Below are positions 1 through 64,000 of a DNA stretch of 64,000 nt, piece by piece. The notes beneath the pieces were generated by a model, which was not told where the DNA came from, did no database searches, and saw only the letters and a list, made by a program, of their open reading frames with translations. Numbering within the stretch: the first letter of the stretch is position 1; the number at the start of each line of letters is the position of its first letter. The translations under genes were made by a program, and so were the position numbers. Origin of the DNA: Candidatus Poribacteria bacterium (GTDB taxonomy: Bacteria > Poribacteria > WGA-4E > JAJDTR01); NCBI GenBank assembly GCA_965222225.1, contig CBDCTK010000002.1, positions 3,168,001 through 3,232,000 of the forward strand, in the 5' to 3' direction.

Positions 1-2
1 AT

Positions 3-2424
3 AAAATTGGATGCTCTTTAGACGAATTAGCGGCAGTAGTTCGCGAGCAAGTTGAAGCATCCATTAGTTTCAAGGGTTTCCTTTTACGTATTGAGAATCT
101 AAACTTTCGACGTCCTCAGGAGGGGGTAATCTACCGGTGTAACACTTGTAGACGCAAGCATTTGTATAAAGCAGGGGGAATTTGTACAAATACGAAGTGC
201 CTTAGTGAATTGGAAGCAATTGATCGAACCGAGGACACGATGGAAAAGTATGGGGGATACTACGCCTATCAGGCGGATCCCGACAGGCTGGGGATTCAAC
301 CTTATCGTTTCCACTGCGAAGAATTATCAGCACAGACCGATTCAGAGGAACGCCCAAACCGTCAACGGTGGTTCCAAGACGTAATCCTAAAAGGTGAAAT
401 TCGCCACACAGATGAAATAGATCTCCTCAGTGTGACGACAACGATGGAAGCAGGGGTTGATATCGGAGGCCTATCAATGGTATTGATGGGAAATGTACCC
501 CCACAGCGTTTTAACTATCAACAGCGCGTTGGACGGGCGGGACGACGCGGCGATTCAATTGCCTATGCTCTGACGCTGTGTCGCTTGCGTACCCATGATG
601 ACCATTATTTTACTCACACTGATGAAATAACAAATGCGTCAACCCTCTTGCCATATTTGGATCTACGTAGCTTAGATATTCTCAAGCGTGTTTTGTCGAA
701 GGAGATTCTGTACAATGCTTTCCGGCAAACATCAGGTTTGGCAATCTACGACGAAAGGAATGTGCACGGTGAATTTGGCAAGGTTTCCGATTGGGCAGTG
801 AATCGAGACACGTTCGTACGATGGATAGCAAATAACAGAGAAAAAATTGAACAGATTGTACAATTACTTGTAACGGAAACTGAATTGGGGGCCAAAAAAG
901 AAGAACTGTCAGAGTGGGGATTGAACAAGCTTATACATGAGATTAACGGCCGTGTTGAAGTCCATCCTTTTGAGGAAGACGATCTGAGCCAGTCGCTTGC
1001 GGAATCCGGTATTTTGCCAATGTTTGGCTTTCCAACGGGCGTTCGTCTTTTGTACCATGATTGGCCAAAGCGATCCAATTGGCCTCCTACATCAGGTGTC
1101 GTCGATCGGGACATTGAGATAGCCATCAGCGAATTCGCCCCTGGATCAGAGACCGTCAAGGATAAAAAAATTCACACGTCAATCGGCATTGTATCTTTTA
1201 GGCCAGAAGGGGATCGCATAGTAACTGAACGTGGCATTGCTCATGAGAAATCAATCGGATTCTGCCCCGATTGTAAGGCAATTTTCTTCGGTGATTCTGC
1301 GAACGAAATCGACTGCCGAATCTGTGGCTCTGAGACATTTAAGCAAATTCAAGCGATAGAACCAAAAGGTTTTTTGACGAATTTCAAACCGGACGACGCG
1401 CATGAGTCTTTCAACTGGACTCCGCGATCTACCTATTCCCGCCTCCCTTCTGACGTGTCCGCAGTCCTGCAGAAAGATTTTAATTTCCGGTGGGGGACGG
1501 AAAGCAAACTAAAGCTAGTCTCGGTCAACACTAATGGCGATCGCTTGTTTGTACTCCAGAAACAGCGTGGAAGTGAAGCACTCGTATCGGCTGAAGTCTG
1601 TCGTGGCTTAGCTGCCAAGAATGACGCATACGCGCTTAACGAGGAAACTGACTTGATTGGGGATGAGTGTAGCGTGGCACTTTTCGCCGCCAAAACAACT
1701 GATGTATTGTTAATTGAGGTTGATGAAATTCCAGTTGGTCTGATGTCCAATCAGAGAAACGAATACTGGCGAGCTGCGCTTTATTCGTTTGGTTTTCTGT
1801 TCCGCCAGTTTGTGGCGAGTCGACTCGACATCTCTCCAAATGAGTTGCGCGTTGAAATCCGTCCCGTGGAGGAGGGTGAAAATCACAAACAACAGGTATT
1901 TCTCGCGGACTCGTTGGCAAACGGTGCGGGATACTGCCGCCATTTAGGCGAGCGCGATGGCCAAGGGAGACCGTTCCGGTTGATTCGACTCCTAAACGAT
2001 ATGAATGATCCCGCGCAGGATTTTGCAAAAGGATTGATTGCACATGCAAACGATTGTGACTCGTCTTGTTATACCAAGGGATGTATGCGTGACTACTCCA
2101 ATATGCCCTATCATCCGTTTCTTGATTGGCGGTTAGGCCTGGATGTGGCACGACTCTGTCTCGAAAAAGGCTATCAGATGAATCTTCAAGGGAACTATTG
2201 GGCATCGTTGGTCAATCGGGTCGAGAAAAACCTCATGGAGCTCTTTCCAGATCTTGAGCGCCATGATCGCGACGGCGCACCCGTCTTCAAGGCTCAAATA
2301 CAGAATACATCATCCGTTAGCTGACTTCAATGGGCCCGAATTCATCAACATTTTTGATATTATCCGACGAGTGAGTCGCGTTATGAATCAAGTCGGACCA
2401 ACTCTAAATAGAAACGCTGTCTAA
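3..2424 (+). CDS. DEAD/DEAH-box helicase with DUF1998 (DruE/MrfA-like), 5'-partial, frameshift near 2290
   Basis: Frame is open from the window start. Helicase-C motifs SVTTTMEAGVDIG and NYQQRVGRAGRR; DUF1998 Zn motif (CDSSCYTKGC) and D..NGAGY. The ORF stops at 2324, but the +1 frame continues HHPL..FINIFDIIRR to TAA at 2422-2424. Confidence 0.85.
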
Positions 2425-2475
2425 CCTTTCGAGTCGTGCTATGGAGTGTAATCAAGGGAACCTGGACAAACCGCC

Positions 2476-3159
2476 TTAATTCGCCAAGAGTTGATTCAAA
2501 TCCTGAATTCGTCTCAGTTGAAAATTCGCGGCTGACAACTCTGAGCACCGCCTAGGTTGATCGCCGACCAGCCACGCCGTCCACATGCCTACGCATTTTG
2601 CGCCCACCATATCGTCCAAATAGGTGTCGCCGACATAGATTGCCTCGTTTGCCGATATGTCTAACTGTGACAACGCTGCCCGAAAAATGCCGCTATCAGG
2701 TTTTTTGATACCGATGATCGTGGAATCAACGATGACTTCAAGTAGAGGCGAGAGGTCATAGTCATCACACCAGCCCTTTGTATTCCCGAAGTTGTTGCTG
2801 ATGACACCCAGCCTGTAATCCGCCCGAAGCGTTGCGAGCCATTGACGATTCCGATGTAACGACATCTCCGCATCGTGGCAAAAATTGTGAAGAAATAAAT
2901 CCCTTATATTTGGATCTAGCTCTAGCCCTTCGTAAATTCCCGTGAAAATGGCATCTGCGGTTTGCCTGAGGTTGTATTTCCGACCATCGTCACTCGCGAT
3001 GAACTGTGCTACGGAAGCACGGTCCGCCCGATCAAATTCCTCACGACTCACGTGTGGAAACCTACCGTGAATGAATCGGTAGGCGCGTTCTCGCCAATGC
3101 AGCCCATTCCCGTCGAGCGTTCCGCCAAAGTCAAATAGAATGGCTTGGATTCTTGTCAT
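2476..3159 (-). CDS. HAD-superfamily hydrolase
   Basis: FDFGGTL motif I, ISN, KPD, VGDTYLDDM. Confidence 0.9.
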   Translation of the reverse strand: MTRIQAILFDFGGTLDGNGLHWRERAYRFIHGRFPHVSREEFDRADRASVAQFIASDDGRKYNLRQTADAIFTGIYEGLELDPNIRDLFLHNFCHDAEMSLHRNRQWLATLRADYRLGVISNNFGNTKGWCDDYDLSPLLEVIVDSTIIGIKKPDSGIFRAALSQLDISANEAIYVGDTYLDDMVGAKCVGMWTAWLVGDQPRRCSELSAANFQLRRIQDLNQLLAN

Positions 3160-4205
3160 GGATAATCTGGCAGATTGAAGTGCGTGGTAATCCGCTCAAT
3201 TACGTCCGTAGCTTGAATTTCCGTCATGCACAGATTGGGAGCATCCTTCCGCATGCACTTGCGCTTGTAGCAAGGGCGGCATGATACATCTTTCTCAATC
3301 ACGTGATGCCCTTCGCCGTATGGTTGGTGTCGTGTCGGGTTGGTCGGACCGAATAGAGCAATTGTCGGTGTGCCAACAGCCGCGGCAATGTGCATAGGAC
3401 CACTGTCACACGTCAGATAGAAATTGCACCGTTCAATAAGGGCTCCGAGTTGCAAGACAGTTGTTTTTCCAATAAGGTTTATTACCTTTGCCTTGACCAG
3501 TTTCTGCAACGCCTTCCCCAGTCCCACTTCTGAACTTGAACCCGTCAGAACGACAGCGCCCTCAAATCGATTTTGTATTCCTGCAATCACATCCGCAAAT
3601 CTGTTCAACGACCAAGACTTCGTCCCCCATGTTGTACCAAGGTTAATACCAACAATGCGGTCTTCAGGATTGACATTGCAGCCACTCAGTAGTTGATGGA
3701 CAACGCGACGATCGGCGTCCCTGTGCCAGAACTCCAGATTGAAGGCTGATTCATCTATACCCATAAGTTGGAGCACTCGCAGATAACGATTTACTTCGTG
3801 AAGATGTGTGTCATCCGCGCAGGATTGCGACAACAGAATGCCTCTGCCGCTTACGTTAGAACCGATTCGCGAAGGCACACCTGCGAGGAAGGGAATCAAT
3901 GCATTGCGAAAAGAAGTCGGATGCAAGACGACTGCGAGATCAAACCGCCCCCGCCGGATGCGACGTACGAGTCGGCAGAACGATTGTACAGCACTGACTC
4001 CCTGTCCCTTTTTGTCGACAATTACCTCGTCAACGTGCGGACACGTGTTCATGAGATTTGCGACAAGCGGCCGAATCAGTAGTGCAAGATACGATTGTGG
4101 ATAGACGCGCTTCAACGCTCTCAGAGCAGGGGTGAGAAGAATCATGTCACCAATCCAGCCGCCAGTCTGTGTGACAAGGATCCTATCTGTGGGATTTACA
4201 TTCAT
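3156..4205 (-). CDS. waaF: Glycosyltransferase family 9 (LPS heptosyltransferase II-like)
   Basis: WIGDMIL, DSGPMHIAAAVGTPTIALFGPT, C-terminal CRPC..C. Confidence 0.8.
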   Translation of the reverse strand: MNVNPTDRILVTQTGGWIGDMILLTPALRALKRVYPQSYLALLIRPLVANLMNTCPHVDEVIVDKKGQGVSAVQSFCRLVRRIRRGRFDLAVVLHPTSFRNALIPFLAGVPSRIGSNVSGRGILLSQSCADDTHLHEVNRYLRVLQLMGIDESAFNLEFWHRDADRRVVHQLLSGCNVNPEDRIVGINLGTTWGTKSWSLNRFADVIAGIQNRFEGAVVLTGSSSEVGLGKALQKLVKAKVINLIGKTTVLQLGALIERCNFYLTCDSGPMHIAAAVGTPTIALFGPTNPTRHQPYGEGHHVIEKDVSCRPCYKRKCMRKDAPNLCMTEIQATDVIERITTHFNLPDYP

Positions 4206-4464
4206 TGAATTCTCGAAGAGTGACTCGGAATTAAAGACGTGATCCGCGCCCTTTTACGGCGTATACTGACCTATATGTATCGAATAGCTTAATAAGATTG
4301 ACCGGGGCAGTCAACGTAAATCACCCTAATGGATTTCTGACAATCGCGGCAAGGTATATGCCCGGAAAGACACCAATGATTGGTATATAAATCAAAAACC
4401 CGGTCTATTGCGGCATTCCTAAGGGATTCTCTCGTCTGACTTGGGTGCATTTCGACAGTTTAAT

Positions 4465-4493
4465 TTCTCATTGCCATTTTTTTGTGGTATAAT
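4465..4493 (+). promoter_or_regulatory. Putative sigma70 promoter with extended -10
   Basis: TTCTCA-N17-TATAAT with TG-n before the -10, about 60 bp upstream of ATG 4555. Confidence 0.5.
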
Positions 4494-4554
4494 TGACTTG
4501 TCCTTGGGAATTCTCGTTAATTCAAGATCCAAGCCTAAGGCGGAGAACCCCCAA

Positions 4555-5184
4555 ATGCAAGAAACCCGCAGTCAGATTCTGAAGTTGATTAAACTACAGT
4601 ACAGTATGACCGTTAACGAATTGGCGGATGCCCTCAGTATCAGTTCAATGGGGGTGAGGCAACATCTCGCGATACTGGAAAAAGACGGTTTGGTTGAGTT
4701 CCAAAGGCAGAAACCGAAACGGGGCCGCCCAATTCATCTCTATCAACTAACGGAGAAAGGGGACAGTCTCTTTCCATTAAGTTATGAGAGTTTCGCCCTC
4801 AATCTGTTGCAAGAGATGGGAAGGCTTGATGGATGCGGACTTATCAATAAAGTATTACGGGGCAGAGTAGAATCACACATGGAGTCTTATGCACGACGCC
4901 TTGAAGGCAAGAGTCTGGCTGAGAAAGTGAAGATTCTCGCCGAGATCCGGGACGAAGAAGGCTACATGGCAGAGTTTACCGAAGATGACGAAGATTACCT
5001 GCTAGTCGAGCATAACTGTCCAATTGTAAGTATCGCTGAAGAGTATCCTCATGTGTGCGAAACCGAGTTAGCATTGTTTCGCCGATCGCTGGGCCAAAAG
5101 ATTCATCGCGAAGAACATCTCATGAATGGCAGCCACAGATGCAGTTACCGGATACCCAAGGGACAAAAAGCAGACAAGGGATGA
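4555..5184 (+). CDS. SufR-like HTH transcriptional regulator
   Basis: N-terminal HTH (ELADALSISSMGVRQHL..L), RGRP, C-terminal HNCPI/VCETE/C cysteine pattern. ATG 4555 preferred over the track start. Confidence 0.85.
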   Translation: MQETRSQILKLIKLQYSMTVNELADALSISSMGVRQHLAILEKDGLVEFQRQKPKRGRPIHLYQLTEKGDSLFPLSYESFALNLLQEMGRLDGCGLINKVLRGRVESHMESYARRLEGKSLAEKVKILAEIRDEEGYMAEFTEDDEDYLLVEHNCPIVSIAEEYPHVCETELALFRRSLGQKIHREEHLMNGSHRCSYRIPKGQKADKG

Positions 5185-5205
5185 GTCGAAGCAAGGACAT
5201 CGGGA

Positions 5206-5874
5206 ATGACGAAATCCGACGATTCAACCTTGTCTGAAAGGCGTGTCTTTTTCAAGCAAGCTGTCAGTAAATTCATGCAGCATGTGGCAGGATACTTGGA
5301 CGAGGGAATCGGCGACTATCTTCCCACCACTTCGGATTCGTCTCCCAATCAGTCCCTTGACCTACCAATCTTGCGTCCCCCGGGCGCGCTTTCCGAAACG
5401 ACGTTCCTAGAGACTTGCCAGCGTTGTGGAAATTGTGTTGAGAGTTGTCCCGCCGAGGCTATTCAGGTTTACCAAAGTAACAATTCACACCTTGCCGGAA
5501 CCCCCCACATTGATCCGAATTCCCAGCCGTGTGTTGTCTGCACCTCACTCGCATGTATGCAAGTGTGCCCTAGTGGTGCGCTTCAATCACTCTCGGTAGA
5601 TCAGATTCAGATTGGCTTGGCGGAAGTAAACCAAGACACCTGTCTGCGCACACAAGGGATTGAATGTACCTATTGCGTAGATAGTTGTCCAATCGGGGAA
5701 ACAGCCATTCGGCTTGATGCCCGAAAGCGAATCCAGGTGATACCAATGGGTTGCGTCGGGTGTGGCGTATGTCAGTATGAGTGCCCAACCGCGCCCGAGT
5801 CGGTTGTCGTCAAACTGCTTGCGAAATCGACATCATCGAACCAAGCACACGGGGAAAAGCACTTAACTAGCTGA
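5206..5874 (+). CDS. NapG/MauM-type polyferredoxin
   Basis: LRPPGAL.E..F...CQRCGNC and four 4Fe-4S Cys clusters; RR-containing N-terminus. Confidence 0.85.
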   Translation: MTKSDDSTLSERRVFFKQAVSKFMQHVAGYLDEGIGDYLPTTSDSSPNQSLDLPILRPPGALSETTFLETCQRCGNCVESCPAEAIQVYQSNNSHLAGTPHIDPNSQPCVVCTSLACMQVCPSGALQSLSVDQIQIGLAEVNQDTCLRTQGIECTYCVDSCPIGETAIRLDARKRIQVIPMGCVGCGVCQYECPTAPESVVVKLLAKSTSSNQAHGEKHLTS

Positions 5875-6156
5875 AAGTTAAACAACCAAAGCTACTCGGC
5901 GCTACAAACAAATATGTGAATGCCGCCTAGCGTGCGAACATCCTGATTGCTTCTCAATTAACTCTCTCCGGCAAACCAGACGCGGTTCCTCAGAGTCCGT
6001 ACCGATTTGATGTTGACATCCGATTTGCCCAATTGTTATTATTAGTTGGGTTTGTGCTTTCGAATAGCCGAGTTCAGAGGTTTTCAAAAGCATCTCAACT
6101 GTAAATGATGGCGAATTTCAACCACAATGACCGACAATTATAAGTAAGGCGGACAA

Positions 6157-8010
6157 TTGAAGAAGGTTTGGCTATTTGGGATAATTACATTTTGCCTGAT
6201 GACGCTAGAAGCAAACGGGCAAATCAAGTGGGACCCCGCGAAATTTATGCCGCTCTCTGAGGTTAAACCCGGCATGATGGGGGAAGCCTACACCGTATTC
6301 TCCGGCACAACGGTAGAGAAATTCAACTTTGAAGTCGTTAGCATTGAATACAATTTCGCGCCGCAGTGGCATGTGATATGGGTAAAGGGAAGTGGAGAGA
6401 ATTATGAACGAACCGGTGCTGCTGGTGGAATGAGTGGTAGTCCCGGATACATCAACGGACGGCTTATGGGTGCGTTGTCCCTCGGCTACTTCAACCAGCG
6501 CGAGTATGCAAACATTGTAGGGTTCACGCCCATTGAATCCATGATTGACGTTACTCATCGAGGAATGACGCCGAAGCTTAGTTATCGAGGCGGCAGGTTG
6601 TTTAACTTTGGGGCTAATATTGTAGGGGAAGGAATTGACATGCTCCCGTTTCCTACTAAAGGTTCCGCAAATGACATCGGCTTGACTGGGGCTCCCTCCG
6701 CTTTTTCCGATGTAGCCGTGAACACGGCCCGTCTTGAGGTTCCAGTAGCTGTTTCAGCGATGAGTCACCAAACGATGGCGTTTCTAGCGCCATTTCTTGC
6801 GAAATACCGGCTTCAGCCACTACAAGCGATGGGAGGCGGTCCGCCCGTTAAGGACGCCCCCATCGAACCGGGCCAGATTATCGGCACTGAATTCGCGCGT
6901 GGCGATTTTTCGATGTTCGGCTACGGAACGATGACATATATCGAAAACAACCAAGTGATTGGATTTGGGCATAGCGCATTCGGAGAGGGCAATGTTAATC
7001 TTCCGGTCTCTGGGGGTTACGTACATTTCATTTTACCGAGCATTGCGAGATCCTTCAAAGTAGCTGGTCCAACGAAACCAATCGGTACAATGGTTCAGGA
7101 CAGACAAACTGCAATTGCAGGTGTTCTCGGATCTTCGCCCAGCTATATTCCAGTTCAAGCCAATATAGAAACCACTGATGGACGGACATACCCGATGCAA
7201 TTTGATGTCATGCGTCATCAGGGATTTTCGTCACTGGTTGCCATGTTAGGTGCGTTAAATCTTCTGGACTCCGTTGAAATGAGCACGGGAGACCATACTA
7301 TCAATATAAACTCGGCGATTACGCTTAAAGATCAACCGAACTTGGTTTCCCGGGAGATCGTGCACGAAAACGTCTATTCCTCTAGTTTTTCCCCAGGATT
7401 TGCGGTGTTTCAAGCACTTTCGCCACTATCAAACCTGATTGGAAATACTTACGCTAAGGTTTCTGTTGAGCAGGTAGTATTGAATCTGAAACTAGAAGAC
7501 AAACGCAAAACCGCAGTCATTGAAGCACTTAGAATTAATAAAGATCGCTATCGTCCCGGCGAGGCCATTGAAGTTAAAACTACGCTGCGTCCATATTTGG
7601 AAGCGCCCATACTTCAGATTGGGCACATCACGATTCCGGACGACGCTCCCGAAGGATTAACAACTCTTCTCGCCACGAGCGCCACCTCTTATGAAAGTTT
7701 TCAGCGGGCTCGGGCACCCATGAATTATCGTCCGACGGACATCAACCAACTAATCAAACTTTTGCAACGTGGCGAAAGCAATAGTGATGTAATCCTCGAA
7801 CTCTTCACAACGGAGCGTGGAATGACAGTGCAAGGTCAAGAATTCTCAAACCTTCCGTTATCGGTAATGTCGGTAATGAATACAGCCACACAGATTGGCG
7901 AGGGCGGAGATACACTTGGAACCACCATTCAGGTTGCAAATCTTTCAACAACGTATGTCATTTCCGGCAGTAGATTTGTAAGATTCGCCATCGACCACAA
8001 TGCACCGTAA
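6157..8010 (+). CDS. SpoIVB peptidase S55 domain protein, secreted
   Basis: Signal peptide; GGMSGSP catalytic Ser motif; FGHS. Confidence 0.85.
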   Translation: MKKVWLFGIITFCLMTLEANGQIKWDPAKFMPLSEVKPGMMGEAYTVFSGTTVEKFNFEVVSIEYNFAPQWHVIWVKGSGENYERTGAAGGMSGSPGYINGRLMGALSLGYFNQREYANIVGFTPIESMIDVTHRGMTPKLSYRGGRLFNFGANIVGEGIDMLPFPTKGSANDIGLTGAPSAFSDVAVNTARLEVPVAVSAMSHQTMAFLAPFLAKYRLQPLQAMGGGPPVKDAPIEPGQIIGTEFARGDFSMFGYGTMTYIENNQVIGFGHSAFGEGNVNLPVSGGYVHFILPSIARSFKVAGPTKPIGTMVQDRQTAIAGVLGSSPSYIPVQANIETTDGRTYPMQFDVMRHQGFSSLVAMLGALNLLDSVEMSTGDHTININSAITLKDQPNLVSREIVHENVYSSSFSPGFAVFQALSPLSNLIGNTYAKVSVEQVVLNLKLEDKRKTAVIEALRINKDRYRPGEAIEVKTTLRPYLEAPILQIGHITIPDDAPEGLTTLLATSATSYESFQRARAPMNYRPTDINQLIKLLQRGESNSDVILELFTTERGMTVQGQEFSNLPLSVMSVMNTATQIGEGGDTLGTTIQVANLSTTYVISGSRFVRFAIDHNAP

Positions 8011-8081
8011 CTATGAAAAATGCGGCATACCATCTCTTTCTCCGTCTAACCCTTACTACATGAAATGCAGATCCGATAAGC

Positions 8082-10202
8082 ATGATTTCCCAACATGGAT
8101 TTAAAGGAGGCCCTTTCCTGACGTCTTTTCGTTTGAGTTCGGCTATTCTTGTACTCTGCCTTATTGGTATCACTCCGTTGTCGGCAGTAACTACATCAAT
8201 CTGGGAGCAAAACAGCCAGAAGGACTTTGAAGCCGGCACTCTCAAAGATGTATCGGTTACAAGCAAAGGCGACATTCTGTTAGCGCGGAAAATCGACCAA
8301 TTTGCGGAGATACAAGAAGAAATTTACGTTTGGTGCCTTGCTGAAGATTCAAAAGGTAATGTCTATGCCGGAACGGGAAATCAGGGCAAAATATACCGAA
8401 TCACTCCGGACGGTCAGTCGTCACTCTTCTACGATTCTCCCGAAGTCTCAATTCTAAGTCTAACTATAGACGCAAACGATAATGTCTATGCCGGCACGGG
8501 ACCGGATGGGTTGATTTACAAGATTACCGGCGAGAATGTCCCGCCGACAACAATACTGAGCTCCGAAGAGAAGTATGTATGGGCGTTGACATTCGACGAT
8601 AGCGGCAATCTCTACGCTGCCACCGGCACTGCCGGAAAAATCTACAAGATTGCGTCGACCGGTGAAGCCACGGTTCTCTTTGATTCGGAAGAAACCAATA
8701 TCAGGAGTTTGCTTTACCACGGAAATTCGCTGTACGCTGGAAGCGGCGGCAAAGGGATAATTTACCATATTTCCACTGATGGTGAAGCTGCCGTTGTACA
8801 TCAAACCGCGGAGAAAGAGGTCTCTGTGCTCATAGCGGGCATGGACGACAATATTTATGCCGCAACGATTACATCAGCGCCGCCGCAACCCGGTAGCCAG
8901 AGTCGCCCATCGCCTCCACCGCCATCGGGAGGTGGTCCTCCTGAGGAAAAGACGTCTTACATATACCAGATCCAGAAAGATGGTGTTGTCTCGAGAATCT
9001 GGGTTTCCCCTGCGCCACTCATACTATCGATGGTTTTCGAGAGTGACAATCAGTTGCTGATTGGGACGGGTGATGAAGGAAAAATCTATAGGGTTGATAT
9101 TGACGGAGATTTCATTTCGTTGGGAAAATGCGAGGCTAGCCAGATTCTAGCGATGCACCGTGTAGCGAGTACGGACAAACTGCTATTAGGAACGGGAAAC
9201 TCCGCTAAGATTTACGCATTGACAACCGAATATAAAGCGGAGGGCACTATTGAGTCCAAACCGCACAACACTCAAGCCATATCTCGGTGGGGCAAATTGC
9301 GGTGGGAGGCGGCACTGGAAGAGGGAACATCTATCACTTTCGCGACACGTTCCGGCAACACCAAGAAGCCCGACAACACGTGGAGCGACTGGTCAGATGA
9401 ATTGACCATCCCGGAAGGCAATCAGATTGCAAGTCCTTCAGCGCAGTGTATCCAATGGCGTGCGAAACTTACCGCGAGTGATTCGTCGCTAACTCCTATC
9501 CTCGACAAAGTTGTTCTCGCTTCCGCGCAAGCCAACATTGAGCCTCGATTTACAGAGATTGAAATTCAACACGGAGACGAATCAAAGGAACCCGGAGCGC
9601 CGCCCAGCCCACGTTCCCGTGAAATCGGACCGCCAAAGAGTTCGGGAAACCAGTCGAAGCAGTGGACTGTCCAATGGAAGGTAGAGGACTTGAATAAAGA
9701 TACGCTGCAATTTACCATTTACTACAAGGGGATTGATGAGGAGAACTGGAAACTTTTGAAGAAAGAACTGACAACTACCAGCTACAACTGGGATACAACG
9801 TCAATGCCCGATGGACGCTATGTCATCAAAATTGATGCAACGGACAAATTCAGCAATCCCCCGGCTTGGGCAAAATCCTCGGAGAAGATAAGTAAGCCAT
9901 TTGACATTGACAATACCCAACCAACAATGGGAGATGTCGTAGCTACTGCGAATGAAGACGGAACATACAAAATAACCTGTACCACCGAGGACGAATCCAG
10001 TCATATACAGAAGGCAGTGTATAAAATTGATGGCGACGAACACTGGAAGATAATCTTTCCCGAGGACGGCATCTTCGATTCTAAAAAGGAGACGTTGCTG
10101 CTCCAAACAAGATCTCTTCCGGCAGGAACGCACACAATCACAATTCAAGTGACTGACGCAGCGGAAAACGTAGCGGTTGACAGTACAAACTTCGCGAATT
10201 GA
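8082..10202 (+). CDS. Secreted beta-propeller protein with C-terminal Ig/Fn3-like domains
   Basis: Repeated D..GN.YAGTG..G.IY blades; WDTTSMPDGRY. Confidence 0.8.
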   Translation: MISQHGFKGGPFLTSFRLSSAILVLCLIGITPLSAVTTSIWEQNSQKDFEAGTLKDVSVTSKGDILLARKIDQFAEIQEEIYVWCLAEDSKGNVYAGTGNQGKIYRITPDGQSSLFYDSPEVSILSLTIDANDNVYAGTGPDGLIYKITGENVPPTTILSSEEKYVWALTFDDSGNLYAATGTAGKIYKIASTGEATVLFDSEETNIRSLLYHGNSLYAGSGGKGIIYHISTDGEAAVVHQTAEKEVSVLIAGMDDNIYAATITSAPPQPGSQSRPSPPPPSGGGPPEEKTSYIYQIQKDGVVSRIWVSPAPLILSMVFESDNQLLIGTGDEGKIYRVDIDGDFISLGKCEASQILAMHRVASTDKLLLGTGNSAKIYALTTEYKAEGTIESKPHNTQAISRWGKLRWEAALEEGTSITFATRSGNTKKPDNTWSDWSDELTIPEGNQIASPSAQCIQWRAKLTASDSSLTPILDKVVLASAQANIEPRFTEIEIQHGDESKEPGAPPSPRSREIGPPKSSGNQSKQWTVQWKVEDLNKDTLQFTIYYKGIDEENWKLLKKELTTTSYNWDTTSMPDGRYVIKIDATDKFSNPPAWAKSSEKISKPFDIDNTQPTMGDVVATANEDGTYKITCTTEDESSHIQKAVYKIDGDEHWKIIFPEDGIFDSKKETLLLQTRSLPAGTHTITIQVTDAAENVAVDSTNFAN

Positions 10203-10377
10203 TTACCGTCCGGAATGAAAGTCAGTTCGCAAGAATTCAGTTGGATTTCAAAATCTCCCACCTTTGACCTTCATCCGCGCCATTCATAAAGTCTAACCTT
10301 TCGCGGAACATGTTGGCGCCAAATCCTATGTAACAAAGAATAACGGTCATTGTGTAATGCTAGCAGATTGTTAGGAA

Positions 10378-11748
10378 TCAGGAGTCGCGCCCGGAGCGCT
10401 CGCCTGTAATCCGCTGGATAGCGTTATACACGATTCTAAGGAGTCGGTCGAGTTCAGCAATGGTGATTTGTAAGGGCGGAATCAAGACAATGACATTGAC
10501 GAGCGGTCGCAACATCGCACCATTTTTTAATGCTTCTTGGCACACCCGCATGCCCACCTTTTCTGCTGCCGGATACTCCTCTTTGGTAACTCTGTCTTTC
10601 ACTAACTCTATACCTGCCGCCAATCCACAGACCCGCACATCCCCAACGTGGTCGAGGGCATAGAATTCCTGGAGCTGTTTTTTGAAGTGTTCAATCGTGG
10701 GTTGAATCTGGTCAATTAGATTTGTTTCCTCGAAGAGATTGATGTTTGCCAATGCGGCAGCACACGCCAACTGATTGCCTGTGAAAGTGTGCCCATGAAA
10801 AAAGGTCTTGAAATCCCTGTAATCTCCGAGGAATGCATTGAAAACTTCATCAGTTGTTAGGGTTGCAGCCAACGGAAGATATCCGGCTGTCAGTCCCTTG
10901 GCAGTGCATAAAAAATCCGGTACAACCTCCTCGTGTTCACATGCCCACATCCTTCCCGTACGTCCGAAACCTGTCATCACCTCATCCAAGATGAGAAGTG
11001 TGTCATACTTCTGCGCGAGTGCCGCTGCACCTTTCAGAAATCCTTTCGGCGAAACAATCATGCCGCCCGCTCCTTGGATAAGAGGCTCTAGAATAACCGC
11101 GGCGATTTCGCCCGCGCGCGTTTGTAGAACTTTTTCCATCTCACGCAAACAATAGTCCCTTACTGCGTCGGAATCTTGTCCAGCGACCGACCGATAAACA
11201 TAAGGCGTGGGCACTGTCTTGGTTTCAAAGAGAAGCCCATCAAATGTCTTGTGGAATAGGTCGATTCCGCCTACGCTCATTGCGCCTACAGTATCGCCGT
11301 GATAGGCTGCATCGAGATGTAAATACACCTCCCGACGCGACTCTCCCTTCTGCCGCCAATATTGATATGCCATCTTCAAAGCGACTTCGACCGATGTGGC
11401 GCCATCATCGGAATAAAAAACCCTGTCCAGCCCGCGTGGTGTAATCTCTACCAGTCTTTTCGCGAGTTGAATCGCCGGAACGTTAGCGTACCCCAATAGG
11501 GTAGAGTGTGCAATCTTGTTGAGTTGTGCCGTGACGGCATCATTGATTTCTTTCCGGTTATGGCCGTGAATGTTTGTCCACATTGAGGCAACCCCATCAA
11601 TGTACGGATTGCCTTCGGTATCGATTAGGTAAATCCCTTCCCCCTGTTCAATGATAACCGGGACTTCCTCCATCCAATCCTTCATTTGCGTGAACGGGTG
11701 CCAAAGGTACTTTCTGTCCCAGTCAGCGAGTATTTTCTTGTCCAACAT
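10378..11748 (-). CDS. bioA: Adenosylmethionine-8-amino-7-oxononanoate aminotransferase
   Basis: LWHPFTQM, YHGDT, DEVMTGFGRTG, AKGLTAGYLPL, FFHGHTFTGN. Confidence 0.93.
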   Translation of the reverse strand: MLDKKILADWDRKYLWHPFTQMKDWMEEVPVIIEQGEGIYLIDTEGNPYIDGVASMWTNIHGHNRKEINDAVTAQLNKIAHSTLLGYANVPAIQLAKRLVEITPRGLDRVFYSDDGATSVEVALKMAYQYWRQKGESRREVYLHLDAAYHGDTVGAMSVGGIDLFHKTFDGLLFETKTVPTPYVYRSVAGQDSDAVRDYCLREMEKVLQTRAGEIAAVILEPLIQGAGGMIVSPKGFLKGAAALAQKYDTLLILDEVMTGFGRTGRMWACEHEEVVPDFLCTAKGLTAGYLPLAATLTTDEVFNAFLGDYRDFKTFFHGHTFTGNQLACAAALANINLFEETNLIDQIQPTIEHFKKQLQEFYALDHVGDVRVCGLAAGIELVKDRVTKEEYPAAEKVGMRVCQEALKNGAMLRPLVNVIVLIPPLQITIAELDRLLRIVYNAIQRITGERSGRDS

Positions 11749-11900
11749 ACGGATTCATGTAAGGTAACGAAATAAGCCCAAATGAAAATGCGGAATCCAG
11801 AGCGTGTCTCCAGATTCCGCATTGTAGGAAAGGGAAGAAATATTATGGCGAACCGCCAACGCGCTCGTACCGAGCCATCGGGCATAGTGATTTGTATATG

Positions 11901-13139
11901 CTATCCTTTTAATTTGGCGTAGTGCACCGGTTGATCAATCACAAGATTAGCAGCTTTTCCGGTTTTCGGCACGATTATCTCAAGCACCTTATCGCGCAGA
12001 TCCGCACGATAATCGCCCGGTCTCCCTTCAACGTTGAAGGTATTTCTGAAACCGTTGGGAAATGAACTTGCACGCCCTAGAACTTGAGAAAATCGTGGGT
12101 CTTCTAATTTAGCTTCGACGGTTAGCGTGTCATTTTGCAAGTCAATTTGGTATGTGTAATCGGGCATCCGATCGGGGAGATCGAACTGCTTCTTATACAC
12201 CGAGTCAGGCACCCAACGTGGAAATTCGATTTCGATCTGGTAGTAATCCGATGTTTCTTGAATATGATTTACCATTCCGTAACGACGATACCGCTCCCTC
12301 AAATCGTCTGAGTAGATTGGACCATCCGTCAGAACTGCTCCCGGCACACTTGAACGCGGTGCGCTTGGCTGTGAAATAATGGCAGATTTAAGTGCTGAAA
12401 GAAGCATTTGTGCAAGAAACGACGGCACCCAACCGTAAAATGCGGCTCGGTATCGTGAATTCTCATCGCTTTCTGTTGAAATCAAATCGTCCTTGAAGCG
12501 ATAAAGGCCTTCAACCACCGCAAACACAACCCCAATCAAGATGAAAAAGTTCCCCTCAGTCGTAAAAAGACTAATACCTCGTCCTTTGACGGCAAATAGG
12601 AAAAGTAGAACCGGATAAAGTGTCAAATTAATCAAGCAGTTGATTCCGGTCGAAACTGCAGCGCTAAATATCCGCGGATTGTCAACCATCTCCTCCAGTT
12701 CACTCTTGAACTTCGCGGAAAATGCACCCAACACCGGTTGCGTAAGCGTTACGAACAGACGTAGCGCCGGGCGAATTGAGGAGTCCGGCAAATCGGGCAG
12801 TTGGACAAACTCTTCCGGAATACCCTGTCTTTTCTCTGTTTTCTGTCCGTCTCCACCGGCGCCTCCGGCGGCGTCACCGCCAGCATCGGGTTTAACGAAA
12901 GTCTCAAAAAATTTCTCGTTTAACTCAACATAAGAATTCCATTCTGCTGGAACCTCGTCACGCATGAAAATTGCGTTGACAGGGCAAGCTGGCTCGCATG
13001 CGGCACAATCAATGCACTCATCCGGGTTGATGTAGAGTTGGTTTTCGCCATCGACAGTATGAATGCAATCAACGGGACAAACATCAACACAAGCTGTGTC
13101 TTTGACATCAACGCAGGGTTCGCAAATCACATACGCCAT
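11901..13139 (-). CDS. FdxA-type ferredoxin fused to TM segments and an Hsp20-like C-terminal domain
   Basis: MAYVICEPC..KD.ACVDVCPVDCI...CIDCAACEPACPV; Gly/Ala linker; hydrophobic helices; alpha-crystallin-like ending (ADLRDKVLEIIVPK). Confidence 0.75.
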   Translation of the reverse strand: MAYVICEPCVDVKDTACVDVCPVDCIHTVDGENQLYINPDECIDCAACEPACPVNAIFMRDEVPAEWNSYVELNEKFFETFVKPDAGGDAAGGAGGDGQKTEKRQGIPEEFVQLPDLPDSSIRPALRLFVTLTQPVLGAFSAKFKSELEEMVDNPRIFSAAVSTGINCLINLTLYPVLLFLFAVKGRGISLFTTEGNFFILIGVVFAVVEGLYRFKDDLISTESDENSRYRAAFYGWVPSFLAQMLLSALKSAIISQPSAPRSSVPGAVLTDGPIYSDDLRERYRRYGMVNHIQETSDYYQIEIEFPRWVPDSVYKKQFDLPDRMPDYTYQIDLQNDTLTVEAKLEDPRFSQVLGRASSFPNGFRNTFNVEGRPGDYRADLRDKVLEIIVPKTGKAANLVIDQPVHYAKLKG

Positions 13140-13581
13140 TTTCCGCTTCTCCTAGCTAAACGCACCTGGTTTTCAACTGTTGATTATGGGAACAATTATA
13201 CCATGGCCAGCCTGTTGTCGCAAGAATTTATGGTTACTTGTGCGTGCCTTATATTCCTAATCTTGCAATCCTTTTATGAATTACTACAATTCAGGAAAAT
13301 TAATTGGGACCGCTCCGTTGTACCCCGATCAATGGTTATTATAATCCAATTGAAATAGAAAAGTAATTATGGTATTTTGGGGACTCAGATGATATAATTC
13401 GGGCAATTGTGGCATTGTGACTATAATTGTGTAGTCTTTCCATTGCATGAACTCCATTACATGAACTGCGAGATTCACGTTCGCGAAATCCTTTTTGATT
13501 TTTGAAACGCGTGTCCTTCACAAGCGTTGAGAGTTGTAGCAACAGGGTCTGAAGTGCTCGGGGCAAAGGAGGACACGAATT

Positions 13582-14193
13582 TTGGTGCACCGGATGATTG
13601 ACGACCCCTCAGCTCAGGAAGATACGGACCTAGCCAAGCTTACAAAGAATCATGATGAGGCTGCATTTCGTGCTCTTTTTGATAAGCATTACAACTGGGT
13701 TCATAGCAAGACTTACCGTATGCTGGGTAACCACCAAGACAGTGAAGAGGTTAGTCTAGATATATTTGTCAAAGTATGGCAAAAGATCGAAAAGTGGGAC
13801 ACCAATCAGGGGAGTTTTCAATCATGGTTAAACGTTGTTGCGAAGAATACTATTATTGACGCAATACGGAAGAAAGAAAGGATTCGTGAATCACTTCTAA
13901 ACATGGAGGACGAAGCTGACGTGCCACTTAGCGAATACGAAGACAGTAAACCAACTCCTGACAAGCAACTTGAATCCCAAGAAGTTCAGGAAATTGTGGA
14001 ACAGGCTCTCCTACAGGTGACAAAGCCGAATCACCGGCTTGCTTGGATTCTACGTCATATAGAAGGATGCAGCATCGCCGAGATTTCACACATTCTTCAG
14101 CGTAAAGAGGGTACGGTGAAGATTTGGATTTTTCGCTGTGCAGGTGAGCTCCGTCAAATTTTAAATAGAAAAGGGATCCAGTTGATTTACTGA
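13582..14193 (+). CDS. ECF RNA polymerase sigma factor
   Basis: Region 2 (DSEEVSLDIFVKVW..., FQSWL..VAKN..ID) and region 4 (EGCSIAEIS..L....GTVK). Confidence 0.92.
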   Translation: MVHRMIDDPSAQEDTDLAKLTKNHDEAAFRALFDKHYNWVHSKTYRMLGNHQDSEEVSLDIFVKVWQKIEKWDTNQGSFQSWLNVVAKNTIIDAIRKKERIRESLLNMEDEADVPLSEYEDSKPTPDKQLESQEVQEIVEQALLQVTKPNHRLAWILRHIEGCSIAEISHILQRKEGTVKIWIFRCAGELRQILNRKGIQLIY

Positions 14194-15326
14194 TGGGAGG
14201 AAATAGGTTAATGAGTTTTTGGATAAGATTTAAGCCAAACCATGGACACAGTGATGAGGTCCAGCAGGCAGAAATGTTGGATGTTTACACGCGTTGGCTT
14301 AAGGGCGAGAAGTTGTCACGTAAGCACAAACACGTGTTAAAAGCGTGTCAAGAATCGGCAGAACTAAAATCCTTGAGGGAATTAGTTGATTTCACGCATT
14401 ATCAGTTCCAGGAGACTGACAATATTGAACCTCGCCCGGGTGCAAAAGAACGAATTTCGAACGCGGTAATGAGAAGCGTTAGTCGACTATCACCGGAGTC
14501 CGATTCATGGAGCGTGGATGACATCGCTTTAGAACCGGTGTATAGCCCTGAACAAGTTGGGAGCGAGAGTGAGCTCGCTTACTCTCCAACTCCGGATGCT
14601 TCGCCTATTCTTTCTGGCGCAGACACTTCTCTTGATGAAACAATTGTTGTGGAGCCGGAAAGCATCGATGCAAACCATCTTCCTTCACCCACGTTTAGAA
14701 ACCGCAGCCTAAAGTTAAAAGTTATTCAGGGTGACCAGGTGGGAAGTGAATTTAATCTTGTTTTCGCACAAATGACGGTTGGACGGGGAGCCGATTCAAC
14801 CATCCATTTGAAGAACAATGCTAGCGCCTCACGTGAGCATGCCCTGTTGAGCATCGAAAACGAGGAACTGTATATTACCGACCTCAACAGTAGAAACGGT
14901 ACATTCGTCGACGAGCAGCGAATCTCAAGCCCAACGCCGATATATCTTGCCTCCCAAATAACCATTGGCGATCAGGTGCTTCAGGTCACTGAACTGCGAC
15001 GAGAAGACGGTGCATTCCACGTCACCTTTAAGGCGGTAGCCGGCGCAGATATCGGACAGCCCTCCTATACGGTAAACGTTCGGGAGATGACTATAGGACG
15101 CGGCACAACAACGAGCCTTCGTCTCTCCGACTCGACAGGAAGGCTCTCGCGACGCCACGCCGGATTCGAACTGACGAACGGGCAATTACATCTCAGGGAC
15201 TTGGGCAGCACAAATGGAACCTATGTCGATGGAATCCGGATAGAAGCACCCACAAGAATAAATGTAGGGACCGTCATTAAGCTAGGCGGCATCATCTCCG
15301 AAGTAATAGCCATCGAACACTCATAA
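14193..15326 (+). CDS. Putative anti-sigma/partner protein with two FHA domains
   Basis: Two GR...SR.HA...DL.S.NGT FHA motifs; directly abuts the ECF gene. Confidence 0.85.
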   Translation: MGGNRLMSFWIRFKPNHGHSDEVQQAEMLDVYTRWLKGEKLSRKHKHVLKACQESAELKSLRELVDFTHYQFQETDNIEPRPGAKERISNAVMRSVSRLSPESDSWSVDDIALEPVYSPEQVGSESELAYSPTPDASPILSGADTSLDETIVVEPESIDANHLPSPTFRNRSLKLKVIQGDQVGSEFNLVFAQMTVGRGADSTIHLKNNASASREHALLSIENEELYITDLNSRNGTFVDEQRISSPTPIYLASQITIGDQVLQVTELRREDGAFHVTFKAVAGADIGQPSYTVNVREMTIGRGTTTSLRLSDSTGRLSRRHAGFELTNGQLHLRDLGSTNGTYVDGIRIEAPTRINVGTVIKLGGIISEVIAIEHS

Positions 15327-15372
15327 ACCGAAGTACCTTATACGCAAGCTGGGCCGCTTGTTTTTTTATATT

Positions 15373-15420
15373 CCCGACTGTTTCCACCATCTTGATAAAA
15401 CGGTGAACAGTCGGGTTTTT
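15373..15420 (+). terminator. Intrinsic terminator-like hairpin
   Basis: CCCGACTGTT...AACAGTCGGG followed by a T run; a smaller hairpin plus T run also lies at 15345-15367. Confidence 0.6.
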
Positions 15421-15516
15421 ATTATTCTATTTTAAGCGCTTTACGTGTCTGAGGCGTCTAATCGAGAGAGGTGAATCCTACCCCAATTTTGCACTCAAAT
15501 TTTTCTAAGAACGCCA

Positions 15517-16644
15517 ATGAATCGGACACAAGTCGCAGGGACGCACTTCAATCGCGCTACGGACTGTTTTCAACGTGGTCGCTACGGTCAAGCTATCCGG
15601 CACTACCGGAATGGACTGGAGGTTGACGCCAGCCGCGCTGAGATATACGCCGACTTGTCCAAATCGTACGAAATGGTGGGGCGGTGGGATGATGCTCTGG
15701 ACTGTTTGGAAGATGCGTTGAAATTGCGACCGGACTATTCAATCGCCTTGCGGCGCAGGGAGCGCATCCAAGAAGAAAAACAGGTTTATGAAGCGTTAAT
15801 CCGCGAGTGCAATCTAAATTCGGAACCGCCCGGCGACTTTCTAGTCGAGTACACAGGCACCGGTTCTTGTCCGATAATTAGGCGCGAACGTTTCATTCTT
15901 GAGTGTGACGACACAATCCCGTTGAAAGCGTCGTGGTTCTTATGCCAACTTATTGAGCAGACCTCCCATGAAATAGGCGAACTCCTCCAATGTTACCCTC
16001 CACGAGAAGTTTCGATCGTGCTTGAAGATTTTGAACTTCATGATGAAGCGGAGATTCAAAAACATATCCCTGCTAATTCCACCTTCTCCTTTTCAGGCGT
16101 TTCCGACTACGGGGGTCACATCCGACTCACCATCAGCGTTTATGAAGAGCCTAATCTTGGGCTGTTGCTGGCATTGATTCGCCATGAGTGGGTCCATCTG
16201 CTTGTGGATTTACTGACATACCGGCAGTGTCCCGTGTGGTTCAACGAAGGACTCGCTCAGATTCTCGCTCGACCTCTCATGAAGTTTGAGAGAACGCGAT
16301 TGCAGCAGACATACCATAAACGTCAGTTCTTACGGGTTGATGAACTTCAACAGCAATTTGGCAACATGTCGCCGGATCGGCGAAAGTTAGCTTACCTGCA
16401 ATCAACTGGGTTCATGGAGTATTTGATTCATCAAAACGGTTTTGCCCGAATTTGCGATTTCCTTCGTTGCATCGGTAATGATGTCACGACTGAAGTTGCG
16501 TTTCAACAAATTTTTGGTGGAACAGATGAGGCAATCATGGACCTGTGGAAAGAGGTGATTGACCGTGGCGAAACTCGACATCGCAATCATTGTGCTCGTG
16601 ACCTTGGGCGGCGTCAAGTGTTTCCGCGCTGGCTTTACGCGTAG
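15517..16644 (+). CDS. TPR plus peptidase MA-like (gluzincin) protein
   Basis: N-terminal TPRs; HEWVH..., P.WFNEGLA, AY.QS. Confidence 0.85.
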   Translation: MNRTQVAGTHFNRATDCFQRGRYGQAIRHYRNGLEVDASRAEIYADLSKSYEMVGRWDDALDCLEDALKLRPDYSIALRRRERIQEEKQVYEALIRECNLNSEPPGDFLVEYTGTGSCPIIRRERFILECDDTIPLKASWFLCQLIEQTSHEIGELLQCYPPREVSIVLEDFELHDEAEIQKHIPANSTFSFSGVSDYGGHIRLTISVYEEPNLGLLLALIRHEWVHLLVDLLTYRQCPVWFNEGLAQILARPLMKFERTRLQQTYHKRQFLRVDELQQQFGNMSPDRRKLAYLQSTGFMEYLIHQNGFARICDFLRCIGNDVTTEVAFQQIFGGTDEAIMDLWKEVIDRGETRHRNHCARDLGRRQVFPRWLYA

Positions 16645-17068
16645 TGTGTGGGGAATTGCTGCCATCTCCGCTGGCCTTTTTACCGCAAATCAATCATGGC
16701 AGGCCCTCGCGCCAATTCTGCAACATTGGATTGAAGATCGAGGAACAGTGAAGTGGGTAAGTGTGATTGTAATCACGCTAGTGGTTAGTATAGTAATTGA
16801 CATAGTGTTTGGGCGTGTTCAGGAAGTTCTTGATAGCGGGGTTTTAGGTTGGATAAACAGCCTCGTTGGTGGTGCGTTTGGTGTGGTAGCGAGCAGTGTG
16901 TTGCTTGCCATTGCAATCATGTTGGCGAACCGTTATGGAGACGAATCCATACAAACGATAATCAACAATTCTCGCTTTGGCCCCTCACTATTGGAAATTG
17001 GCATTCAAATCTTTGATTTTGGGAAAGAGGCTATTAAAGAACAAGCCGATAATTTGCAGAACCTGTAA
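16559..17068 (+). CDS. cvpA: CvpA family membrane protein
   Basis: LDI.I......G....GF.RS; ..N.L.GG.FG; four TM segments. Confidence 0.85.
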   Translation: MTVAKLDIAIIVLVTLGGVKCFRAGFTRSVWGIAAISAGLFTANQSWQALAPILQHWIEDRGTVKWVSVIVITLVVSIVIDIVFGRVQEVLDSGVLGWINSLVGGAFGVVASSVLLAIAIMLANRYGDESIQTIINNSRFGPSLLEIGIQIFDFGKEAIKEQADNLQNL

Positions 17069-17072
17069 TTAA

Positions 17073-17585
17073 TTGACCAAGAAAATGACGAACTTGGCGA
17101 ATCGCTTGGAAGATATCATCTCTCGGGAGTTTTGTTCCACCCACTGTTTTCTCCGTTCGATCGCCGTGGGAAGTTTTCTGATGTTGCTTACGATACCGAT
17201 TCAAGCCGATATCTCCAGCACGCTAAAAACAACCTTGTTGGAAAAAGCGATCGCCCAAAATCTCACCTACCAGTCGGTGTCATTCAGTAGCGCCTCCGAA
17301 TCGAAGTCGTCAGCCTCGAATCCGCAGCAACAAATCGGTTCAGCAAATGCCAGTCTGCGACTACTATTAATTCTTCCAATCCGACTGCATCGAGAAGTAA
17401 TTACACATCAAGACGGAGACGTCTGTAGTTTTCAGCCCAGTTGTTCGCGTTACGGTTTGGCAGCCATTCGACGTTACGGCTTAAAGGGGCTATTGATGGC
17501 AAGCGATCGACTATTGCGATGTCATAGTGGAAGCCACAAATACTATCCCGTGTTTCAAGGATCTGCCTATGACCCCGTACCTTGA
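17073..17585 (+). CDS. yidD: YidD-like (membrane insertion efficiency factor) domain protein
   Basis: C.F.PSCS.YG..AI..YG.KG......RLLRCH...YDPVP, with an N-terminal extension. Confidence 0.75.
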   Translation: MTKKMTNLANRLEDIISREFCSTHCFLRSIAVGSFLMLLTIPIQADISSTLKTTLLEKAIAQNLTYQSVSFSSASESKSSASNPQQQIGSANASLRLLLILPIRLHREVITHQDGDVCSFQPSCSRYGLAAIRRYGLKGLLMASDRLLRCHSGSHKYYPVFQGSAYDPVP

Positions 17586-17673
17586 AGACAGCTATCCTCG
17601 CCGATGCAAACGCCAAATTCATTTTTTTTCATAGCACGAATGTTGACCTCGCTTCCAAATCGCAAGCAAGCAA

Positions 17674-18624
17674 ATGACAAAAACGCATTGCCGCCTCGTC
17701 CCTTTGTTTCCCGCCATAATACTGTTTTTCGTTTTGCTTCCAACTGCCCATTCTCAAGAATTCAATAAAACCGAACTGCTTGATTTTGCCGATTCTCTGT
17801 TTCAAGAGGAGGATTATCTCAACGCGGCGCACGAATATAGGCGCTATCTCTTTTTATTTCCTAAAGAGGAAAATAGCGATTATGTCCAATTTAGTCTCGC
17901 CGCCTCCTATCAGAACGCGGGCAGGTTGGCATCGGCGATTCAAGCCTACCAGCTCTTGATTGACGCATACCCGCACAGCCCCGTAATGCAGCGTGCACAA
18001 TCCAATATCGCCCAATGCCAGCTCTTGGAGGGAAATAAAGACTTGGCGATTCGATCGTTACAACAGTTCTTATCAAGATATCCCGAGAGCGATTTGGCAC
18101 CGCGAGCGCAGTTTATGATTGCAACCGTGCAAATGGAGGGCAAAGATTGGGAAAAAGCATCAAAGACATGGGAACAGATTGCCGTCAAATACCCCGATAC
18201 GCAGTTCGCAGAGGCAAGCCATCGGCTCACACGTATGGTAAGAAGCCGCAAGTTGATGTCTAAGCATTCTCCTACTTTCAGTGGCGTGCTCTCGGCGGCA
18301 ATTCCGGGACTTGGACAAGCGTATAGTGGTCGTTTTTCAGATGGCATTCAATCGCTGCTCGTTGTTGGCGTTATAGGGGCAGGAACGGCATACTACATCA
18401 ATCGGGAGCAATACGAAGTAGCCGTCCCGGTGGGGCTGCTGGGGCTATTTTTCTATGCGGGCAATGTTTATGGAGGCATGCGAGCTGCAAAGACCTTTAA
18501 TAGTCGCCAGGAAGACAAGTTCCTTAACGGTTTACGAGATGAAATCTACAAGTCAGGTCTTTTCGGCATGTCACAACCTGAATCTACGGATGTTTCATTT
18601 GTGTTATTGCGTGCCCGCTTCTGA
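17674..18624 (+). CDS. TPR (BamD-like) protein with TM2-type C-terminus
   Basis: Signal peptide, YP.S TPR repeats, LSA.IPGLGQ.Y.G. Confidence 0.8.
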   Translation: MTKTHCRLVPLFPAIILFFVLLPTAHSQEFNKTELLDFADSLFQEEDYLNAAHEYRRYLFLFPKEENSDYVQFSLAASYQNAGRLASAIQAYQLLIDAYPHSPVMQRAQSNIAQCQLLEGNKDLAIRSLQQFLSRYPESDLAPRAQFMIATVQMEGKDWEKASKTWEQIAVKYPDTQFAEASHRLTRMVRSRKLMSKHSPTFSGVLSAAIPGLGQAYSGRFSDGIQSLLVVGVIGAGTAYYINREQYEVAVPVGLLGLFFYAGNVYGGMRAAKTFNSRQEDKFLNGLRDEIYKSGLFGMSQPESTDVSFVLLRARF

Positions 18625-18789
18625 TGTTGAATCACCGTATCTTTGCTTGGATATCCAGTTCTTGACATCTGAATGAGGCGATTGCAATCGCTCAACGAAT
18701 TAATAGAACAACTCGCAACAGCTTGGAGACTTTAATACTAGACACATCCCACATCAAGTCAACCGAATTACCGCCTGAGAAATAGACCC

Positions 18790-19953
18790 CTAGTTGGCAT
18801 ATGGATCTGCCGCGTCTCGCAAACCGTCGCCCAAGAAGTTGAATGCGAGGACAGTAACGATAAGAAACAGACCAGGAATCATGAACCACGGAGTTTGAGA
18901 GATGATTCGGAAATGCTGCGCTTCACTCAAGAGCACACCCCAACTAATTGCCGGCGCCTGCAATCCAAGACCTAGAAAACTCAATGTGGTTTCACCAAGT
19001 ATCATCCCGGGAACGCTTAGCGTGGTCGCTGCAATGATGTGACTGTAAAACGAGGGCAGCATGTGGGAGAAAATAAGCCTCCCCGTGCTCGCGCCGCCCA
19101 ACTCTGCTGCCCGCACAAAGTCCTCCTCTCGCAGAGACATGAACTTTCCTCTTACCTCGCGGGCAAGGTCCGCCCACCCGACGATGGAAAGCACAACCGT
19201 AATGGCTAGAAACCGTTGGGATATAGACCAGTGGTCGGGAAGAGCGACACTCAATGCAAGCCATAGTGGAAGAGTTGGTATGCTCCGCAGTGTCTCAATA
19301 AGGCGCTGTATCAGAAGGTCCGGAGTCCCACCGAAATAGCCCGATATCCCCCCGAGAAGGATTCCCAACAGGAGTGCCAAGAAAACGCCCAAGAGACCGA
19401 TGGTTAGAGAGAGTCTCGCACCGAAGATTGTCCTAGAGAAGAGATCGCGTCCGGCGGCGTCCCCACCAAAGGGCATGAACCTTCCGTTTTTCACCCCGAA
19501 CAGGTGTATGTCGCTCCCAATCAGCCCCCACAATTTGTAAGGATCGTCACGGACAAATAGCCGCAATCTTAATGGAGTATCTTTGTCCTCGGTGTATTGC
19601 GTCGCAAGCGTCTGCGGATCTCGTCCCTTCACAACGGGAAAAACGAAAGGTAAAGAGAGTTTTCCGTTGTAGAAGATTCTTATACGTTGCGGCGGGGCGT
19701 GGGTATATTTTGAGTCGAAACTGCGCGGATTGTAAGGGGCAACGAATTCGGCGAACATAGCGCAAAGATAGAGGAGAGCCAGCACGCCGAGTGCGATGAC
19801 TGCCATCCGGTGTTTGAGAAATCTCCATCGAATCAACTGCCACTGCGAAGCCCTGGAAAACGCGGAGGATTCCACCTTGATTTGGGGATCGAAATCATCT
19901 TCGATTAGAGATTGAGAATTTTCTCTATTCTGTTCTCTGTCATTCATAGGCAA
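18790..19953 (-). CDS. Peptide/nickel ABC transporter permease (DppC-like)
   Basis: GRDLFSR, EAA-like loop, SWG.LL, FNFLGDGLRDAADP. Confidence 0.92.
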   Translation of the reverse strand: MPMNDREQNRENSQSLIEDDFDPQIKVESSAFSRASQWQLIRWRFLKHRMAVIALGVLALLYLCAMFAEFVAPYNPRSFDSKYTHAPPQRIRIFYNGKLSLPFVFPVVKGRDPQTLATQYTEDKDTPLRLRLFVRDDPYKLWGLIGSDIHLFGVKNGRFMPFGGDAAGRDLFSRTIFGARLSLTIGLLGVFLALLLGILLGGISGYFGGTPDLLIQRLIETLRSIPTLPLWLALSVALPDHWSISQRFLAITVVLSIVGWADLAREVRGKFMSLREEDFVRAAELGGASTGRLIFSHMLPSFYSHIIAATTLSVPGMILGETTLSFLGLGLQAPAISWGVLLSEAQHFRIISQTPWFMIPGLFLIVTVLAFNFLGDGLRDAADPYAN

Positions 19954-19986
19954 TCCGTTTGCCTTTTAGGATACTGCAAGTCAGCT

Positions 19987-20972
19987 CTATGTACCATGCT
20001 TGATTCTCGGATCGATGATAGCTAGGAGCAGGTCAGACACTAATGTTCCGACCAGGGTAAGAACGCTCAAGATAAGCACGATGCTACCCGCCAAAAACAT
20101 GTCTTCTGTTTGAAGGGCGCGCAATAACACCGGACCAATGGTAGGAAGCCCAATAACAATTGATGTAATCACCTCTCCACTAATCAGCGCGGGCAAAACA
20201 TAGCCGATATTGCTGATGACGGGATTGATTGCCAACCGCACCGGGTATTTGAGGATAAGCCTAATCTCGGACACCCCCTTTGCCCTGGCAGTCGTGACAT
20301 ACAGTTTTTTCAATTCATCAAGCAGATTCGCGCGGACGATTCGTATTAGCCCTGCCGTACCCGCTGTTCCAATAATCACGGCGGGTATCCATAGATGATT
20401 GAGCAGGTCAAAAAATTTCCGAAACTCCACGGAGCCACGGCATATTCCGCCGAGAAAATGCCTACCAGAGCCTGCCCGGTAGCTTCAAAGTAGCCCCACA
20501 ACAGAATCAGGGCGAACATAAAGTTCGGAATGGCAAGACCGATGAATCCAACGAAAGTAAGGACGTAGTCGGCAATCGAGTATTGGCGCACCGCCGAGAG
20601 AAACCCTATGGGAAATCCAATCGAATAGACGATTATGAACGCCGAAAATGAAAAAAGGAGACTCCACGGCAGGCGATCCATGATTATCCTCGACACCGGT
20701 TGATTGTACGCCATGGATACTCCCAGGTCCCCGTGCAGGATGTTCCCGATCCATATAAGGTATTGCTGCCATAACGGTTTTCCCAATCCGTAGCGCGCTC
20801 TCAGGGCATTGATTAAATCCTCGTCAACCTGATCGCCCCGCGCTTCCATTTGTACGGCCAATGTGGTTACAAAGTCTCCCGGAGGTGCCTGAATAATAGC
20901 AAACGAGATTACCGAGATGAGAATCAGGGTTGGAATGAAATACAGGAGCCTACGGATAATGTAGCTTTGCAT
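19987..20972 (-). pseudogene. Peptide/nickel ABC permease (DppB-like) split by a 1-nt frameshift near 20415
   Basis: ORFs 20376-20972 and 19987-20430 are the N- and C-halves of one permease (APWSFG|KFFDLLNHLW). May be a sequencing error. Confidence 0.8.
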
Positions 20973-21118
20973 AATTCTCGATTATGAATCAAAAATTGTT
21001 GATTATAGATTAACAATCCCTTTGTTTTCCAAAGATTGCCATCGCCTAGAAAAGCGACAATTAGCCACAAGAGAAGAGGAACATCAAGGGTTGGGGACAT
21101 CTAGAAGTTAAGCTGCAG

Positions 21119-22120
21119 TTAATCCGCGAAATGGCAGGCAATAAGATGCGAATCTTTCGTGTCCGTTGTCTTGGTCTCAAGCGTTGGTGTTTCGTCGTGA
21201 CAGATTTGGGCGGCGTATGGACAACGGTGGGCAAACACGCACCCACTGCCCCTTTCCGACGGTTTTCCCACCTCTCCACTCAACTTCGGCTTCCACGGTT
21301 TGTGGGGGTCTGGCACAGGCAGTGCCGCCATCAAGCTAGTCGTATAGGGATGCATCGGCTGTGAGAATAACTCCTCCGTATCCGCCTCTTCGACAATCGA
21401 TCCCATATACATCACAGCCACCCGATCACATATATGTTGGACTACACTCAAATCGTGCGCGATAAACAGGTAACTCAACCCTAGCTCATCCCTGAGATCG
21501 CTCAAGAGGTTGAGGATTTGCGCTTGGACAGACACATCAAGCGCGGACACCGGCTCATCTGCGATGACCAGCGAAGGGCTTAGCGCCAGTGCTCGGGCAA
21601 TCCCAATCCGTTGCCTTTGCCCGCCGCTGAAAGCGTGGGGATACCTCGGCATAAAACTTGGGTCAAGCCCCACCATGGTAAGCAATTCCGTCACGCGTGA
21701 TTCGCGTTCGTCGCGCTTCACGCCGAAGTTGAGGAGGGGATCAGCCACAATATCCAATACTGTCTTGCGGGGGTTGAGCGAAGCGTATGGATCTTGAAAC
21801 ACGACGCCCATGTGCCGACGGATCTGTTTTAATCGAACTTTCTCAAGCGTCGCCATATCCACGACTTCGCCGTTGCTACTCCTGAAGAGAATCTCCCCGG
21901 CAGTGGCTTCATGCAGTCGTAGGATCGTCCATGCCGTAGTCGTCTTGCCACACCCACTCTCTCCCACGAGCCCCATGGTCTGTCCCTTGCGCACCGAAAA
22001 ACATACGTCGTCAACCGCACGGACATAACCGGCAACCCGCCGAAGGAAGCCCGTCTCGATGGGGAAGTATTTCTTAAGATGAAGGACATCCAAGATAACC
22101 TCGTTAGGGTTGTTGGCCAA
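21119..22120 (-). CDS. Oligopeptide ABC ATP-binding protein (DppF/OppF-like)
   Basis: [28 protein letters not shown] start at 22120 with an AGGAG RBS. Confidence 0.9.
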   Translation of the reverse strand: MANNPNEVILDVLHLKKYFPIETGFLRRVAGYVRAVDDVCFSVRKGQTMGLVGESGCGKTTTAWTILRLHEATAGEILFRSSNGEVVDMATLEKVRLKQIRRHMGVVFQDPYASLNPRKTVLDIVADPLLNFGVKRDERESRVTELLTMVGLDPSFMPRYPHAFSGGQRQRIGIARALALSPSLVIADEPVSALDVSVQAQILNLLSDLRDELGLSYLFIAHDLSVVQHICDRVAVMYMGSIVEEADTEELFSQPMHPYTTSLMAALPVPDPHKPWKPKLSGEVGKPSERGSGCVFAHRCPYAAQICHDETPTLETKTTDTKDSHLIACHFAD

Positions 22121-23168
22121 TGTCAGGCTCTCCTGTATTCGGTTCTGTCTCCCTATGGCGTGAGTAGAGAAAGCAGCCGGCAAAATGATCTGCTTCAACT
22201 TCTTCCAGAGCGGGGTGCTCCCGAAGACATATTTCTCCGATGATCTCACGACAACGCGGGTGGAACGCGCATCCGGATGGCAGGCGAGATGCGTCCGGCA
22301 CGTTTCCTTGGATAGTGGCAAGCCTCTTTTCCGGTCTGTTCAGCTTGGGGATTGACCGAATGAGATCGCGAGTGTATGGGTGTTTCGGACTGTCGAATAT
22401 TTCGACCACCGGCCCTTTCTCGACGATGCGGCCAAGATACATCACGTAAACAAAGTCCGCCATGTGTGCGATGACGCCGAGATCATGCGTAATCAGGACA
22501 AGAGCAAGACCTAGCTCTTGCTGCATCTTCTTGATGAGCATTAACACCTGTGCTTGAATGGTCACATCAAGAGCGGTCGTAGGTTCGTCGGCAATAAGCA
22601 CCTTCGGATTGCAGGCTAAAGCCATGGCAATCATCGCCCGCTGCCTCATACCTCCGCTGAGCTGAAACGGGTAAGCGTCTATCGTCCGCTCCGGATTTGA
22701 AATGCCCACCATGCTGAGGTACTCGATAATCTTCTCTCTGACTTTTTTGTCCTTGGGAGGTTGGTGCAGCAGAATCCCTTCCGCGATCTGGTCCTTAATC
22801 GTGTGGACAGGACTGAAAGATGCCATCGGTTCTTGGAATATCATGGCTATTTCGCCACCCCTCAGCCTCCTCATCTTTCGACTTCGCGGGTTAAGTTTCG
22901 TTATGTCGATAACGTTCCCGTTACCCTCGCGGTACCTCACTTCACCGGATACGATTTTTCCGTTCGAGGGAAGTATATTCAGCAGCGAATACGATGTGAC
23001 CGTCTTGCCACAGCCGCTCTCCCCAACAATCCCGACTGCCTCGCCCTTATGCACGCGAATATCCACGCCGTTCACGGCTTTGACCGTTTCGTCGTCTTGA
23101 GAGAATGTGACGTGGAGATCTTTTATGTCTATGAGCCACTCTCTGTCTGAATTGTTATCTGCATTCAT
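22104..23168 (-). CDS. Oligopeptide ABC ATP-binding protein (DppD/OppD-like)
   Basis: [28 protein letters not shown]. Confidence 0.92.
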
Positions 23169-23176
23169 ATTGATAA

Positions 23177-25297
23177 CTACCTTTTGCCGATCGACCACGT
23201 TTCCGGTTTGCCGTAGGTGTAGTCCCCGGGTAAAGGAAGTGGAACGTTGTACATCCTGTTGTGAACGATTATGTTTCGTGTAGGCGAAATGGAAGCAATT
23301 TTCAGCACCACTAAGAACCAGAGGTTCTCGGCGTGAATGGCAAGCATCTCGTTTTCCAGTGCAATTCTCGCTTGTTCTTCTGTTTCAAGCAAAAACTTTC
23401 GGTACAACTCGTAGAGACGTTTGAAATCATCGGGAGGCTCGTTACCTTCAGCCCCATCGGAATGCACCCATTGCGTCCAACGCGGAGATGCCTGGTTCCA
23501 CGAAGCTGGACTGCTTGGCACCATCGTGCTCCTAACGCCAGGGCGGGTTGGGCGCACCCCGCCGCCAAAGGTGCCGCCGCCTGTGAACATGTCAAATTTA
23601 TTGGCAGCCACCCGCTCGATAATGAATGCCGTTTCTCGCGGATTAATAGAGATGTCAATACCGACAGCCTTCCAATCCTGCTGAAGCATCTCCAACATGG
23701 GAACATCAGACACGCGCAGATCAGTGCGTGCCATGAGAACGAACTGGGCTGGCGAGCCGTCCGGAAGTAACCTTGTTTCCCGATTCGCGTCCCACTTCAA
23801 ACCCATTTCGTCCAGCAGCTGATTTGCTAAACCGGGTGTGTGTCGTGTGTAGGCGATGAACTTCTCCGCCTCTCCGTGATATGGGGGACCATCCGCCGGC
23901 GCAGCATTGGAAACGATCATAAGCCCATCTCTGAAAACTTCGTTCATTTCGTCCCGATCCATGGCTACCGAAAGCGCAACGCGGAAGCGCCTGTCTAGGA
24001 AGACTTCACGTACGGCGGAATTTCCATGGGTCAAATTAAAGAAGATTGTCGTGATGAACCCCGGACTGCCGAACGCGGGTGTAGTACGATAGTCCCCAAC
24101 ATCTTCGTTTATTCGGAAATGTGACGGGTTGTCACAGCAAGCAAATTCCACGTCCACGTCGCCAGCGAATATTTTGAGGTATCCAGTCTCCAGATCGTTT
24201 ACAAGGAAGTTCTGTACGCCATCAAGATACGGAAGCTGGTTTCCGTCCGGGTCGACTTTGAAGTAGTACGGATTTCTCTCAAGCACCCAGACGAGAGAAC
24301 CCCTCTCGTTTGTCGCCATCCACGGAGAAATCGTCGGCGCTCCCGGATGACTAATTCCCAAAACTCCGGTGCTCCACACGTCCATTTTGGCGGTGAACAA
24401 TTTTTCCCAAGACGCAAACCCCTCCGCCTTCAACGTGTGTTTCAGTGCCTCCGGAGTAGTGTAATCCGGATGGAACTGTCCCATGTAATGCTCGGGAAGG
24501 TACGGATGGAATTGAAAGCGACCCACCTTATCAAGAAACAGCGGATTGGTTCGGTTGAACGTAATCCGAATCGTATAATCGTCAATTTTCTCAATGACCC
24601 CCATCTCGCCATCCGAACTCTTCAAGCTGGAAATGCCGCTCGGATTGAGTGTCTCATTCAGCGCAAACGCCTCGTACCAGAAGATGACCGCATCGGCATG
24701 GAACGGCATCCCGTCACTCCATTTCATGCCTTCCCGCATGAAGAAGGTATACATTGTGGAGTCGTCGCTAACATCCCATCCCTTGAACACATTGGGTTCG
24801 AGGCTTTGTACGTCCGAAGAATAGTTGACCGGATGCGTGACCATGGCGTCCCACAATTTGTTTGAGGTCGGCCCCGGCAGGTATATCTTGCGCCAGAAAC
24901 CGCCATACTCCCCAATGCCCTCTACGGGGACACAAACCAACGGCTCCACCGGCAGCCTTTCTTCAACAGGCGGTAGTTCTCCCGCCGCAACTTTTGCACG
25001 CAGAGTTGGCGCTTCGTTGTATCGCGTGATTGCATTTCCCGTCTCCGCCTCATAGTCTGCAGGCGTGGCGTACACGCCCACAATTGGCACCTCTCCGGCA
25101 ATGACAAGGTCTCGTAGCATTTCGAAGCGATCTTGCGGACCAATCCCGTCTCCGTACGAGAACGCTAACGGAAACAGTATCAAAATCACTCGGAGAATGG
25201 TTAAGCGTCGCTGTAAGGATGCTCGATAGCGATTCCATCTTAATCTGGTAATTGAGATCGTCGGAATTAATACCATTTCTCTGTATTTGAAGTGCAT
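23177..25297 (-). CDS. ABC substrate-binding protein, family 5
   Basis: GELPPVEERLP.EP, MKWSDG.PF.AD, ERNPYYFKVD..GNQLPY.D. Start uncertain. Confidence 0.9.
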   Translation of the reverse strand: MHFKYREMVLIPTISITRLRWNRYRASLQRRLTILRVILILFPLAFSYGDGIGPQDRFEMLRDLVIAGEVPIVGVYATPADYEAETGNAITRYNEAPTLRAKVAAGELPPVEERLPVEPLVCVPVEGIGEYGGFWRKIYLPGPTSNKLWDAMVTHPVNYSSDVQSLEPNVFKGWDVSDDSTMYTFFMREGMKWSDGMPFHADAVIFWYEAFALNETLNPSGISSLKSSDGEMGVIEKIDDYTIRITFNRTNPLFLDKVGRFQFHPYLPEHYMGQFHPDYTTPEALKHTLKAEGFASWEKLFTAKMDVWSTGVLGISHPGAPTISPWMATNERGSLVWVLERNPYYFKVDPDGNQLPYLDGVQNFLVNDLETGYLKIFAGDVDVEFACCDNPSHFRINEDVGDYRTTPAFGSPGFITTIFFNLTHGNSAVREVFLDRRFRVALSVAMDRDEMNEVFRDGLMIVSNAAPADGPPYHGEAEKFIAYTRHTPGLANQLLDEMGLKWDANRETRLLPDGSPAQFVLMARTDLRVSDVPMLEMLQQDWKAVGIDISINPRETAFIIERVAANKFDMFTGGGTFGGGVRPTRPGVRSTMVPSSPASWNQASPRWTQWVHSDGAEGNEPPDDFKRLYELYRKFLLETEEQARIALENEMLAIHAENLWFLVVLKIASISPTRNIIVHNRMYNVPLPLPGDYTYGKPETWSIGKR

Positions 25298-25334
25298 TGA
25301 TAGCGTTGCTCAAATCTTGCCAATGCGGGGCAAG

Positions 25335-25405
25335 GAGATCTCTATGGGAGCTCTATCGCAGTCATTATCCATTCCTTTGATCGGTCGTTATTCACTCCCT
25401 TGATC
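25335..25405 (+). repeat. Modular CTATCGC/TTATYC/TTGATC array, copy A
   Basis: GAGATCT CTATGGGAGCT CTATCGCAGTCA TTATCCATTCCT TTGATCGGTCG TTATTCACTCCC TTGATC, between the arms GCGGGGCAAG and CTCGCCTAC. Confidence 0.85.
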
Positions 25406-25636
25406 CTCGCCTACGGGTTTGGTGTACGGGGTAATTTGGCATTGGTCATTTCATAACAGTAAATTGAAAGACCTCATACGCAATATTATTCAAGCGACAT
25501 GGTATAGCCTGTGATTCTGCCTCATGTTTGTCACCAATTCAAACTACAGCGCAAGTCCGAATCTGGCAATTCCCCCAGCGGTCAAGCAATACGTTAATCG
25601 ACTGTTTGATGCTCGTTGGGGGGAAAGTTCTAAAGC

Positions 25637-25817
25637 TATAGTCATGTGCATTTATATTTACATATATGAGCGTTGATTGACTCGATTTAGCTCACAATCT
25701 CCCGGTTTGCAACATTTCCCATTGAGCGGGTCGGGCTGGAAGCCCGACCTACGGGAATGAGTGAGAATTTGGGTATGTTAATAAACACATGTGTAATTCT
25801 TAGCCGCAATGACTATA
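25637..25817. mobile_element. Possible MITE with degenerate terminal inverted repeats and an internal REP
   Basis: Ends TATAGTCAT...ATGACTATA with further partial IR (TTACA.AT.TG); internal palindrome at 25728-25752. Confidence 0.45.
25728..25752. repeat. GTAG/CTAC-type REP palindrome
   Basis: GGTCGGGCT-GGA-AGCCCGACC-TAC. Confidence 0.7.
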
Positions 25818-25954
25818 ATCGGCGATTTGACACTCGCCAACCTGCCCCGGTGCCAAACACAACTCCGTTTTGGAAGGGGAGGTTGTAATCGGCAAAAGGA
25901 AGAAGGGAATCGTCTTTCGCTTTCGTTTCGGAGCATCATCCTTGCAGTTACCAC

Positions 25955-27217
25955 CTATTTTCTTTCCTTAATTGCCCCGTAGATGACGGACCTGAGCGAT
26001 TTGCCGAGTTGCTGCATCGGAAGCTGTTGGCTTAGGACGACCACGGCTAGAGCGTCGCGAGGCGAGATCCAGAACTCGGTGCCGGCTCCACCGTACCACT
26101 CGTACTCCCCGACAGGCGAGGGATTCGTGTTGATTCTCCTGACGCGAACCGCGAAACCCAAACCAAAGCCTCGACCCTCCGGCTTACGGTTAATTGGCAA
26201 CAACCCTACCGGAAGTTGATTGCGCGTCATCATCTCTACAGTTTCCGCTTTCAGCAGCCGCACCCCATCAAGAAACCCATCGCCTGTTAGCATCAAGCAG
26301 AAACGCATGAAATCAGTCGCCGTCGAGACCAGTCCTCCTCCACCAGATAGAAACTTCGGCTGAGTCATAAAACTCGTCTCGGAGATGTTGCCGGATCCGC
26401 CTTCCGCAGCATCAATAGTCTCCAAGCCACCATTCGGTGCTGGTCCATACATACGGGCAAACCTGTCGATTTTCTCAGGTGGTACGTAGAAACCGGTATC
26501 CTTCATGTGCAATGGCTGGAATATCCTTTCGGCTAGGAACTTGTCGAAAGCCAGACCGGAAATGACCTCTATCAGTCGACCTAGGACATCCGCCGCAATG
26601 CTGTAGTGCCACCGCGTACCCGGCTGGTATAGCAAGGGAACAGTACCGAGTCTCTCGACCACCTCCTGTAAGTTGCACTCGCTCAAGCGCTGCAGACCCG
26701 CTTCCCGATAGAGCACTTCAATAGGAAACTTCTCACCCAGGTATCGGCTAGAGCCGGGCAGCCCGGAAGTGTGACGAAACAAGTCGAAGACGGACATGTC
26801 TCGTATCGGGTCAACCAGTACGAGCTCTTCGGCGTCAGGGTCGACCGCCACCCTTAATCCACCCAACTCCGGAATGTAATCCGAAACCGGGGCATGGAGA
26901 CTTAGCGATCCCTCCTCATAGAGCATCATCGCCGCCACCGCAGCGACCGGCTTGGTCATGGAATAGATGCGGAAAATCGTGTCCGTCGGCATCGGCGCCC
27001 GCACCTCGCGATGCCTCATGCCGTATGCTTCAAAGTGGACAACCCTGCCGCGCCGTGCCACAATCGCGACTGCCCCCGCGATTTTCTCCTCATCAATAAA
27101 TTTCTGTATGGTTGAGGAGATACGTTGGAGGTTTTCCGCCGACAGCCCCACCGACTCCGGATCAGCCGTCCAGCCGGCGCTGAATGTATGCTCCTCGTTC
27201 TGTGCTTGCACTACCAC
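25955..27217 (-). CDS. Serine hydrolase, beta-lactamase family
   Basis: FRIYSMTK (SxxK), HTSGL, PGTRWHYS, SGGGGLVST. Confidence 0.92.
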   Translation of the reverse strand: MVVQAQNEEHTFSAGWTADPESVGLSAENLQRISSTIQKFIDEEKIAGAVAIVARRGRVVHFEAYGMRHREVRAPMPTDTIFRIYSMTKPVAAVAAMMLYEEGSLSLHAPVSDYIPELGGLRVAVDPDAEELVLVDPIRDMSVFDLFRHTSGLPGSSRYLGEKFPIEVLYREAGLQRLSECNLQEVVERLGTVPLLYQPGTRWHYSIAADVLGRLIEVISGLAFDKFLAERIFQPLHMKDTGFYVPPEKIDRFARMYGPAPNGGLETIDAAEGGSGNISETSFMTQPKFLSGGGGLVSTATDFMRFCLMLTGDGFLDGVRLLKAETVEMMTRNQLPVGLLPINRKPEGRGFGLGFAVRVRRINTNPSPVGEYEWYGGAGTEFWISPRDALAVVVLSQQLPMQQLGKSLRSVIYGAIKERK

Positions 27218-27266
27218 TCAAACCTCCCTGCCGTAGTCATTCTCATTTATATTAGTACATGTTTAG

Positions 27267-27293
27267 GTAGGTGCGGTTTCCGACCTCACCTAC
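27267..27293. repeat. REP palindrome
   Basis: GTAGGTGCGG-TTTCCGA-CCTCACCTAC. Confidence 0.65.
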
Positions 27294-27485
27294 GGGATGG
27301 GATAAATAGCGATTCGGTTAGGATACCGAATTTACCGCAGTGTATAGACAATTGCTGGTTTTACTATAATAAACCCTTGGGTAGTTGGCCGGACGAGAAT
27401 AAAGCCGAGCCGAATGAAACAGTATGCGAAAATCTCGGAGCAATCGCCCGTTATAGATTGACGGTCATCAACGATATCGTGAAGA

Positions 27486-28748
27486 TTATCTTTGTTCTGT
27501 AGGCATAACCGGGACGCTAATGTGGGCGTTTGCGTCTGCTAGACTTTCAGGGTTTTCCTCCATTTTCCGGATGCCCGATAGTGTGCGCTGATGGGCGACC
27601 CATGCCCGATCCAGAACGGGTTGCTGCAATGTGTCCTGCTCATCGGGGCAAAGATGTCGCATCAGAGGTTGCAAATCGACGGGCAACGCACGATACTCGT
27701 CGTGAGACAGCGGGCGGCAGACGGCGTTGTCTACCCCGCGCGGGGCATAGTCATCAACGGACAACCACCACGGACACCACCGGTTAACTACGGCTACTCG
27801 ATCGCGCCCACTGGAATTGTGCAGGGGTGATGCGTGCCAACTCCGCGAGTCCTGAACATATACCGAGCCGGCGGGAGCGGTGACCTGCATATCTCCGGGA
27901 ATAGGCGCCGAAGTCGTGATCCCGTCGGAGGGGCCTCGCGGGTTCCGCTTCTCCCTGTGAGAGCCGGGAACGACCCATGTACCACCCGAACTCGCATCGA
28001 CATCCGTGAGATACCATATCATCACCAAGCACATGGGGATGTCGGGGAACGGTAGGCGGATGCAGCCGGCGTTCCTGCCGGCATCTTTGTTCCCGTAAGC
28101 AGACAGGTCATGAGGCCAATCCGTGTGCCATCCCCTGGCTTCCGGGCGTCCTCTGCGGCTAACGGGACCAAAACCGCCTGGAGACCCGTCCGGTTTGTCT
28201 GTGTCAACCATGCGAATGTGGAGTTGCCCGATGCGCAGGTGATCGTCCAAAACGCGGCGCGCCACACCCGTAACCAATGGATTTGCGAGATGCTGTGCAT
28301 ACCGGGGCATCCAAACGATGTCGTTGGGAGGCTTCGGGGGATGGTTCACTCGGCGCACGCGCCTTAACTCCACTCCGTCCGCCGCGTTGAGGGCGTCGCT
28401 TAAACTCAGCTCTTCCCTTCCAGTCGATCTTATCACATCCTTTATCGCTTTCATGTTTCGGTCTATAGTGGCGTGCGCCGCCTTGACCTCTTCGCACACG
28501 GCTACCACTTCGTCCGACGGTATGAGGTTATCGATCACACAGAATCCATATCGGTCAAGGGAACCGACACAGCCGTCGATCACCTCGTCGGCGGAAAGCG
28601 CTTCGGCGCTGAAAGCGAACGCGCGGGTGCGGCAGAGCTCCCGTGTGAAGGCTTCCGCGTCGTGGGTAGATTGTGCGAGGAGTGCGCGGGTCTCCTGCAG
28701 TTCTTGCTCTAGCTGCATGATATTGGCGTGTAGATCGGAAATTTTCAT
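27486..28748 (-). CDS. Phytanoyl-CoA dioxygenase (PhyH) family protein
   Basis: WHTD, GGT.VVPGSH, D.R.WH, R; N-terminal coiled coil. Confidence 0.88.
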   Translation of the reverse strand: MKISDLHANIMQLEQELQETRALLAQSTHDAEAFTRELCRTRAFAFSAEALSADEVIDGCVGSLDRYGFCVIDNLIPSDEVVAVCEEVKAAHATIDRNMKAIKDVIRSTGREELSLSDALNAADGVELRRVRRVNHPPKPPNDIVWMPRYAQHLANPLVTGVARRVLDDHLRIGQLHIRMVDTDKPDGSPGGFGPVSRRGRPEARGWHTDWPHDLSAYGNKDAGRNAGCIRLPFPDIPMCLVMIWYLTDVDASSGGTWVVPGSHREKRNPRGPSDGITTSAPIPGDMQVTAPAGSVYVQDSRSWHASPLHNSSGRDRVAVVNRWCPWWLSVDDYAPRGVDNAVCRPLSHDEYRALPVDLQPLMRHLCPDEQDTLQQPVLDRAWVAHQRTLSGIRKMEENPESLADANAHISVPVMPTEQR

Positions 28749-28948
28749 TTCACTGTCCTATCGTTGTTCCAAATATCTCCCAATTCTAAGCTCGACTGTG
28801 TACGTTTGAGCGAGGCAACAAACGGTGTCAATCAAGCGCTGAGGAAATGTAGAGAAGATTTTAACCATCTAGTCTTTTGGGTTGACCATTGAAAAAGTCT
28901 CCAGCGGTTCCTGATACTATGCAACCTGTCCGGATTGCTTCCCCTGTG

Positions 28949-29016
28949 GTAGGCGCTGTTTCTAACTGCGCCTCGCGGGGGGTTGTGTCATCGGTGCGGT
29001 TAGAAACCGCACCTAC
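28949..29016. repeat. Inverted REP pair (BIME-like)
   Basis: GTAGGCGCTGTTTCTAACTGCGCC ... GGTGCGGTTAGAAACCGCACCTAC. Confidence 0.7.
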
Positions 29017-29057
29017 CGTTAGTACCTATTTAGGTTTGTGACATCGGCGGAGGTGAA

Positions 29058-29166
29058 GAGATTTCTATCGCAGCCACTTTGGGATTTACTATCGGGACTA
29101 GCTATCGCAGTCATTGTCCATTCCCTTGATCCATCGCTATCCACTCAGTTGATCGTTCGTTTGATC
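29058..29166 (+). repeat. Modular array, copy B
   Basis: GAGATTT CTATCGCAGCCA CTTTGGGATTTA CTATCGGGACTAG CTATCGCAGTCA TTGTCCATTCCC TTGATCCATCG CTATCCACTCAG TTGATCGTTCGT TTGATC, then CCCGCCTAC. Confidence 0.85.
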
Positions 29167-29239
29167 CCCGCCTACGGGTTTGGTGCTTCACGGCTTTCCG
29201 TTCAACCCAACGTTGTACGTTTGTACAAAGTCAAGCTAA

Positions 29240-29491
29240 GAGCCTGTCTGAAAAATAGGCCGCAAAAAAGTTTTTGGATACCTGGGCAAGAGTTTTTATC
29301 ACAATTTTGTTGCCGGCTCCTATACACCTGTCGCCCCGCTGGGGCTTTAGTATGTGGGGTTTCGCAGTTACTATACACCTTCCGCCCCTCCGGGGCTAAC
29401 TACGACTGGTGCACGGAGTTTATCTTGATTCAATGATAAAGATAAGTTTTAGAATGATGGCACTACTCGAAACGCGTTTTCAAACAGGTTC
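29240..29491. mobile_element. MITE with IS5-family-like TIRs and TAA target duplication
   Basis: TAA-GAGCCTGTCTGAAAA ... TTTTCAAACAGGTTC-TAA; no transposase inside. Confidence 0.75.
29320..29397 (+). repeat. Two tandem 27-bp hairpin repeats inside the MITE
   Basis: CTATACACCTGTCGCCCCGCTGGGGCT (29320) and CTATACACCTTCCGCCCCTCCGGGGCT (29371). Confidence 0.75.
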
Positions 29492-29522
29492 TAAGGCGTT
29501 CACATGTCCAATCCGATTATGC

Positions 29523-30878
29523 TCATCGTTGCGCCAAAAACGTCTCCAACTTGGCTCGCAGTTCCGCCAAGTCATCGGCGTAAGCCTCGTCATCAATCAG
29601 ATTGCGGTTTTCACGAGGATCGACCGCCAAATCAAACATTTGGTCGGGCCAACCTTTTCCCTCAAAACGGAAGTATTTCAGAAAGTCACGCTTGACCATG
29701 GCTGAAGGCCCGTTAAATGGGTGGTATAACTCGCTATAGACCTCATTTCGCCATCCATCGGTGCGTCCCTCCATCAGCGGCACAAGCGAGCGCCCGTCCA
29801 ACCCATGGGGTATAGGCACGTTCGCGATTTCGCAGAGGGTAGGGAATAGGTCAACCAGCGAAACGTTATGTTGAACGATGTCACAGCCTCGGGGAAATCG
29901 TTGCGGCCACGATATGGAGAACGGCACCCGTACCGATGCCTCGAAATACTGCTGCTTTTCCCAAAGCCCCTTCTGCCCCAGCATCTCCCCGTGATCGCTG
30001 AGAAAAACCACCACAAAATTGTCAAGAACGCTTAACTCCTCAAGTTTGGAGATAACCCGTGTGTACTGCATATCCACCCACTCAATCATGCCGTAGTAGG
30101 CGGCTGTTGCCCGGTGCGCTTCGCGGTAGGTGACATCCTCCCCTATCTTCACTTTGAAGAACTCATGGCAGTCGAAGTTGGAGGGCAAATCCTCGACATA
30201 CGGTTCCACGCGACGCATATAGTAGTTAAACAGATCTTCGGGGCACTGGTAGGGATAGTGCGGACAATTGAGGCTCACCGCGAGTAACAACGGGTGGTCG
30301 CCGGGCCTATCGTGAACTTCGTCAACAAAATACTCGTCGAGAATCATCAAAGCCCCTTTGGCGGAGTACCGGTCGTGCTGCATCCAGGACCCTTTTCCGA
30401 CACGGGCGTTGGTAATCTCTTTGGCAGCAGACCATTTGCCAGTCCCTTCCTCAGGAAATGTCGCGGCGGTATGAACCGGGTCATCTACGGGTTCGTAGCC
30501 GTTTGGTCCCCGGATGTCGCGACCGATGCGCTCGTGCCAGCCGTGCATCTGATCGGGACCGACAAAGTGCATCTTTCCGGCGCTTACCGTTCTGTAGCCG
30601 TAGCGTGAGAGGTGTCCGGGAAGGGTGAGCACGTCGCTTGGCAATGGGCAATCGAAGCCGGTGCAACCGCTGTTTCGTGGATAGAGCCCCGTCAGAAAAC
30701 TCTGCCGTGCCGGCACGCACACCGGCGCTGGCGTATACGCGTTCCGAAAATATGCGCCTTGGTTAACGAGACGGTCAAGGGTCGGCGTGCGAATATGCGG
30801 ATTCCCTTCGACAGACATCAGATCGGGACGGTGTTCATCGTCAATCAGCAGCAGGATGTGCGGTTTCTTCTCAGGCAT
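29523..30878 (-). CDS. Sulfatase (choline-sulfatase-like)
   Basis: CVPARQSFLTG (CxPxR), GKMH, SDHGEMLG. Confidence 0.92.
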   Translation of the reverse strand: MPEKKPHILLLIDDEHRPDLMSVEGNPHIRTPTLDRLVNQGAYFRNAYTPAPVCVPARQSFLTGLYPRNSGCTGFDCPLPSDVLTLPGHLSRYGYRTVSAGKMHFVGPDQMHGWHERIGRDIRGPNGYEPVDDPVHTAATFPEEGTGKWSAAKEITNARVGKGSWMQHDRYSAKGALMILDEYFVDEVHDRPGDHPLLLAVSLNCPHYPYQCPEDLFNYYMRRVEPYVEDLPSNFDCHEFFKVKIGEDVTYREAHRATAAYYGMIEWVDMQYTRVISKLEELSVLDNFVVVFLSDHGEMLGQKGLWEKQQYFEASVRVPFSISWPQRFPRGCDIVQHNVSLVDLFPTLCEIANVPIPHGLDGRSLVPLMEGRTDGWRNEVYSELYHPFNGPSAMVKRDFLKYFRFEGKGWPDQMFDLAVDPRENRNLIDDEAYADDLAELRAKLETFLAQR

Positions 30879-31013
30879 AGATTCTCCAATGTCAATCAGA
30901 CAGCAGCTACATAATGGTATTCAGTTCATTCGCTAATGTTTAGTAAGGAGGTCGCGACCTGGAGATCGCTCCTACCGACAGTTGGGTGGCGTAAGGCGGT
31001 TTACGGCTCACGG

Positions 31014-31068
31014 GGGATCTCTATCGCCTTCGCTATTCACTCAGTTGATCCTATTCGGTCGCTTGATC
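31014..31068 (+). repeat. Modular array, copy C
   Basis: GGGATCT CTATCGCCTTCG CTATTCACTCAG TTGATC CTATTCGGTCGC TTGATC, then CTCCTAC. Confidence 0.85.
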
Positions 31069-31098
31069 CTCCTACAGAGTCCCAGTAGCAATTCGGTG

Positions 31099-32547
31099 TT
31101 ACGCAACGCCCCATCCGGGATATTTGTCCGGGTTTGCAAAGTCCTGACCCAGATCGAGAAATCCCCGCGCACCTCGTCTTCCATAGTCAAACGGATCGTG
31201 GGTCACCTCCATCCAACGGTGAAGTCGAGCCTCCATCTCCTCCAAAGCAGGGCGCGCCTCTGCCGCGTCCGCGAGGTTAACCATCTCCAGGGGATCCTCC
31301 GCGCGGTCAAACAACCAGGGTCCTCGTTCATTGGCGTACCAGCGTGTATAGGTCCAGCGCTCCGTGCGAACCCCACGCCATCGCCCTACCCAACCATTCC
31401 GATCCGGCCATCCGTTTGCCATGTTCTGCAGGTATACGGAATCAGATGCCTCTCGCGCAAGTTCCGCACTACGCGAATCGCCCCTTCCGTGAGCCAATTC
31501 CTCCTCTGTCGAGCCGGACTCCCCGCGCCACACGCGTGAAATGTCTCGCCCCTGCAGCCCGTCCGGTAGCGGTACGCCGCACGCACCGAGCAAAGTCGGC
31601 ATGATGTCAATGGCGCCCATAAAAGCGTCGCTGCGCGTGCCAGCATGCGTCACGCCGTTCCAGCGCAGGACAAACGGTACATGAATCGACTCTTCATACG
31701 GCGTGGCTTTGGAGGCGCGCATCGACTCGTGCATCCAGTCGTCGAATGGCTTGCCGTAACCGTGGCTGGAGAGATGGTCGCCATGGTCGGACGTGTAGCA
31801 GACGATGGTATTGTCATTGACGCCAAGACGATCGAGCGCTTCCATAAGTCTCGCCATCTGCTCGTCAAGCCCAGTGCAGCACCCGTAATAATCGGCGATC
31901 TCCTTACGCGCAAAATCCACCATCTGTTCCGGGACATTGCCGGGCACATCCACCTCGGCAGGATCGTACACTGAATGCGCCGCCGGATACTGCTCGTAGG
32001 GCCAGTGCGGCGGTCGCCAAGACACAAACAGCGCGAACGGATCTTCGGGTCGGGAATCCAGATGCCGTTCCATAAATCGAATCGCCAAATTCGTCTCCAC
32101 CTCCGGCGCCCAACCTTCAAATACCGTTGGTCCCGACTCATTCTCGTAATAGCTGCGGTCGAAGAAACCGGAGCCGCCGTGGAGCGCGGCGAGATAATCA
32201 AGACCGTAACGCTCCTCCTCCAGATAAGGTCCTTTGCCCAGATGGAACGTTCCCACGTGCGCCGTTCCATAGCCGTGTTCGCTCAAAGTGCCCGGCAATG
32301 TCGGGATGTCGGTTCGCGGGCGATATTCGTTGTCAATCACAAAATTCTGCCACCCGTACCGCCCAGTGAGTAAAATCGCACGATACGGTGAACACAAGGG
32401 ATGGTTGGAAAACATATTGTCGCACACCATCCCCTCCGACGCGAGACGGTCAATTGACGGCGTCTGAACAACGGGATTGCCGTTACACCCAAGAGCGCTG
32501 TAGCGTTGCTGATCCGAAAAAACAAACAGAATGTTGGGACGTTGCAT
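31099..32547 (-). CDS. Sulfatase
   Basis: MQRPNILFVFSDQ start at 32547; CSPYRAILLTG; TSDHGD. Confidence 0.92.
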   Translation of the reverse strand: MQRPNILFVFSDQQRYSALGCNGNPVVQTPSIDRLASEGMVCDNMFSNHPLCSPYRAILLTGRYGWQNFVIDNEYRPRTDIPTLPGTLSEHGYGTAHVGTFHLGKGPYLEEERYGLDYLAALHGGSGFFDRSYYENESGPTVFEGWAPEVETNLAIRFMERHLDSRPEDPFALFVSWRPPHWPYEQYPAAHSVYDPAEVDVPGNVPEQMVDFARKEIADYYGCCTGLDEQMARLMEALDRLGVNDNTIVCYTSDHGDHLSSHGYGKPFDDWMHESMRASKATPYEESIHVPFVLRWNGVTHAGTRSDAFMGAIDIMPTLLGACGVPLPDGLQGRDISRVWRGESGSTEEELAHGRGDSRSAELAREASDSVYLQNMANGWPDRNGWVGRWRGVRTERWTYTRWYANERGPWLFDRAEDPLEMVNLADAAEARPALEEMEARLHRWMEVTHDPFDYGRRGARGFLDLGQDFANPDKYPGWGVA

Positions 32548-32660
32548 AAGAATTCTCACACGGAAAAATAGTCCGTAGCATCTCAAGCACAAGTCGCGTC
32601 CAAAGACGTTGTGCGGCCAATAGGGACTAGGTAAGTAAGGGCAGGGACGCCAAATACGAA

Positions 32661-33521
32661 CTACTGGACACTGGCTTCCGAATCCTCTTGAGCGTAGGCT
32701 TCCCAGAGATTGTTGATTTCCTTGGCGGGCAGCGGTCCGCTGTGGAGAATTAAGCGGTAGCGGTGACACATTGCCGATCCGGCGGGTAGATCGATGGATT
32801 GCGGGATACAGGGTGAAGGGTTAATCCCTCGCTGCCCATCTACGCGCCATTTCACCGGATGACCGGGGTTTTCGGGATGATCGCAGACGGTGATTCCGGC
32901 GCCAATCTCGCTCTTTTCTATGGGCATGTACAGGTCCACCCACGCCGCCGCCTGTTGCTCGGTGTCGTCATCCTGCATGCCGAAAGAATTGAGAACGGTT
33001 GCGCCGTAATCACTTCGATACGGCATACGGACGAACAATCCGCCGTACCCGTGCTGCTCGATGCACACATCCGAGACGGAGCGGAGGGTCCAATCCAAGT
33101 CTAGCAAGAGCAAATCGCCGTCAGCGCGTAACGACCAATCTTGCCGCTCAGCAAGCACGTGGCTGCCATCCGCATGATGCCAAACGGTCTCAATCCTCCA
33201 ACGCGGCGGTTCCGTTTCCAAGATACGCGGCATGCTAGGTTTAATCAGACCGACCACCTGATTGGGGCGCTGCCCCGGATAGTGCCAAAAGTCGCAGCCA
33301 TTGACGTCGGTGAACGCCGTCTGTATCCCGTGCTGGTGCGGATGGTGCCACGGGCTATCCGCGGTGAGGCAGATGCTGCCGTCCGCGGTGCGCAGCGGAT
33401 GGATGTAAGGTAACATGCCCGGTCGGGCATTGTGCTGCAACACCACCTTGCCGAGAGAGGTGTCATCGACGAACAGACAGTCGTTCTCGGCGCGGAGGTT
33501 CCATCGTGAAGCCACAGACAT
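32661..33521 (-). CDS. PmoA-like (DUF6807) family protein
   Basis: PYIHPLRT..G, HPHQHG, YGGLF.RM, DHP.NP. Confidence 0.75.
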   Translation of the reverse strand: MSVASRWNLRAENDCLFVDDTSLGKVVLQHNARPGMLPYIHPLRTADGSICLTADSPWHHPHQHGIQTAFTDVNGCDFWHYPGQRPNQVVGLIKPSMPRILETEPPRWRIETVWHHADGSHVLAERQDWSLRADGDLLLLDLDWTLRSVSDVCIEQHGYGGLFVRMPYRSDYGATVLNSFGMQDDDTEQQAAAWVDLYMPIEKSEIGAGITVCDHPENPGHPVKWRVDGQRGINPSPCIPQSIDLPAGSAMCHRYRLILHSGPLPAKEINNLWEAYAQEDSEASVQ

Positions 33522-33964
33522 AAAATCTTCTCCTTGGTTAACAGCGATTTATCGTAAGTGTTTAGTGTCTAGAAAAAACTGGCGTCCATAAAACGGCTAT
33601 GGAATACGGAGTCCATCTTGATTTGATGGTCAAATTAGGTTGATTGGACATTCACAATCGTCCCCTACAATTTTCGAATTCGGAAGCGCGGCTCTTGTGC
33701 GTATCTGCGAACCGAAAGCGTGAAAAGAGATGCCAACAGAGCGTCGATTTAGGCGGTGCGTTGGCATTATCCAAAACGAAGGTTTCCTTTGCTGGTGCGG
33801 GTTCTCAGAAATCTGAGTGCTAACAAAATACTAACAGAAAAAAAGTTTGGCGGCGATCACGGATTCGCGGCGGTACGAACGGCAATGGCGATAATACTTA
33901 CCTCACGCAGCCGGAAATTATGCTTTTCAGGTTTAAAACTGCCTTCCTGAGGCAACACCCCAAG

Positions 33965-34170
33965 GGGATTTCTATGCAAGCACTATCGGGATTTACTATG
34001 GGAGTTCTATCGCACTCCTTATTCGGTCGTTTGATCCTTCCTTAACTGTCAGTTGATCGCTCGATATTCATTCGTTTAGTGCTCAGACTTAGAGGCTGGT
34101 GGGCAGTGCCCACCCTACAATATTCTGTCGGTTAATCCTTATTCTGTCGGTTGATCCTTATTCTGTCGTT
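33965..34170 (+). repeat. Modular array, copy D, followed by a REP and a 19-bp tandem tract of the same family
   Basis: GGGATTT CTATGCAAGCA CTATCGGGATTTA CTATGGGAGTT CTATCGCACTCC TTATTCGGTCGT TTGATC...; REP at 34098-34120; about 2.6 copies of TTATTCTGTCGGTTRATCC at 34121-34170. Confidence 0.85.
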
Positions 34171-34876
34171 AGATTCTTCAGTGGTTTGGGAGATTTAAAT
34201 CGCAGTTAATGCGTTACGACTCGAAAATTGCGTCGAAGCATGTCATAGCTTGGCTTCGTAGATGCTTTTGGCGTCGTGATTGAGTGTGCGAAATACTGCG
34301 ATAAACTGCGAATATGTCTTCGATCGCGTTCACCGCGGTACTGCGACGATTGCCCAAAACAGCGGCAGGCGCTCCGACTGGATGCCACCTAGATTCGCTC
34401 ATGCGCCGATAGTTTCGGCGCCGAAAAGGGACGAAACCCGGCGAACTGGAATAGCGGTTTAGACTCAGATTCGACATTTGGCTCAGTGGTCTTTTCTATT
34501 CTCACGTCACAAAGCGCGCACATAGGTGAACGAGTTCGACACTCGGCGGCATGCGTTGGAGGCGCGTACACTCTTTCAAAGACCGCGGGCAGCATTTGAC
34601 AGCGCCGTTTTAGAGGAAGCGCGAGTGAACGGAATCCAATTAAAACTGATGGGATTCTCGTCCCTGCAGCTCAACCCCAGAAGAAACAAGTGCACAACTA
34701 TCACTAGCCGGCATTGACGATTCGGCATCATTATACTATACCTCTGTATAGTTATCAATCTAAAACAATGGAGGAGTTGCCAGAGGGAAGTGATGGCTCA
34801 AGCTGCACATGAAATTGCGTTAATAGCTCAATCTATCCTTCGGAGACCGATTATTTTAAATACACATGTCGATATG

Positions 34877-35776
34877 TCATTCTAAATGACGTGTCTTGAT
34901 GCCGCCCCACATCAGAGGCAACTTCTCCAACGGACTGACGGCGAGGCTCATTATTCCCCTTATTTCTTCATCATTCATCGGTCTATTCCAGAAACGCACT
35001 TCATCATATCTCGCAGGAAAGAACCCGGTGCCCGGATTGCCTCCATCACCGACCGCATGAATCCCCATCCATATCTTTTTTCTGGCTTTATCGCTATCCG
35101 GCTTGTCGTTAAGCGCTCTTGAGAAATCTCCCGCCCGTCCGATGAACTCCCCATCAATATAGGCTCTAAGTTCTTTGGCGCCTTCATCGCGCACCCCTGC
35201 GATATGGTGCCATTCCCCGTCGTTCAATTTCGGCTTATCCGTTATGACGCCGGGGGTGCCGGCACCCGAAGCTACAAACACATTCACTGCCGCAAATCGA
35301 AACTTGTCGTCCCCGTCAATATCCGAAAAGAAGAACATCGACCAGTGCCCTTTATTGTGTCCGTCAGTCCCATGTCCTCCGAAAATGAGATGCCCGTGGA
35401 AGCCGCTAACAACAGCCTCCGGCACCTTGGGAGCTTTAGCCGTGGTCATCAGCCACAGTTCGGCAGTGAACGAGCCACGCTCCGCCTCAATCAGCTCTGG
35501 TGTTAAATTGATTTCCACATACCCGGTTTCGCCGTCCAGTTGTAAAGCCCTCCCCCGTTTCCCCTGAAGGATTTTCGTCCCGCCGATAATCTTGCCGCCT
35601 CCCGTTTTGCCCGTGAGATCTCTCGCTATCCCGCCCGTGCTGTCGTCAAAGGGCAGATAAAGCAACAAGCTATCATCAAAAGCGTTGATAGGCAGAACGA
35701 TGGCTATGAAAAGTACGCCGGATGCCATTGCGATGAATAGGTTCATCCTGTTTCTCGACATTTCGTTCTCCCACAA
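34877..35776 (-). CDS. Secreted LamG/concanavalin-like domain protein (Poribacteria type)
   Basis: Signal peptide, LYLPFD, DGEWHHIAGV, DEVRFWN, C-terminal AVSPLEKLPLMWGGIK. Confidence 0.88.
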   Translation of the reverse strand: MWENEMSRNRMNLFIAMASGVLFIAIVLPINAFDDSLLLYLPFDDSTGGIARDLTGKTGGGKIIGGTKILQGKRGRALQLDGETGYVEINLTPELIEAERGSFTAELWLMTTAKAPKVPEAVVSGFHGHLIFGGHGTDGHNKGHWSMFFFSDIDGDDKFRFAAVNVFVASGAGTPGVITDKPKLNDGEWHHIAGVRDEGAKELRAYIDGEFIGRAGDFSRALNDKPDSDKARKKIWMGIHAVGDGGNPGTGFFPARYDEVRFWNRPMNDEEIRGIMSLAVSPLEKLPLMWGGIKTRHLE

Positions 35777-35908
35777 CTTAGAACAACTTTGATTAACCCA
35801 AGCCAGTTTGACATACTGTCCATAGGGGGTAAATGCCTTGGGCTTCGACGGTTTTGCCCCCCAAGTAACGAACTTTTTTGGTTGTGCTAACTGCGTTTCA
35901 GATAGGTT

Positions 35909-36727
35909 TTAAACAGACTCCTCCCGATCAAAGAGAGCCAATTGATCCTCATTCAGAGTATCGGCACGAAGGTGAATCAAATGCAAGGCTTGCTCGGCAG
36001 TAGATTCCTTCTCGTCGCCGTCTTGGTCTACAAGGCACTTCACAATTATACCTTTGCCCCTCACATGTACAAGCAATACCATCTGAACGGTGAGAAGAAC
36101 AATGCGCGTGCAAGTATCAATGAGTTTCAAATGACGATGCTCGGAAGATTGCAAGTTCGTTTTGCCTTCCCCCCAATCGTCTGGACGAGGTAGATATGCG
36201 CTACCATGCGCGAGGTCGTTGCGGATATCTTTAACGACGTTCAAACCAAGCCCGTTCAAATCGTCGGAGTCGTTTAGTTTGAACGCGTCACTACGCACTT
36301 CGTAAGTAGCATCCTCCTCTATGAATTTACGTAGGGAATATAAAGTGTCTTTGTAACCAGCAATGGGACGGCTTGGGCTATAGTTTTGCTTCAAGAACTT
36401 GATTGTTTTATCCACGACGCCGTATCGCTCTATACCTAAAAAAACCTTAGCTACAGTCTCAAAACTACCCCACACGAAATTAAAAATTATGAGTCTTGTG
36501 GTGAGATTTGACAGCAACTCACTGCGCTTATCTTCGTAAGCCATAGCTGTTCCACAATACGCTAGGGTGTCATCGTGCTTTGCTGTTGTCACCTTGACGC
36601 TTTCAACGCCAGCGGCGATGTCTAGCCAAGCCATTGCGTTCAAAAACGGGACCTGATCCCATTGGCTTAGAAACTCCTTTAATTCAAAACAGTGTTCTTG
36701 TAAATCAATAAGTTGATTGCGGCGCAT
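35909..36727 (-). CDS. Hypothetical protein with HEPN-type RxxxxH motif
   Basis: FNFVWGSFE and IRNDLAHG; lies at the edge of the defence island. Confidence 0.6.
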   Translation of the reverse strand: MRRNQLIDLQEHCFELKEFLSQWDQVPFLNAMAWLDIAAGVESVKVTTAKHDDTLAYCGTAMAYEDKRSELLSNLTTRLIIFNFVWGSFETVAKVFLGIERYGVVDKTIKFLKQNYSPSRPIAGYKDTLYSLRKFIEEDATYEVRSDAFKLNDSDDLNGLGLNVVKDIRNDLAHGSAYLPRPDDWGEGKTNLQSSEHRHLKLIDTCTRIVLLTVQMVLLVHVRGKGIIVKCLVDQDGDEKESTAEQALHLIHLRADTLNEDQLALFDREESV

Positions 36728-37319
36728 TTCTTCTCCTTCCTCCTTATCAATAATGAAGTCTTAGTTAGGTTGGCCTTGTAGCGGCCCGTCTGAATTTTTG
36801 AAATTAGTCTTTGCGAACAGTCATCTTCGGCTAAATGCTTTGAGACTCCCGTGAATCTGCCAATTGAACCACGAAAAAACACCTTGCCATCTACGTTTCA
36901 AAGCCAATCTGAAGTCTGTAAATCACTTGAATGCGTGAATTGCCATTGCGACAATAATCAGTGGACTTGCAATGAAATGACAAAAAATCTCTCAGGCAGT
37001 TGGAATCCTAAGAGTTGCTCACCATGGCACTATACTCCGTGCATAAGGTCACCGGAACCCCATCTGCCTACTCAATACCTCAATTCATTTCTGTTGATCC
37101 GCTGTCGTAATTGTGCTACACTAAACATCTAATAATACGATAATAAAGAGCATTCTTCAATAATAAAAAACAGACATGTAATTATCCACTGGGACGTCAT
37201 GTTAGAAAAGCTAGTGGAATTGAATCTCCAGCTAGTGTTCTCAGTCATGAACGTAACATCACTAGAGATATGGGACGATTGACATATTCTGATGTTTTGT
37301 TGGTTGCAGGTTGTGAGTG

Positions 37320-38246
37320 ATGAAGTATAGATATTCTGGACACGGTACATTCCCTTGCCGGTATACTTGGCTCCCTAAAGCAGTCGTTGCCTTGAAAAAT
37401 AAACCTCATCTATTTAGCGATGTAGATGAGGCGATGGTTGAGCTGGGCGTTGGCAGGCAAATGGTGCGCGCGATAAGATTTTGGGTTGAAGCCGCAAAGG
37501 TTGTCAAGAAAGACGGAAAGGACGAGTTTAAAGTAACTTCATTGGGCAGAATGGTAATTGGAGAAGACGGTCTAGATCCATATCTGGAAGATTCCCAAAC
37601 GCTTTGGCTAATTCATTGGAATTTCTCAACTCACAGTGAAAATCCTATCTTCGCTTGGGATTTCCTTATGAATCAGTGGCAAGAACCAGAGATAATTCCA
37701 TCGCTCGCGGTCAAAGCCTTTGAAAAAGAGGCTGTCCAGCATGATAAACGACGGTCAAAGGTTACACTCAAGGAGCACTTTGATGTTTTTCTTCATACTT
37801 ACCTACCAACACGGGGAACGAAAGGTGATATACTTGAGGATAACCTTGATTGTCCTTTGATCGAACTGGATTTGATTCGGCAAGTAGGAGAGCGGATTTC
37901 GGACGGCCAAAACGGGAAACGAGAACCGGTATATGCTTTCAATCGTGATCATAAGCCGCAAATCAGCCAGGCGCTTTTTGTCTACTGCTTGAATGATTTC
38001 TGGAATACCCATCATGATCGAGAAGGGACTTTGCCATTTCGTGAAGTTGCTTCTGGACGTGGCAGTCCAGGTCAGGTTTTCAAATTGCCGGAACAAGAAA
38101 TTGTGAATCGCCTAGAAAACATCGAAAACAGTACGAACGGTGCGATAAGTTTTCACGAATCAGTGAATTTGAGTCGAATTCAAAGACATCAAGAAATTGA
38201 TCGGGACGAGTTGTTGGCAGCTATTTATCCTCCTGAAGAGGTTTAG
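37320..38246 (+). CDS. sspB: DUF4007 protein, SspB-like
   Basis: SGH.TF..R..WL.K, LGVG..MV.AIRFW, DPYLED..TLWLIHW, LDCPL.EL.L. Confidence 0.85.
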   Translation: MKYRYSGHGTFPCRYTWLPKAVVALKNKPHLFSDVDEAMVELGVGRQMVRAIRFWVEAAKVVKKDGKDEFKVTSLGRMVIGEDGLDPYLEDSQTLWLIHWNFSTHSENPIFAWDFLMNQWQEPEIIPSLAVKAFEKEAVQHDKRRSKVTLKEHFDVFLHTYLPTRGTKGDILEDNLDCPLIELDLIRQVGERISDGQNGKREPVYAFNRDHKPQISQALFVYCLNDFWNTHHDREGTLPFREVASGRGSPGQVFKLPEQEIVNRLENIENSTNGAISFHESVNLSRIQRHQEIDRDELLAAIYPPEEV

Positions 38247-38249
38247 ATA

Positions 38250-41200
38250 TTGAACCGCACTGTCGCCCACCTATTTCGCATCAACCCTCGCTTCCTGCGC
38301 TCAACACACCTTGAGCGAGATTTTTCCAACCCAGACAGTTGCGCGGGGTACATACCGACGGATTTTACTAGGACCTGCCTAAAGCGCTTGGCAGAAGGAC
38401 TAGCAACAAATTCGACTAACCGAGCATGGCGACTCACCGGAGATTACGGCACAGGAAAGTCAAGTTTCGCCTTAGTTCTAGCCCACCTGTTTTCAGGTCA
38501 GCAAAATGGACCGCTGGAAAAACTGCGAAAATCCGTTAACATTGACGATTTCGGCTTTGAAAACCAGAGCTTGGTACCCATCCTAGTCACGGGAAATCGG
38601 TTGCCGTTGGGTTTTGACCTTCAATCGGCTTTACGGAAATCCCTCGCCACCGGCAACGATGTTTCTTATACAAAATTACCCTCCAAACTCCAACACTTTG
38701 CAAAGGTTTTGGATAAAGATACACCGCCGCAGCTTGAGTTTAGACCAGCAGAGGGCGAAATCCCGGGAATCGGAGATCAGGAGATTGTCGACGCTCTCAT
38801 TCTCTATAGCGAGTTCATCAAATCGGATTCGAAAGGGTCAGGAGTTCTTCTCATCATTGATGAATTAGGGAAATTCCTCGAATATGCGGCAATGTATCCA
38901 GAGCGTCAGGACATCTATCTACTGCAACAGTTGGCAGAAGCCGCATCGCGTAGCGGAGAAACACCTTTTTTCGTCTTGGGGCTTTTACATCAAGGGTTTA
39001 GTGCCTATACTGATCGTTTGGATACGACTTCCAAACAGGAATGGGAAAAGGTTGCTGGACGATTTGAAGAAATTATATTCAATCAACCGCTTGATCAGGT
39101 TGTTCTGTTGCTTTCGTCTGCTTTGGGCGTTCGGAAGAATGGCGTTTCAGTAACGCACCAAGAAGAGACAGCCGCACAAATGACTTTTGCCCTTCGGCGA
39201 GGGTGGTTTGGCCCCGCACCGCCACGCAAGAGTTGGCAAAATAAAGCAGCGCGGTTATTTCCGATTGATCCTCTGGCTGTGCCTATTATCGTCCGAACGA
39301 TGCATCGCTTTGGCCAGAACGAGAGGTCACTGTTTAGTTTTCTTCAATCCTCAGAACCATACGGTTTACAAGCCTTTTCTTCACAACTGTCGCTTCAAGA
39401 TGCGCGACTGTACCGAATCCACGACTTTTACGATTATGTTCGAGCGAATTTGAGCCATTCGATCAATCTGAGCAGCACGCAGACACATTGGATGACGGTC
39501 GAGTCGATTGTCTCAAGTTGCGTGACCGACGACATTTTAGAACTGCAAGTTCTGAAAACAATTGGGATGTTGAATCTGCTGAACGCCAATGACTTACTTC
39601 CAACAGAGTCGATTGTCGTGCAGGCAGTGGCGGGAACGCAGGACGACTTGCGTAGTCGTGCCACCCATACAATAGACACCCTGAAGGATGAAAAACGCAT
39701 ATTATACGACCGCGGCATTGCCGGTGGGTTATGTCTTTGGCCTCACTCCAGTGTGGACTTGGACTCTGCTTACAAAGACGCGGAGCGTGCAATCGGCAGT
39801 ATTGATAAGGTGAGCGAACGAATCCAAGCCTATCTTGAGCCTAGACCAATCGTTGCTCGCAGGCACTACATAGAAACCGGGAATCTGCGCCACTTTCGGA
39901 TTCAGTATCTGACCGCATCTGCATTTGCTCAAATTGTACCTCAATCGGAGGGAGGTGACGATGGCACGATCATCGTGGTGCTATGCGACTCGCCTCAAGA
40001 ACGACAACAGACATTGCAGACGGCTAAAAACTCAGTATTCACGAACCATCCTCAGATAATCATCGCCGTTCCAGATCCGCTGCACAACGTCGCCGACTAT
40101 CTTCGAGATTCCCTGTGTTGGGAATGGGTTGGAAAAAACATATTAGAACTCAACACCGATCCTTACGCACGCGATGAAGTATCGCGTCAGCGCAAGGCGG
40201 CTCTTGAGCGCCTTGAAAAACGAATTAGCGACCTAATTAATCTGCGCGACTATTCAGGAAAAATGGCGTTCGATTGGTTTTCCGAAAGGAAATCACTACC
40301 AATTTCTAACTGTAAACAACTATTAAAGCATCTTTCCGATGTTTACAATCGGGTTTTCCCGCAGGCACCCAGAATTCAAAACGAACTTATCAATAGACAA
40401 AACTTGAGTGTCGCTGCGGCCGCCGCGCGATTGCGGTTAATTGGGGGGATGTTAGAGAGAGAATCCCAGTTGAACCTCGGCATGCCCACGAACAAACGAC
40501 CGCCTGAAATGTCGATGTACCTTTCAGTCCTGAAACAGGGAAATATTCATGTCAAAGCGGAAAAAACATGGTATATTCAAGAGCCCCTTCCCGATGCGGA
40601 CTCGTGCCATATCTTACCGGCGCTGAGGCAGATTGAATTGGTATTGAAGTCAAAACCAGACAAGAAAATAGCCGTATCTGAGTTGTTTGTAGAACTTCGA
40701 AAACCGCCGTTTGGAATTCGAAACGGACTAATTCCTTTACTGCTGGCAATCTACATTGCTGCTCATAGGCAAGACATCGCAATATTTGAAGATGGCACGT
40801 TCGTGCGTGAGGTTAGACGAGATGATTTCCTGCGACTGACGAAGGCACCTGAATACTTTGAAATCCAACACAGTGAGATTGAAGGGATTCGTGCCTCAGT
40901 TTTCGATCAACTCATTAAGGTGCTTGGCATTCAGCGAACATCAGGAGAGCGAACTTCTCGAATTCTTGATGTTGTCCGACCCCTGTGTACTTTTGTCGTG
41001 GAACTGCCTGAATATGTCCATAACACAAAGAAACTCTCTCAAGAAGCCATCGCCGTCCGCAACACGCTCATGTCGGCGGGCGAACCTGCGCCTCTACTTT
41101 TCCGGGATCTGCCAATTGCCTGCGGTGATGCTCCGTTTGATGCAACCGAATCCATTGGCGATAGTCGGGTGCAAGACTTTGCAGAAAAACTCAAAACCTA

Positions 41201-41768
41201 TCTGACTGAGCTGCGGAATGCCTATACCGAGTTACTTGAACGTCTAAAATTTGCCATTTTCGAGGCATTTGAGGTGTCAGGTAGTTTTTCACAAGCGCGA
41301 GGTTCTCTTTCAAGCCACGCCGACGCTTTACGGATTAATGTTACGGAATCCCAACTTAAAGCCCTCTGCGGCCGCTTGAGTGACAGGACGCTGTCTGAAA
41401 CGAAATGGATTGAGTCGGTTGCCAGTTTTATCGCTTCAAAACCTCCATCCTATTGGTACGATTCGGATGAAGTCGCGTTCCAAAATGAACTTTCAGACTT
41501 CGCAGAGCGTTTCAAGCATGTTGACGGTATCTATTTCGGGACGGAAGATAGATCTGCACGTGGAGAAGGAGTTCGCCTTGCAATCACGCGCTCGGACGGG
41601 AGTGAAAGGGCTGCGGTCATGTATCCCCGACCTGAAGAAGAGAGGATATTGGACGATATCCAAAAGCAAATTCGCGCCTTAATGAGAGATCGCCCTCGTT
41701 TGGGCTTGGCTGCCATCGCACGGACAGTGTGGGATGAACTCAACGAAGGTTCTGAAAAAACACGATAA
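38250..41768 (+). CDS. sspC: Large ATPase, SspC-like
   Basis: Walker A GDYGTGKS, Walker B LIIDELGKFLE, EWEKV.GRF, QNERSLFSFL, PPFG.R.G. Confidence 0.85.
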   Translation: MNRTVAHLFRINPRFLRSTHLERDFSNPDSCAGYIPTDFTRTCLKRLAEGLATNSTNRAWRLTGDYGTGKSSFALVLAHLFSGQQNGPLEKLRKSVNIDDFGFENQSLVPILVTGNRLPLGFDLQSALRKSLATGNDVSYTKLPSKLQHFAKVLDKDTPPQLEFRPAEGEIPGIGDQEIVDALILYSEFIKSDSKGSGVLLIIDELGKFLEYAAMYPERQDIYLLQQLAEAASRSGETPFFVLGLLHQGFSAYTDRLDTTSKQEWEKVAGRFEEIIFNQPLDQVVLLLSSALGVRKNGVSVTHQEETAAQMTFALRRGWFGPAPPRKSWQNKAARLFPIDPLAVPIIVRTMHRFGQNERSLFSFLQSSEPYGLQAFSSQLSLQDARLYRIHDFYDYVRANLSHSINLSSTQTHWMTVESIVSSCVTDDILELQVLKTIGMLNLLNANDLLPTESIVVQAVAGTQDDLRSRATHTIDTLKDEKRILYDRGIAGGLCLWPHSSVDLDSAYKDAERAIGSIDKVSERIQAYLEPRPIVARRHYIETGNLRHFRIQYLTASAFAQIVPQSEGGDDGTIIVVLCDSPQERQQTLQTAKNSVFTNHPQIIIAVPDPLHNVADYLRDSLCWEWVGKNILELNTDPYARDEVSRQRKAALERLEKRISDLINLRDYSGKMAFDWFSERKSLPISNCKQLLKHLSDVYNRVFPQAPRIQNELINRQNLSVAAAAARLRLIGGMLERESQLNLGMPTNKRPPEMSMYLSVLKQGNIHVKAEKTWYIQEPLPDADSCHILPALRQIELVLKSKPDKKIAVSELFVELRKPPFGIRNGLIPLLLAIYIAAHRQDIAIFEDGTFVREVRRDDFLRLTKAPEYFEIQHSEIEGIRASVFDQLIKVLGIQRTSGERTSRILDVVRPLCTFVVELPEYVHNTKKLSQEAIAVRNTLMSAGEPAPLLFRDLPIACGDAPFDATESIGDSRVQDFAEKLKTYLTELRNAYTELLERLKFAIFEAFEVSGSFSQARGSLSSHADALRINVTESQLKALCGRLSDRTLSETKWIESVASFIASKPPSYWYDSDEVAFQNELSDFAERFKHVDGIYFGTEDRSARGEGVRLAITRSDGSERAAVMYPRPEEERILDDIQKQIRALMRDRPRLGLAAIARTVWDELNEGSEKTR

Positions 41769-41800
41769 AATGGAGCGCACCAAAAGGAGAATCAAAAAAG

Positions 41801-42610
41801 ATGGCTCAAAAAGACCGGCACATCCTTAGCCTTTCAGGTGGAAAAGACAGCACGGCATTAGCCATCTATATGCGTGACCGCGTTCCGGAGATGGAGTACA
41901 TCTTCCATGATACCGACAAAGAGTTGCCCGATACGATTGAATATCTCAAGCGCTTGGAAGCCTATCTTGGCATGCCTATTGAGCGAACCACGAAGCACAC
42001 CGGTTTTGACAAAATGCTGAGGGTTTATGGTGGTATGCTCCCTTCAAATCATCGACGCTGGTGTACCAGAATGCTGAAGCTCAAGCCATTTGAGGCTTAT
42101 GTGGGCGATGACCCCGTCATTAACTACGTCGGACTACGTGCAGACGAAAATCGAACCGGCTATATTAGTCACAAACCCAACATCAAGGTTGTTTATCCGT
42201 TCAAAGATGATGGAATTGTTTATGAGGACGTGGTTCGCATCTTAGAGGAGTCCGGGTTGGGAATGCCTCCCTATACGGATTGGGGACGAACACACTCAGG
42301 TTGCTTTTTTTGTTTTTATCAACAGAAGATTGAGTGGGTCAGGTTGAAACAAAAGTATCCCGAACTGTATGAGCAAGCAAAGGAATACGAAAAACCAAAT
42401 AAGATTAACGGGAATATTTTTTACTGGAATGATGACGAATCTCTTGAAGAACTTGAGCAACAGGAACGGACTGCAGAGATTATTACCAACTGGGAAAAGA
42501 ATCAAGAACGTTTAAAGACCAAGCGAAAAAATAGACCACTAGTGTCTGTGTTGGCTGGATATGAGTCCGAGGAGGATGAAGATCAGGGCTGTCTAACGTG
42601 CTTTTTGTAA
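41801..42610 (+). CDS. sspD: PAPS-reductase family protein, SspD-like
   Basis: SGGKDS, RWCT..LK.KP, G.RADE, SGCFFCFYQ, C-terminal CLTC. Confidence 0.88.
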   Translation: MAQKDRHILSLSGGKDSTALAIYMRDRVPEMEYIFHDTDKELPDTIEYLKRLEAYLGMPIERTTKHTGFDKMLRVYGGMLPSNHRRWCTRMLKLKPFEAYVGDDPVINYVGLRADENRTGYISHKPNIKVVYPFKDDGIVYEDVVRILEESGLGMPPYTDWGRTHSGCFFCFYQQKIEWVRLKQKYPELYEQAKEYEKPNKINGNIFYWNDDESLEELEQQERTAEIITNWEKNQERLKTKRKNRPLVSVLAGYESEEDEDQGCLTCFL

Positions 42611-42614
42611 TGCG

Positions 42615-43115
42615 ATGAATGCAATCGAACTCCACGATTTTGACGAACAAGTTGATATGATGAAAGCCCACGCATGGGATCGCGTTTTGATGTGGCCTCA
42701 ATTGTGGTCTGAGTTCAAAACGCCGCCAAACCATGTTTGGAACTGGGGTTCTGTACCTTTTGAAAAAAGTTACTCAGATGCTGTCCCCGGTGACCGGCAT
42801 GGTGTATATACTTTCGCGATTGCTCCCGGCGTTGCTCAGCATCCTTTGCTTTACCTCGTGACTTATGTGGGTAAAGCGGATCAAATGACATTGCAATCAC
42901 GCTTCCTTAGTTATTTTTACGAACGATCCAGTATTAAAAGACCACAGATTGGTCGGTTTCTTCGGCAATACGATGGGTTCATAATGTTTAGTTTTTGTCC
43001 CATCGCGGATGTTTCGACAATTCATGAAATCTAAAATCAGCTAATTAACGCATTGATCCCACCTTTGTGTAGACGATACCCGGATAAGGTTTCGGCACCG
43101 CGACGAGCCTTTTAG
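42615..43115 (+). pseudogene. GIY-YIG-like nuclease with internal TAA at 43032-43034
   Basis: GVY...YVGKA...L.SRF..Y; after the stop the same frame reads NQLINALIPPLC...AF to TAG 43113-43115. Confidence 0.7.
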
Positions 43116-43146
43116 CGATCGCGAGAGGCCGAGACGAAAGGTCAAG

Positions 43147-44420
43147 ATGTGTAAAGAACTCAACCTACCTGCACTAAAGGGCATTATCGGGGATTGGGTT
43201 TACTACGTTACATTGCTTCCGTTCCTAGAAGTGCGAAAACGAATCCGAAGAACCCGTGATATTCACGAGGCACAAGTATTAGAGGATTGGTTACAACGTG
43301 ACTTGACGGATCGAGGTGATGAAATAGCTGACTATTTGGCGACCCAGAAACAGTGCTTCTTCAATGGGGTTGTCGTAGGGGTCTATGGCGGAGAACCGCA
43401 GTGGTACCCCCTCTCCTTGCAACCCTCTACGTACCTAGATCCGATTACGGTTGGTGAGAGTGTTGAAGCCGGTATGGGCATACTGAAATTGACTGGCAAC
43501 GAAAAACTTTTTGCGCTTGATGGTCAACATCGTGTCGAAGGGGTTAAACGCCTTGTCGATCAAATAGGAGAAGAAGGATTTGAGAAAAGACCCGACGAAC
43601 TGTGTGCGATATTCGTAGCTCATAAACAGTCGCGCTCCGGAATGCAAAGATCCCGACGCCTATTTTCCACGCTGAATAGGTATGCAAAGCCTGTAAGTCT
43701 CACTGATTTGATTATTCTTGATGAAGACGACATCGTTGCGATTACGTGCCGACGTTTGATTGAAAAGCATCCGTTATTTGCGGACGGCAAGATTTCGTTA
43801 CAACAACAGAAGGCCATAAACACTACAGATCGCCGTAGTTTTACATCGATTGTTGCGCTATATCAATCTATGGACATGTATCTGGGCATCAGATTCACGC
43901 CGAATCGCCATTGGAAGAAATTCAAGTTGATGCGCCCGGACGAAAACGCCGTTAAACAGTATGTCTCTAGAGCTAGCCGGTTTTGGGACAACCTGGTTGA
44001 ACAGCTTTCAGAACTCCAATTTGTAGTAAATATGAAGCCGGACGATGAGCTCCCAGATAAATTTAGGAGCGTATATGGGGCGGAAATCTACTTTTCCGCC
44101 CCATATTGCCCTTGATCCTCACGAAAGCCCTCAAGAATGCCATGGCCCTCGGAATGAGCGAAGATGCCTTTCTATCACGATTTTGTCGGATTCCGAAAGA
44201 GTTAAATCGTCCGCCGTGGCGCGGCGTTTTGTGGACCGACTCTATGGTGACGCGAGCGAAAAACCAAAACATCGCAGAGCGTCTTATTCTATGGATGGTC
44301 AATGCTGATCCACAGGAGAAGAAAATCAAGGCGCGAACACTTTGCCAAGATATTGCCGCCCTTCAGGATAAGCAAATCGCAGATATCCAATTGCCAGAAA
44401 AAGTCATGAAAGCACCATGA
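43147..44420 (+). pseudogene. DGQHR/DndB-like protein, frameshifted at the G4 run 44077-44080
   Basis: LQR.L, FF..VV, FALDGQHR, LF..LN..AK; one extra base joins it to GGNLLFRPI and ORF 44106-44420. Confidence 0.8.
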
Positions 44421-46288
44421 AAGCTGCCGAAGACTGGATCCGTTTCCTTCGCAAGTACGGCCCCATTGCCCAAAACGGAAACATGTTTGATGAGGAAATT
44501 TGGCGGGCGGCCAAGCGGACAGGTATCGAGCCAATCACGTTTGACCATCCTTTAGCCGAACGGCTTCTCCGCTGCTTCGGTCTCTCCAGCGATGAATGGA
44601 AATCCGTTATCCTCACCGGAACAGCAGGTGATGGCAAAACGCACCTATGCCGTACTGTATGGGAAAAACTTGGCGGAAGTGGTGAGGAATGGGCATCAGA
44701 CGAACCTTATGTTATGATAACAGTTCAACATCCGAACAGAGGAAAAGTCCAAGTTCATGTGATTCGAGATCTCAGTGCTTGGGTGCCGCAACAAGGAATG
44801 GCATGGCCTCAAGAGAAGGCACAACTGTTGTTGAAGTTCAGTAAACTACTTTCTGAGGCTGACCCAACCGATTTTTTTCTAATTGCGGCTAATGATGGTC
44901 AACTCATTGAAGCATGGCGACGATTGGCAGAGCATACAGAAGACGAAGATGTTGAACTGGCACTTCTGATATTTGACGATTTACTTTTCAAGGGAGAAGA
45001 AGAGAGGAGCGGCCTAAAGTTCTTTAACCTCAGCCAGATGAAATCTTCCGACTTGTTTGAACTGGCTTTGGGGAAACTTCTCTCACACGAACGATGGCAG
45101 GAGTGTTTTGAGGGAGAAGCCGCACAATCGGTTACTTTCGGTCCGCGATCACCTATCCGGCGAAATTACGAATTACTTCGCGAGCCATTGATACAGACCC
45201 GTCTTAGAACGCTTTTTGAATTTTTCGACTACAATGAACTCCATGTGCCAATTCGGGAAATTTTACTGCTTTTAGCAAACGCGATTCTTGGTCATCCCGA
45301 CTGTCGGGAAAGGTTGATGATTCCCAAGGATGTCGAACGAGTTCTCAACAACGGGACATTGGCAAGAGCCAGTTTATACAGCAACATCTTCGGCGGAAAT
45401 CTGTCTGCTACTCGTCAAGAGTCTATTCCTGTCTTCCGTTATCTGAACCTGCTACGCATCGGCTACGAAACGACCAACCGTATTGACAATATCCTAATCT
45501 TCGGCGACACAGATGAACGGCTGCGTCTCTATTTCCAGAAGTTGGTTGACGACGATGCGTTTTATGGGGCAGACAAATCTTATGGGGAGGCGCGAGATGC
45601 CTACATTGAGGGGCCCGAAGAGGATGAAGAGAAAAGTGTAGAATTCTTGGAAGCGTTGGTCGCGCAACGCCGTGCGTTGTTCTTCAAAATCCCAACTGAA
45701 TGGGAAGATGAACTAAAGCTATGGGATTTAACGGTGTTCAAACACGCCGGCACCTATCGGACGAAGGTATTCCTAGCGTTGAAAGAAGGTAAGAAGGTTG
45801 AAAGGCGAATCGTCCGGCGTTTGGTCAAGGGCCTCAACCGCATCTGGGTGGGTATGTTGATTGATAGAGATCAAGATGTCTATCTGGCAACCGGACTTGC
45901 ATTCTCTAACGCACGGGTGAGTCGCATTCTTGAGGAGCAAATTTCGGTCGCGCCCCGATTGGGACAGAAGGTTGAGATTATCTTGAGAAAAAGTGATGAG
46001 ATGCCAATGATTCAGGTCGTGTTGTCCCCAACAATTGACCGCTCTTTTGCGCTGACTTTGACCCGTTTCGAGTTTCTCAACAGAGTTGCCGACGGTGCGC
46101 TCCCCAACAGTTTCTCCAAAGAATGTTACGAAGATGTAATGACTTTCAAGAGTCGGGTTTTGGCGGCGCTTGCGGAGCGCCGTGTGCGGGATGAAGAAGA
46201 ACAAGATGCAGAACTAACCCTTCGTCTCCTAGGTGTTGACGAACACGGAAATCCCACCGAAGAAACCGTGGAGTTGCCAAATGTCTGA
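44417..46288 (+). CDS. sspF: SspF/DndF-like P-loop protein
   Basis: ILTGTAGDGKT, LIAANDG.L; first gene of the FGH trio. Confidence 0.75.
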   Translation: MKAAEDWIRFLRKYGPIAQNGNMFDEEIWRAAKRTGIEPITFDHPLAERLLRCFGLSSDEWKSVILTGTAGDGKTHLCRTVWEKLGGSGEEWASDEPYVMITVQHPNRGKVQVHVIRDLSAWVPQQGMAWPQEKAQLLLKFSKLLSEADPTDFFLIAANDGQLIEAWRRLAEHTEDEDVELALLIFDDLLFKGEEERSGLKFFNLSQMKSSDLFELALGKLLSHERWQECFEGEAAQSVTFGPRSPIRRNYELLREPLIQTRLRTLFEFFDYNELHVPIREILLLLANAILGHPDCRERLMIPKDVERVLNNGTLARASLYSNIFGGNLSATRQESIPVFRYLNLLRIGYETTNRIDNILIFGDTDERLRLYFQKLVDDDAFYGADKSYGEARDAYIEGPEEDEEKSVEFLEALVAQRRALFFKIPTEWEDELKLWDLTVFKHAGTYRTKVFLALKEGKKVERRIVRRLVKGLNRIWVGMLIDRDQDVYLATGLAFSNARVSRILEEQISVAPRLGQKVEIILRKSDEMPMIQVVLSPTIDRSFALTLTRFEFLNRVADGALPNSFSKECYEDVMTFKSRVLAALAERRVRDEEEQDAELTLRLLGVDEHGNPTEETVELPNV

Positions 46289-47861
46289 GTATTTACAGTC
46301 GGGAAATATCGTATCGAATATGCATTGTCGAAGTGACCATCCGAGCATCTCCCCTTGGTTGGACGAACAGATTTGGGGACACCGCATTTGGGACAACCAG
46401 AGTCCATGGCTACTTTTTCTGGAATTCTTAAGCGTCGCCGAAGCCTGCCATCGTGAGAATAGACTATTTGACGAATGCGGCGTGTCCTATCCGTTACAAT
46501 TTCGGCCTTATCAGCGACTTTACTTGAGAAACATCCTTTTCAAGAATGGGTTTGTTGATGGTATTGACGCGACACGCAGCGATGGTGGCGCATGGGAGGA
46601 GTGGATTCAACGAATGAACACCGAAGCGGATGGGGTCACAGCACGGACTTTTGTGTATCTCAAAGACAAGTTTTCATCATTTCATGATTTCGCGACCATC
46701 GTCGGAACACTTCGTGACACTGCTGTTGAAGGTGACAGGAATAGGAGATGGTCGTCCCGTTTTGTATTTCCTTTCGGGCCGCACGGTCTGTACGAAGACC
46801 TTAATGTAAGAGGTAGCAGTGTTTCTCGCGAATACATCAACTTCGGGCGGACCGGTGAACTCCTCTACCTGATGCTCTGTCGCTCAAAGTCCGCAGAAGA
46901 TCTGCGAGAGCCTATAAAATTGTTGTTTGATGAGGATAACTACCTCAATAAGTTGCTCAAACGCCTTCAACCTGATGAAGATGACGACCTGCATCGTAGA
47001 GGACAGAGCTATCTTCCTTATATTAAACATCACTGCTTTGATTTTCTTGGTGAGGATTGGAAGAACATCTTCGACCTGAAACTGCCGGGATTTGATGCCT
47101 ATCAGTTTTTGGTAGAACTCAGTGCCTTCCATGTGATGCTGTACCAGCTTAACACCGCCACGTGGTTCATACCGGAGAGCCGGAAGGTTCGCTTCATCTG
47201 CGAGGTGATTGCTCCTCAAAAAACACTCATCCGAGAATTGTCGATTGCCAATTACCAACAGAACAACGTGTTGACAGCGCAGGCTGTTGACTCATACGTC
47301 TCCCGTATTTCGGAGTCCGAGGATTGGTTGGCGGCAATTGAAGGTTCTACGGGAGCAGATGCCTTCATTAAATGCAAGGAGATTCTGCAAAATGAACTCC
47401 GGTGGCCCCCAACCCGACCCAACGCTTCCAATAGGTACGACGGTCCATCAAACCCATTCGATCTCCTCAAACAACTCAGAGAGACTGCTCGAAAAGGACA
47501 TCGGCAACATGTAGGGAATGTTCATCGCGTTTATGGAGGGGCAACCGGGTTGATCTCTCGGCGCGGCACAAATCGACTTCGCTACGCTCCAAACGATACC
47601 TTCCTCAAAACCATGGTGGTCGCCAATGTTGGAGAACGTAAGGAATTCAACAAATTCTTAAGCGATCTCTATAGGCGGTATGGGCTAGTTTTTGGAGAGC
47701 AAGAAGCCTCGGATGCTCTTCCCTCTAAAGCATTTGATCAGAAAGTCTTTCAAGCGAATACCGAGCGTTTGGAACGGCGTCTTTCCAGCATGGGTATGTT
47801 ACGCCGCCTTTCCGACGCCTGCGCTTACGTCATCAATCCTTTTGGGAAGGAACAAAAATGA
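46281..47861 (+). CDS. sspG: SspG/DndG-like protein
   Basis: Position between F and H; C-terminal F..L..RYGL...L..MGML..LSD...YV. Confidence 0.72.
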   Translation: MSEYLQSGNIVSNMHCRSDHPSISPWLDEQIWGHRIWDNQSPWLLFLEFLSVAEACHRENRLFDECGVSYPLQFRPYQRLYLRNILFKNGFVDGIDATRSDGGAWEEWIQRMNTEADGVTARTFVYLKDKFSSFHDFATIVGTLRDTAVEGDRNRRWSSRFVFPFGPHGLYEDLNVRGSSVSREYINFGRTGELLYLMLCRSKSAEDLREPIKLLFDEDNYLNKLLKRLQPDEDDDLHRRGQSYLPYIKHHCFDFLGEDWKNIFDLKLPGFDAYQFLVELSAFHVMLYQLNTATWFIPESRKVRFICEVIAPQKTLIRELSIANYQQNNVLTAQAVDSYVSRISESEDWLAAIEGSTGADAFIKCKEILQNELRWPPTRPNASNRYDGPSNPFDLLKQLRETARKGHRQHVGNVHRVYGGATGLISRRGTNRLRYAPNDTFLKTMVVANVGERKEFNKFLSDLYRRYGLVFGEQEASDALPSKAFDQKVFQANTERLERRLSSMGMLRRLSDACAYVINPFGKEQK

Positions 47862-50800
47862 CGACTGACGAACTGATTGGACAAGTTGGCGCCAAATATT
47901 TGCGAATAAAACTTGATGAAGCCGACGACTCCGACGACACTGCTCGATACCTCATTGATCGGCTCTCAGAGGGACAGACCGCAGACATTGCAAAGGCGAT
48001 ATTGGCTGATGCAGTGCTTAGCAAAAAGGTTGAGATTAAGTTGCCAACTCGTTTCATGCAAGGGCAGAAGCTACCCGATTTGATTCTGACCGATGAGAGG
48101 GCAACATACTATCGTAATGCTCAATGCAGGAAGGCAGCTCTCTTGCTCGCGACGACGGGCGATGACGAAGCGCAATCACTGAATCACCTCACCCCGATTG
48201 GTATTGCCCAACTGATGGATAACCCCAAATTTTGGGTCGATGTTGCCTCAACCGATGCAGATCTTTCGGAGAGTAATCGGAAATGGTGGGAGAAGGCGCT
48301 CAAGGGATTATTCGAGTTAAACATCTGCTCACTAGAGCAGATTGCTCAGTACATTCTGCAAACCCGCAACGCTATTGTCGATGATGGACACCCCATTGTA
48401 CATGCGCTTGACGCGGCACTACCAGCGCTACAGATTCCCAGAGGCACCGGGGATTTCAACGGAATCAAGGACAATTATCGAGGCTATACCGCCCAATGGC
48501 GGAGACGTTACGAGTCTGCTCACCGCAAATATGCCTGTTACCTTCGCAAATATACCCCAAACCAGACCCTCCTGAATGAGGATGACCTCAAGGCTGCTTT
48601 CGACGCGGCAAAGGATGCCATCCCTGAAAATTACCATTCTCTGATTGTCGCGTTCATCGGAGCCCCAACCGGGTGGAATGACCACGCCCAGGAATTGGCT
48701 GAATGTGAATGGGACATCGTTGGTCAACCGTTGTTTGAGGGGTTGAAGCCGGAAAAGAAGGGCATTGGGGAACTGACCTTTGCATTCTATGATGAGCGTG
48801 AACCGGAACTTCTCACTGAATCCGAGCGGGATTATTTGCAGCGACTCAAGCAGCGCGGGAGACTTCCAAGAAACGATGATGAAGAGGATAAACAGTTTTA
48901 CGAAGACCACCGAAATGAACTCAAGGAAGACCGCACACTCAAGTCACTGTGGGACCGGTTTATTTTCAAAACCCCGCTGGAGTCCGACGATTTCTTGGTT
49001 GGGCTAATACAATGCATCGAAAGACTCCTTGGCGCGAAATCGGCCAGCGGGGAAACGCGAATGACAATTCGTTGTGATCGTCGATCTAGAAGAGATCTCA
49101 GAGACCTCAATGTTGAGGCAGGGCTTTATTTTGCTACGCGCTATCGTGGATTGCCAACGTTGTTCGGGCCGAAAGTGACGTGGGCACCGGAGCTCGATCA
49201 ACTCTTTTCTTTTTCAGAATTGGTAGAAACTTGGCGCGGTGAAAGTGGTTCCAGGCTGTGTGAGTCAACGGCGAAAGCAGCGCGACAGATCAAATTCACA
49301 ATCGAACTTAGTGCCTCAGATGATACTGCAAAGCACGCGACCCAACTTATTTGGGAATTTGACCTGAGTAGCATCACCACCCAATTTCACAGCGATTTTA
49401 ACCGTCTTGTGGAACACCCGCTAGTCTTCTGTCACACGACACGCGAACCTATCAGCACCAAAGGCGAATTCCAGCCCCTTAACCTGTCCAATGTGAAGTC
49501 GTTTGGCCCGGCCTATGGAAATGAGCGCGGTTCTTTTATCGCCATTTACCAAGAGGACAACGATATCGCTGAAATATGGCTTAGAAATTTGGAAATAGCA
49601 AAACAGGAGCACCTGCGGACCGACGCAGACGCACAACAGATTCGGTCAAGATTTGAAATCTTTCGCGCATCCTACGCGGCGGCAATAGCGGGATTCATGA
49701 AGCGTGGAGTGGCTTGCGCTGAACTCCTAGAACAGTTATCCGATTACGCGGAACTTCTGGAGACATTATGCCATCACGCCAAAGGTGACCGCAATCGGGA
49801 GTTGTTGTTAAACCCACTTCTGAAAATCGGTGCTGTTGCCGTGGAAGGCGGACCGCTTGCAACAGTTGTTACCCCGTGGCATCCGCTTCGTCTGGCCGCA
49901 ATGACGGTAAAGGCAAAACAGGTGGCAGAACTCCTTCACCGTCTGCTCGCCGCTGAAGACCTAGCTTTTGGCAATGCAGAGCGATTCTATTTCCGAGAGA
50001 TTGAAGAAGCGTTGGCGCATGCCTATTACCCTGAAGTTGTCCCAGGTTGGGACCGCGGTGAACCGAAACTGTTGTCGCTGACCGATACTGTGGGAGATTA
50101 CAGTCTGCACGAACACCCTGTTGTGACCGACGAAGCTAGCGATGGCACAAATGACAACCCTGAAGGAGCTGCCAACCTTGTCACCGATCAAGTTGACCGT
50201 TATTTGCAACTTCAACCCCATGCTCAAACTAACCTCTCTGTCGCCCTCTACAACTGCGATTCTGTGCGCCTTCTGCAAGCGGTTGTCGAGAAGATTCGTA
50301 AGAAGTACGAAGAAAACGAAGATGTACTTTGCCAGATTGTGCTTCGGCATCGGAACAAGAAACGCCTGCGTGGGCTCTATGAGCAGATTATTCAAAGTAG
50401 TGGTGAAGAAGTTGATGCCTTCAGTGCCAGCGAAGCAACCAAGGATTTCATGGCTCGTTTGCGCATCAATATCATCGCTGATCAGGTGTCGCAGCCAGAT
50501 AAACGGGATGGCTGCCCGATGGACATCGTGTTCTCCCAAGATGTTATCGCTCGCCATGCCGGAATCGAGTGGTACAGTGAAGATGCTCGACCTGTCGAAC
50601 TTCTCAAGTTGTTCCCTTCTCGCTGGTCCCGCCGCCGGCCCGCCTCCAAAGACGATATGAAGTCTGTTGTTTACCTCTGCTGTCCTGTTCAAAGCCGTGA
50701 AGTTTGGACGTATTTGACAGCAATGGCAACTGTACTAAAAGGTGATTGGGACGAAAACGAAGCAAGTCGACTATTGCCCGCAAGACAATTAGACTTCCAA

Positions 50801-53179
50801 AAACAAGAAATGACCAGCATTTTTGAAGAGACGCACAATCTTGGAAACTGGGTAATTAACTACGATGAACTTCTTGACCGCCGCCAAGTGGAGAATCAAA
50901 ATGCTCGTGTCATTCGATACAAGCAGTCTGCCACACAGGGACGGAATACAATCATTTCGTCAAAGGCGAATCTCGAATTTCTCGAAAACATGCTTGTCCG
51001 TCGCTTAAAGGCACTCGCGCTTGATTTGGACGAAGCCGCTTACCAACGACTTGCAGGGGAGTTTTGTGACGATGCCAATAGGATTTCTGGCGACATTGTG
51101 CTCCGTGCCGCCAAACGGGGACGGAACGCGAGTGAGCTTATCGGCGTGGTTTTGAGCCGATTCCTCATCCGGCATGAGTTGAGAGATAATGACTACTTTG
51201 GCTGGTACTTTCTTGACGATTATGCGGAATGGTTGGGGTTACGAGAAGGACGAATCGCTGATATTCTGGCAATGAGTCCATCTCAGACACAAGACGGGAA
51301 ATTGAGACTAGACATCGTTGTTTCAGAAGCGAAATACATCAGTGCTAGCGATCTGTCAAGAAAAAAGGAAGAATCTCAAAAGCAACTCCGCGACACTCTT
51401 AACCGAATCGCTGACGCACTCTTCGGTCAACCGGAGCGTTTGGACAAGCCGCTTTGGTTGTCACGGTTATCCGACCTAGTTCTTGACGGACTCCGGTTGC
51501 CGGCCAGTGCGCATATTAATCTTTCCGACTGGCGAGGATTTATTCGAGAGGGAAAATGTCAGATTTTCCTGCGAGGTTATTCTCATGTGTTCGTTTCAGG
51601 CCCCCCGGCTGCGGAGTGTTCGGAACTGATTTCGGTAGCGCATTGCGAAGAGGCATACCAGGAAGTGTTCTCACACGCAAAGGTTCGGGATCTTGTTCTG
51701 TTTTACAAGGAGGACGCCGATCCGATTTCAATCAGGCGAGATAATGTCGGCGAGGAGATTTGGTCGACAAAAACTTATCGCGGACCAGTGGGTGACACGC
51801 TCACGGTTGAAAGACCGCCACGCTCTGCCGAATCTCGTGACATTCAACCCGAAGCAGAATGCGAAGAACTCGAATCTGAAGCACAAACGGTTACTGAAGC
51901 AGCTACCCTGAATGATGAATTGATTTCTGCAGACACGGTCGAAAGCCAAAATCAAAACGCTGACACACGGCATGCCGCCATTTCGGAAAGCTGGGCTTAT
52001 AAGGGAGTTGCTCGTTTTCTAGCTGAATATCAGGGAAACGAAGTTGAAACCCAAGACGCAGAACATTGGTTGGTTGAAACAGCACGGCAGTGCAGAGGCG
52101 CGCTTCAACAGTTCCAGCTTCAAGCCAAACTGCTTGACAGCATTCTCACTCCGAACGCCGCACTGCTGAAGTTCCAGGGAAGCGCGGATCTGACCGTGGA
52201 ACTGGTGTCAAGGCGACGCAGTGAGTTCTTGACAACTTATGGACTCAATCTAATTTCAGTACGACCTGAGCCGGGGAAAGTAACGATCTCAGTTGCCCGT
52301 CCAGAACGCCGGATCTTGTACCTGCCACAAATCTGGCGAAACTGGGCTAAGGACGCACCCAACCACGATGAGGGAGATCGCAACAGAGGCAACCAAAAAC
52401 TCCTAATCGGTCTGAAGGAAGAAGACAGTAGTCCGCTTTTTTTATCACCCAGAGAGAATGCCCCACACACGTTGATTGCAGGTTCGACCGGTAGCGGCAA
52501 GTCTGTTCTGATGCAAAACATTATTCTTGGCATCGCCGCCACCAATACGCCGGAGCAAGCCCACATCGTTCTAATAGATCCGAAGATGGGCGTGGATTAT
52601 TTTGCGTTTGAGGATTTACCTCACTTGCAAGGAGGTGTGATCGACGACCAAGAAACGGCCGTTGAGCATCTGAACCAACTGATATCAGAAATGAATCGTC
52701 GATACAAAGTGCTTCGGCAGAACCGGGTGAGCGACATATTCGACCTTAATGCCAAGCCAAGGGCGACGGAACATTTGCCGGTCCTTTGGATCATCCACGA
52801 TGAATTTGCGGAGTGGATGATGACTGAAGAATACAAAAACACCGTTACCAATGTTGTGTCACGGTTGGGCGTTAAGGCAAGGGCCGCAGGAATCTTCCTT
52901 GTTTTTGCTGCCCAGCGCCCGGATAATCACGTTATGCCAATGCAGTTGCGGGCAAACCTAGGCAACCGTCTAATCCTTCAGGTTGATGGTGAAGGCACAT
53001 CTGAAATTGCCCTAGGTGAACCGGGGGCAGAACGTCTCTTAGGCAAAGGGCATTTGGCGGCAAAATTGGTGGGCGAATCCACCATCATTACTGCCCAAGT
53101 GCCGTTCGTTACCGCAGAAAACCTGGAAGAGATTGTTATACGGATCCAAATGGAAGAGATGCACGAAGCCGCCCCATGA
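47858..53179 (+). CDS. sspH: SspH/DndH-like protein with FtsK-type ATPase domain
   Basis: 1773 aa; HTLIAGSTGSGKS, IDPK, HDEFAEW, A.QRP; PD-(D/E)xK-like ADIL..SEAK. Confidence 0.8.
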   Translation: MTTDELIGQVGAKYLRIKLDEADDSDDTARYLIDRLSEGQTADIAKAILADAVLSKKVEIKLPTRFMQGQKLPDLILTDERATYYRNAQCRKAALLLATTGDDEAQSLNHLTPIGIAQLMDNPKFWVDVASTDADLSESNRKWWEKALKGLFELNICSLEQIAQYILQTRNAIVDDGHPIVHALDAALPALQIPRGTGDFNGIKDNYRGYTAQWRRRYESAHRKYACYLRKYTPNQTLLNEDDLKAAFDAAKDAIPENYHSLIVAFIGAPTGWNDHAQELAECEWDIVGQPLFEGLKPEKKGIGELTFAFYDEREPELLTESERDYLQRLKQRGRLPRNDDEEDKQFYEDHRNELKEDRTLKSLWDRFIFKTPLESDDFLVGLIQCIERLLGAKSASGETRMTIRCDRRSRRDLRDLNVEAGLYFATRYRGLPTLFGPKVTWAPELDQLFSFSELVETWRGESGSRLCESTAKAARQIKFTIELSASDDTAKHATQLIWEFDLSSITTQFHSDFNRLVEHPLVFCHTTREPISTKGEFQPLNLSNVKSFGPAYGNERGSFIAIYQEDNDIAEIWLRNLEIAKQEHLRTDADAQQIRSRFEIFRASYAAAIAGFMKRGVACAELLEQLSDYAELLETLCHHAKGDRNRELLLNPLLKIGAVAVEGGPLATVVTPWHPLRLAAMTVKAKQVAELLHRLLAAEDLAFGNAERFYFREIEEALAHAYYPEVVPGWDRGEPKLLSLTDTVGDYSLHEHPVVTDEASDGTNDNPEGAANLVTDQVDRYLQLQPHAQTNLSVALYNCDSVRLLQAVVEKIRKKYEENEDVLCQIVLRHRNKKRLRGLYEQIIQSSGEEVDAFSASEATKDFMARLRINIIADQVSQPDKRDGCPMDIVFSQDVIARHAGIEWYSEDARPVELLKLFPSRWSRRRPASKDDMKSVVYLCCPVQSREVWTYLTAMATVLKGDWDENEASRLLPARQLDFQKQEMTSIFEETHNLGNWVINYDELLDRRQVENQNARVIRYKQSATQGRNTIISSKANLEFLENMLVRRLKALALDLDEAAYQRLAGEFCDDANRISGDIVLRAAKRGRNASELIGVVLSRFLIRHELRDNDYFGWYFLDDYAEWLGLREGRIADILAMSPSQTQDGKLRLDIVVSEAKYISASDLSRKKEESQKQLRDTLNRIADALFGQPERLDKPLWLSRLSDLVLDGLRLPASAHINLSDWRGFIREGKCQIFLRGYSHVFVSGPPAAECSELISVAHCEEAYQEVFSHAKVRDLVLFYKEDADPISIRRDNVGEEIWSTKTYRGPVGDTLTVERPPRSAESRDIQPEAECEELESEAQTVTEAATLNDELISADTVESQNQNADTRHAAISESWAYKGVARFLAEYQGNEVETQDAEHWLVETARQCRGALQQFQLQAKLLDSILTPNAALLKFQGSADLTVELVSRRRSEFLTTYGLNLISVRPEPGKVTISVARPERRILYLPQIWRNWAKDAPNHDEGDRNRGNQKLLIGLKEEDSSPLFLSPRENAPHTLIAGSTGSGKSVLMQNIILGIAATNTPEQAHIVLIDPKMGVDYFAFEDLPHLQGGVIDDQETAVEHLNQLISEMNRRYKVLRQNRVSDIFDLNAKPRATEHLPVLWIIHDEFAEWMMTEEYKNTVTNVVSRLGVKARAAGIFLVFAAQRPDNHVMPMQLRANLGNRLILQVDGEGTSEIALGEPGAERLLGKGHLAAKLVGESTIITAQVPFVTAENLEEIVIRIQMEEMHEAAP

Positions 53180-54321
53180 AATCAGTTTACGCAGACAACA
53201 ACGCCACAACCCCTGTTGCACCAGAAGTGATAGAGGCGATAATTCCATACTTCAACAACAAGTTTTACAACCCGAGCGCGATCAGTGGACGCGCATACGG
53301 TATTGATTCAGCAATCGCCAAAGCCCGTCGGAGCGTGGCGGAATCTCTAGGTGCGTCAGACGCGAAGGAAATTGTCTTTACTTCCTGTGCAACCGAAAGC
53401 AACAACTGGACGATTTTCGGGACAACTCGGGCAAATCCTGAACGCCGGCATATCATCACATCTCAAGTAGAACATCCCTCTATACTAGAAGCGTGCAAGT
53501 CTCTATGTAAGAACGGCTATGACGTTACATTTCTCAGTGTAGATTACGATGGCAATTTGAGTACGGATGAGCTACTGGACTCCATTCGTTCTGATACCCT
53601 TTTGGTCTCGTTAATGGCAGCAAACAATGAGACAGGCGTAATATTTCCGGTTGACCTCTTATCGGCTGCTGTCAAGGAACGGGATACGAACATCATATTT
53701 CACACGGATGCCACACAGTACGTCGGAAAACTGTCCGTTAATCTCAACCGAGAGTTTGAACACATCGATCTGATGTCGTTCTCCGCCCACAAATTTCATG
53801 GACCGAAGGGAATAGGCGGGCTTTTCATTCGGAAGGGGACACCGCTGCCTCCGCTCCTGTATGGAGGAAATCAAGAGAATGGTCGTCGGAGTGGCACTGA
53901 GAATGTGCCGGGAATAATTGGCTTGGCGGAAGCGTGCAAGTTAGCTGACCGCAACATCGAAAATCTGCAACGGGTCGGCGCTTTACGCGATCAATTGGAA
54001 AGAGAACTGCTTGACCTATTCCCGACTTCCTTAATTAACGGTAAGAAGGCGAACCGCTTGCCCAATACACTTAGTATCGCTTTCGAAAATAGCGATAGTG
54101 AAACACTCCTACATCAGCTTTCCCAGAGTGGGGTGTACGCCGCAAACGGTTCGGCGTGTTCCACAGGTTCGTTGGATTATTCTCACGTCCTTTCGGCGAT
54201 GCAAGTGCCGTATGATTATATTGCCGGCAGTATACGATTTAGTTTCAGTTATCTAAATTGTCCGGAGGACGTGAAAACAATCGCAGAAAAAATGAAACAG
54301 ATTTGTGGTACAGCCTTTTGA
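53176..54321 (+). CDS. sspA: Cysteine desulfurase (IscS/SspA/DndA-like)
   Basis: DNNATT, HTDATQ, SAHKFHGPKG.G, GSAC; overlaps the sspH stop (ATGA). Confidence 0.88.
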   Translation: MKSVYADNNATTPVAPEVIEAIIPYFNNKFYNPSAISGRAYGIDSAIAKARRSVAESLGASDAKEIVFTSCATESNNWTIFGTTRANPERRHIITSQVEHPSILEACKSLCKNGYDVTFLSVDYDGNLSTDELLDSIRSDTLLVSLMAANNETGVIFPVDLLSAAVKERDTNIIFHTDATQYVGKLSVNLNREFEHIDLMSFSAHKFHGPKGIGGLFIRKGTPLPPLLYGGNQENGRRSGTENVPGIIGLAEACKLADRNIENLQRVGALRDQLERELLDLFPTSLINGKKANRLPNTLSIAFENSDSETLLHQLSQSGVYAANGSACSTGSLDYSHVLSAMQVPYDYIAGSIRFSFSYLNCPEDVKTIAEKMKQICGTAF

Positions 54322-54364
54322 CATCTGGGCGGCGACGAAATTAAACTCACCACTCCATACCTAC

Positions 54365-55237
54365 CTAATATTCCGCCACGCGCCGCGCTTTTATCTCTCC
54401 CCAAGTCAGAGATAGTTTATCCAACGGATCCACCGCGAGCGTCATGTGTCGCTTAGCGTCGTCTTGAGTCATGGCTATATTCCAGAAGCGAACCTCGTCA
54501 ACTGTGGCGGGAAAGAACCCGGTGCCGGTCTGTTCGGCGTGGTTCGGAATATGAATCCCAATCCAGATGTGCTTGCGTCCGCCGTCAGCCTTGTTAAGAC
54601 TTCGGTTGCGCTCGTCCTCCACGCCAACCAAACGTCCGTTGATAAAAAGCCGAATCTCTTTGGCATCTTCGTCGCGAACCGCGGCGATGTGATGCCACTC
54701 CCCGTCGTTCAGGTGAAATGTGTTGTCCGCGACAACACCCTGCGGGCCGCCACTTGTATGGGAATTCACGTTAATGTTGTAGAAAGAGAGGTTGTTGCCG
54801 TTTTGCAGGAACATAGACCAATGACCGTGAAAGTGTTCCTCAGGCCCATATCCCCCGAAAACCAGATATCCGCGTAGTCGTTTGACCGGCTGCTCGACCG
54901 CAATTTCCGGGCCCACGGCTTTAGTTTTGAACCAAAGTTCCGCAGTGAAGGAGTTTCTCTCCGCCTCAATCATCTCGGGAGTGAGTTCAATCTGCAGGTA
55001 CCCGCTTTCACCATCCAGTTCCAGCGCTTTGCCGCGAAGACCCGGAACAATCTTTGCGCCCCCGTTGATGACCCCACCCTTCGTTTTTCCGGTCAAATCC
55101 CGCGCGACCTTCCCGTCGCCACTGTCGAAAGAAAGATAAAGCAGCAAGTTCTCATTCACGGCTTTAACAGACGATACCGAGGCTACCAAGCATATGCAGG
55201 CGCCCATTGCGATGGCGAGGTTGTTTGTTACTCTCAT
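54365..55237 (-). CDS. Secreted LamG domain protein, paralog of 34877-35776
   Basis: Shared segments DLTGKT.GG, LTPE.IEAER.SFTAELW, GTGFFPA..DEVRFWN; C-terminal AVDPLDKLSLTWGEIK. Confidence 0.88.
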   Translation of the reverse strand: MRVTNNLAIAMGACICLVASVSSVKAVNENLLLYLSFDSGDGKVARDLTGKTKGGVINGGAKIVPGLRGKALELDGESGYLQIELTPEMIEAERNSFTAELWFKTKAVGPEIAVEQPVKRLRGYLVFGGYGPEEHFHGHWSMFLQNGNNLSFYNINVNSHTSGGPQGVVADNTFHLNDGEWHHIAAVRDEDAKEIRLFINGRLVGVEDERNRSLNKADGGRKHIWIGIHIPNHAEQTGTGFFPATVDEVRFWNIAMTQDDAKRHMTLAVDPLDKLSLTWGEIKARRVAEY

Positions 55238-55380
55238 GAATTCCTCCCCGGTCGGTCAATCCTCACGGTCCGGTTTCTGATTCTGTAGGTTCCCGCCGTC
55301 AAGTTAACCAATATCCTAGCGATATCTACTTAACGTGTCAAGGAAGATGTTCAAACCCAAGGCAATAACGACGTTTACCT

Positions 55381-57294
55381 CTACATCGTGCCGCCGAAGA
55401 ATATGAACCGATGCATAATATCGCCGATTATCGTCCAGATGCTCCCCACGACGTATTCCCCCAAAATGAGTCCCAAGAATAGAGGTCGCGCGCGGCGGTA
55501 CTGTCCAACCCCGCCGTACCTTATCAGTAACCACTTCATCGCGAAGCCGATAAACATGGAGAACCAGAAGTGGTTGATGTCTAGGCTGTTCGCTATCGCA
55601 TACCCACCCGGGTGCAGCCGCCACCAGAGGAACCGCTGGCGCATGGCAATCAGAAAGACTGAAACGCCAAAACCGATGCCTATGGTCTGTATACCTGAAA
55701 TCTCGATTTTTTTGGAGGGATAGGCGATCCAGTCTGCCACCCGCGTGTAGATAACATCGGCGAACCGTTGCAGGGAGCTGCCGCCCGAAGTGTAAGCCAC
55801 ATGCAGATAAACCCAGAACAGACTGAGTGTGCCGACAACCAACGCGGCTGTCATAGCCAGAAATATCCGCTTGTTGCCTACCCCGGCACGGTCAAGCAGC
55901 GCCAATCCCTCCATCTGATGCGGCTGCGGATGCCCCCGGTACGTGAAGTTGAAGAACCCCAGCATCGACATCACCGTTAAATTTCGATACCCTATACGGC
56001 GCGCCCCAAGAACATCGGGCAGAATCTGATCCGGTCCAGTGAAATGGAAGTCGTGCATGGGGACCCCCATCTCGGCTCGAAATCGGGTTAATCCAAGGGA
56101 CACCAGATAGTAGAGCAGAAAGAAAGTGAGGCTCAACCAGATCGCCATTCCCGCCTTCCACAGGAACAGGGTCATAAATCCAATCCCCAGAACTATGGTC
56201 AATACCGCTTTACGATAATTCGCTTGCTCCTCGGAATCAATTCCGGATGCACGCCTGAACATAACATTGAAGTATTTTCTGTTCACCCAGATTGCAATCA
56301 CCGCCATTCCGACCAATGCGCCGAACGACTGCTGATTGAGCGAAACCAGATACCCGGTATACGCAACACGCCGCGCGCCCAGCATTTCCGCGACAATCCG
56401 TTGCACCTTGCTCAGAAAGAAAAAGAATGCGCAAGAGAACGACATATCTAACGGCATGAAGAATCCCAAGCCAATGACGGGAAAGGCGAATCCGAGTTGT
56501 AGACTGCCGATGGCGCTCCACGGCTTGGTCGTGAAAAAATTGGACAATTCGTTTTCGTACGGATGGATACGTAGCCTCGGAACAGCAGGGTAGAGCGAAG
56601 CCAAACCGTTAATCAGCGCTATTCCGCCAGAGATGCCGAAGCCAATCCATAATAACCGACTCTTCAAAATGGGAGTTCTGGGATTCGTTATCTCAAGCGG
56701 CAACTGAATAATCGGATAGGATAGCCTCTCATTTTCCACCCACGGACGTCTGAACAACACGGCGATAGCGCCCATCACCAAGACCAACATCACGACAAAT
56801 GCCGACCAGCACAAGGCGGGGATGAGCCAGGGTTCAATGTGTTGCTTGATGTATAGCGTGGATTCTCCCCGATAGTAGGTTTGTAGCACGCCTTTATCGC
56901 TCACCGATAACCACGATGGAATATATCGGGCGAACAGGTTCTGCCAGTCGTTCTCCCGTGAGGCAACTCGAAAGGGATATTCCATGACCGGCACCAGCGT
57001 TTGCATCATCTGAAACGATTGTATCGCCGAGGTCAGGCTTAACATAATGTAAATGGTTATCAATTCCCCGTGCGTTAGAGACAGCCGCGGCGCAAACTTC
57101 GCCATTGGACGGTTAAACAGGGCTAACACAAACACGATGAACACAACATTAAAGAATGGGGAGATGATAGTGGGAATTGACTGGTACTGATAGGGTTGGC
57201 GGGAGATGACTAACCAATAACAGTTAATCGGGATAAGGATCATCCCGATTAAGATGATCCGAAGTGAAATTCCTGGCGGCTGGCTTTGTTTCAA
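55381..57294 (-). CDS. Polytopic membrane protein (DUF6785/DUF6784-like)
   Basis: Many TM helices; WVENERLSYPI.QLP, WW.LHP.GY, K.L..RYGG...Y....P.FLGL..GE. Confidence 0.75.
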   Translation of the reverse strand: MKQSQPPGISLRIILIGMILIPINCYWLVISRQPYQYQSIPTIISPFFNVVFIVFVLALFNRPMAKFAPRLSLTHGELITIYIMLSLTSAIQSFQMMQTLVPVMEYPFRVASRENDWQNLFARYIPSWLSVSDKGVLQTYYRGESTLYIKQHIEPWLIPALCWSAFVVMLVLVMGAIAVLFRRPWVENERLSYPIIQLPLEITNPRTPILKSRLLWIGFGISGGIALINGLASLYPAVPRLRIHPYENELSNFFTTKPWSAIGSLQLGFAFPVIGLGFFMPLDMSFSCAFFFFLSKVQRIVAEMLGARRVAYTGYLVSLNQQSFGALVGMAVIAIWVNRKYFNVMFRRASGIDSEEQANYRKAVLTIVLGIGFMTLFLWKAGMAIWLSLTFFLLYYLVSLGLTRFRAEMGVPMHDFHFTGPDQILPDVLGARRIGYRNLTVMSMLGFFNFTYRGHPQPHQMEGLALLDRAGVGNKRIFLAMTAALVVGTLSLFWVYLHVAYTSGGSSLQRFADVIYTRVADWIAYPSKKIEISGIQTIGIGFGVSVFLIAMRQRFLWWRLHPGGYAIANSLDINHFWFSMFIGFAMKWLLIRYGGVGQYRRARPLFLGLILGEYVVGSIWTIIGDIMHRFIFFGGTM

Positions 57295-57347
57295 GACATT
57301 CCTTTTACGGTTTATGGCACGAATTCTCGATTATCAGATCGAAGTTC

Positions 57348-57370
57348 TTGTAGGGTGGGCACTGCCCACC
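57348..57370. repeat. REP palindrome, exact reverse complement of 34098-34120
   Basis: TTGTAGGGTGGGCACTGCCCACC. Confidence 0.75.
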
Positions 57371-57457
57371 ATTCCCGGTTGAGTTCATACTAATACCATT
57401 TCTATATATTTTCAGTGCATAAATTGCGTCAATCAAGTCGTTCCAAGGCAGGGCAAG

Positions 57458-57507
57458 GGGATCTCTATCGCGGTCGTTATCCACTCCCTTGATCTATTCG
57501 CTCAGTT
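57458..57507 (+). repeat. Modular array, copy E
   Basis: GGGATCT CTATCGCGGTCG TTATCCACTCCC TTGATC TATTCGCTCAG. Confidence 0.85.
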
Positions 57508-57565
57508 TGCGCATCACGAGCACAATCTAACAGATTATGCTACAAAGGCGGCAACTTGGGTTATC

Positions 57566-57665
57566 TAACAAGTGAACGCCAATGTTCATTTTTTGTGCAA
57601 GAGGGGCGTTGGCAGATCTCGCAACAGTGCCTGTGTCTTACAAATCTGGTAGAGCACCAGTGCTG
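57566..57665 (+). repeat. ~100-bp direct repeat, copy 1
   Basis: TAACAAGTGAACGCCAATGTTCA...TACAAATCTGGTAGAGCACCAGTGCTG; matches 63774-63872. Confidence 0.85.
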
Positions 57666-57737
57666 ACCTACCCTCCTGCTGGTAATACCATTTCTTACAG
57701 TGATAGGGTATCAATGATGTGAATTTCAGAAAAAAAG

Positions 57738-57801
57738 CTATCGCCTTCGCTATGGGATCTTCTATCGCGTTCGTTATTCACTCACTTGATCTCAGTTGAT
57801 C
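57738..57801 (+). repeat. Modular array, copy F
   Basis: CTATCGCCTTCG CTATGGGATCTT CTATCGCGTTCG TTATTCACTCAC TTGATCTCAG TTGATC. Confidence 0.85.
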
Positions 57802-57857
57802 GGTTTTGGGGCAGATGGTTCTACTTTTTTAGGCTAATATAACAAAAATTTTTTAGA

Positions 57858-57886
57858 TTGATAACTTAACGTATGTGTGGTATATT
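57858..57886 (+). promoter_or_regulatory. Putative sigma70 promoter
   Basis: TTGATA-N17-TATATT with extended TG; near-duplicate of 58592-58620. Confidence 0.55.
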
Positions 57887-58093
57887 TTAGTAGAATTCAA
57901 GCGGTTATGCGAGAAAATTGACGCTTGCGAGATTTCGATAGGAGAAAAAGGCTATAGACAATTTGGATAGTTTGCCACAACAGCCTACCGAAAGACAATA
58001 TGTTTCTGTGTTGCTATCCCACAATGTACTGGCGGCATAGGCACTCAAAAACGGAGGTGCCCGCTTGCAGGATAATATTGGAGTCATTGGATT

Positions 58094-58384
58094 ATGACCG
58101 AGGAAAAAGATGTTGGCTTAAAGCAATGGGTACGCGAGATAGATAAAAAGGTGGATAACATACTTGAATTCATGCACAAGATGGAAGTCCATCTCGACTA
58201 CACATCCAAGCGTATCGATACCCAGTGCGAAAAGTTGGCAATTCAGGACAATCGGCTTAAAGCGGTCGAGGACGAAATCCAAAAGCACAAGGGGGAGCTC
58301 ACGATGCTCAAGTGGATTTTGTCCGGGATTGGCGTAATTGTGGCGGCGGCGGTTCCGATTGTTATGATAGCAAAAGGTGGTTAA
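58094..58384 (+). CDS. Small coiled-coil protein with C-terminal TM helix (XhlA-like)
   Basis: Heptad region, then LKWILSGIGVIVAAAVPIVMI. Confidence 0.65.
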   Translation: MTEEKDVGLKQWVREIDKKVDNILEFMHKMEVHLDYTSKRIDTQCEKLAIQDNRLKAVEDEIQKHKGELTMLKWILSGIGVIVAAAVPIVMIAKGG

Positions 58385-58500
58385 TAAAAAGAATAAACAT
58401 CTTTCCATAATGTCCCGGAACCCGACGGCATTACAGACAACCTCGTTGATCGCGGCTTGGACTTGGCAATACAAGCCAATCAGTCGACCAGATAGGAAGG

Positions 58501-58540
58501 GATCAACTGAACGAATAGTGAAGGCGATAGCAAATCATAG
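58501..58540 (-). repeat. Modular array, copy J (only minus-strand copy seen)
   Basis: Reverse complement reads CTATGATTTG CTATCGCCTTCA CTATTCGTTCAG TTGATC. Confidence 0.8.
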
Positions 58541-58591
58541 TCTCGATGAAAGTTACTATGAGAGTTTTATATATTTTTGATAATTTTTAGA

Positions 58592-58620
58592 TTGACAACT
58601 TAACATATATATACTATACT
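58592..58620 (+). promoter_or_regulatory. Near-consensus sigma70 promoter
   Basis: TTGACA-N17-TATACT. Confidence 0.65.
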
Positions 58621-58957
58621 TATGTATAGTATATTTTGGTAGTAGTTGATACTTCCGAAGTGATGGTTCCAAATTCTGTGTTTTTCATTTAGAGCTTGTT
58701 TCAAATGTACAAAGTCCAGCCAAGATGATGTCGACGAAATGGAGTCCAGCGGTTAAGTACCAGCAAAGTATGCGGCACAGTGCGAAAAGCAAGGCGGCAT
58801 TCTGCTTCAGTTTCAAGTAGATTCCTTTAGCATGTTTCATTTCAGAGCAATTTGCCGAATACCTTTCATGCTGTTTTATCCGCTACCCTATAAAGGGTGG
58901 CAATTTCAACCACGTAGCCTACATTGTAGGCTACGACTACCATAAGGAGGCAGCACA

Positions 58958-59203
58958 ATGCCAAACTCAGTTCACCCCGACTACCACGACAAGTGGCAAG
59001 GAAGTTGCGCGGTTGTAGGTATCTACCACACGAGCAACTCACCGGGAGAAATAACCGTGTACTCAACGCACACGTTTAATCTCTATAATAACACGACCAA
59101 GAAGCAGACGTTCAACTGCGAGTATAGTCATAAAAGGTTCGCCGCGGGCACTGAGAAACGGACACTACGACATAAACGAACGACTTCACCTAATGTTCAG
59201 TAA
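58958..59203 (+). CDS. Hypothetical protein, possibly truncated
   Basis: Strong AAGGAGG RBS before ATG; no recognised motif. Confidence 0.4.
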   Translation: MPNSVHPDYHDKWQGSCAVVGIYHTSNSPGEITVYSTHTFNLYNNTTKKQTFNCEYSHKRFAAGTEKRTLRHKRTTSPNVQ

Positions 59204-59362
59204 GGAATTATTGAAGCGAAACCAACGCGTATTCCTGGAAATACGTGGTACCGCCGACACTCGAAATCATGATGCCCCTAAACACGTTAATTGAATGGAA
59301 GTTTCTCATGTAAATGTTCAGCTACCAAATCTTTGCCCCCACCTTTCTTAGGAGACCACTGC

Positions 59363-59758
59363 ATGAAACGTCTATTCATTCAATCCCACTGTACCATGCT
59401 TAATCTAGACCACGTAAGTTCCATCCGAATTGAACCCGAATATATCAGGCCTGAATCCGGGGGTTATCGCGATCCCGGGGAACGCCAACGCACCGATTAC
59501 TACGTCGTTCACGCCGAAAACGTAGCTATATATCGATCGCGCATAGAGCAAAAGTGCGAAGAGTTTATGATGCGCCTCGGCAACGCCGTCTGCCGATCGC
59601 CTGCAGATGCGGTCATCATAGCCACAATCAATGGCAAATTCATGTACCGCGCGCCATCTGACAAGATTGTGCTAATCCCCGACGAACAGTTTCATGCGGA
59701 AATGGAACAGATCGCGACGTATGCCGAGTTGCCGGACGAGTTAGGACCGGAAGATTAA
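59363..59758 (+). CDS. Hypothetical protein
   Basis: AGGAG RBS before ATG 59363; operonic with the next ORF. Confidence 0.55.
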   Translation: MKRLFIQSHCTMLNLDHVSSIRIEPEYIRPESGGYRDPGERQRTDYYVVHAENVAIYRSRIEQKCEEFMMRLGNAVCRSPADAVIIATINGKFMYRAPSDKIVLIPDEQFHAEMEQIATYAELPDELGPED

Positions 59759-59764
59759 AGAGCA

Positions 59765-60091
59765 ATGAACCCAATCATCGACATCCCGGCAGAGGAGACC
59801 TACTCCATCCCGGACATCGTCGACCGCCTCGTCCCCCTGGTCGACGGCGTCGCACACCACCGCGCAGAAAGCGAGCTCCGCTATTCCGCCAGCGACATCT
59901 ACTGGTTGCTCCGGGACATGTTGAAGCGGGCGAACAAAGACATCGAAGGCGAGTTCTACATGCAAAGACTCAAAAAAGGAGACTGGCGGCTCGCCTATCG
60001 CCGCAGAACAGCCGACGAACAGAAAGCCGATATGCGCCACAAACGCCAAGTCGACGACACAAAGAAGCTAATCGAACGCCTGAAGTTTTGA
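59765..60091 (+). CDS. Hypothetical protein
   Basis: 6 bp after the previous stop; coding-like composition. Confidence 0.55.
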   Translation: MNPIIDIPAEETYSIPDIVDRLVPLVDGVAHHRAESELRYSASDIYWLLRDMLKRANKDIEGEFYMQRLKKGDWRLAYRRRTADEQKADMRHKRQVDDTKKLIERLKF

Positions 60092-60309
60092 AAGGAGGGG
60101 ATGCGTTATGCCTGTCTAGTGCGTTGTTTTCTTAGGGATATGCCCGACATGTAACAGCCTCGGCGAATCCACACGCCGGGGCTTCTTCGCAAATTGACAT
60201 TCTGCGGAAAAACCCCGTCTATTTGCGAAAAAATAGCCTGAGTTGCACCCTATGCCGCGATGAAAGCGGACTGAAAGTAACACGAACACCAGAAGGAGTG
60301 GTTTAATCA

Positions 60310-61161
60310 ATGAGAAAATTGTTGTGCGTTTCACTCGCTTTGCTCATCATATCGTTGTCCAACCTGTATGCCGCTTGGACCAGAGAATTCCAAGAGGGCT
60401 ACCAACTGTTGAAAGCCCTCGAAATGAATCAACTCGTCGTTGTCGGCCGCGTGTCCGGTATCGAGTATCTTACCCGTTCAAATATAAGGGGTAGCCATAC
60501 CACCGATGTTACCGTGACCGTGGACGAGACGCTCAAAGGCAGTCCGAACCTCGGCACGGATCGTGTCAAATTTATGATTAAGGGCGGTGTGGGAATCGAC
60601 ACGTTAACCGGAGAACCGATCCGCCTAAACGTTAGCTTCCAGCCCCACTTTAAACTCGGGGAGCGTGTCCTGCTCTTCCTTACCAACTCTGCCTCTAGAG
60701 ACCCCGATGCCGCCAATTACCCCCATGGTCGATACCGACTGGTGCGAGGTAAATTCGGCAAACGCCTCGTCGTCAACGGTAAGGTGTACATGCGCTATCT
60801 GGACAGCGACACCGGCAATACGCTGAAAGCTGTGGAATTGCCTCTCGATATGGCGGTAGACCTGGCAAAGGCGTTTAAGCGGGATAAAGACGCAGCCATC
60901 CTGCTCGAGAACAGCATAAAAGCGTTGGCGAAAAGCGCGGCAGATGATTTGGTCACGCTCGACTCCACCACCATCCAGAACATCAAAAGCGGCGCCAAAC
61001 AGATTCTCGATCGACCCGAAGGAGGGAATTACCATGTTCCGAACCATCGCTTTCACACTAATAGCCATCGCGATCTCGTGCGGCCTCGTATGGGCAACCT
61101 GTCACAACACGCCCGACTGTGCGGATTTAATCAACCACCTCGTTTCCGGCGACTATTTTGA
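60310..61161 (+). CDS. Secreted hypothetical protein
   Basis: Signal peptide; VV.G.V......V.E.LKG...F..GE.VLLFL pattern; 3' end overlaps the next gene. Confidence 0.65.
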   Translation: MRKLLCVSLALLIISLSNLYAAWTREFQEGYQLLKALEMNQLVVVGRVSGIEYLTRSNIRGSHTTDVTVTVDETLKGSPNLGTDRVKFMIKGGVGIDTLTGEPIRLNVSFQPHFKLGERVLLFLTNSASRDPDAANYPHGRYRLVRGKFGKRLVVNGKVYMRYLDSDTGNTLKAVELPLDMAVDLAKAFKRDKDAAILLENSIKALAKSAADDLVTLDSTTIQNIKSGAKQILDRPEGGNYHVPNHRFHTNSHRDLVRPRMGNLSQHARLCGFNQPPRFRRLF

Positions 61162-61560
61162 CGAGTCTAACAGCAATACCATAGACTACAATGTCAACAC
61201 AACGTACCACGCGGAAATGCCTAATTTAACCGCCGATGTGGACGTGGCGGCCGCGACGTGGTCCGAAGCCGAGCACACCGGACAAGAGATAGATTTTAAT
61301 CTCAATAACGCAGGTACCACAACTCAGCACGCCCACGTTCGAGATAATCGAAATGTGATCGCCTATGGCGGCACACTGCCAAGTGGATGGGCCGCCGGCG
61401 TCTATACCTGGATACAGAACGACGTCATCCTGGAAGCGGATATGATGTTCAATTACTATCTGGATTTCGAACTGCATCCGGATTGGCAGCAAGGCGATGT
61501 ATGCATCCGCAACGTGGCAACCCACGAATTCGGACACTTCGTCCACCTGCTCGATTTGGC
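61034..61560 (+). pseudogene. Matrixin-like (metzincin) metalloprotease, C-terminally truncated
   Basis: GGAGG RBS, signal peptide, DNRNVI, EADM.FN, VATHEFGH; runs directly into transposase sequence. Confidence 0.75.
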
Positions 61561-62297
61561 CCGGGTTGCCATAGTTCACCCGGATAGGTCTTGACTGCAA
61601 TTGGCCCCATTTCATCAATGCAAATTGTTCGCGTGTCCGGTGGAGGCGCGATGTACGCCGAAATTATGGCCCCCTTTTTTCCACGAACTGTTCGTCCTGT
61701 TTTTCCGCATTATGAAACCAACTCTGCTGACGTTTCCAATTCAGCCCTTCTTCAGTTATCCAGCTCCATATTGTTGAATCGGAGAGATGAATCCCTTCTC
61801 TTTCTTTGAAGCTAATTTGCAGACGTTCTAGCGTCCACAACTCAAATGGATAATCCAGACTCGACGGTCTTTGCATCGCTAAATCAATCAGTTTACTGCG
61901 AACCTCTATCGAATGCGTTTTCGGTGCGCCGCTCCGGGGTTTATCAGCAAGTCCTTCAATGCCTTCGTCGTTGAAGGGATTTTCTATCGCGCTCCTTATT
62001 CAGTCGCTTGATCGCTTAATCCATTGCGCTCCGGAAACCCCCGTTTGAATCCAGCTTGTAGGGCGGCTTTGGAACTCGTTAGTTGGTTGTCATCAATCAT
62101 ATTGACGATGAGTTGAGCTCTTTGGACGAGCTGGTGAGATTGGGTACGTGAGTTAGCTAGAGTCCTAAGTTGGTGTTCTTCTGTTTCACTAACCGTACGA
62201 ACATAATGAACTCGTTTTCCCATTATGAATTCTCCTTTCCATTTCGGTTGAATGGGCAGGAGAATTATATCATAATTACTTGCCGAGAGAACCACTA
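61548..62297 (-). mobile_element. IS630-family element remnant (3'-truncated, interrupted)
   Basis: Reconstructed RAQLI..W.KRFN.EG.EGL.DKPRSG.P..WTL..L, A6G slippery site at 61674-61680, then CIDEMGP; TA-starting end near 62297. Confidence 0.85.
61977..62012 (+). repeat. Modular array, copy G: 36-bp insertion in the IS630 transposase
   Basis: GGATTTT CTATCGCGCTCC TTATTCAGTCGC TTGAT; removing it restores WIKR-FNDEG. Confidence 0.88.
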
Positions 62298-62379
62298 AGT
62301 ATCCAGCCGAAAATTAGAAGGTCACGTGCCATGATGTTACTCCAACTTAAAAATGTCCGATAACAAACCGTATCGGACG

Positions 62380-63470
62380 TTATTGTTTTATAGCCCCCCA
62401 CGTTGTAGCGGCTTTGGCGTAGGGGTTGACGACGGGAATCGAGGCGCGGAAGATGCCCCCGATGCTGTGTGGGAGGTAGAATCCTTGTTCTTCGTCCAGG
62501 GCGTAGAAAGTACGGCTAGCGGTGGCGTAAAGCCGGTCTTGATGGGATATCAGCTGACCGACACCGAACTCCGGCAGGCCGGCGGGAAACCAGGTTTCGT
62601 AGCGGTCGTCAAACACCCAGATTCCCTTTTTCCGAAGCCCGGCGAAGATACGGCCGCGATGGACGGCGAGGGCCGAGATCCTCGGCTCGTGCGGCAGTCC
62701 GGCGCTAAGATCGTCCCACGCGAGTTCGCCTTCGTCCCAGCGCCCAAAGGCGTATGCGGCGCCGACGTATAAGCGATCGTCATGCGCCAGCCAATCGCCC
62801 GGCGCTCCGTAATCGGTGAGGGCACGGCGGTGGCCGCCCCAAATTGGCATCAGTTCCCATGTGTCGCCCAGGTGGGGGTACGGTATAGGTCGGGGAAACC
62901 GACAAAGGCGGAGGCCCAGAGGTAGCCGTCGAACTCGGTCATCGTATGGCTACGAAAAGCGATGTGAGTTGACACATGCGGGCCGACGTGCACCCACTCC
63001 TCGTACGGGTAGTGCCAGGTCTCGCCTCGATCGCGGGATATGTGTGTGCCGGAGTGGTAGCCCACGGCGACGACCATACGGGATTCCGTGACGAGTATTT
63101 GGTTAATATAGGGGTGGTAGATGGGGCCGTCTATGCGATCCTCCTTATCAAGCCTGGTCAGACCGGCGTTTTTTGGAGCCCATGTCTCGCCGCAGTCATC
63201 GGATCGAAACATCCCGAATTCGGTGCCGGTATAGGCGTACACGGCATCGTCGCCGATTCCAAGGCAGTACACGCGGTGCGTCATGCCGGTCGGGCGCCAG
63301 GTGTCGCCGTCATCGTCGGAGATGTAGAGTCCGGTCCGGTCGGCGGCGTAGAGGCGTTCGCCGTCGCTTTCAAGCAGCGCCGCATCAATGTTGGGCAGGA
63401 ACTCCCAGTCGGCGCGGGCGCAGGCGGTCATGAGCAGGGCGATGGCGAGAATTGGGTATAGTGTTTTCAT
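62380..63470 (-). pseudogene. Secreted BNR/Asp-box beta-propeller protein, frameshift near 62875
   Basis: S.D.G.TW repeats; one added base gives YRTPDLGDTWELMPIWG joining both ORFs; ends AATTWGAIKQ. Confidence 0.78.
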
Positions 63471-63773
63471 TTTATCCTTTCGGCGCGGATATTCGCATCC
63501 GATTCGTTCGCTAACATAGTCATCGTTACTACGAAAATGAAAGCGGTTCGCATTAAACGTCGAGTCCACATCATCGGAACGTCTCCCTTGGAGCTGATGG
63601 TTATCGGATTGATTGCGTTATTGGAGTGTATGCAAGTTATGCGCCACTATCTATCACGCGCCAAGGCTGTCCTAGTCCATAAGTTACCCTGAATTGGCAC
63701 GATCCCACGAATTGCATCAAACTCGCCCCCCGATGTGTCATGGAAACTCAATGGCGTTTCGTGATTTCGTGTA

Positions 63774-63872
63774 TAACAAGTGAACGACAATGTTCATATT
63801 ATGTACAAGGGGGCGTTGGCAGTTCTCGCTACAGTGCCTGGGTGCTACAAATCTGGTAGAGCACCAGTGCTG
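63774..63872 (+). repeat. ~100-bp direct repeat, copy 2
   Basis: Matches 57566-57665 with scattered substitutions. Confidence 0.85.
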
Positions 63873-63902
63873 GCTTAACTAGCGGTAGGTTCGGCTGAAA
63901 AT

Positions 63903-64000
63903 GGATCTCTATGGGATTTCTATCAGGATTTGCTATCGCATTCGCTGTTCGCTCATTTGATCGCCACGGGCGCTCTTAAAGGCTGGTGTGATCTCTATCG
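63903..64000 (+). repeat. Modular arrays, copy H (63903-63962) and start of copy I (63990-64000, cut by the window end)
   Basis: GGATCT CTATGGGATTT CTATCAGGATTTG CTATCGCATTCG CTGTTCGCTCAT TTGATC; then GATCTCTATCG. Confidence 0.82.

Follow-up and report, generated by a model that had tools for sequence, protein, structure and literature searches.

Dispersed mini-arrays in a Poribacteria genome are probably nested and stacked copies of a very short non-coding mobile element

The window analysed here, a 64,000-nt stretch of a sponge-symbiont Poribacteria genome, carries short, ordered and highly variable arrays, raising the question of what these sequences are and how they came to be there. The original prediction described a dispersed family written into the genome by an enzyme that copies a short template repeatedly and with errors. 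All ten predicted copies are present at the stated positions: the core motif CTATCGCNNTC has 10 matches in the window against 0.43 expected and a maximum of 4 in 100 shuffles, with no family members at positions 1-25300 and 34200-57400. The main contig holds 1,077 core motifs grouped in about 826 arrays. Arrays were also recovered in contigs from four runs of four studies, which argues against an assembly or amplification artefact.

The repeating unit is 36-37 nt long and reads GGGATYT-CTATCGC-n1n2-TC-n3n4-TATYC-n5n6-TC-n7n8-TTGA(TC), or on the reverse strand GATCAA-nn-GA-nn-GRATA-nn-GA-nn-GCGATAG-ARATCCC, with a sub-unit period of 11-12 nt. Within the window, array lengths range from 30 to about 109 bp, a range similar to the predicted 36 to about 120 bp but lower at both ends; the genome-wide median is 37 and the maximum 245. 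The order along arrays is constant, as predicted (head, CTATCGC, TATYC, TTGATC). The variable columns are the 'nn' positions, where variation had been expected, and additionally the loop Y, while the remaining unit columns show 78-93% of their major letter in a tally anchored on CTATCGCNNTC only. The described base preferences also hold, with T as the first n in 19/1077 and A as the second in 52/1077.

Among 557 head-started units, 345 are complete and 129 are truncated with a new head immediately after. These truncations fall after CTAT (55), CTATC (15), CGCnn (28), one letter further (7) and nnTAT (15), and arrays run from 3'-truncated units through a full unit to 5'-truncated ones. Partial units at this frequency are not predicted by a clean cut-and-paste enzyme. 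Neighbouring modules within an array share 2.48 of 8 letters compared to 3.07 for random pairs, and only 2 of 104 pairs are identical; being no more alike than random pairs, they indicate that the arrays are not plain tandem duplications.

Table 1. Arrays and associated repeats in the window. Strand is that of the motif as first read; the folding strand is the opposite one.
Feature	Position	Strand	Composition
Array	25335..25405	+	duplicated head GAGATCT-CTAT / GGGAGCT-CTATCGC and two full hairpin modules
REP arms flanking array 25335..25405	25325-25334; 25406-25414		GCGGGGCAAG; CTCGCCTAC
Nested array	29058..29166	+	outer unit split in its loop: 5' part 29058-29080, 3' part 29154-29166
Inner block of nested array	29081-29153	+	73 nt: head units and two modules
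Array	31014..31068	+	full unit and 5'-truncated half unit; abuts CTCCTAC 31069-31075
Array	33965..34036	+	three 3'-truncated head units, then full unit
Array	34121..34175	+	three tandem head-less half units, TATTC-TG-TC-GG-TT[AG]ATC type
Empty GTAG-type REP hairpin	57350..57370	+	GTAGGGTGGGCACTGCCCACC; ordinary, of a kind that hosts units elsewhere
Single complete unit	57458..57494	+	37 nt; after GGCAGGGCAAG (57447-57457); 4/4 pairs complementary
Array	57738..57801	+	truncated unit CTATCGCCTTCGCTAT, full unit, additional TCAGTTGATC tail
Single unit, opposite orientation	58499..58540	-	folding strand is the + strand
Array	61976..62021	+	complete unit and short GCTTAATC tail
Array	63903..63962	+	two truncated head units, then full unit
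Unit start	63990..64000	+	GATCTCTATCG; cut by window end

The original prediction had found no palindromic stem. We observed instead that n1n2 is complementary to n7n8 and n3n4 to n5n6 within the unit, giving four covarying pairs. In 733 modules of this genome, the four positions form Watson-Crick pairs in 533, 684, 691 and 620 cases, and Watson-Crick or G.T pairs in 538, 692, 698 and 630 compared to shuffle means of 263, 365, 354 and 499. The same holds in 57 distinct modules from other genomes, where 97.0% of cells pair versus 77.9% after shuffling (0/500 shuffles as high) and double-change cells number 97 versus 18.9, with slid controls at 16-47%. On the strand first read, the departures from Watson-Crick pairing are nearly all A.C (169+20+21+94 = 304, against 30 G.T), suggesting that wobble is tolerated on the reverse strand only and that the reverse strand is therefore the folding one. 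This strand can form a hairpin of 3 + 2 + 2 base pairs in which an AA x GC loop and a tandem GA x GA loop separate the helices and a GRATA pentaloop forms the cap. In addition, the GGGAT at the unit start can pair with ATCCC where the 3' flank provides CC, so that the predicted absence of terminal inverted repeats is correct only in part.

Only the four inner pairs of the hairpin vary freely, and their changes are compensatory. Outer and inner stem pairs combine without restriction, yielding 494 distinct self-complementary types among 1143 modules, and this compensatory variation is not the copying error that had been proposed. In one orthologous unit (array 455), a compensatory A-T to G-C change separates this genome (G000) from that of another species (G005). 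Folding with RNA parameters returns the covarying hairpin for 4 of 9 window arrays on the folding strand, including the unit at 58499..58540, and for 1 of 9 on the opposite strand. When DNA parameters are used instead, the predicted folds of single units are no more stable than those of shuffled sequences (minimum free energy -1.6 to -3.3 kcal/mol; z -0.90 to +1.06); because this predicted fold is weak, the hairpin as DNA would need non-canonical pairs or a protein.

Whole units are found at the tips of unrelated hairpin repeats belonging to several GTAG-type REP families, after a resident TTGA and inside resident loops. For 64 of 781 arrays, the genome holds an exact empty-site analogue at another locus, where the apex of a REP from one of several families is unoccupied; the empty and unit-bearing copies number 132 and 30 for REP-A (the family of the hairpin at 57350..57370), 14 and 21 for REP-C, and 6 and 3 for REP-E. 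Next to a RAYT gene, one REP carries a unit in three species of the same genus and is empty in three others. The favoured insertion point lies just 5' of TC, often as GA^TC or TTGA^TC and often in the GATC at the apex of REPs or of palindromes such as …AACGATCGTT…, while the left junction has no fixed sequence. Junctions show short homology (GA, TTGA, TCGCTTGA); 1-3 host letters are missing at those of REP-A, REP-C and the RAYT-flanking REP. In agreement with the original prediction, no target duplication was seen at the filled and empty junctions compared. Of 21 candidate split units, 10 enclose a complete 36-nt unit (in one case a longer block) in their loop, and the outer arms of all 10 are still 4/4 complementary. 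Insertion after a resident TTGA or within a resident loop thus produces ordered arrays.

The window contains several such cases. Both modules of the array at 25335..25405 have 4/4 complementary pairs, and the empty form of the REP around it (…GCA-AGATGC-CCCGCCTAC) occurs in 14 copies in the genome. The nested array, followed by CCCGCCTAC, has a copy in G005 (array 444) in which the outer unit is uninterrupted; at the syntenic place in G005, only 6 bp correspond to the 768-bp repeat mosaic of window positions 28767-29535. The G005 ortholog of the array at 31014..31068 shows a single-letter difference in the shared body and has one additional whole 37-nt unit, a difference that could equally be a deletion because an 8-nt repeat bounds it. 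Degenerate module-like sequence extends beyond the array at 33965..34036 to about 34060, and nothing in the aligned intergenic sequence of G005 matches this array region. The half units at 34121..34175 directly follow an ordinary REP, GGTGGGCAGTGCCCACCCTAC (within 34096-34120), and G005 has fewer repeats at this place.

More generally, the differences between G005 and G000 consist of indels of one or several whole units and of the exchange of one whole unit for another at the same position, whereas retained orthologous units differ by only 0-2 letters. This stability indicates that nothing is being rewritten in place. The filled and empty sites, within the genome and between species, support the view that the arrays were added to the genome secondarily, 'written into' it as predicted, and are not present at every orthologous locus.

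Of the 826 arrays, 738 have no overlap with a crude set of ORFs that takes up 79.6% of the contig. Their orientation is tied to GC skew and not to gene direction: the motif lies on the G-rich strand in 558/826 arrays and in 400/565 where |skew| exceeds 0.015, while arrays beside co-directional flanking genes split 275 against 237. The skew profile of the assembly is patchy.

From the insertion sites and the whole-unit changes between species, judged in assembled contigs, we conclude that the mini-arrays are probably built from a single, very short non-coding mobile element, whose copies are nested or stacked in tandem and accompanied by partial units. The unit would spread as DNA, probably in a folded, single-stranded form at the replication fork, and may be moved in trans by an enzyme or by template switching. 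The stem variants would then represent an old replicating population in which selection acts on shape and fixed letters only.

The most obvious candidate class of mover would be a Y1/HUH-type transposase. A scan of Poribacteria, as the original prediction had proposed, found the element abundant in 10/10 genomes of the same genus (g1) and 4/4 of a second (g4) only, with 1-14 matches in 6 genomes elsewhere in the phylum and zero in 156/176; most genera of the same order are without it. None of five Y1 transposase types (five loci in the genome) tracks this distribution, nor does a MutH-family ORF. RAYT genes and classical GTAG REPs coexist with the unit in the same genome, the conserved repeats flanking RAYT genes being other REPs, and the 10 L005-type loci examined have no unit within 400 bp. 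The sole RT-like ORF, a weak match at 26.8 bits, falls short of the Pfam cut-off (29.6) and has homologues in 5/9 g1, 1/4 g4 and 1/7 g6 genomes compared to arrays in 9/9 g1 and 4/4 g4; it therefore does not track the arrays. The genome also encodes D12-class adenine methyltransferases.

Alternatively, replication template switching (copy choice) may transfer units and partial units from one locus to another without any dedicated enzyme, a possibility we consider unlikely. A nascent strand would stall at a hairpin tip, jump to another unit copy, copy from GGGATYT towards TTGA and then return or restart; the hairpin would be 'selfish' in that it causes the very stalling and switching by which it is copied. 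Truncation at few discrete points with a fresh start directly after (129 cases) and the layout of partial and full units fit such a process, although 345 of the 557 head-started units are complete. Apex insertion with 0-3 host letters lost, the short junction homology and the different types of neighbouring modules are likewise consistent with it; about 1,000 copies of a precise 36-37-nt unit with conserved fixed letters rather suggest sequence-specific recognition, and template switching on 2-4 nt of homology is not known to reach such copy numbers. Copy choice would also account for the skew-linked orientation and for the lack of an enzyme with matching distribution among the candidates checked, but not readily for abundance in two genera only, since all genomes replicate and carry REP hairpins.

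A second alternative, to which we give little weight, is that the units are host-functional sites selected at each locus, either as a structured UTR RNA motif with a GNRA-like pentaloop and tandem G.A pairs, or as phased, GATC-rich binding sites (period about 11 bp) for a nucleoid or replication protein, with arrays tuning dosage. The G.U-type wobble accepted on one strand only, the RNA-parameter hairpins on that strand, the compensatory change in array 455, the 11-12-nt period and the methyltransferases speak for such sites. However, no Rfam family matches the window, orientation follows GC skew and not the flanking genes, and intra-strand covariation is not expected of a protein-binding site. 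In addition, the element is missing from most genera of the same order, its presence, number and type vary freely at orthologous spacers, and units lie within other selfish repeats and within each other.

Finally, the predicted writer, an RT- or telomerase-like enzyme copying a short RNA template reiteratively and with errors, is hardly credible: the polar grammar and fixed restart points do resemble synthesis from GGGATYT that aborts and restarts, partial units would retain the first-copied end if the folding strand is the template, and one RT-like ORF exists, but error-prone rewriting is unsupported by stable orthologous units and by variation that is compensatory and combinatorial rather than scattered about one template, no master template was seen, 2.9 million viral contigs gave no hits, and nothing, the weak RT-like ORF included, points to such an enzyme.

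The closest known systems to the proposed mobile element are cyanobacterial SDR elements and REP/REPIN sequences. Nostocaceae SDRs are 21-27 nt long, compared to 36-37 nt for the Poribacteria unit, and belong to a different phylum. In the portions of the SDR literature cited here, these elements (SDR5 especially) resemble the unit in being tens of nucleotides long, dispersed, non-coding, hairpin-type, insertion-like, present in hundreds of copies in one lineage and without a known mover (PMC5861425, PMC3116915). The combinatorial covarying stem, self-nesting arrays and skew-linked orientation are not attributable to SDRs from these descriptions.

REP, BIME and REPIN sequences, as far as the cited sections describe them, are likewise short, extragenic, hairpin-forming and high-copy and form mosaics with other repeats (PMC3116915, PMC3333891, PMC3733652), and REPs are regularly inserted within other palindromes (PMC3733652 section 7). 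REP-A shares the orientation bias of the unit (72/92 versus 400/565). However, the unit itself lacks a GTAG or CGTC tag, is not the flanking repeat of any RAYT gene across genera, and has a stem of 2-3-bp helices broken by fixed mismatches where REPs have a GC-rich palindrome. It is a guest inside REPs and not their host, and its stacks are direct, not inverted.

IS200/IS605 single-strand transposons and their non-autonomous derivatives share with the unit a folded strand, a replication strand bias and a short sequence beside the insertion point (PMC5027513, PMC3597680), as well as the lack of target duplication, seen for the unit at the junctions compared. If the G-rich strand is the leading one, an inferred assignment, the strand that folds would be part of the leading-strand template, opposite to the strand preference reported for IS200/IS605 (PMC5027513). 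The unit has one hairpin instead of two subterminal ones, no encoded or linked transposase, and often imprecise junctions.

Integron attC sites have stems of freely varying sequence, and their orientation with respect to replication is important. The analogy is one of working only: attC sites too are single-stranded hairpins conserved in shape and in few fixed or unpaired letters, as described in part of one source (PMC5371416). Size and context differ, and no cassettes, ORFs or R'/R'' core sites were seen with the unit. As landing sites, REP hairpins are said to be targeted also by IS1397, IS621 and others. Elements of the latter type are kilobase-sized, encode their own transposase and produce target duplications, whereas the unit is a 36-37-nt passenger and among the smallest mobile-looking DNAs known.

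The mini-arrays of the original prediction are real: they represent an abundant family of tiny hairpin elements whose insertion sites are the tips of hairpins and existing copies of the element. All ten reported copies were found at the predicted places in the window, and their sequences agree with the description. The unit is 36-37 nt long and reads GGGATYT-CTATCGC-nn-TC-nn-TATYC-nn-TC-nn-TTGA(TC). Its core CTATCGCNNTC occurs 10 times in the window against 0.43 expected, the largest count in 100 shuffles being 4. The assembly containing the window measures 5.7 Mb, and its main contig holds 485 + 592 = 1077 occurrences of the core. Grouping these cores with a multi-seed definition yields 826 arrays, approximately one per 7 kb, with a median length of 37 nt (90th percentile 65, longest 245). 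One full module, the hairpin part of the unit, is found in 610 arrays, two in 120, three or more in 17 and none in 79. With copies anchored only on an 11-mer, the variable columns coincide exactly with the predicted nn positions plus the loop Y, and tabulation bears out the proposed base usage, with T at the first n in 19 of 1077 copies and A at the second in 52 of 1077. CRISPR had been set aside from the start, rightly so: units are non-identical, spacers are absent and Rfam gave no match at gathering thresholds over the whole window.

Two further claims, that a palindromic stem is missing and that the variation arises by error-prone copying, did not survive. A stem exists in which the nn dinucleotides are pairwise complementary and covary. 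In 45 random copies, the nn of CGC-nn-TC is the reverse complement of the nn in TC-nn-TTGATC, and the two inner nn that flank TATYC are complementary to each other in the same manner. For 733 modules of the genome from which the window derives (G000), the four pair positions are Watson-Crick in 533, 684, 691 and 620 modules; counting G.T as well gives 538, 692, 698 and 630 against shuffled-partner means of 263, 365, 354 and 499, and no shuffle reached the observed counts. A second set comprised 57 distinct modules, all of the strict-pattern matches in loci L105 and higher, mostly from other genomes. There, 97.0% of cells pair versus 77.9% after shuffling (0 of 500 shuffles as high), double-change cells number 97 versus 18.9, and slid controls pair at 16-47%. 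In both sets, therefore, the variation is compensatory.

Departures from pairing on the strand where the motif was first noted are nearly all A.C (304 cells, versus 30 G.T). Because A.C on this strand is a G.T wobble on its reverse complement, the structurally constrained strand is the latter, GATCAA-nn-GA-nn-GRATA-nn-GA-nn-GCGATAG, hereafter the folding strand. The TC x TC mismatch becomes a tandem GA x GA on the folding strand, and tandem GA x GA pairs stabilise hairpins. The Y-GA-R context that favours such pairs is present in only about half of the modules (374 and 396 of 733) and was not used as evidence for tandem G.A pairs. Under nearest-neighbour rules the fold is not a strong one: single units do no better than shuffles when DNA parameters are applied (z from -0.90 to +1.06), and folding with RNA parameters predicts the covarying hairpin in 4 of 9 window arrays on the folding strand and in 1 of 9 on the other. 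A stem census over 1143 modules, loosely defined, distinguishes 494 types, in which outer pairs combine freely with inner ones. A reading of the arrays as DnaA boxes or iterons, based on TTATCCAC-like letters and a period of ~11 bp, was dropped in view of the intra-strand covariation and the copy number.

Measured against a crude set of long ORFs covering 79.6% of the contig, 738 of the 826 arrays lie fully outside ORFs and 59 mostly inside one. The reverse strand of some arrays reads as a D/N/R-rich peptide, but the frames are broken, and a coding role was rejected on this and on the placement of the arrays. The genes adjoining arrays in the window are ordinary (SBP_bac_5, DUF6785, sulfatases, beta-lactamase-fold, PhyH). 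Where the flanking genes are co-directional, the folding strand coincides with the gene strand in 275 cases and with the opposite one in 237, so that array orientation shows no tie to transcription. Of the 826 arrays, 558 have the motif as first noted on the G-rich strand; among the 565 with |skew| > 0.015 the figure is 400. For comparison, 59% of ORFs and 72 of 92 copies of one ordinary REP family follow the skew. That the G-rich strand is the leading strand is something we infer, because the skew profile of the assembly is patchy.

Classical GTAG-type REP hairpins are present in this genome. Joining the flanks of arrays and searching the genome with them retrieved exact empty analogues for 64 of 781 arrays; in every one the site is in or beside the apex of a REP hairpin, and several REP families are represented. 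Empty and unit-bearing copies number 132 and 30 for the GGTG[CG]GCA…CACCCTAC family, 14 and 21 for the GCGGGGCA…CCCGCCTAC family, and 6 and 3 for the GGGAATAACG-AT-CGTTATTCCC family. In REPs with a GATC apex the unit sits in GA^TC, with an ambiguity of 2 nt, and in families with other apices 1-3 host letters are lost at the junction. In filled REPs the right junction is always TTGAT then C; the left flank of the units is not fixed. As predicted, the filled and empty sites compared show no target duplication. The supposed lack of terminal inverted repeats holds for repeats of the MITE type, but a 5-6-nt GGGATC/GATCCC pairing is possible, though only when the flank supplies CC. The unit differs from a MITE on both counts, in line with the original assessment.

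Some filled REPs have multiplied as composites. Among the 22 printed filled rows of the GGTG[CG]GCA…CACCCTAC family, 7 carry identical inserts and 7 more differ by 1-3 letters, indicating that the REP plus unit was itself amplified; this composite makes up much of the commonest module type (52 copies). The GCGGGGCA…CCCGCCTAC family shows one junction with many different modules. CTAC is found within 25 nt downstream of 304 of 826 arrays versus 103 for the upstream control, and it belongs to the host REPs. Complementarity of the flanks around arrays is no higher than in a shuffled-partner control, which shares the REP families and so gives no contrast.

Units are also found within units. Of 21 candidate split units, 10 contain a full 36-nt unit in their loop (in one case a longer block), as TAT[unit]TC, and the outer arms of these 10 are still complementary at 4/4 positions. 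Independent loop insertions are fewer than ten, since 8 of the 10 are near-copies of one composite. Adjacent modules within an array have 2.48 identical letters of 8 variable ones versus 3.07 for random pairs, and 2 of 104 pairs are identical. Adjacent modules are thus no more alike than random pairs, and the arrays are not plain tandem duplications. Their ordered, polar grammar, which had prompted the idea of reiterative copying, is real and includes truncated units with discrete cut points. Among 557 units that begin with a head, 345 are complete and 129 are cut short and followed directly by a new head, the cut falling after CTAT (55), CTATC (15), CGCnn (28), one letter further (7), nnTAT (15) or elsewhere (9). 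In 11 cases the architecture is the one that insertion of a whole unit between CGCnn and TC would leave; the arms are complementary in 6 of 11 versus a shuffle mean of 5.9, equal to chance because one module type dominates. Repeated insertion, either after TAT or immediately 5' of TC, would account for the polar grammar, and so would abort-and-restart copying from other copies.

Alignment of orthologous loci, with its empty and filled sites and whole-unit differences, upholds the idea that the arrays were written into the genome. At the spacer of window array 31014, 5 of 9 congeners have an array with the same right flank and different unit content, so that arrays are not identical at all orthologous loci; one other congener has a unit in another context and three have none in the interval retrieved. 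The closest relative, G005, is syntenic over window positions 1438-35770, with genes 82-94% identical. The comparison covered 473 kb of G005, within which 30 arrays of G000 have both anchors. Alignment was limited to the 12 located at 3.15-3.45 Mb of C2 whose counterpart is <400 nt; the other 18 were left out because they were too long or probably anchored in repeats. Units that have been retained show no change or one to two letter changes, and in one case two changes together are compensatory, A-T to G-C. Indels comprise one whole unit of 37 nt, where a bounding 8-nt repeat makes insertion and deletion indistinguishable, blocks of 70-72 nt located after a TTGA or inside a resident loop, and head-only pieces of 12 and 28 nt. 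Three cases show a different, again self-complementary unit at one spot between conserved flanks. The stability of retained units and the whole-unit indels and replacements indicate that units are inherited stably and are gained, lost or replaced whole, not rewritten in place. A REP beside a gene for a REP-associated Y1 transposase (RAYT) carries nearly the same unit in G000, G001 and G005, and has the empty form in G002, G009 and G004.

Exact copies of a 29-nt pattern number 330-824 in each of nine genomes of the same genus (g1) and 115-139 in four genomes of a genus of another family (g4); one further genome has 2 copies and 26 others of the same order have 0. Across the phylum (176 genomes), only 14 genomes, of the same genus and of g4, carry the element in abundance; 6 others have 1-14 matches and 156 have none. 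No match to the 29-nt pattern was found among 2.9 million viral contigs. When as many as 3 mismatches were tolerated, G018 has 1 match, G030, G014 and G013 have 0, and G066 has 21. All 21 lie on four contigs (C72, C83, C91 and C116) in a genus otherwise without the element, and they could represent a mis-binned contig set or a transferred region. The arrays are not an assembly artefact: contigs of four sequencing runs, each from a different study, contain them; one run is an RNA library whose array-bearing contigs may reflect DNA carry-over, and contigs of a source-like run cover array 31014 with no differences. Run contigs break and pile up at arrays, with a summed word depth ~5 to 1000x that of flanking bins, as expected of a repeat.

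By analogy, the element appears to work most like REP/REPIN sequences and, above all, like the small dispersed repeats (SDR) of Nostocaceae. It shares with REPs and REPINs its small size, its high copy number, its position mainly outside ORFs and a stem that is interrupted but covarying. REPs are described as bearing an unpaired GTAG or CGTC tag at one end (PMC3733652). The unit, in contrast, ends in GGGATYT and TTGA(TC) without such a tag, and no RAYT gene is flanked by it as a cognate repeat (12 L001-type and 10 L005-type loci, named after two Y1 loci of G000). The early judgement that the arrays do not fit REP therefore stands as regards tag and cognate RAYT, even though the unit is short, extragenic, high-copy and palindromic. 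The papers searched contained nothing on REP-type repeats in Poribacteria. The SDR of Nostocaceae have a unit of 21-27 nt and, to our knowledge, are confined to that group. One of them, SDR5, is described as inserting into the GATC-containing palindrome HIP1 (PMC5861425). By comparison of descriptions, our units differ in size (36-37 nt) and in phylum (Poribacteria), and insertion in palindromes with a GATC apex is seen for them. This parallel in landing sites suggests that a more general class of very small hairpin parasites of bacterial repeats may exist.

If the unit is mobile, as the filled and empty sites indicate, its size comes close to the minimum for an element able to spread through a genome. 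What must stay is seen in it with unusual clarity, namely the shape and ~20 fixed letters, and so is what may vary, namely four base pairs with nearly all allowed combinations present. Its interest rests on this size and on the freely varying compensatory stem. The element reshapes intergenic spacers in an uncultured phylum of sponge symbionts, breaks short-read assemblies at each of its copies, and offers a clean target in the search for a single-strand DNA enzyme of a new kind or for a copying route that needs no enzyme.

We searched for a mover among candidate genes profiled over 40 relatives, in which the arrays themselves occur in 9/9 g1 and 4/4 g4 genomes. G000 has five Y1 (IS200-like) matches (L001-L005), and two of these loci are flanked by units on both sides, which at first pointed to a RAYT-REP pair. 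The units were rejected as the cognate REP of a RAYT, because the flanking repeats conserved among other species are different REPs, into which the units were inserted later. A GCCCC-NNN-GGGGC-type REP flanks the L001-type RAYT in 12/12 loci, where units occur only as insertions (3 species). The L005-type homologues are flanked by GTAG hairpins with a GATC apex, and 0 units lie within 400 bp in the 10 loci examined of 14 returned. The distribution of every candidate is mismatched to that of the arrays, including in two other genome groups of relatives (g3 and g6): L001-type RAYT (g1 9/9, g4 2/4, g6 7/7, g3 5/10), L002-type Y1 (g1 3/9, g4 0/4), L003-type Y1 (g1 6/9, g4 2/4, g6 6/7), L004-type Y1 (g1 2/9, g4 1/4), L005-type Y1 (g1 8/9, g4 2/4, g6 4/7), an RT-like ORF (g1 5/9, g4 1/4, g6 1/7) and a MutH-family ORF (g1 2/9, g4 0/4, g3 6/10). 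Adenine methyltransferases of the D12 class and the MutH/Sau3AI-family ORF deserve mention given the abundance of GATC in the unit and in its landing sites.

IS200/IS605 elements insert 3' of a fixed tetra- or pentanucleotide without duplication, excise precisely and use a Y1 transposase. For the units, no duplication is seen and the position is just 5' of TC, but the left flank is not fixed, 1-3 letters are lost at some sites, and neither a linked transposase nor excision was observed. Single-strand (HUH) transposition is the nearest established mechanism, being described as a known route for hairpin-dependent, duplication-free and replication-linked insertion (PMC5027513, PMC3333891). Template switching in its place is a serious rival. 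We consider it improbable that stem diversity is made and not merely inherited, each copy receiving a fresh self-complementary stem by fold-back or hairpin-templated synthesis or repair, with a protein shielding the fixed TC/TC and the loop. Hints in that direction are the 494 stem types, the REP family with an identical junction and different modules in its filled copies, the unrelatedness of neighbouring modules and the compensatory pair change between orthologues. A 36-nt hairpin spreading enzyme-free by provoking template switching would, if true, be as unprecedented as such a writer of hairpins. The telomerase-like or RT-like writer originally proposed is very unlikely, since the single RT-like ORF of G000 is weak (RVT_1 26.8 bits versus a cut-off of 29.6) and does not track the units, whose variation is compensatory and not copying error, in contrast to RT-templated repeats (telomerase-like, DGR, retron).

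Further features in the window and elsewhere in G000 are listed in the table. The DUF6785 region is duplicated in the G005 stretch L116-L119, where it has two matches.

Additional features of the window and of the main contig of G000 (window positions unless prefixed with G000:C2)
Feature	Position	Observation
L003, interrupted Y1 locus	G000:C2:3087437-3090769	A single TAG stop breaks the reading frame; the intact L001 RAYT lies 8.5 kb away; intact homologues in congeners
Two clear D12-class adenine methyltransferases and one MutH/Sau3AI-family ORF (211 aa)	G000:C2:5174667-5175590, 2637302-2637994, 4142679-4142900	
Block without counterpart at the syntenic place in G005	35770-54365	~18.6 kb; alignment jumps from 35770 to 54365; large + strand ORFs; no hairpin units
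ORF in this block, + strand	38250-41768	1172 aa
ORF in this block, + strand	47858-53179	1773 aa
Intergenic mosaic	28767-29535	768 bp here, with a mere 6 bp at the corresponding place in G005; contains the nested array, two CACCTGTCGCCCC…GGGGC-type REPs and REP hairpins of several kinds
Longer repeat AATACCATTTCT…GCGGGGCAAG-[units]-CCCGCCTACGGGTTTGGTG…	25269-25440, 57392-57520, 57684	Window contains exactly 3 copies of AATACCATTTCT; the repeat lies upstream of two genes on the minus strand that are unrelated to each other
SBP_bac_5 gene, minus strand	23177-25297	Downstream of a AATACCATTTCT repeat
DUF6785 gene, minus strand	55381-57294	Downstream of a AATACCATTTCT repeat
~100-bp repeat TAACAAGTGAACG…CTGGTAGAGCACCAGTGCTG	57540-57660, 63774-63870	Each copy upstream of an array
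Promoter-like stretches TTTTTAGATTGA[TC]AACTTAAC…	57845-57885, 58585-58625	Near-identical; adjoining arrays of opposite orientation
DUF6785 region	55376-57298	Matches two G005 places ~3 kb apart, 88.5 and 88.7% identity

Follow-up and report, generated by a model that had tools for sequence, protein, structure and literature searches.

The 36 nucleotides at positions 61976-62011 of the window, the 64,000-nt stretch of DNA analysed here, very probably represent one copy of a non-autonomous mobile element, 35-36 nt long and abundant in this Candidatus Poribacteria genus, inserted before a TC dinucleotide in the HTH-coding region of an IS630-family transposase gene after that IS had diverged, without duplication or loss of target bases. 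The window corresponds to C2:3168001-3232000 of genome G000 (5.70 Mb, two contigs). On the forward strand the inserted unit reads GGGATTTT, then CTATCG and, at its far end, TTGA, with the minus strand being the strand that folds. Its limits are given by the empty sites in a paralogous element and in the two closest related IS copies (L002 and L003), as well as by its score against the matrix of the repeat family. The target TC lies directly 3' of the insert on the forward strand (62012-62013), is found in the two closest IS copies where their site is empty, and agrees with three other empty/filled pairs.

The host of this insertion is a decayed, 3'-truncated IS630-family element on the minus strand (61549-62274, 726 bp including the insert), whose extent was delimited by homology to the paralog and to copies in the related genomes G005, G004, G008, and G003. 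The N-terminal part of the transposase is encoded on the minus strand, with the HTH region and the beginning of the DDE domain region present, and the right end at 62274 is the only IS630 end inside the window. The sole paralog in the genome (C2:2540901-2541590, 77% identical) runs on into a DDE region of full length and so shows the window copy to be cut short at 61549; because of this truncation, the window copy yields only HTH pieces in domain searches (HTH_33, 24 bits). Assignment to the IS630 family was made through the relative L002, a G005 copy with an uninterrupted ORF in which the usual HTH-region motif is read straight through, and which matches HTH_32 (62 bits) and DDE_3 (65 bits). 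NCBIfam model NF033545 (IS630) was the best family for both L002 ORF pieces, at 65 and 77 bits, each piece alone falling below the whole-protein cut-off of 100 bits. At the truncated end, an ORF with a HEFGH metalloprotease motif (60944-61594, forward strand, from the ORF list) runs into the IS, where homology begins at 61549. One metatranscriptome contig from public run X15 has 169 extra letters between the IS630 fragment and this metalloprotease ORF (window 61549-61557), so the truncation junction varies between strains. Further to the right, on the minus strand at 62380-63569, two ORFs of 156 and 239 codons meet at 62850 and resemble a single gene broken by a frameshift.

The window copy and its paralog each have one 1-nt frameshift of their own, which in the window copy is a 1-nt deletion between 62043 and 62044 (minus strand), visible as a single-column alignment gap with a change of frame. 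The reading frame also changes at an A6G5 run (61655-61675, minus strand) that is identical in the window copy and the paralog; since the run is kept in the paralog, the change may reflect programmed ribosomal frameshifting and not a mutation. The frame change at this run occurs in L002 as well. Of the 40 related genomes, G005 carries this IS630 in at least ten copies, nine at 87-91% identity to the window copy and one at 80%, while G004, G008, and G003 have one copy each. From the number and similarity of the G005 copies, the element seems to have been recently active in that genome, whereas G000 keeps only two decayed copies.

A first-pass annotation of this DNA had proposed that a 36-bp array unit cleanly interrupts the transposase, and had suggested aligning it to other IS630 copies in order to define the empty site. 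This alignment showed exactly 36 extra bases in the window copy. The paralog differs by a single 36-column gap at the insert, L002 (91% identity over the element) and L003 (in G004) have one 36-nt gap each, and for L004 (in G008) two HSPs abut in the subject with query bases 78-113 skipped. These are three of the four related copies aligned; the fourth, L005 (in G003), aligned on its left side only. Nine further G005 copies, at 685-691 nt compared to the 726-nt query, were judged to lack the insert by length only. The empty site in both L002 and L003 reads GTTGAA|TCGCTTAATCC, and therefore the parsimonious insert is 61976-62011 with TC next to it. The annotated length of 36 bp was thus correct, and the annotated borders (61977-62012) have to be moved one base to the left. 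There is no flanking duplication and no target base has been lost, as had been claimed and as the empty sites of L002 and L003 agree. Excision of 61977-62012 does restore the HTH-region reading on the minus strand, with the frame translation in agreement, and the in-frame TGA attributed to the insert is present in the minus-strand frame. An intact homolog carrying the same 36 bp would have spoken against an insertion; the intact L002 lacks them, its flanks being contiguous.

Within the insert, a 28-nt core is found ten times in identical form in the genome, the whole 36-mer only a single time, and the first eight bases are unlike those of every other copy of the unit. Because all other IS copies examined lack the unit, and because the insert is one of 1039 members of a family, the comparison supports its arrival after the window IS copy diverged from its relatives. 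The annotated order of events, with the repeat arriving after the IS, therefore stands, although what arrived was a single unit and not an array. The further claim that the insertion inactivated a mobile element was only partly upheld. A unit with an in-frame TGA does lie in the transposase gene, but it cannot be named as the inactivating cause because the 1-nt deletion after 62043 and the truncation at 61549 are also there.

The stretch of DNA in the window is present in public runs of at least five studies. Contigs from runs X1, X2, X10, and X15 (four studies) contain both junctions of the filled site with no differences, and none of the contigs from these four runs joins across the empty site. 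As contigs drop rare variants, these runs do not establish that the empty allele is absent, and with only the filled site recovered, no present-day polymorphism is demonstrated for this insertion. In each of the four runs the contigs break inside the unit, with one piece ending at 62010 and the next beginning at 61987 or 61988.

The unit belongs to a family of 1039 copies, 35-36 nt in length, in the 5.7 Mb genome. This count comes from a position matrix applied to the whole genome at a threshold of at least 30 bits, which found no match in a 2-Mb shuffle. The strict motif CTATCG-N18-TTGATC occurs 782 times compared to 0.67 expected from base composition, and an nhmmer search gave 1016 genome matches at E <=0.001. 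With such an excess over expectation and no match in the shuffle, the family is not a product of chance. It is also diverse, comprising 310 stem haplotypes and 585 distinct 28-nt cores. The units have the properties of a very small mobile dispersed repeat, in that they are shorter than 40 nt, high in copy number, and dispersed; are exactly present or absent at homologous sites (IS630 paralogs, two intergenic sites, and one ORF); and are inserted into other repeats and into themselves.

The window itself contains nine direct copies and one inverted copy of this repeat at a length of 36-38 nt. On the forward strand these include the reference copy of repeat family D1 (57754-57791), the units at 57457-57494 and 31013-31050, the innermost units (29094-29131 and 33999-34036) of two nested arrays (29060-29167 and 33965-34060), a unit together with the 3' fragment of an outer unit (25345-25405), and a unit preceded by 5' fragments (63925-63962). 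A unit in the opposite orientation, belonging to inverted pairs I1 and I3, lies on the minus strand at 58501-58536. Eighteen nucleotides beyond the unit at 31013-31050 there is a TTGA|TC site that is empty here and has a 35-nt unit in G005. At 34121-34177, beside a GTAG-type REP, three 19-nt copies of the 3' half of the unit (TATTC..TC..TT.ATCC) stand in tandem, an arrangement that goes beyond nesting alone. In addition, a non-coding repeat of 100-170 nt, with eight genome copies at 78-90% identity and no Rfam match, is located 30-60 nt upstream of unit arrays in the window (63700-63877 and 57566-57670).

Although the units vary in sequence, four column pairs covary, namely (7,23), (8,22), (11,19), and (12,18), numbered from the C of CTATCG. 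These pairs are Watson-Crick in 73-94% of the 782 strict units and have mutual information of 0.47-1.22 bits, compared to no more than 0.26 bits for all other pairs of variable columns. Mismatches in the pairs are one-sided, with 317 A-C against approximately 34 G-T on the forward strand, and forward-strand A-C mismatches are G-T wobbles on the reverse strand. Likewise, two conserved TC/TC mismatches correspond to tandem G-A pairs on the reverse strand. Evaluated with RNA parameters, the covariation structure has a mean energy of -4.2 kcal/mol for the reverse strand (94% of units are below zero) compared to +1.25 for the forward strand; neither of them is stable under DNA parameters. Free folding of single-stranded DNA was no better than for shuffled sequences (z from -1.3 to +0.8 in eight folds of four units on both strands), and nothing in the window matched Rfam at the gathering thresholds.

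Insertion of units into other units provides a large set of junctions. For 108 of the 1039 units, removal of 36 nt leaves an outer unit complete again, a higher number than with removal of 34, 35, 37, or 38 nt, and 121 nested cases have a restored score of at least 35. Junctions in these 121 cases cluster just in front of outer positions 9 (CGCab|TC, 25 cases), 16 (TAT|TC, 13 cases), and 5/6 (36 cases), and head-to-tail junctions at TTGA|TC are also found. For the position-5/6 class, the outer unit is expected to read GC and reads TC after the insert. As T occurs at position 5 in only three of 1039 intact units, the T either arrives with the element or replaces the G. In total, about 36 nested cases, together with copies in the RAYT-linked REP, show insertion before GC rather than TC, with the G reading T afterwards, a change that is beyond a simple cut-and-ligate picture. 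The target rule is thus insertion 5' of TC, or sometimes of a GC that then reads TC, and beyond the TC the flanks contain no more than 0.37 bits per column. A preference of the units for the 5' foot of hairpins was not supported, as the 34 nt downstream of 639 isolated units average -1.9 kcal/mol, compared to -2.0 in controls 150 nt away.

Orthologous sites in related genomes follow the same rule, and at each of the four clean empty sites the junction has TC and no duplication. The 24-36 kb region of the window is syntenic in all nine congeners, with genes 84-92% identical. One intergenic site, GATCGC|TCCTACAG, is empty in G009 and has a 35-nt unit in G001 and G004, and another, CGCTTGA|TCCTCC, is empty in G000 (window ~31066) and has a 35-nt unit in G005. 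Coding DNA is also entered. Crude ORFs cover 82% of the genome yet hold 173 of the 1039 units, the other 866 lying outside, and approximately 25 units are found in ORFs of at least 240 codons. These leave the frame unbroken (for example C2:2910569, 3738216, 2965616, 3909956, and 3117009), and two paralogs share a 13-residue insert (RSSEGTASAIEIP). The one long-ORF unit that was compared with orthologs, C2:2921271-2921309, lies in a 2418-codon ORF at the site CTTGA|TCCC, where 36 nt are added and the frame is kept. Its flanks are 99% identical to G005, which has no unit at this place. The aligned site lacks the unit in G005, G002, and G003, while the aligned segments of G009 and G001 did not span it; by coordinates, all five related genomes give two matching pieces with about 70-80 query bases skipped, and a separate 36-nt difference lies in the same ORF just upstream of the unit. 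Clean presence/absence between sister species and this in-frame copy support the view that unit activity is probably continuing. The annotated proposal of an ongoing process that can hit coding DNA is borne out to this extent, with the IS630 site itself being only filled in the four public runs.

Beyond single insertions, the arrays contain many 5' or 3' fragments without a partner, which means that the arrays owe their form to deletion or recombination as well. As such 5' and 3' fragments are equally frequent, polar 5' truncation of the kind left by target-primed reverse transcription was not supported. At least 144 of the 1039 units abut halves of recognisable REPs, including GTAG-type REPs, and the classical REPs of this genome are themselves targets of the unit. 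The same holds for a CRISPR array next to cas1, where many units are inserted in the 37-nt repeats. This array, located outside the window (G000:C2:2705500-2708000) and downstream of cas1, has 35-39-nt spacers and a start-to-start distance of 72-76; its repeats are interrupted by units of both orientations, and a 240-nt block is tandemly duplicated. The Cas1 orthologs of four related genomes (G001, G003, G004, and G027) have single in-frame stop codons, which suggests that the CRISPR system may be decaying in this group.

The orientation of units follows local GC skew, at 218:132 where the skew is positive compared to 110:280 where it is negative (odds ratio 4.2). This test used 740 clusters and 25 kb on either side, on a skew curve that is weak and has several peaks, and it gives the direction of the bias relative to skew and not relative to replication. 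The bias is similar within gene-orientation strata, and in spacers between tandem genes no link was found between unit orientation and the direction of the neighbouring genes (258 same, 305 opposite). Selection after insertion, rather than the insertion mechanism, could produce this bias. Across genomes, the strict motif occurs 439-1195 times in all ten genomes of the genus and 166-195 times in all four genomes of a second genus, which belongs to a different family. Counts in the other 27 genomes of the order (eight other genera) are 0-3, with a reversed control pattern at 0-1. A collection of species-representative genomes contained at least 101 matching stretches, and all of those listed are from Candidatus Poribacteria.

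Two readings other than insertion of a mobile unit were considered. An ancestral presence of the 36 nt in this IS630 lineage, followed by their loss from every other copy, is so improbable as to be nearly negligible; we found no support for it, the paralog and every related copy examined lack the 36 nt, these contain an in-frame TGA, the intact L002 reads through with the usual motif, and the 36 nt match a family of about 1000 copies outside IS elements. Slippage, template switching, or gene conversion among pre-existing repeats, with units that do not move, would fit the many unmatched fragments and tandem partial copies in arrays, such as those at 34121-34177. We nevertheless consider this very improbable, as the sites in the IS630, the 2418-codon ORF, and the REP share no flank similarity with donor arrays and each gained an exact 35-36-nt unit before TC. 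Moreover, the first eight bases of the IS630 insert are unique, and thus no donor with shared flanks is evident. With insertion of a mobile unit as the preferred reading, the alternatives that have to be weighed concern the enzyme. A Y1 (HUH) transposase of the IS200/IS605-RAYT kind, moving units as single-stranded DNA at the replication fork and making them an unusual class of REP, would agree with the absence of target duplication, the insertion beside a fixed short sequence, the conservation of fold and not of sequence, and the orientation bias relative to GC skew. Five Y1_Tnp matches exist in the genome; one at 3080372-3080716 and a fragment at 3560325-3560519 have inverted units on both sides, and a third has a unit 151 nt downstream. 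However, the units at the intact RAYT (3080255-3080728) sit inside its cognate REP, CACCTGTCGCCCC.CTGGGGCTT, which flanks RAYT orthologs in three genera, so that their adjacency is explicable by REPs being targets. RAYT orthologs (70-77% identity) are present in seven of seven genomes of the unit-free genus g6, and two of the four unit-bearing genomes of g4 have no RAYT match at E <1e-10. The unit has neither a GTAG nor a CGTC tag by column frequencies, and its folding strand is mostly on the C-rich strand, the opposite of the folding-strand preference described for IS608. None of the five Y1 matches is specifically linked to units, and the RAYT is disfavoured as the mobiliser, being flanked by a different REP and having orthologs in unit-free genomes; a Y1 enzyme is on this evidence unlikely.

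The Cas1(-Cas2) integrase of the resident CRISPR system, acting off-array on a spacer-sized substrate, emerged from a screen for ORFs with units within 200 nt on both sides. There are 84 such ORFs, with the units inverted in 32. Of these 32, 20 were scanned against Pfam, with 11 ORFs below 150 or above 700 codons omitted and the RAYT scanned separately. Besides Cas1, the 20 ORFs encode metabolic enzymes, one HD-domain protein, one NYN-domain protein, and three proteins without a family. The HD-domain protein has 405 residues (G000:C2:1543861-1545078), and the other has 522 residues with a C-terminal NYN nuclease domain (G000:C2:3894459-3896030), both with inverted units within 200 nt. Inverted units lie on both sides of the cas1 gene (PF01867, 235 bits), 75 and 37 nt away, the unit length of 35-36 nt is close to that of the resident spacers (35-39 nt), units favour hairpin repeats including CRISPR repeats, and 11 of 14 unit-bearing genomes, compared to two of 27 others, have a Cas1 ortholog with at least 79% identity. 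These ortholog counts rest on two unit-bearing genera and so are not independent, and CRISPR repeats as targets would alone put units near cas1. Spacer integration duplicates the target repeat, and no duplication is found at the four clean empty/filled pairs; furthermore, unit-rich G002, G006, and G008 have no close ortholog, two unit-free genomes have one, and Cas1 contains stop codons in the four genomes named above. We regard an integrase of this kind as quite unlikely. Reverse transcription of an RNA copy of the unit into the target is distinctly improbable, even though RNA parameters favour the covariation structure on one strand (-4.2 kcal/mol on average, negative in 94% of units) and tandem G-A mismatches are a common RNA motif. 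Arrays show no excess of 3' over 5' fragments (198 at +1, 180 at -1), orientation is not tied to gene direction (258 same, 305 opposite), and the locus is present in RNA runs, where DNA carry-over is possible.

The unit would be moved by a trans-acting protein able to recognise one of its strands in folded, single-stranded form. The recognised strand would be GATCAA..GA..GRATA..GA..GCGATAG with its two tandem G-A mismatches, and if only fold-keeping copies were propagated, the covariation would be explained. After examination of the RAYT/Y1 and Cas1 leads, no enzyme was tied to the units, and we tentatively put it at a little less than an even chance that the mover is something not yet described. 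A more specific proposal, possible but rather doubtful, is a near-minimal element moved by machinery not yet linked to transposition. This would be either an off-array Cas1-type integrase acting on a spacer-sized selfish substrate or an undescribed enzyme reading the G-A-mismatched hairpin. In either case the element would bring its terminal T, such that TC and GC targets both end as TC, and its arms would be complementary because a folded intermediate is proofread or copied.

Among known systems, the small dispersed repeats of Nostoc punctiforme and its relatives (SDR1-8), reportedly described by Elhai et al. in 2008 (Genome Res 18:1484), come closest as a precedent. SDRs resemble the Poribacteria unit in being tens of bases long, dispersed, regarded as mobile, located inside other repeats, and arranged in tandem or nested clusters, with no encoded enzyme known. 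They belong to another phylum, are about 21-27 nt long compared to 35-36 nt here, and are not known to be related to the unit in sequence. For the unit, the analysis documents a fold with four covarying pairs and tandem G-A mismatches, TC or GC as the target, and one copy that lies in frame within a large ORF. SDR5 is described as possibly using the HIP1 palindrome as an insertion site (PMC5861425).

REP/REPIN sequences and RAYT transposases (Bertels and Rainey 2011, PMC3116915; Di Nocera et al. 2013, PMC3733652) are likewise structured repeats of 20-40 nt in hundreds of copies, mostly intergenic, clustered, and thought to be moved in trans. Unlike these, the unit has no GTAG/CGTC tag, is not a stable palindrome (its fold being no better than shuffles), is not tied to a RAYT, since the RAYT is flanked by another REP and has orthologs in unit-free genomes, and is inserted singly and not as the inverted doublets of REPINs.

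IS200/IS605 elements make no target duplication, insert beside a short fixed sequence, have folded ends, and show a replication strand bias. The unit shares insertion without duplication and a fixed TC beside one end (four of four clean empty sites), but is one 36-nt hairpin rather than two distinct ends, has no linked transposase, has its target 3' on the forward strand, and shows the G-to-T change at GC targets. Rickettsia palindromic elements, at ~100-150 bp, are tolerated in frame in protein-coding genes, whereas the units are 36 nt (12 codons) and mostly intergenic (866 of 1039 outside crude ORFs). As in CRISPR spacer integration, the insert is of spacer length, but no empty/filled pair shows a target duplication, and the absence of a target-site duplication also distinguishes the unit from a MITE, for which no parent IS with such ends was noticed either, short of a systematic search. 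A literature search found no description of such repeats in Poribacteria in the portions of text it returned.

Finally, mobile DNA this small is, as far as the literature search shows, otherwise represented only by the SDRs of one cyanobacterial family (Nostocaceae), with no mechanism reported there, and the Poribacteria unit is a variant of this rare, poorly understood kind of mobile DNA. It offers exact empty/filled pairs, among them one within a transposase gene and one that keeps the frame of a large ORF, as well as a defined dinucleotide as target and a sharp phyletic contrast within one order between 14 genomes with hundreds of copies and 27 with almost none; together, these make a search for the enzyme tractable by comparative genomics. 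The host is an abundant, uncultured sponge symbiont in which the units break short-read assemblies at every copy. As they disrupt IS elements, REPs, and CRISPR repeats, the units may shape both genome defence and repeat turnover, and the IS630 insertion provides a natural before-and-after view of one of the smallest known bacterial mobile elements.
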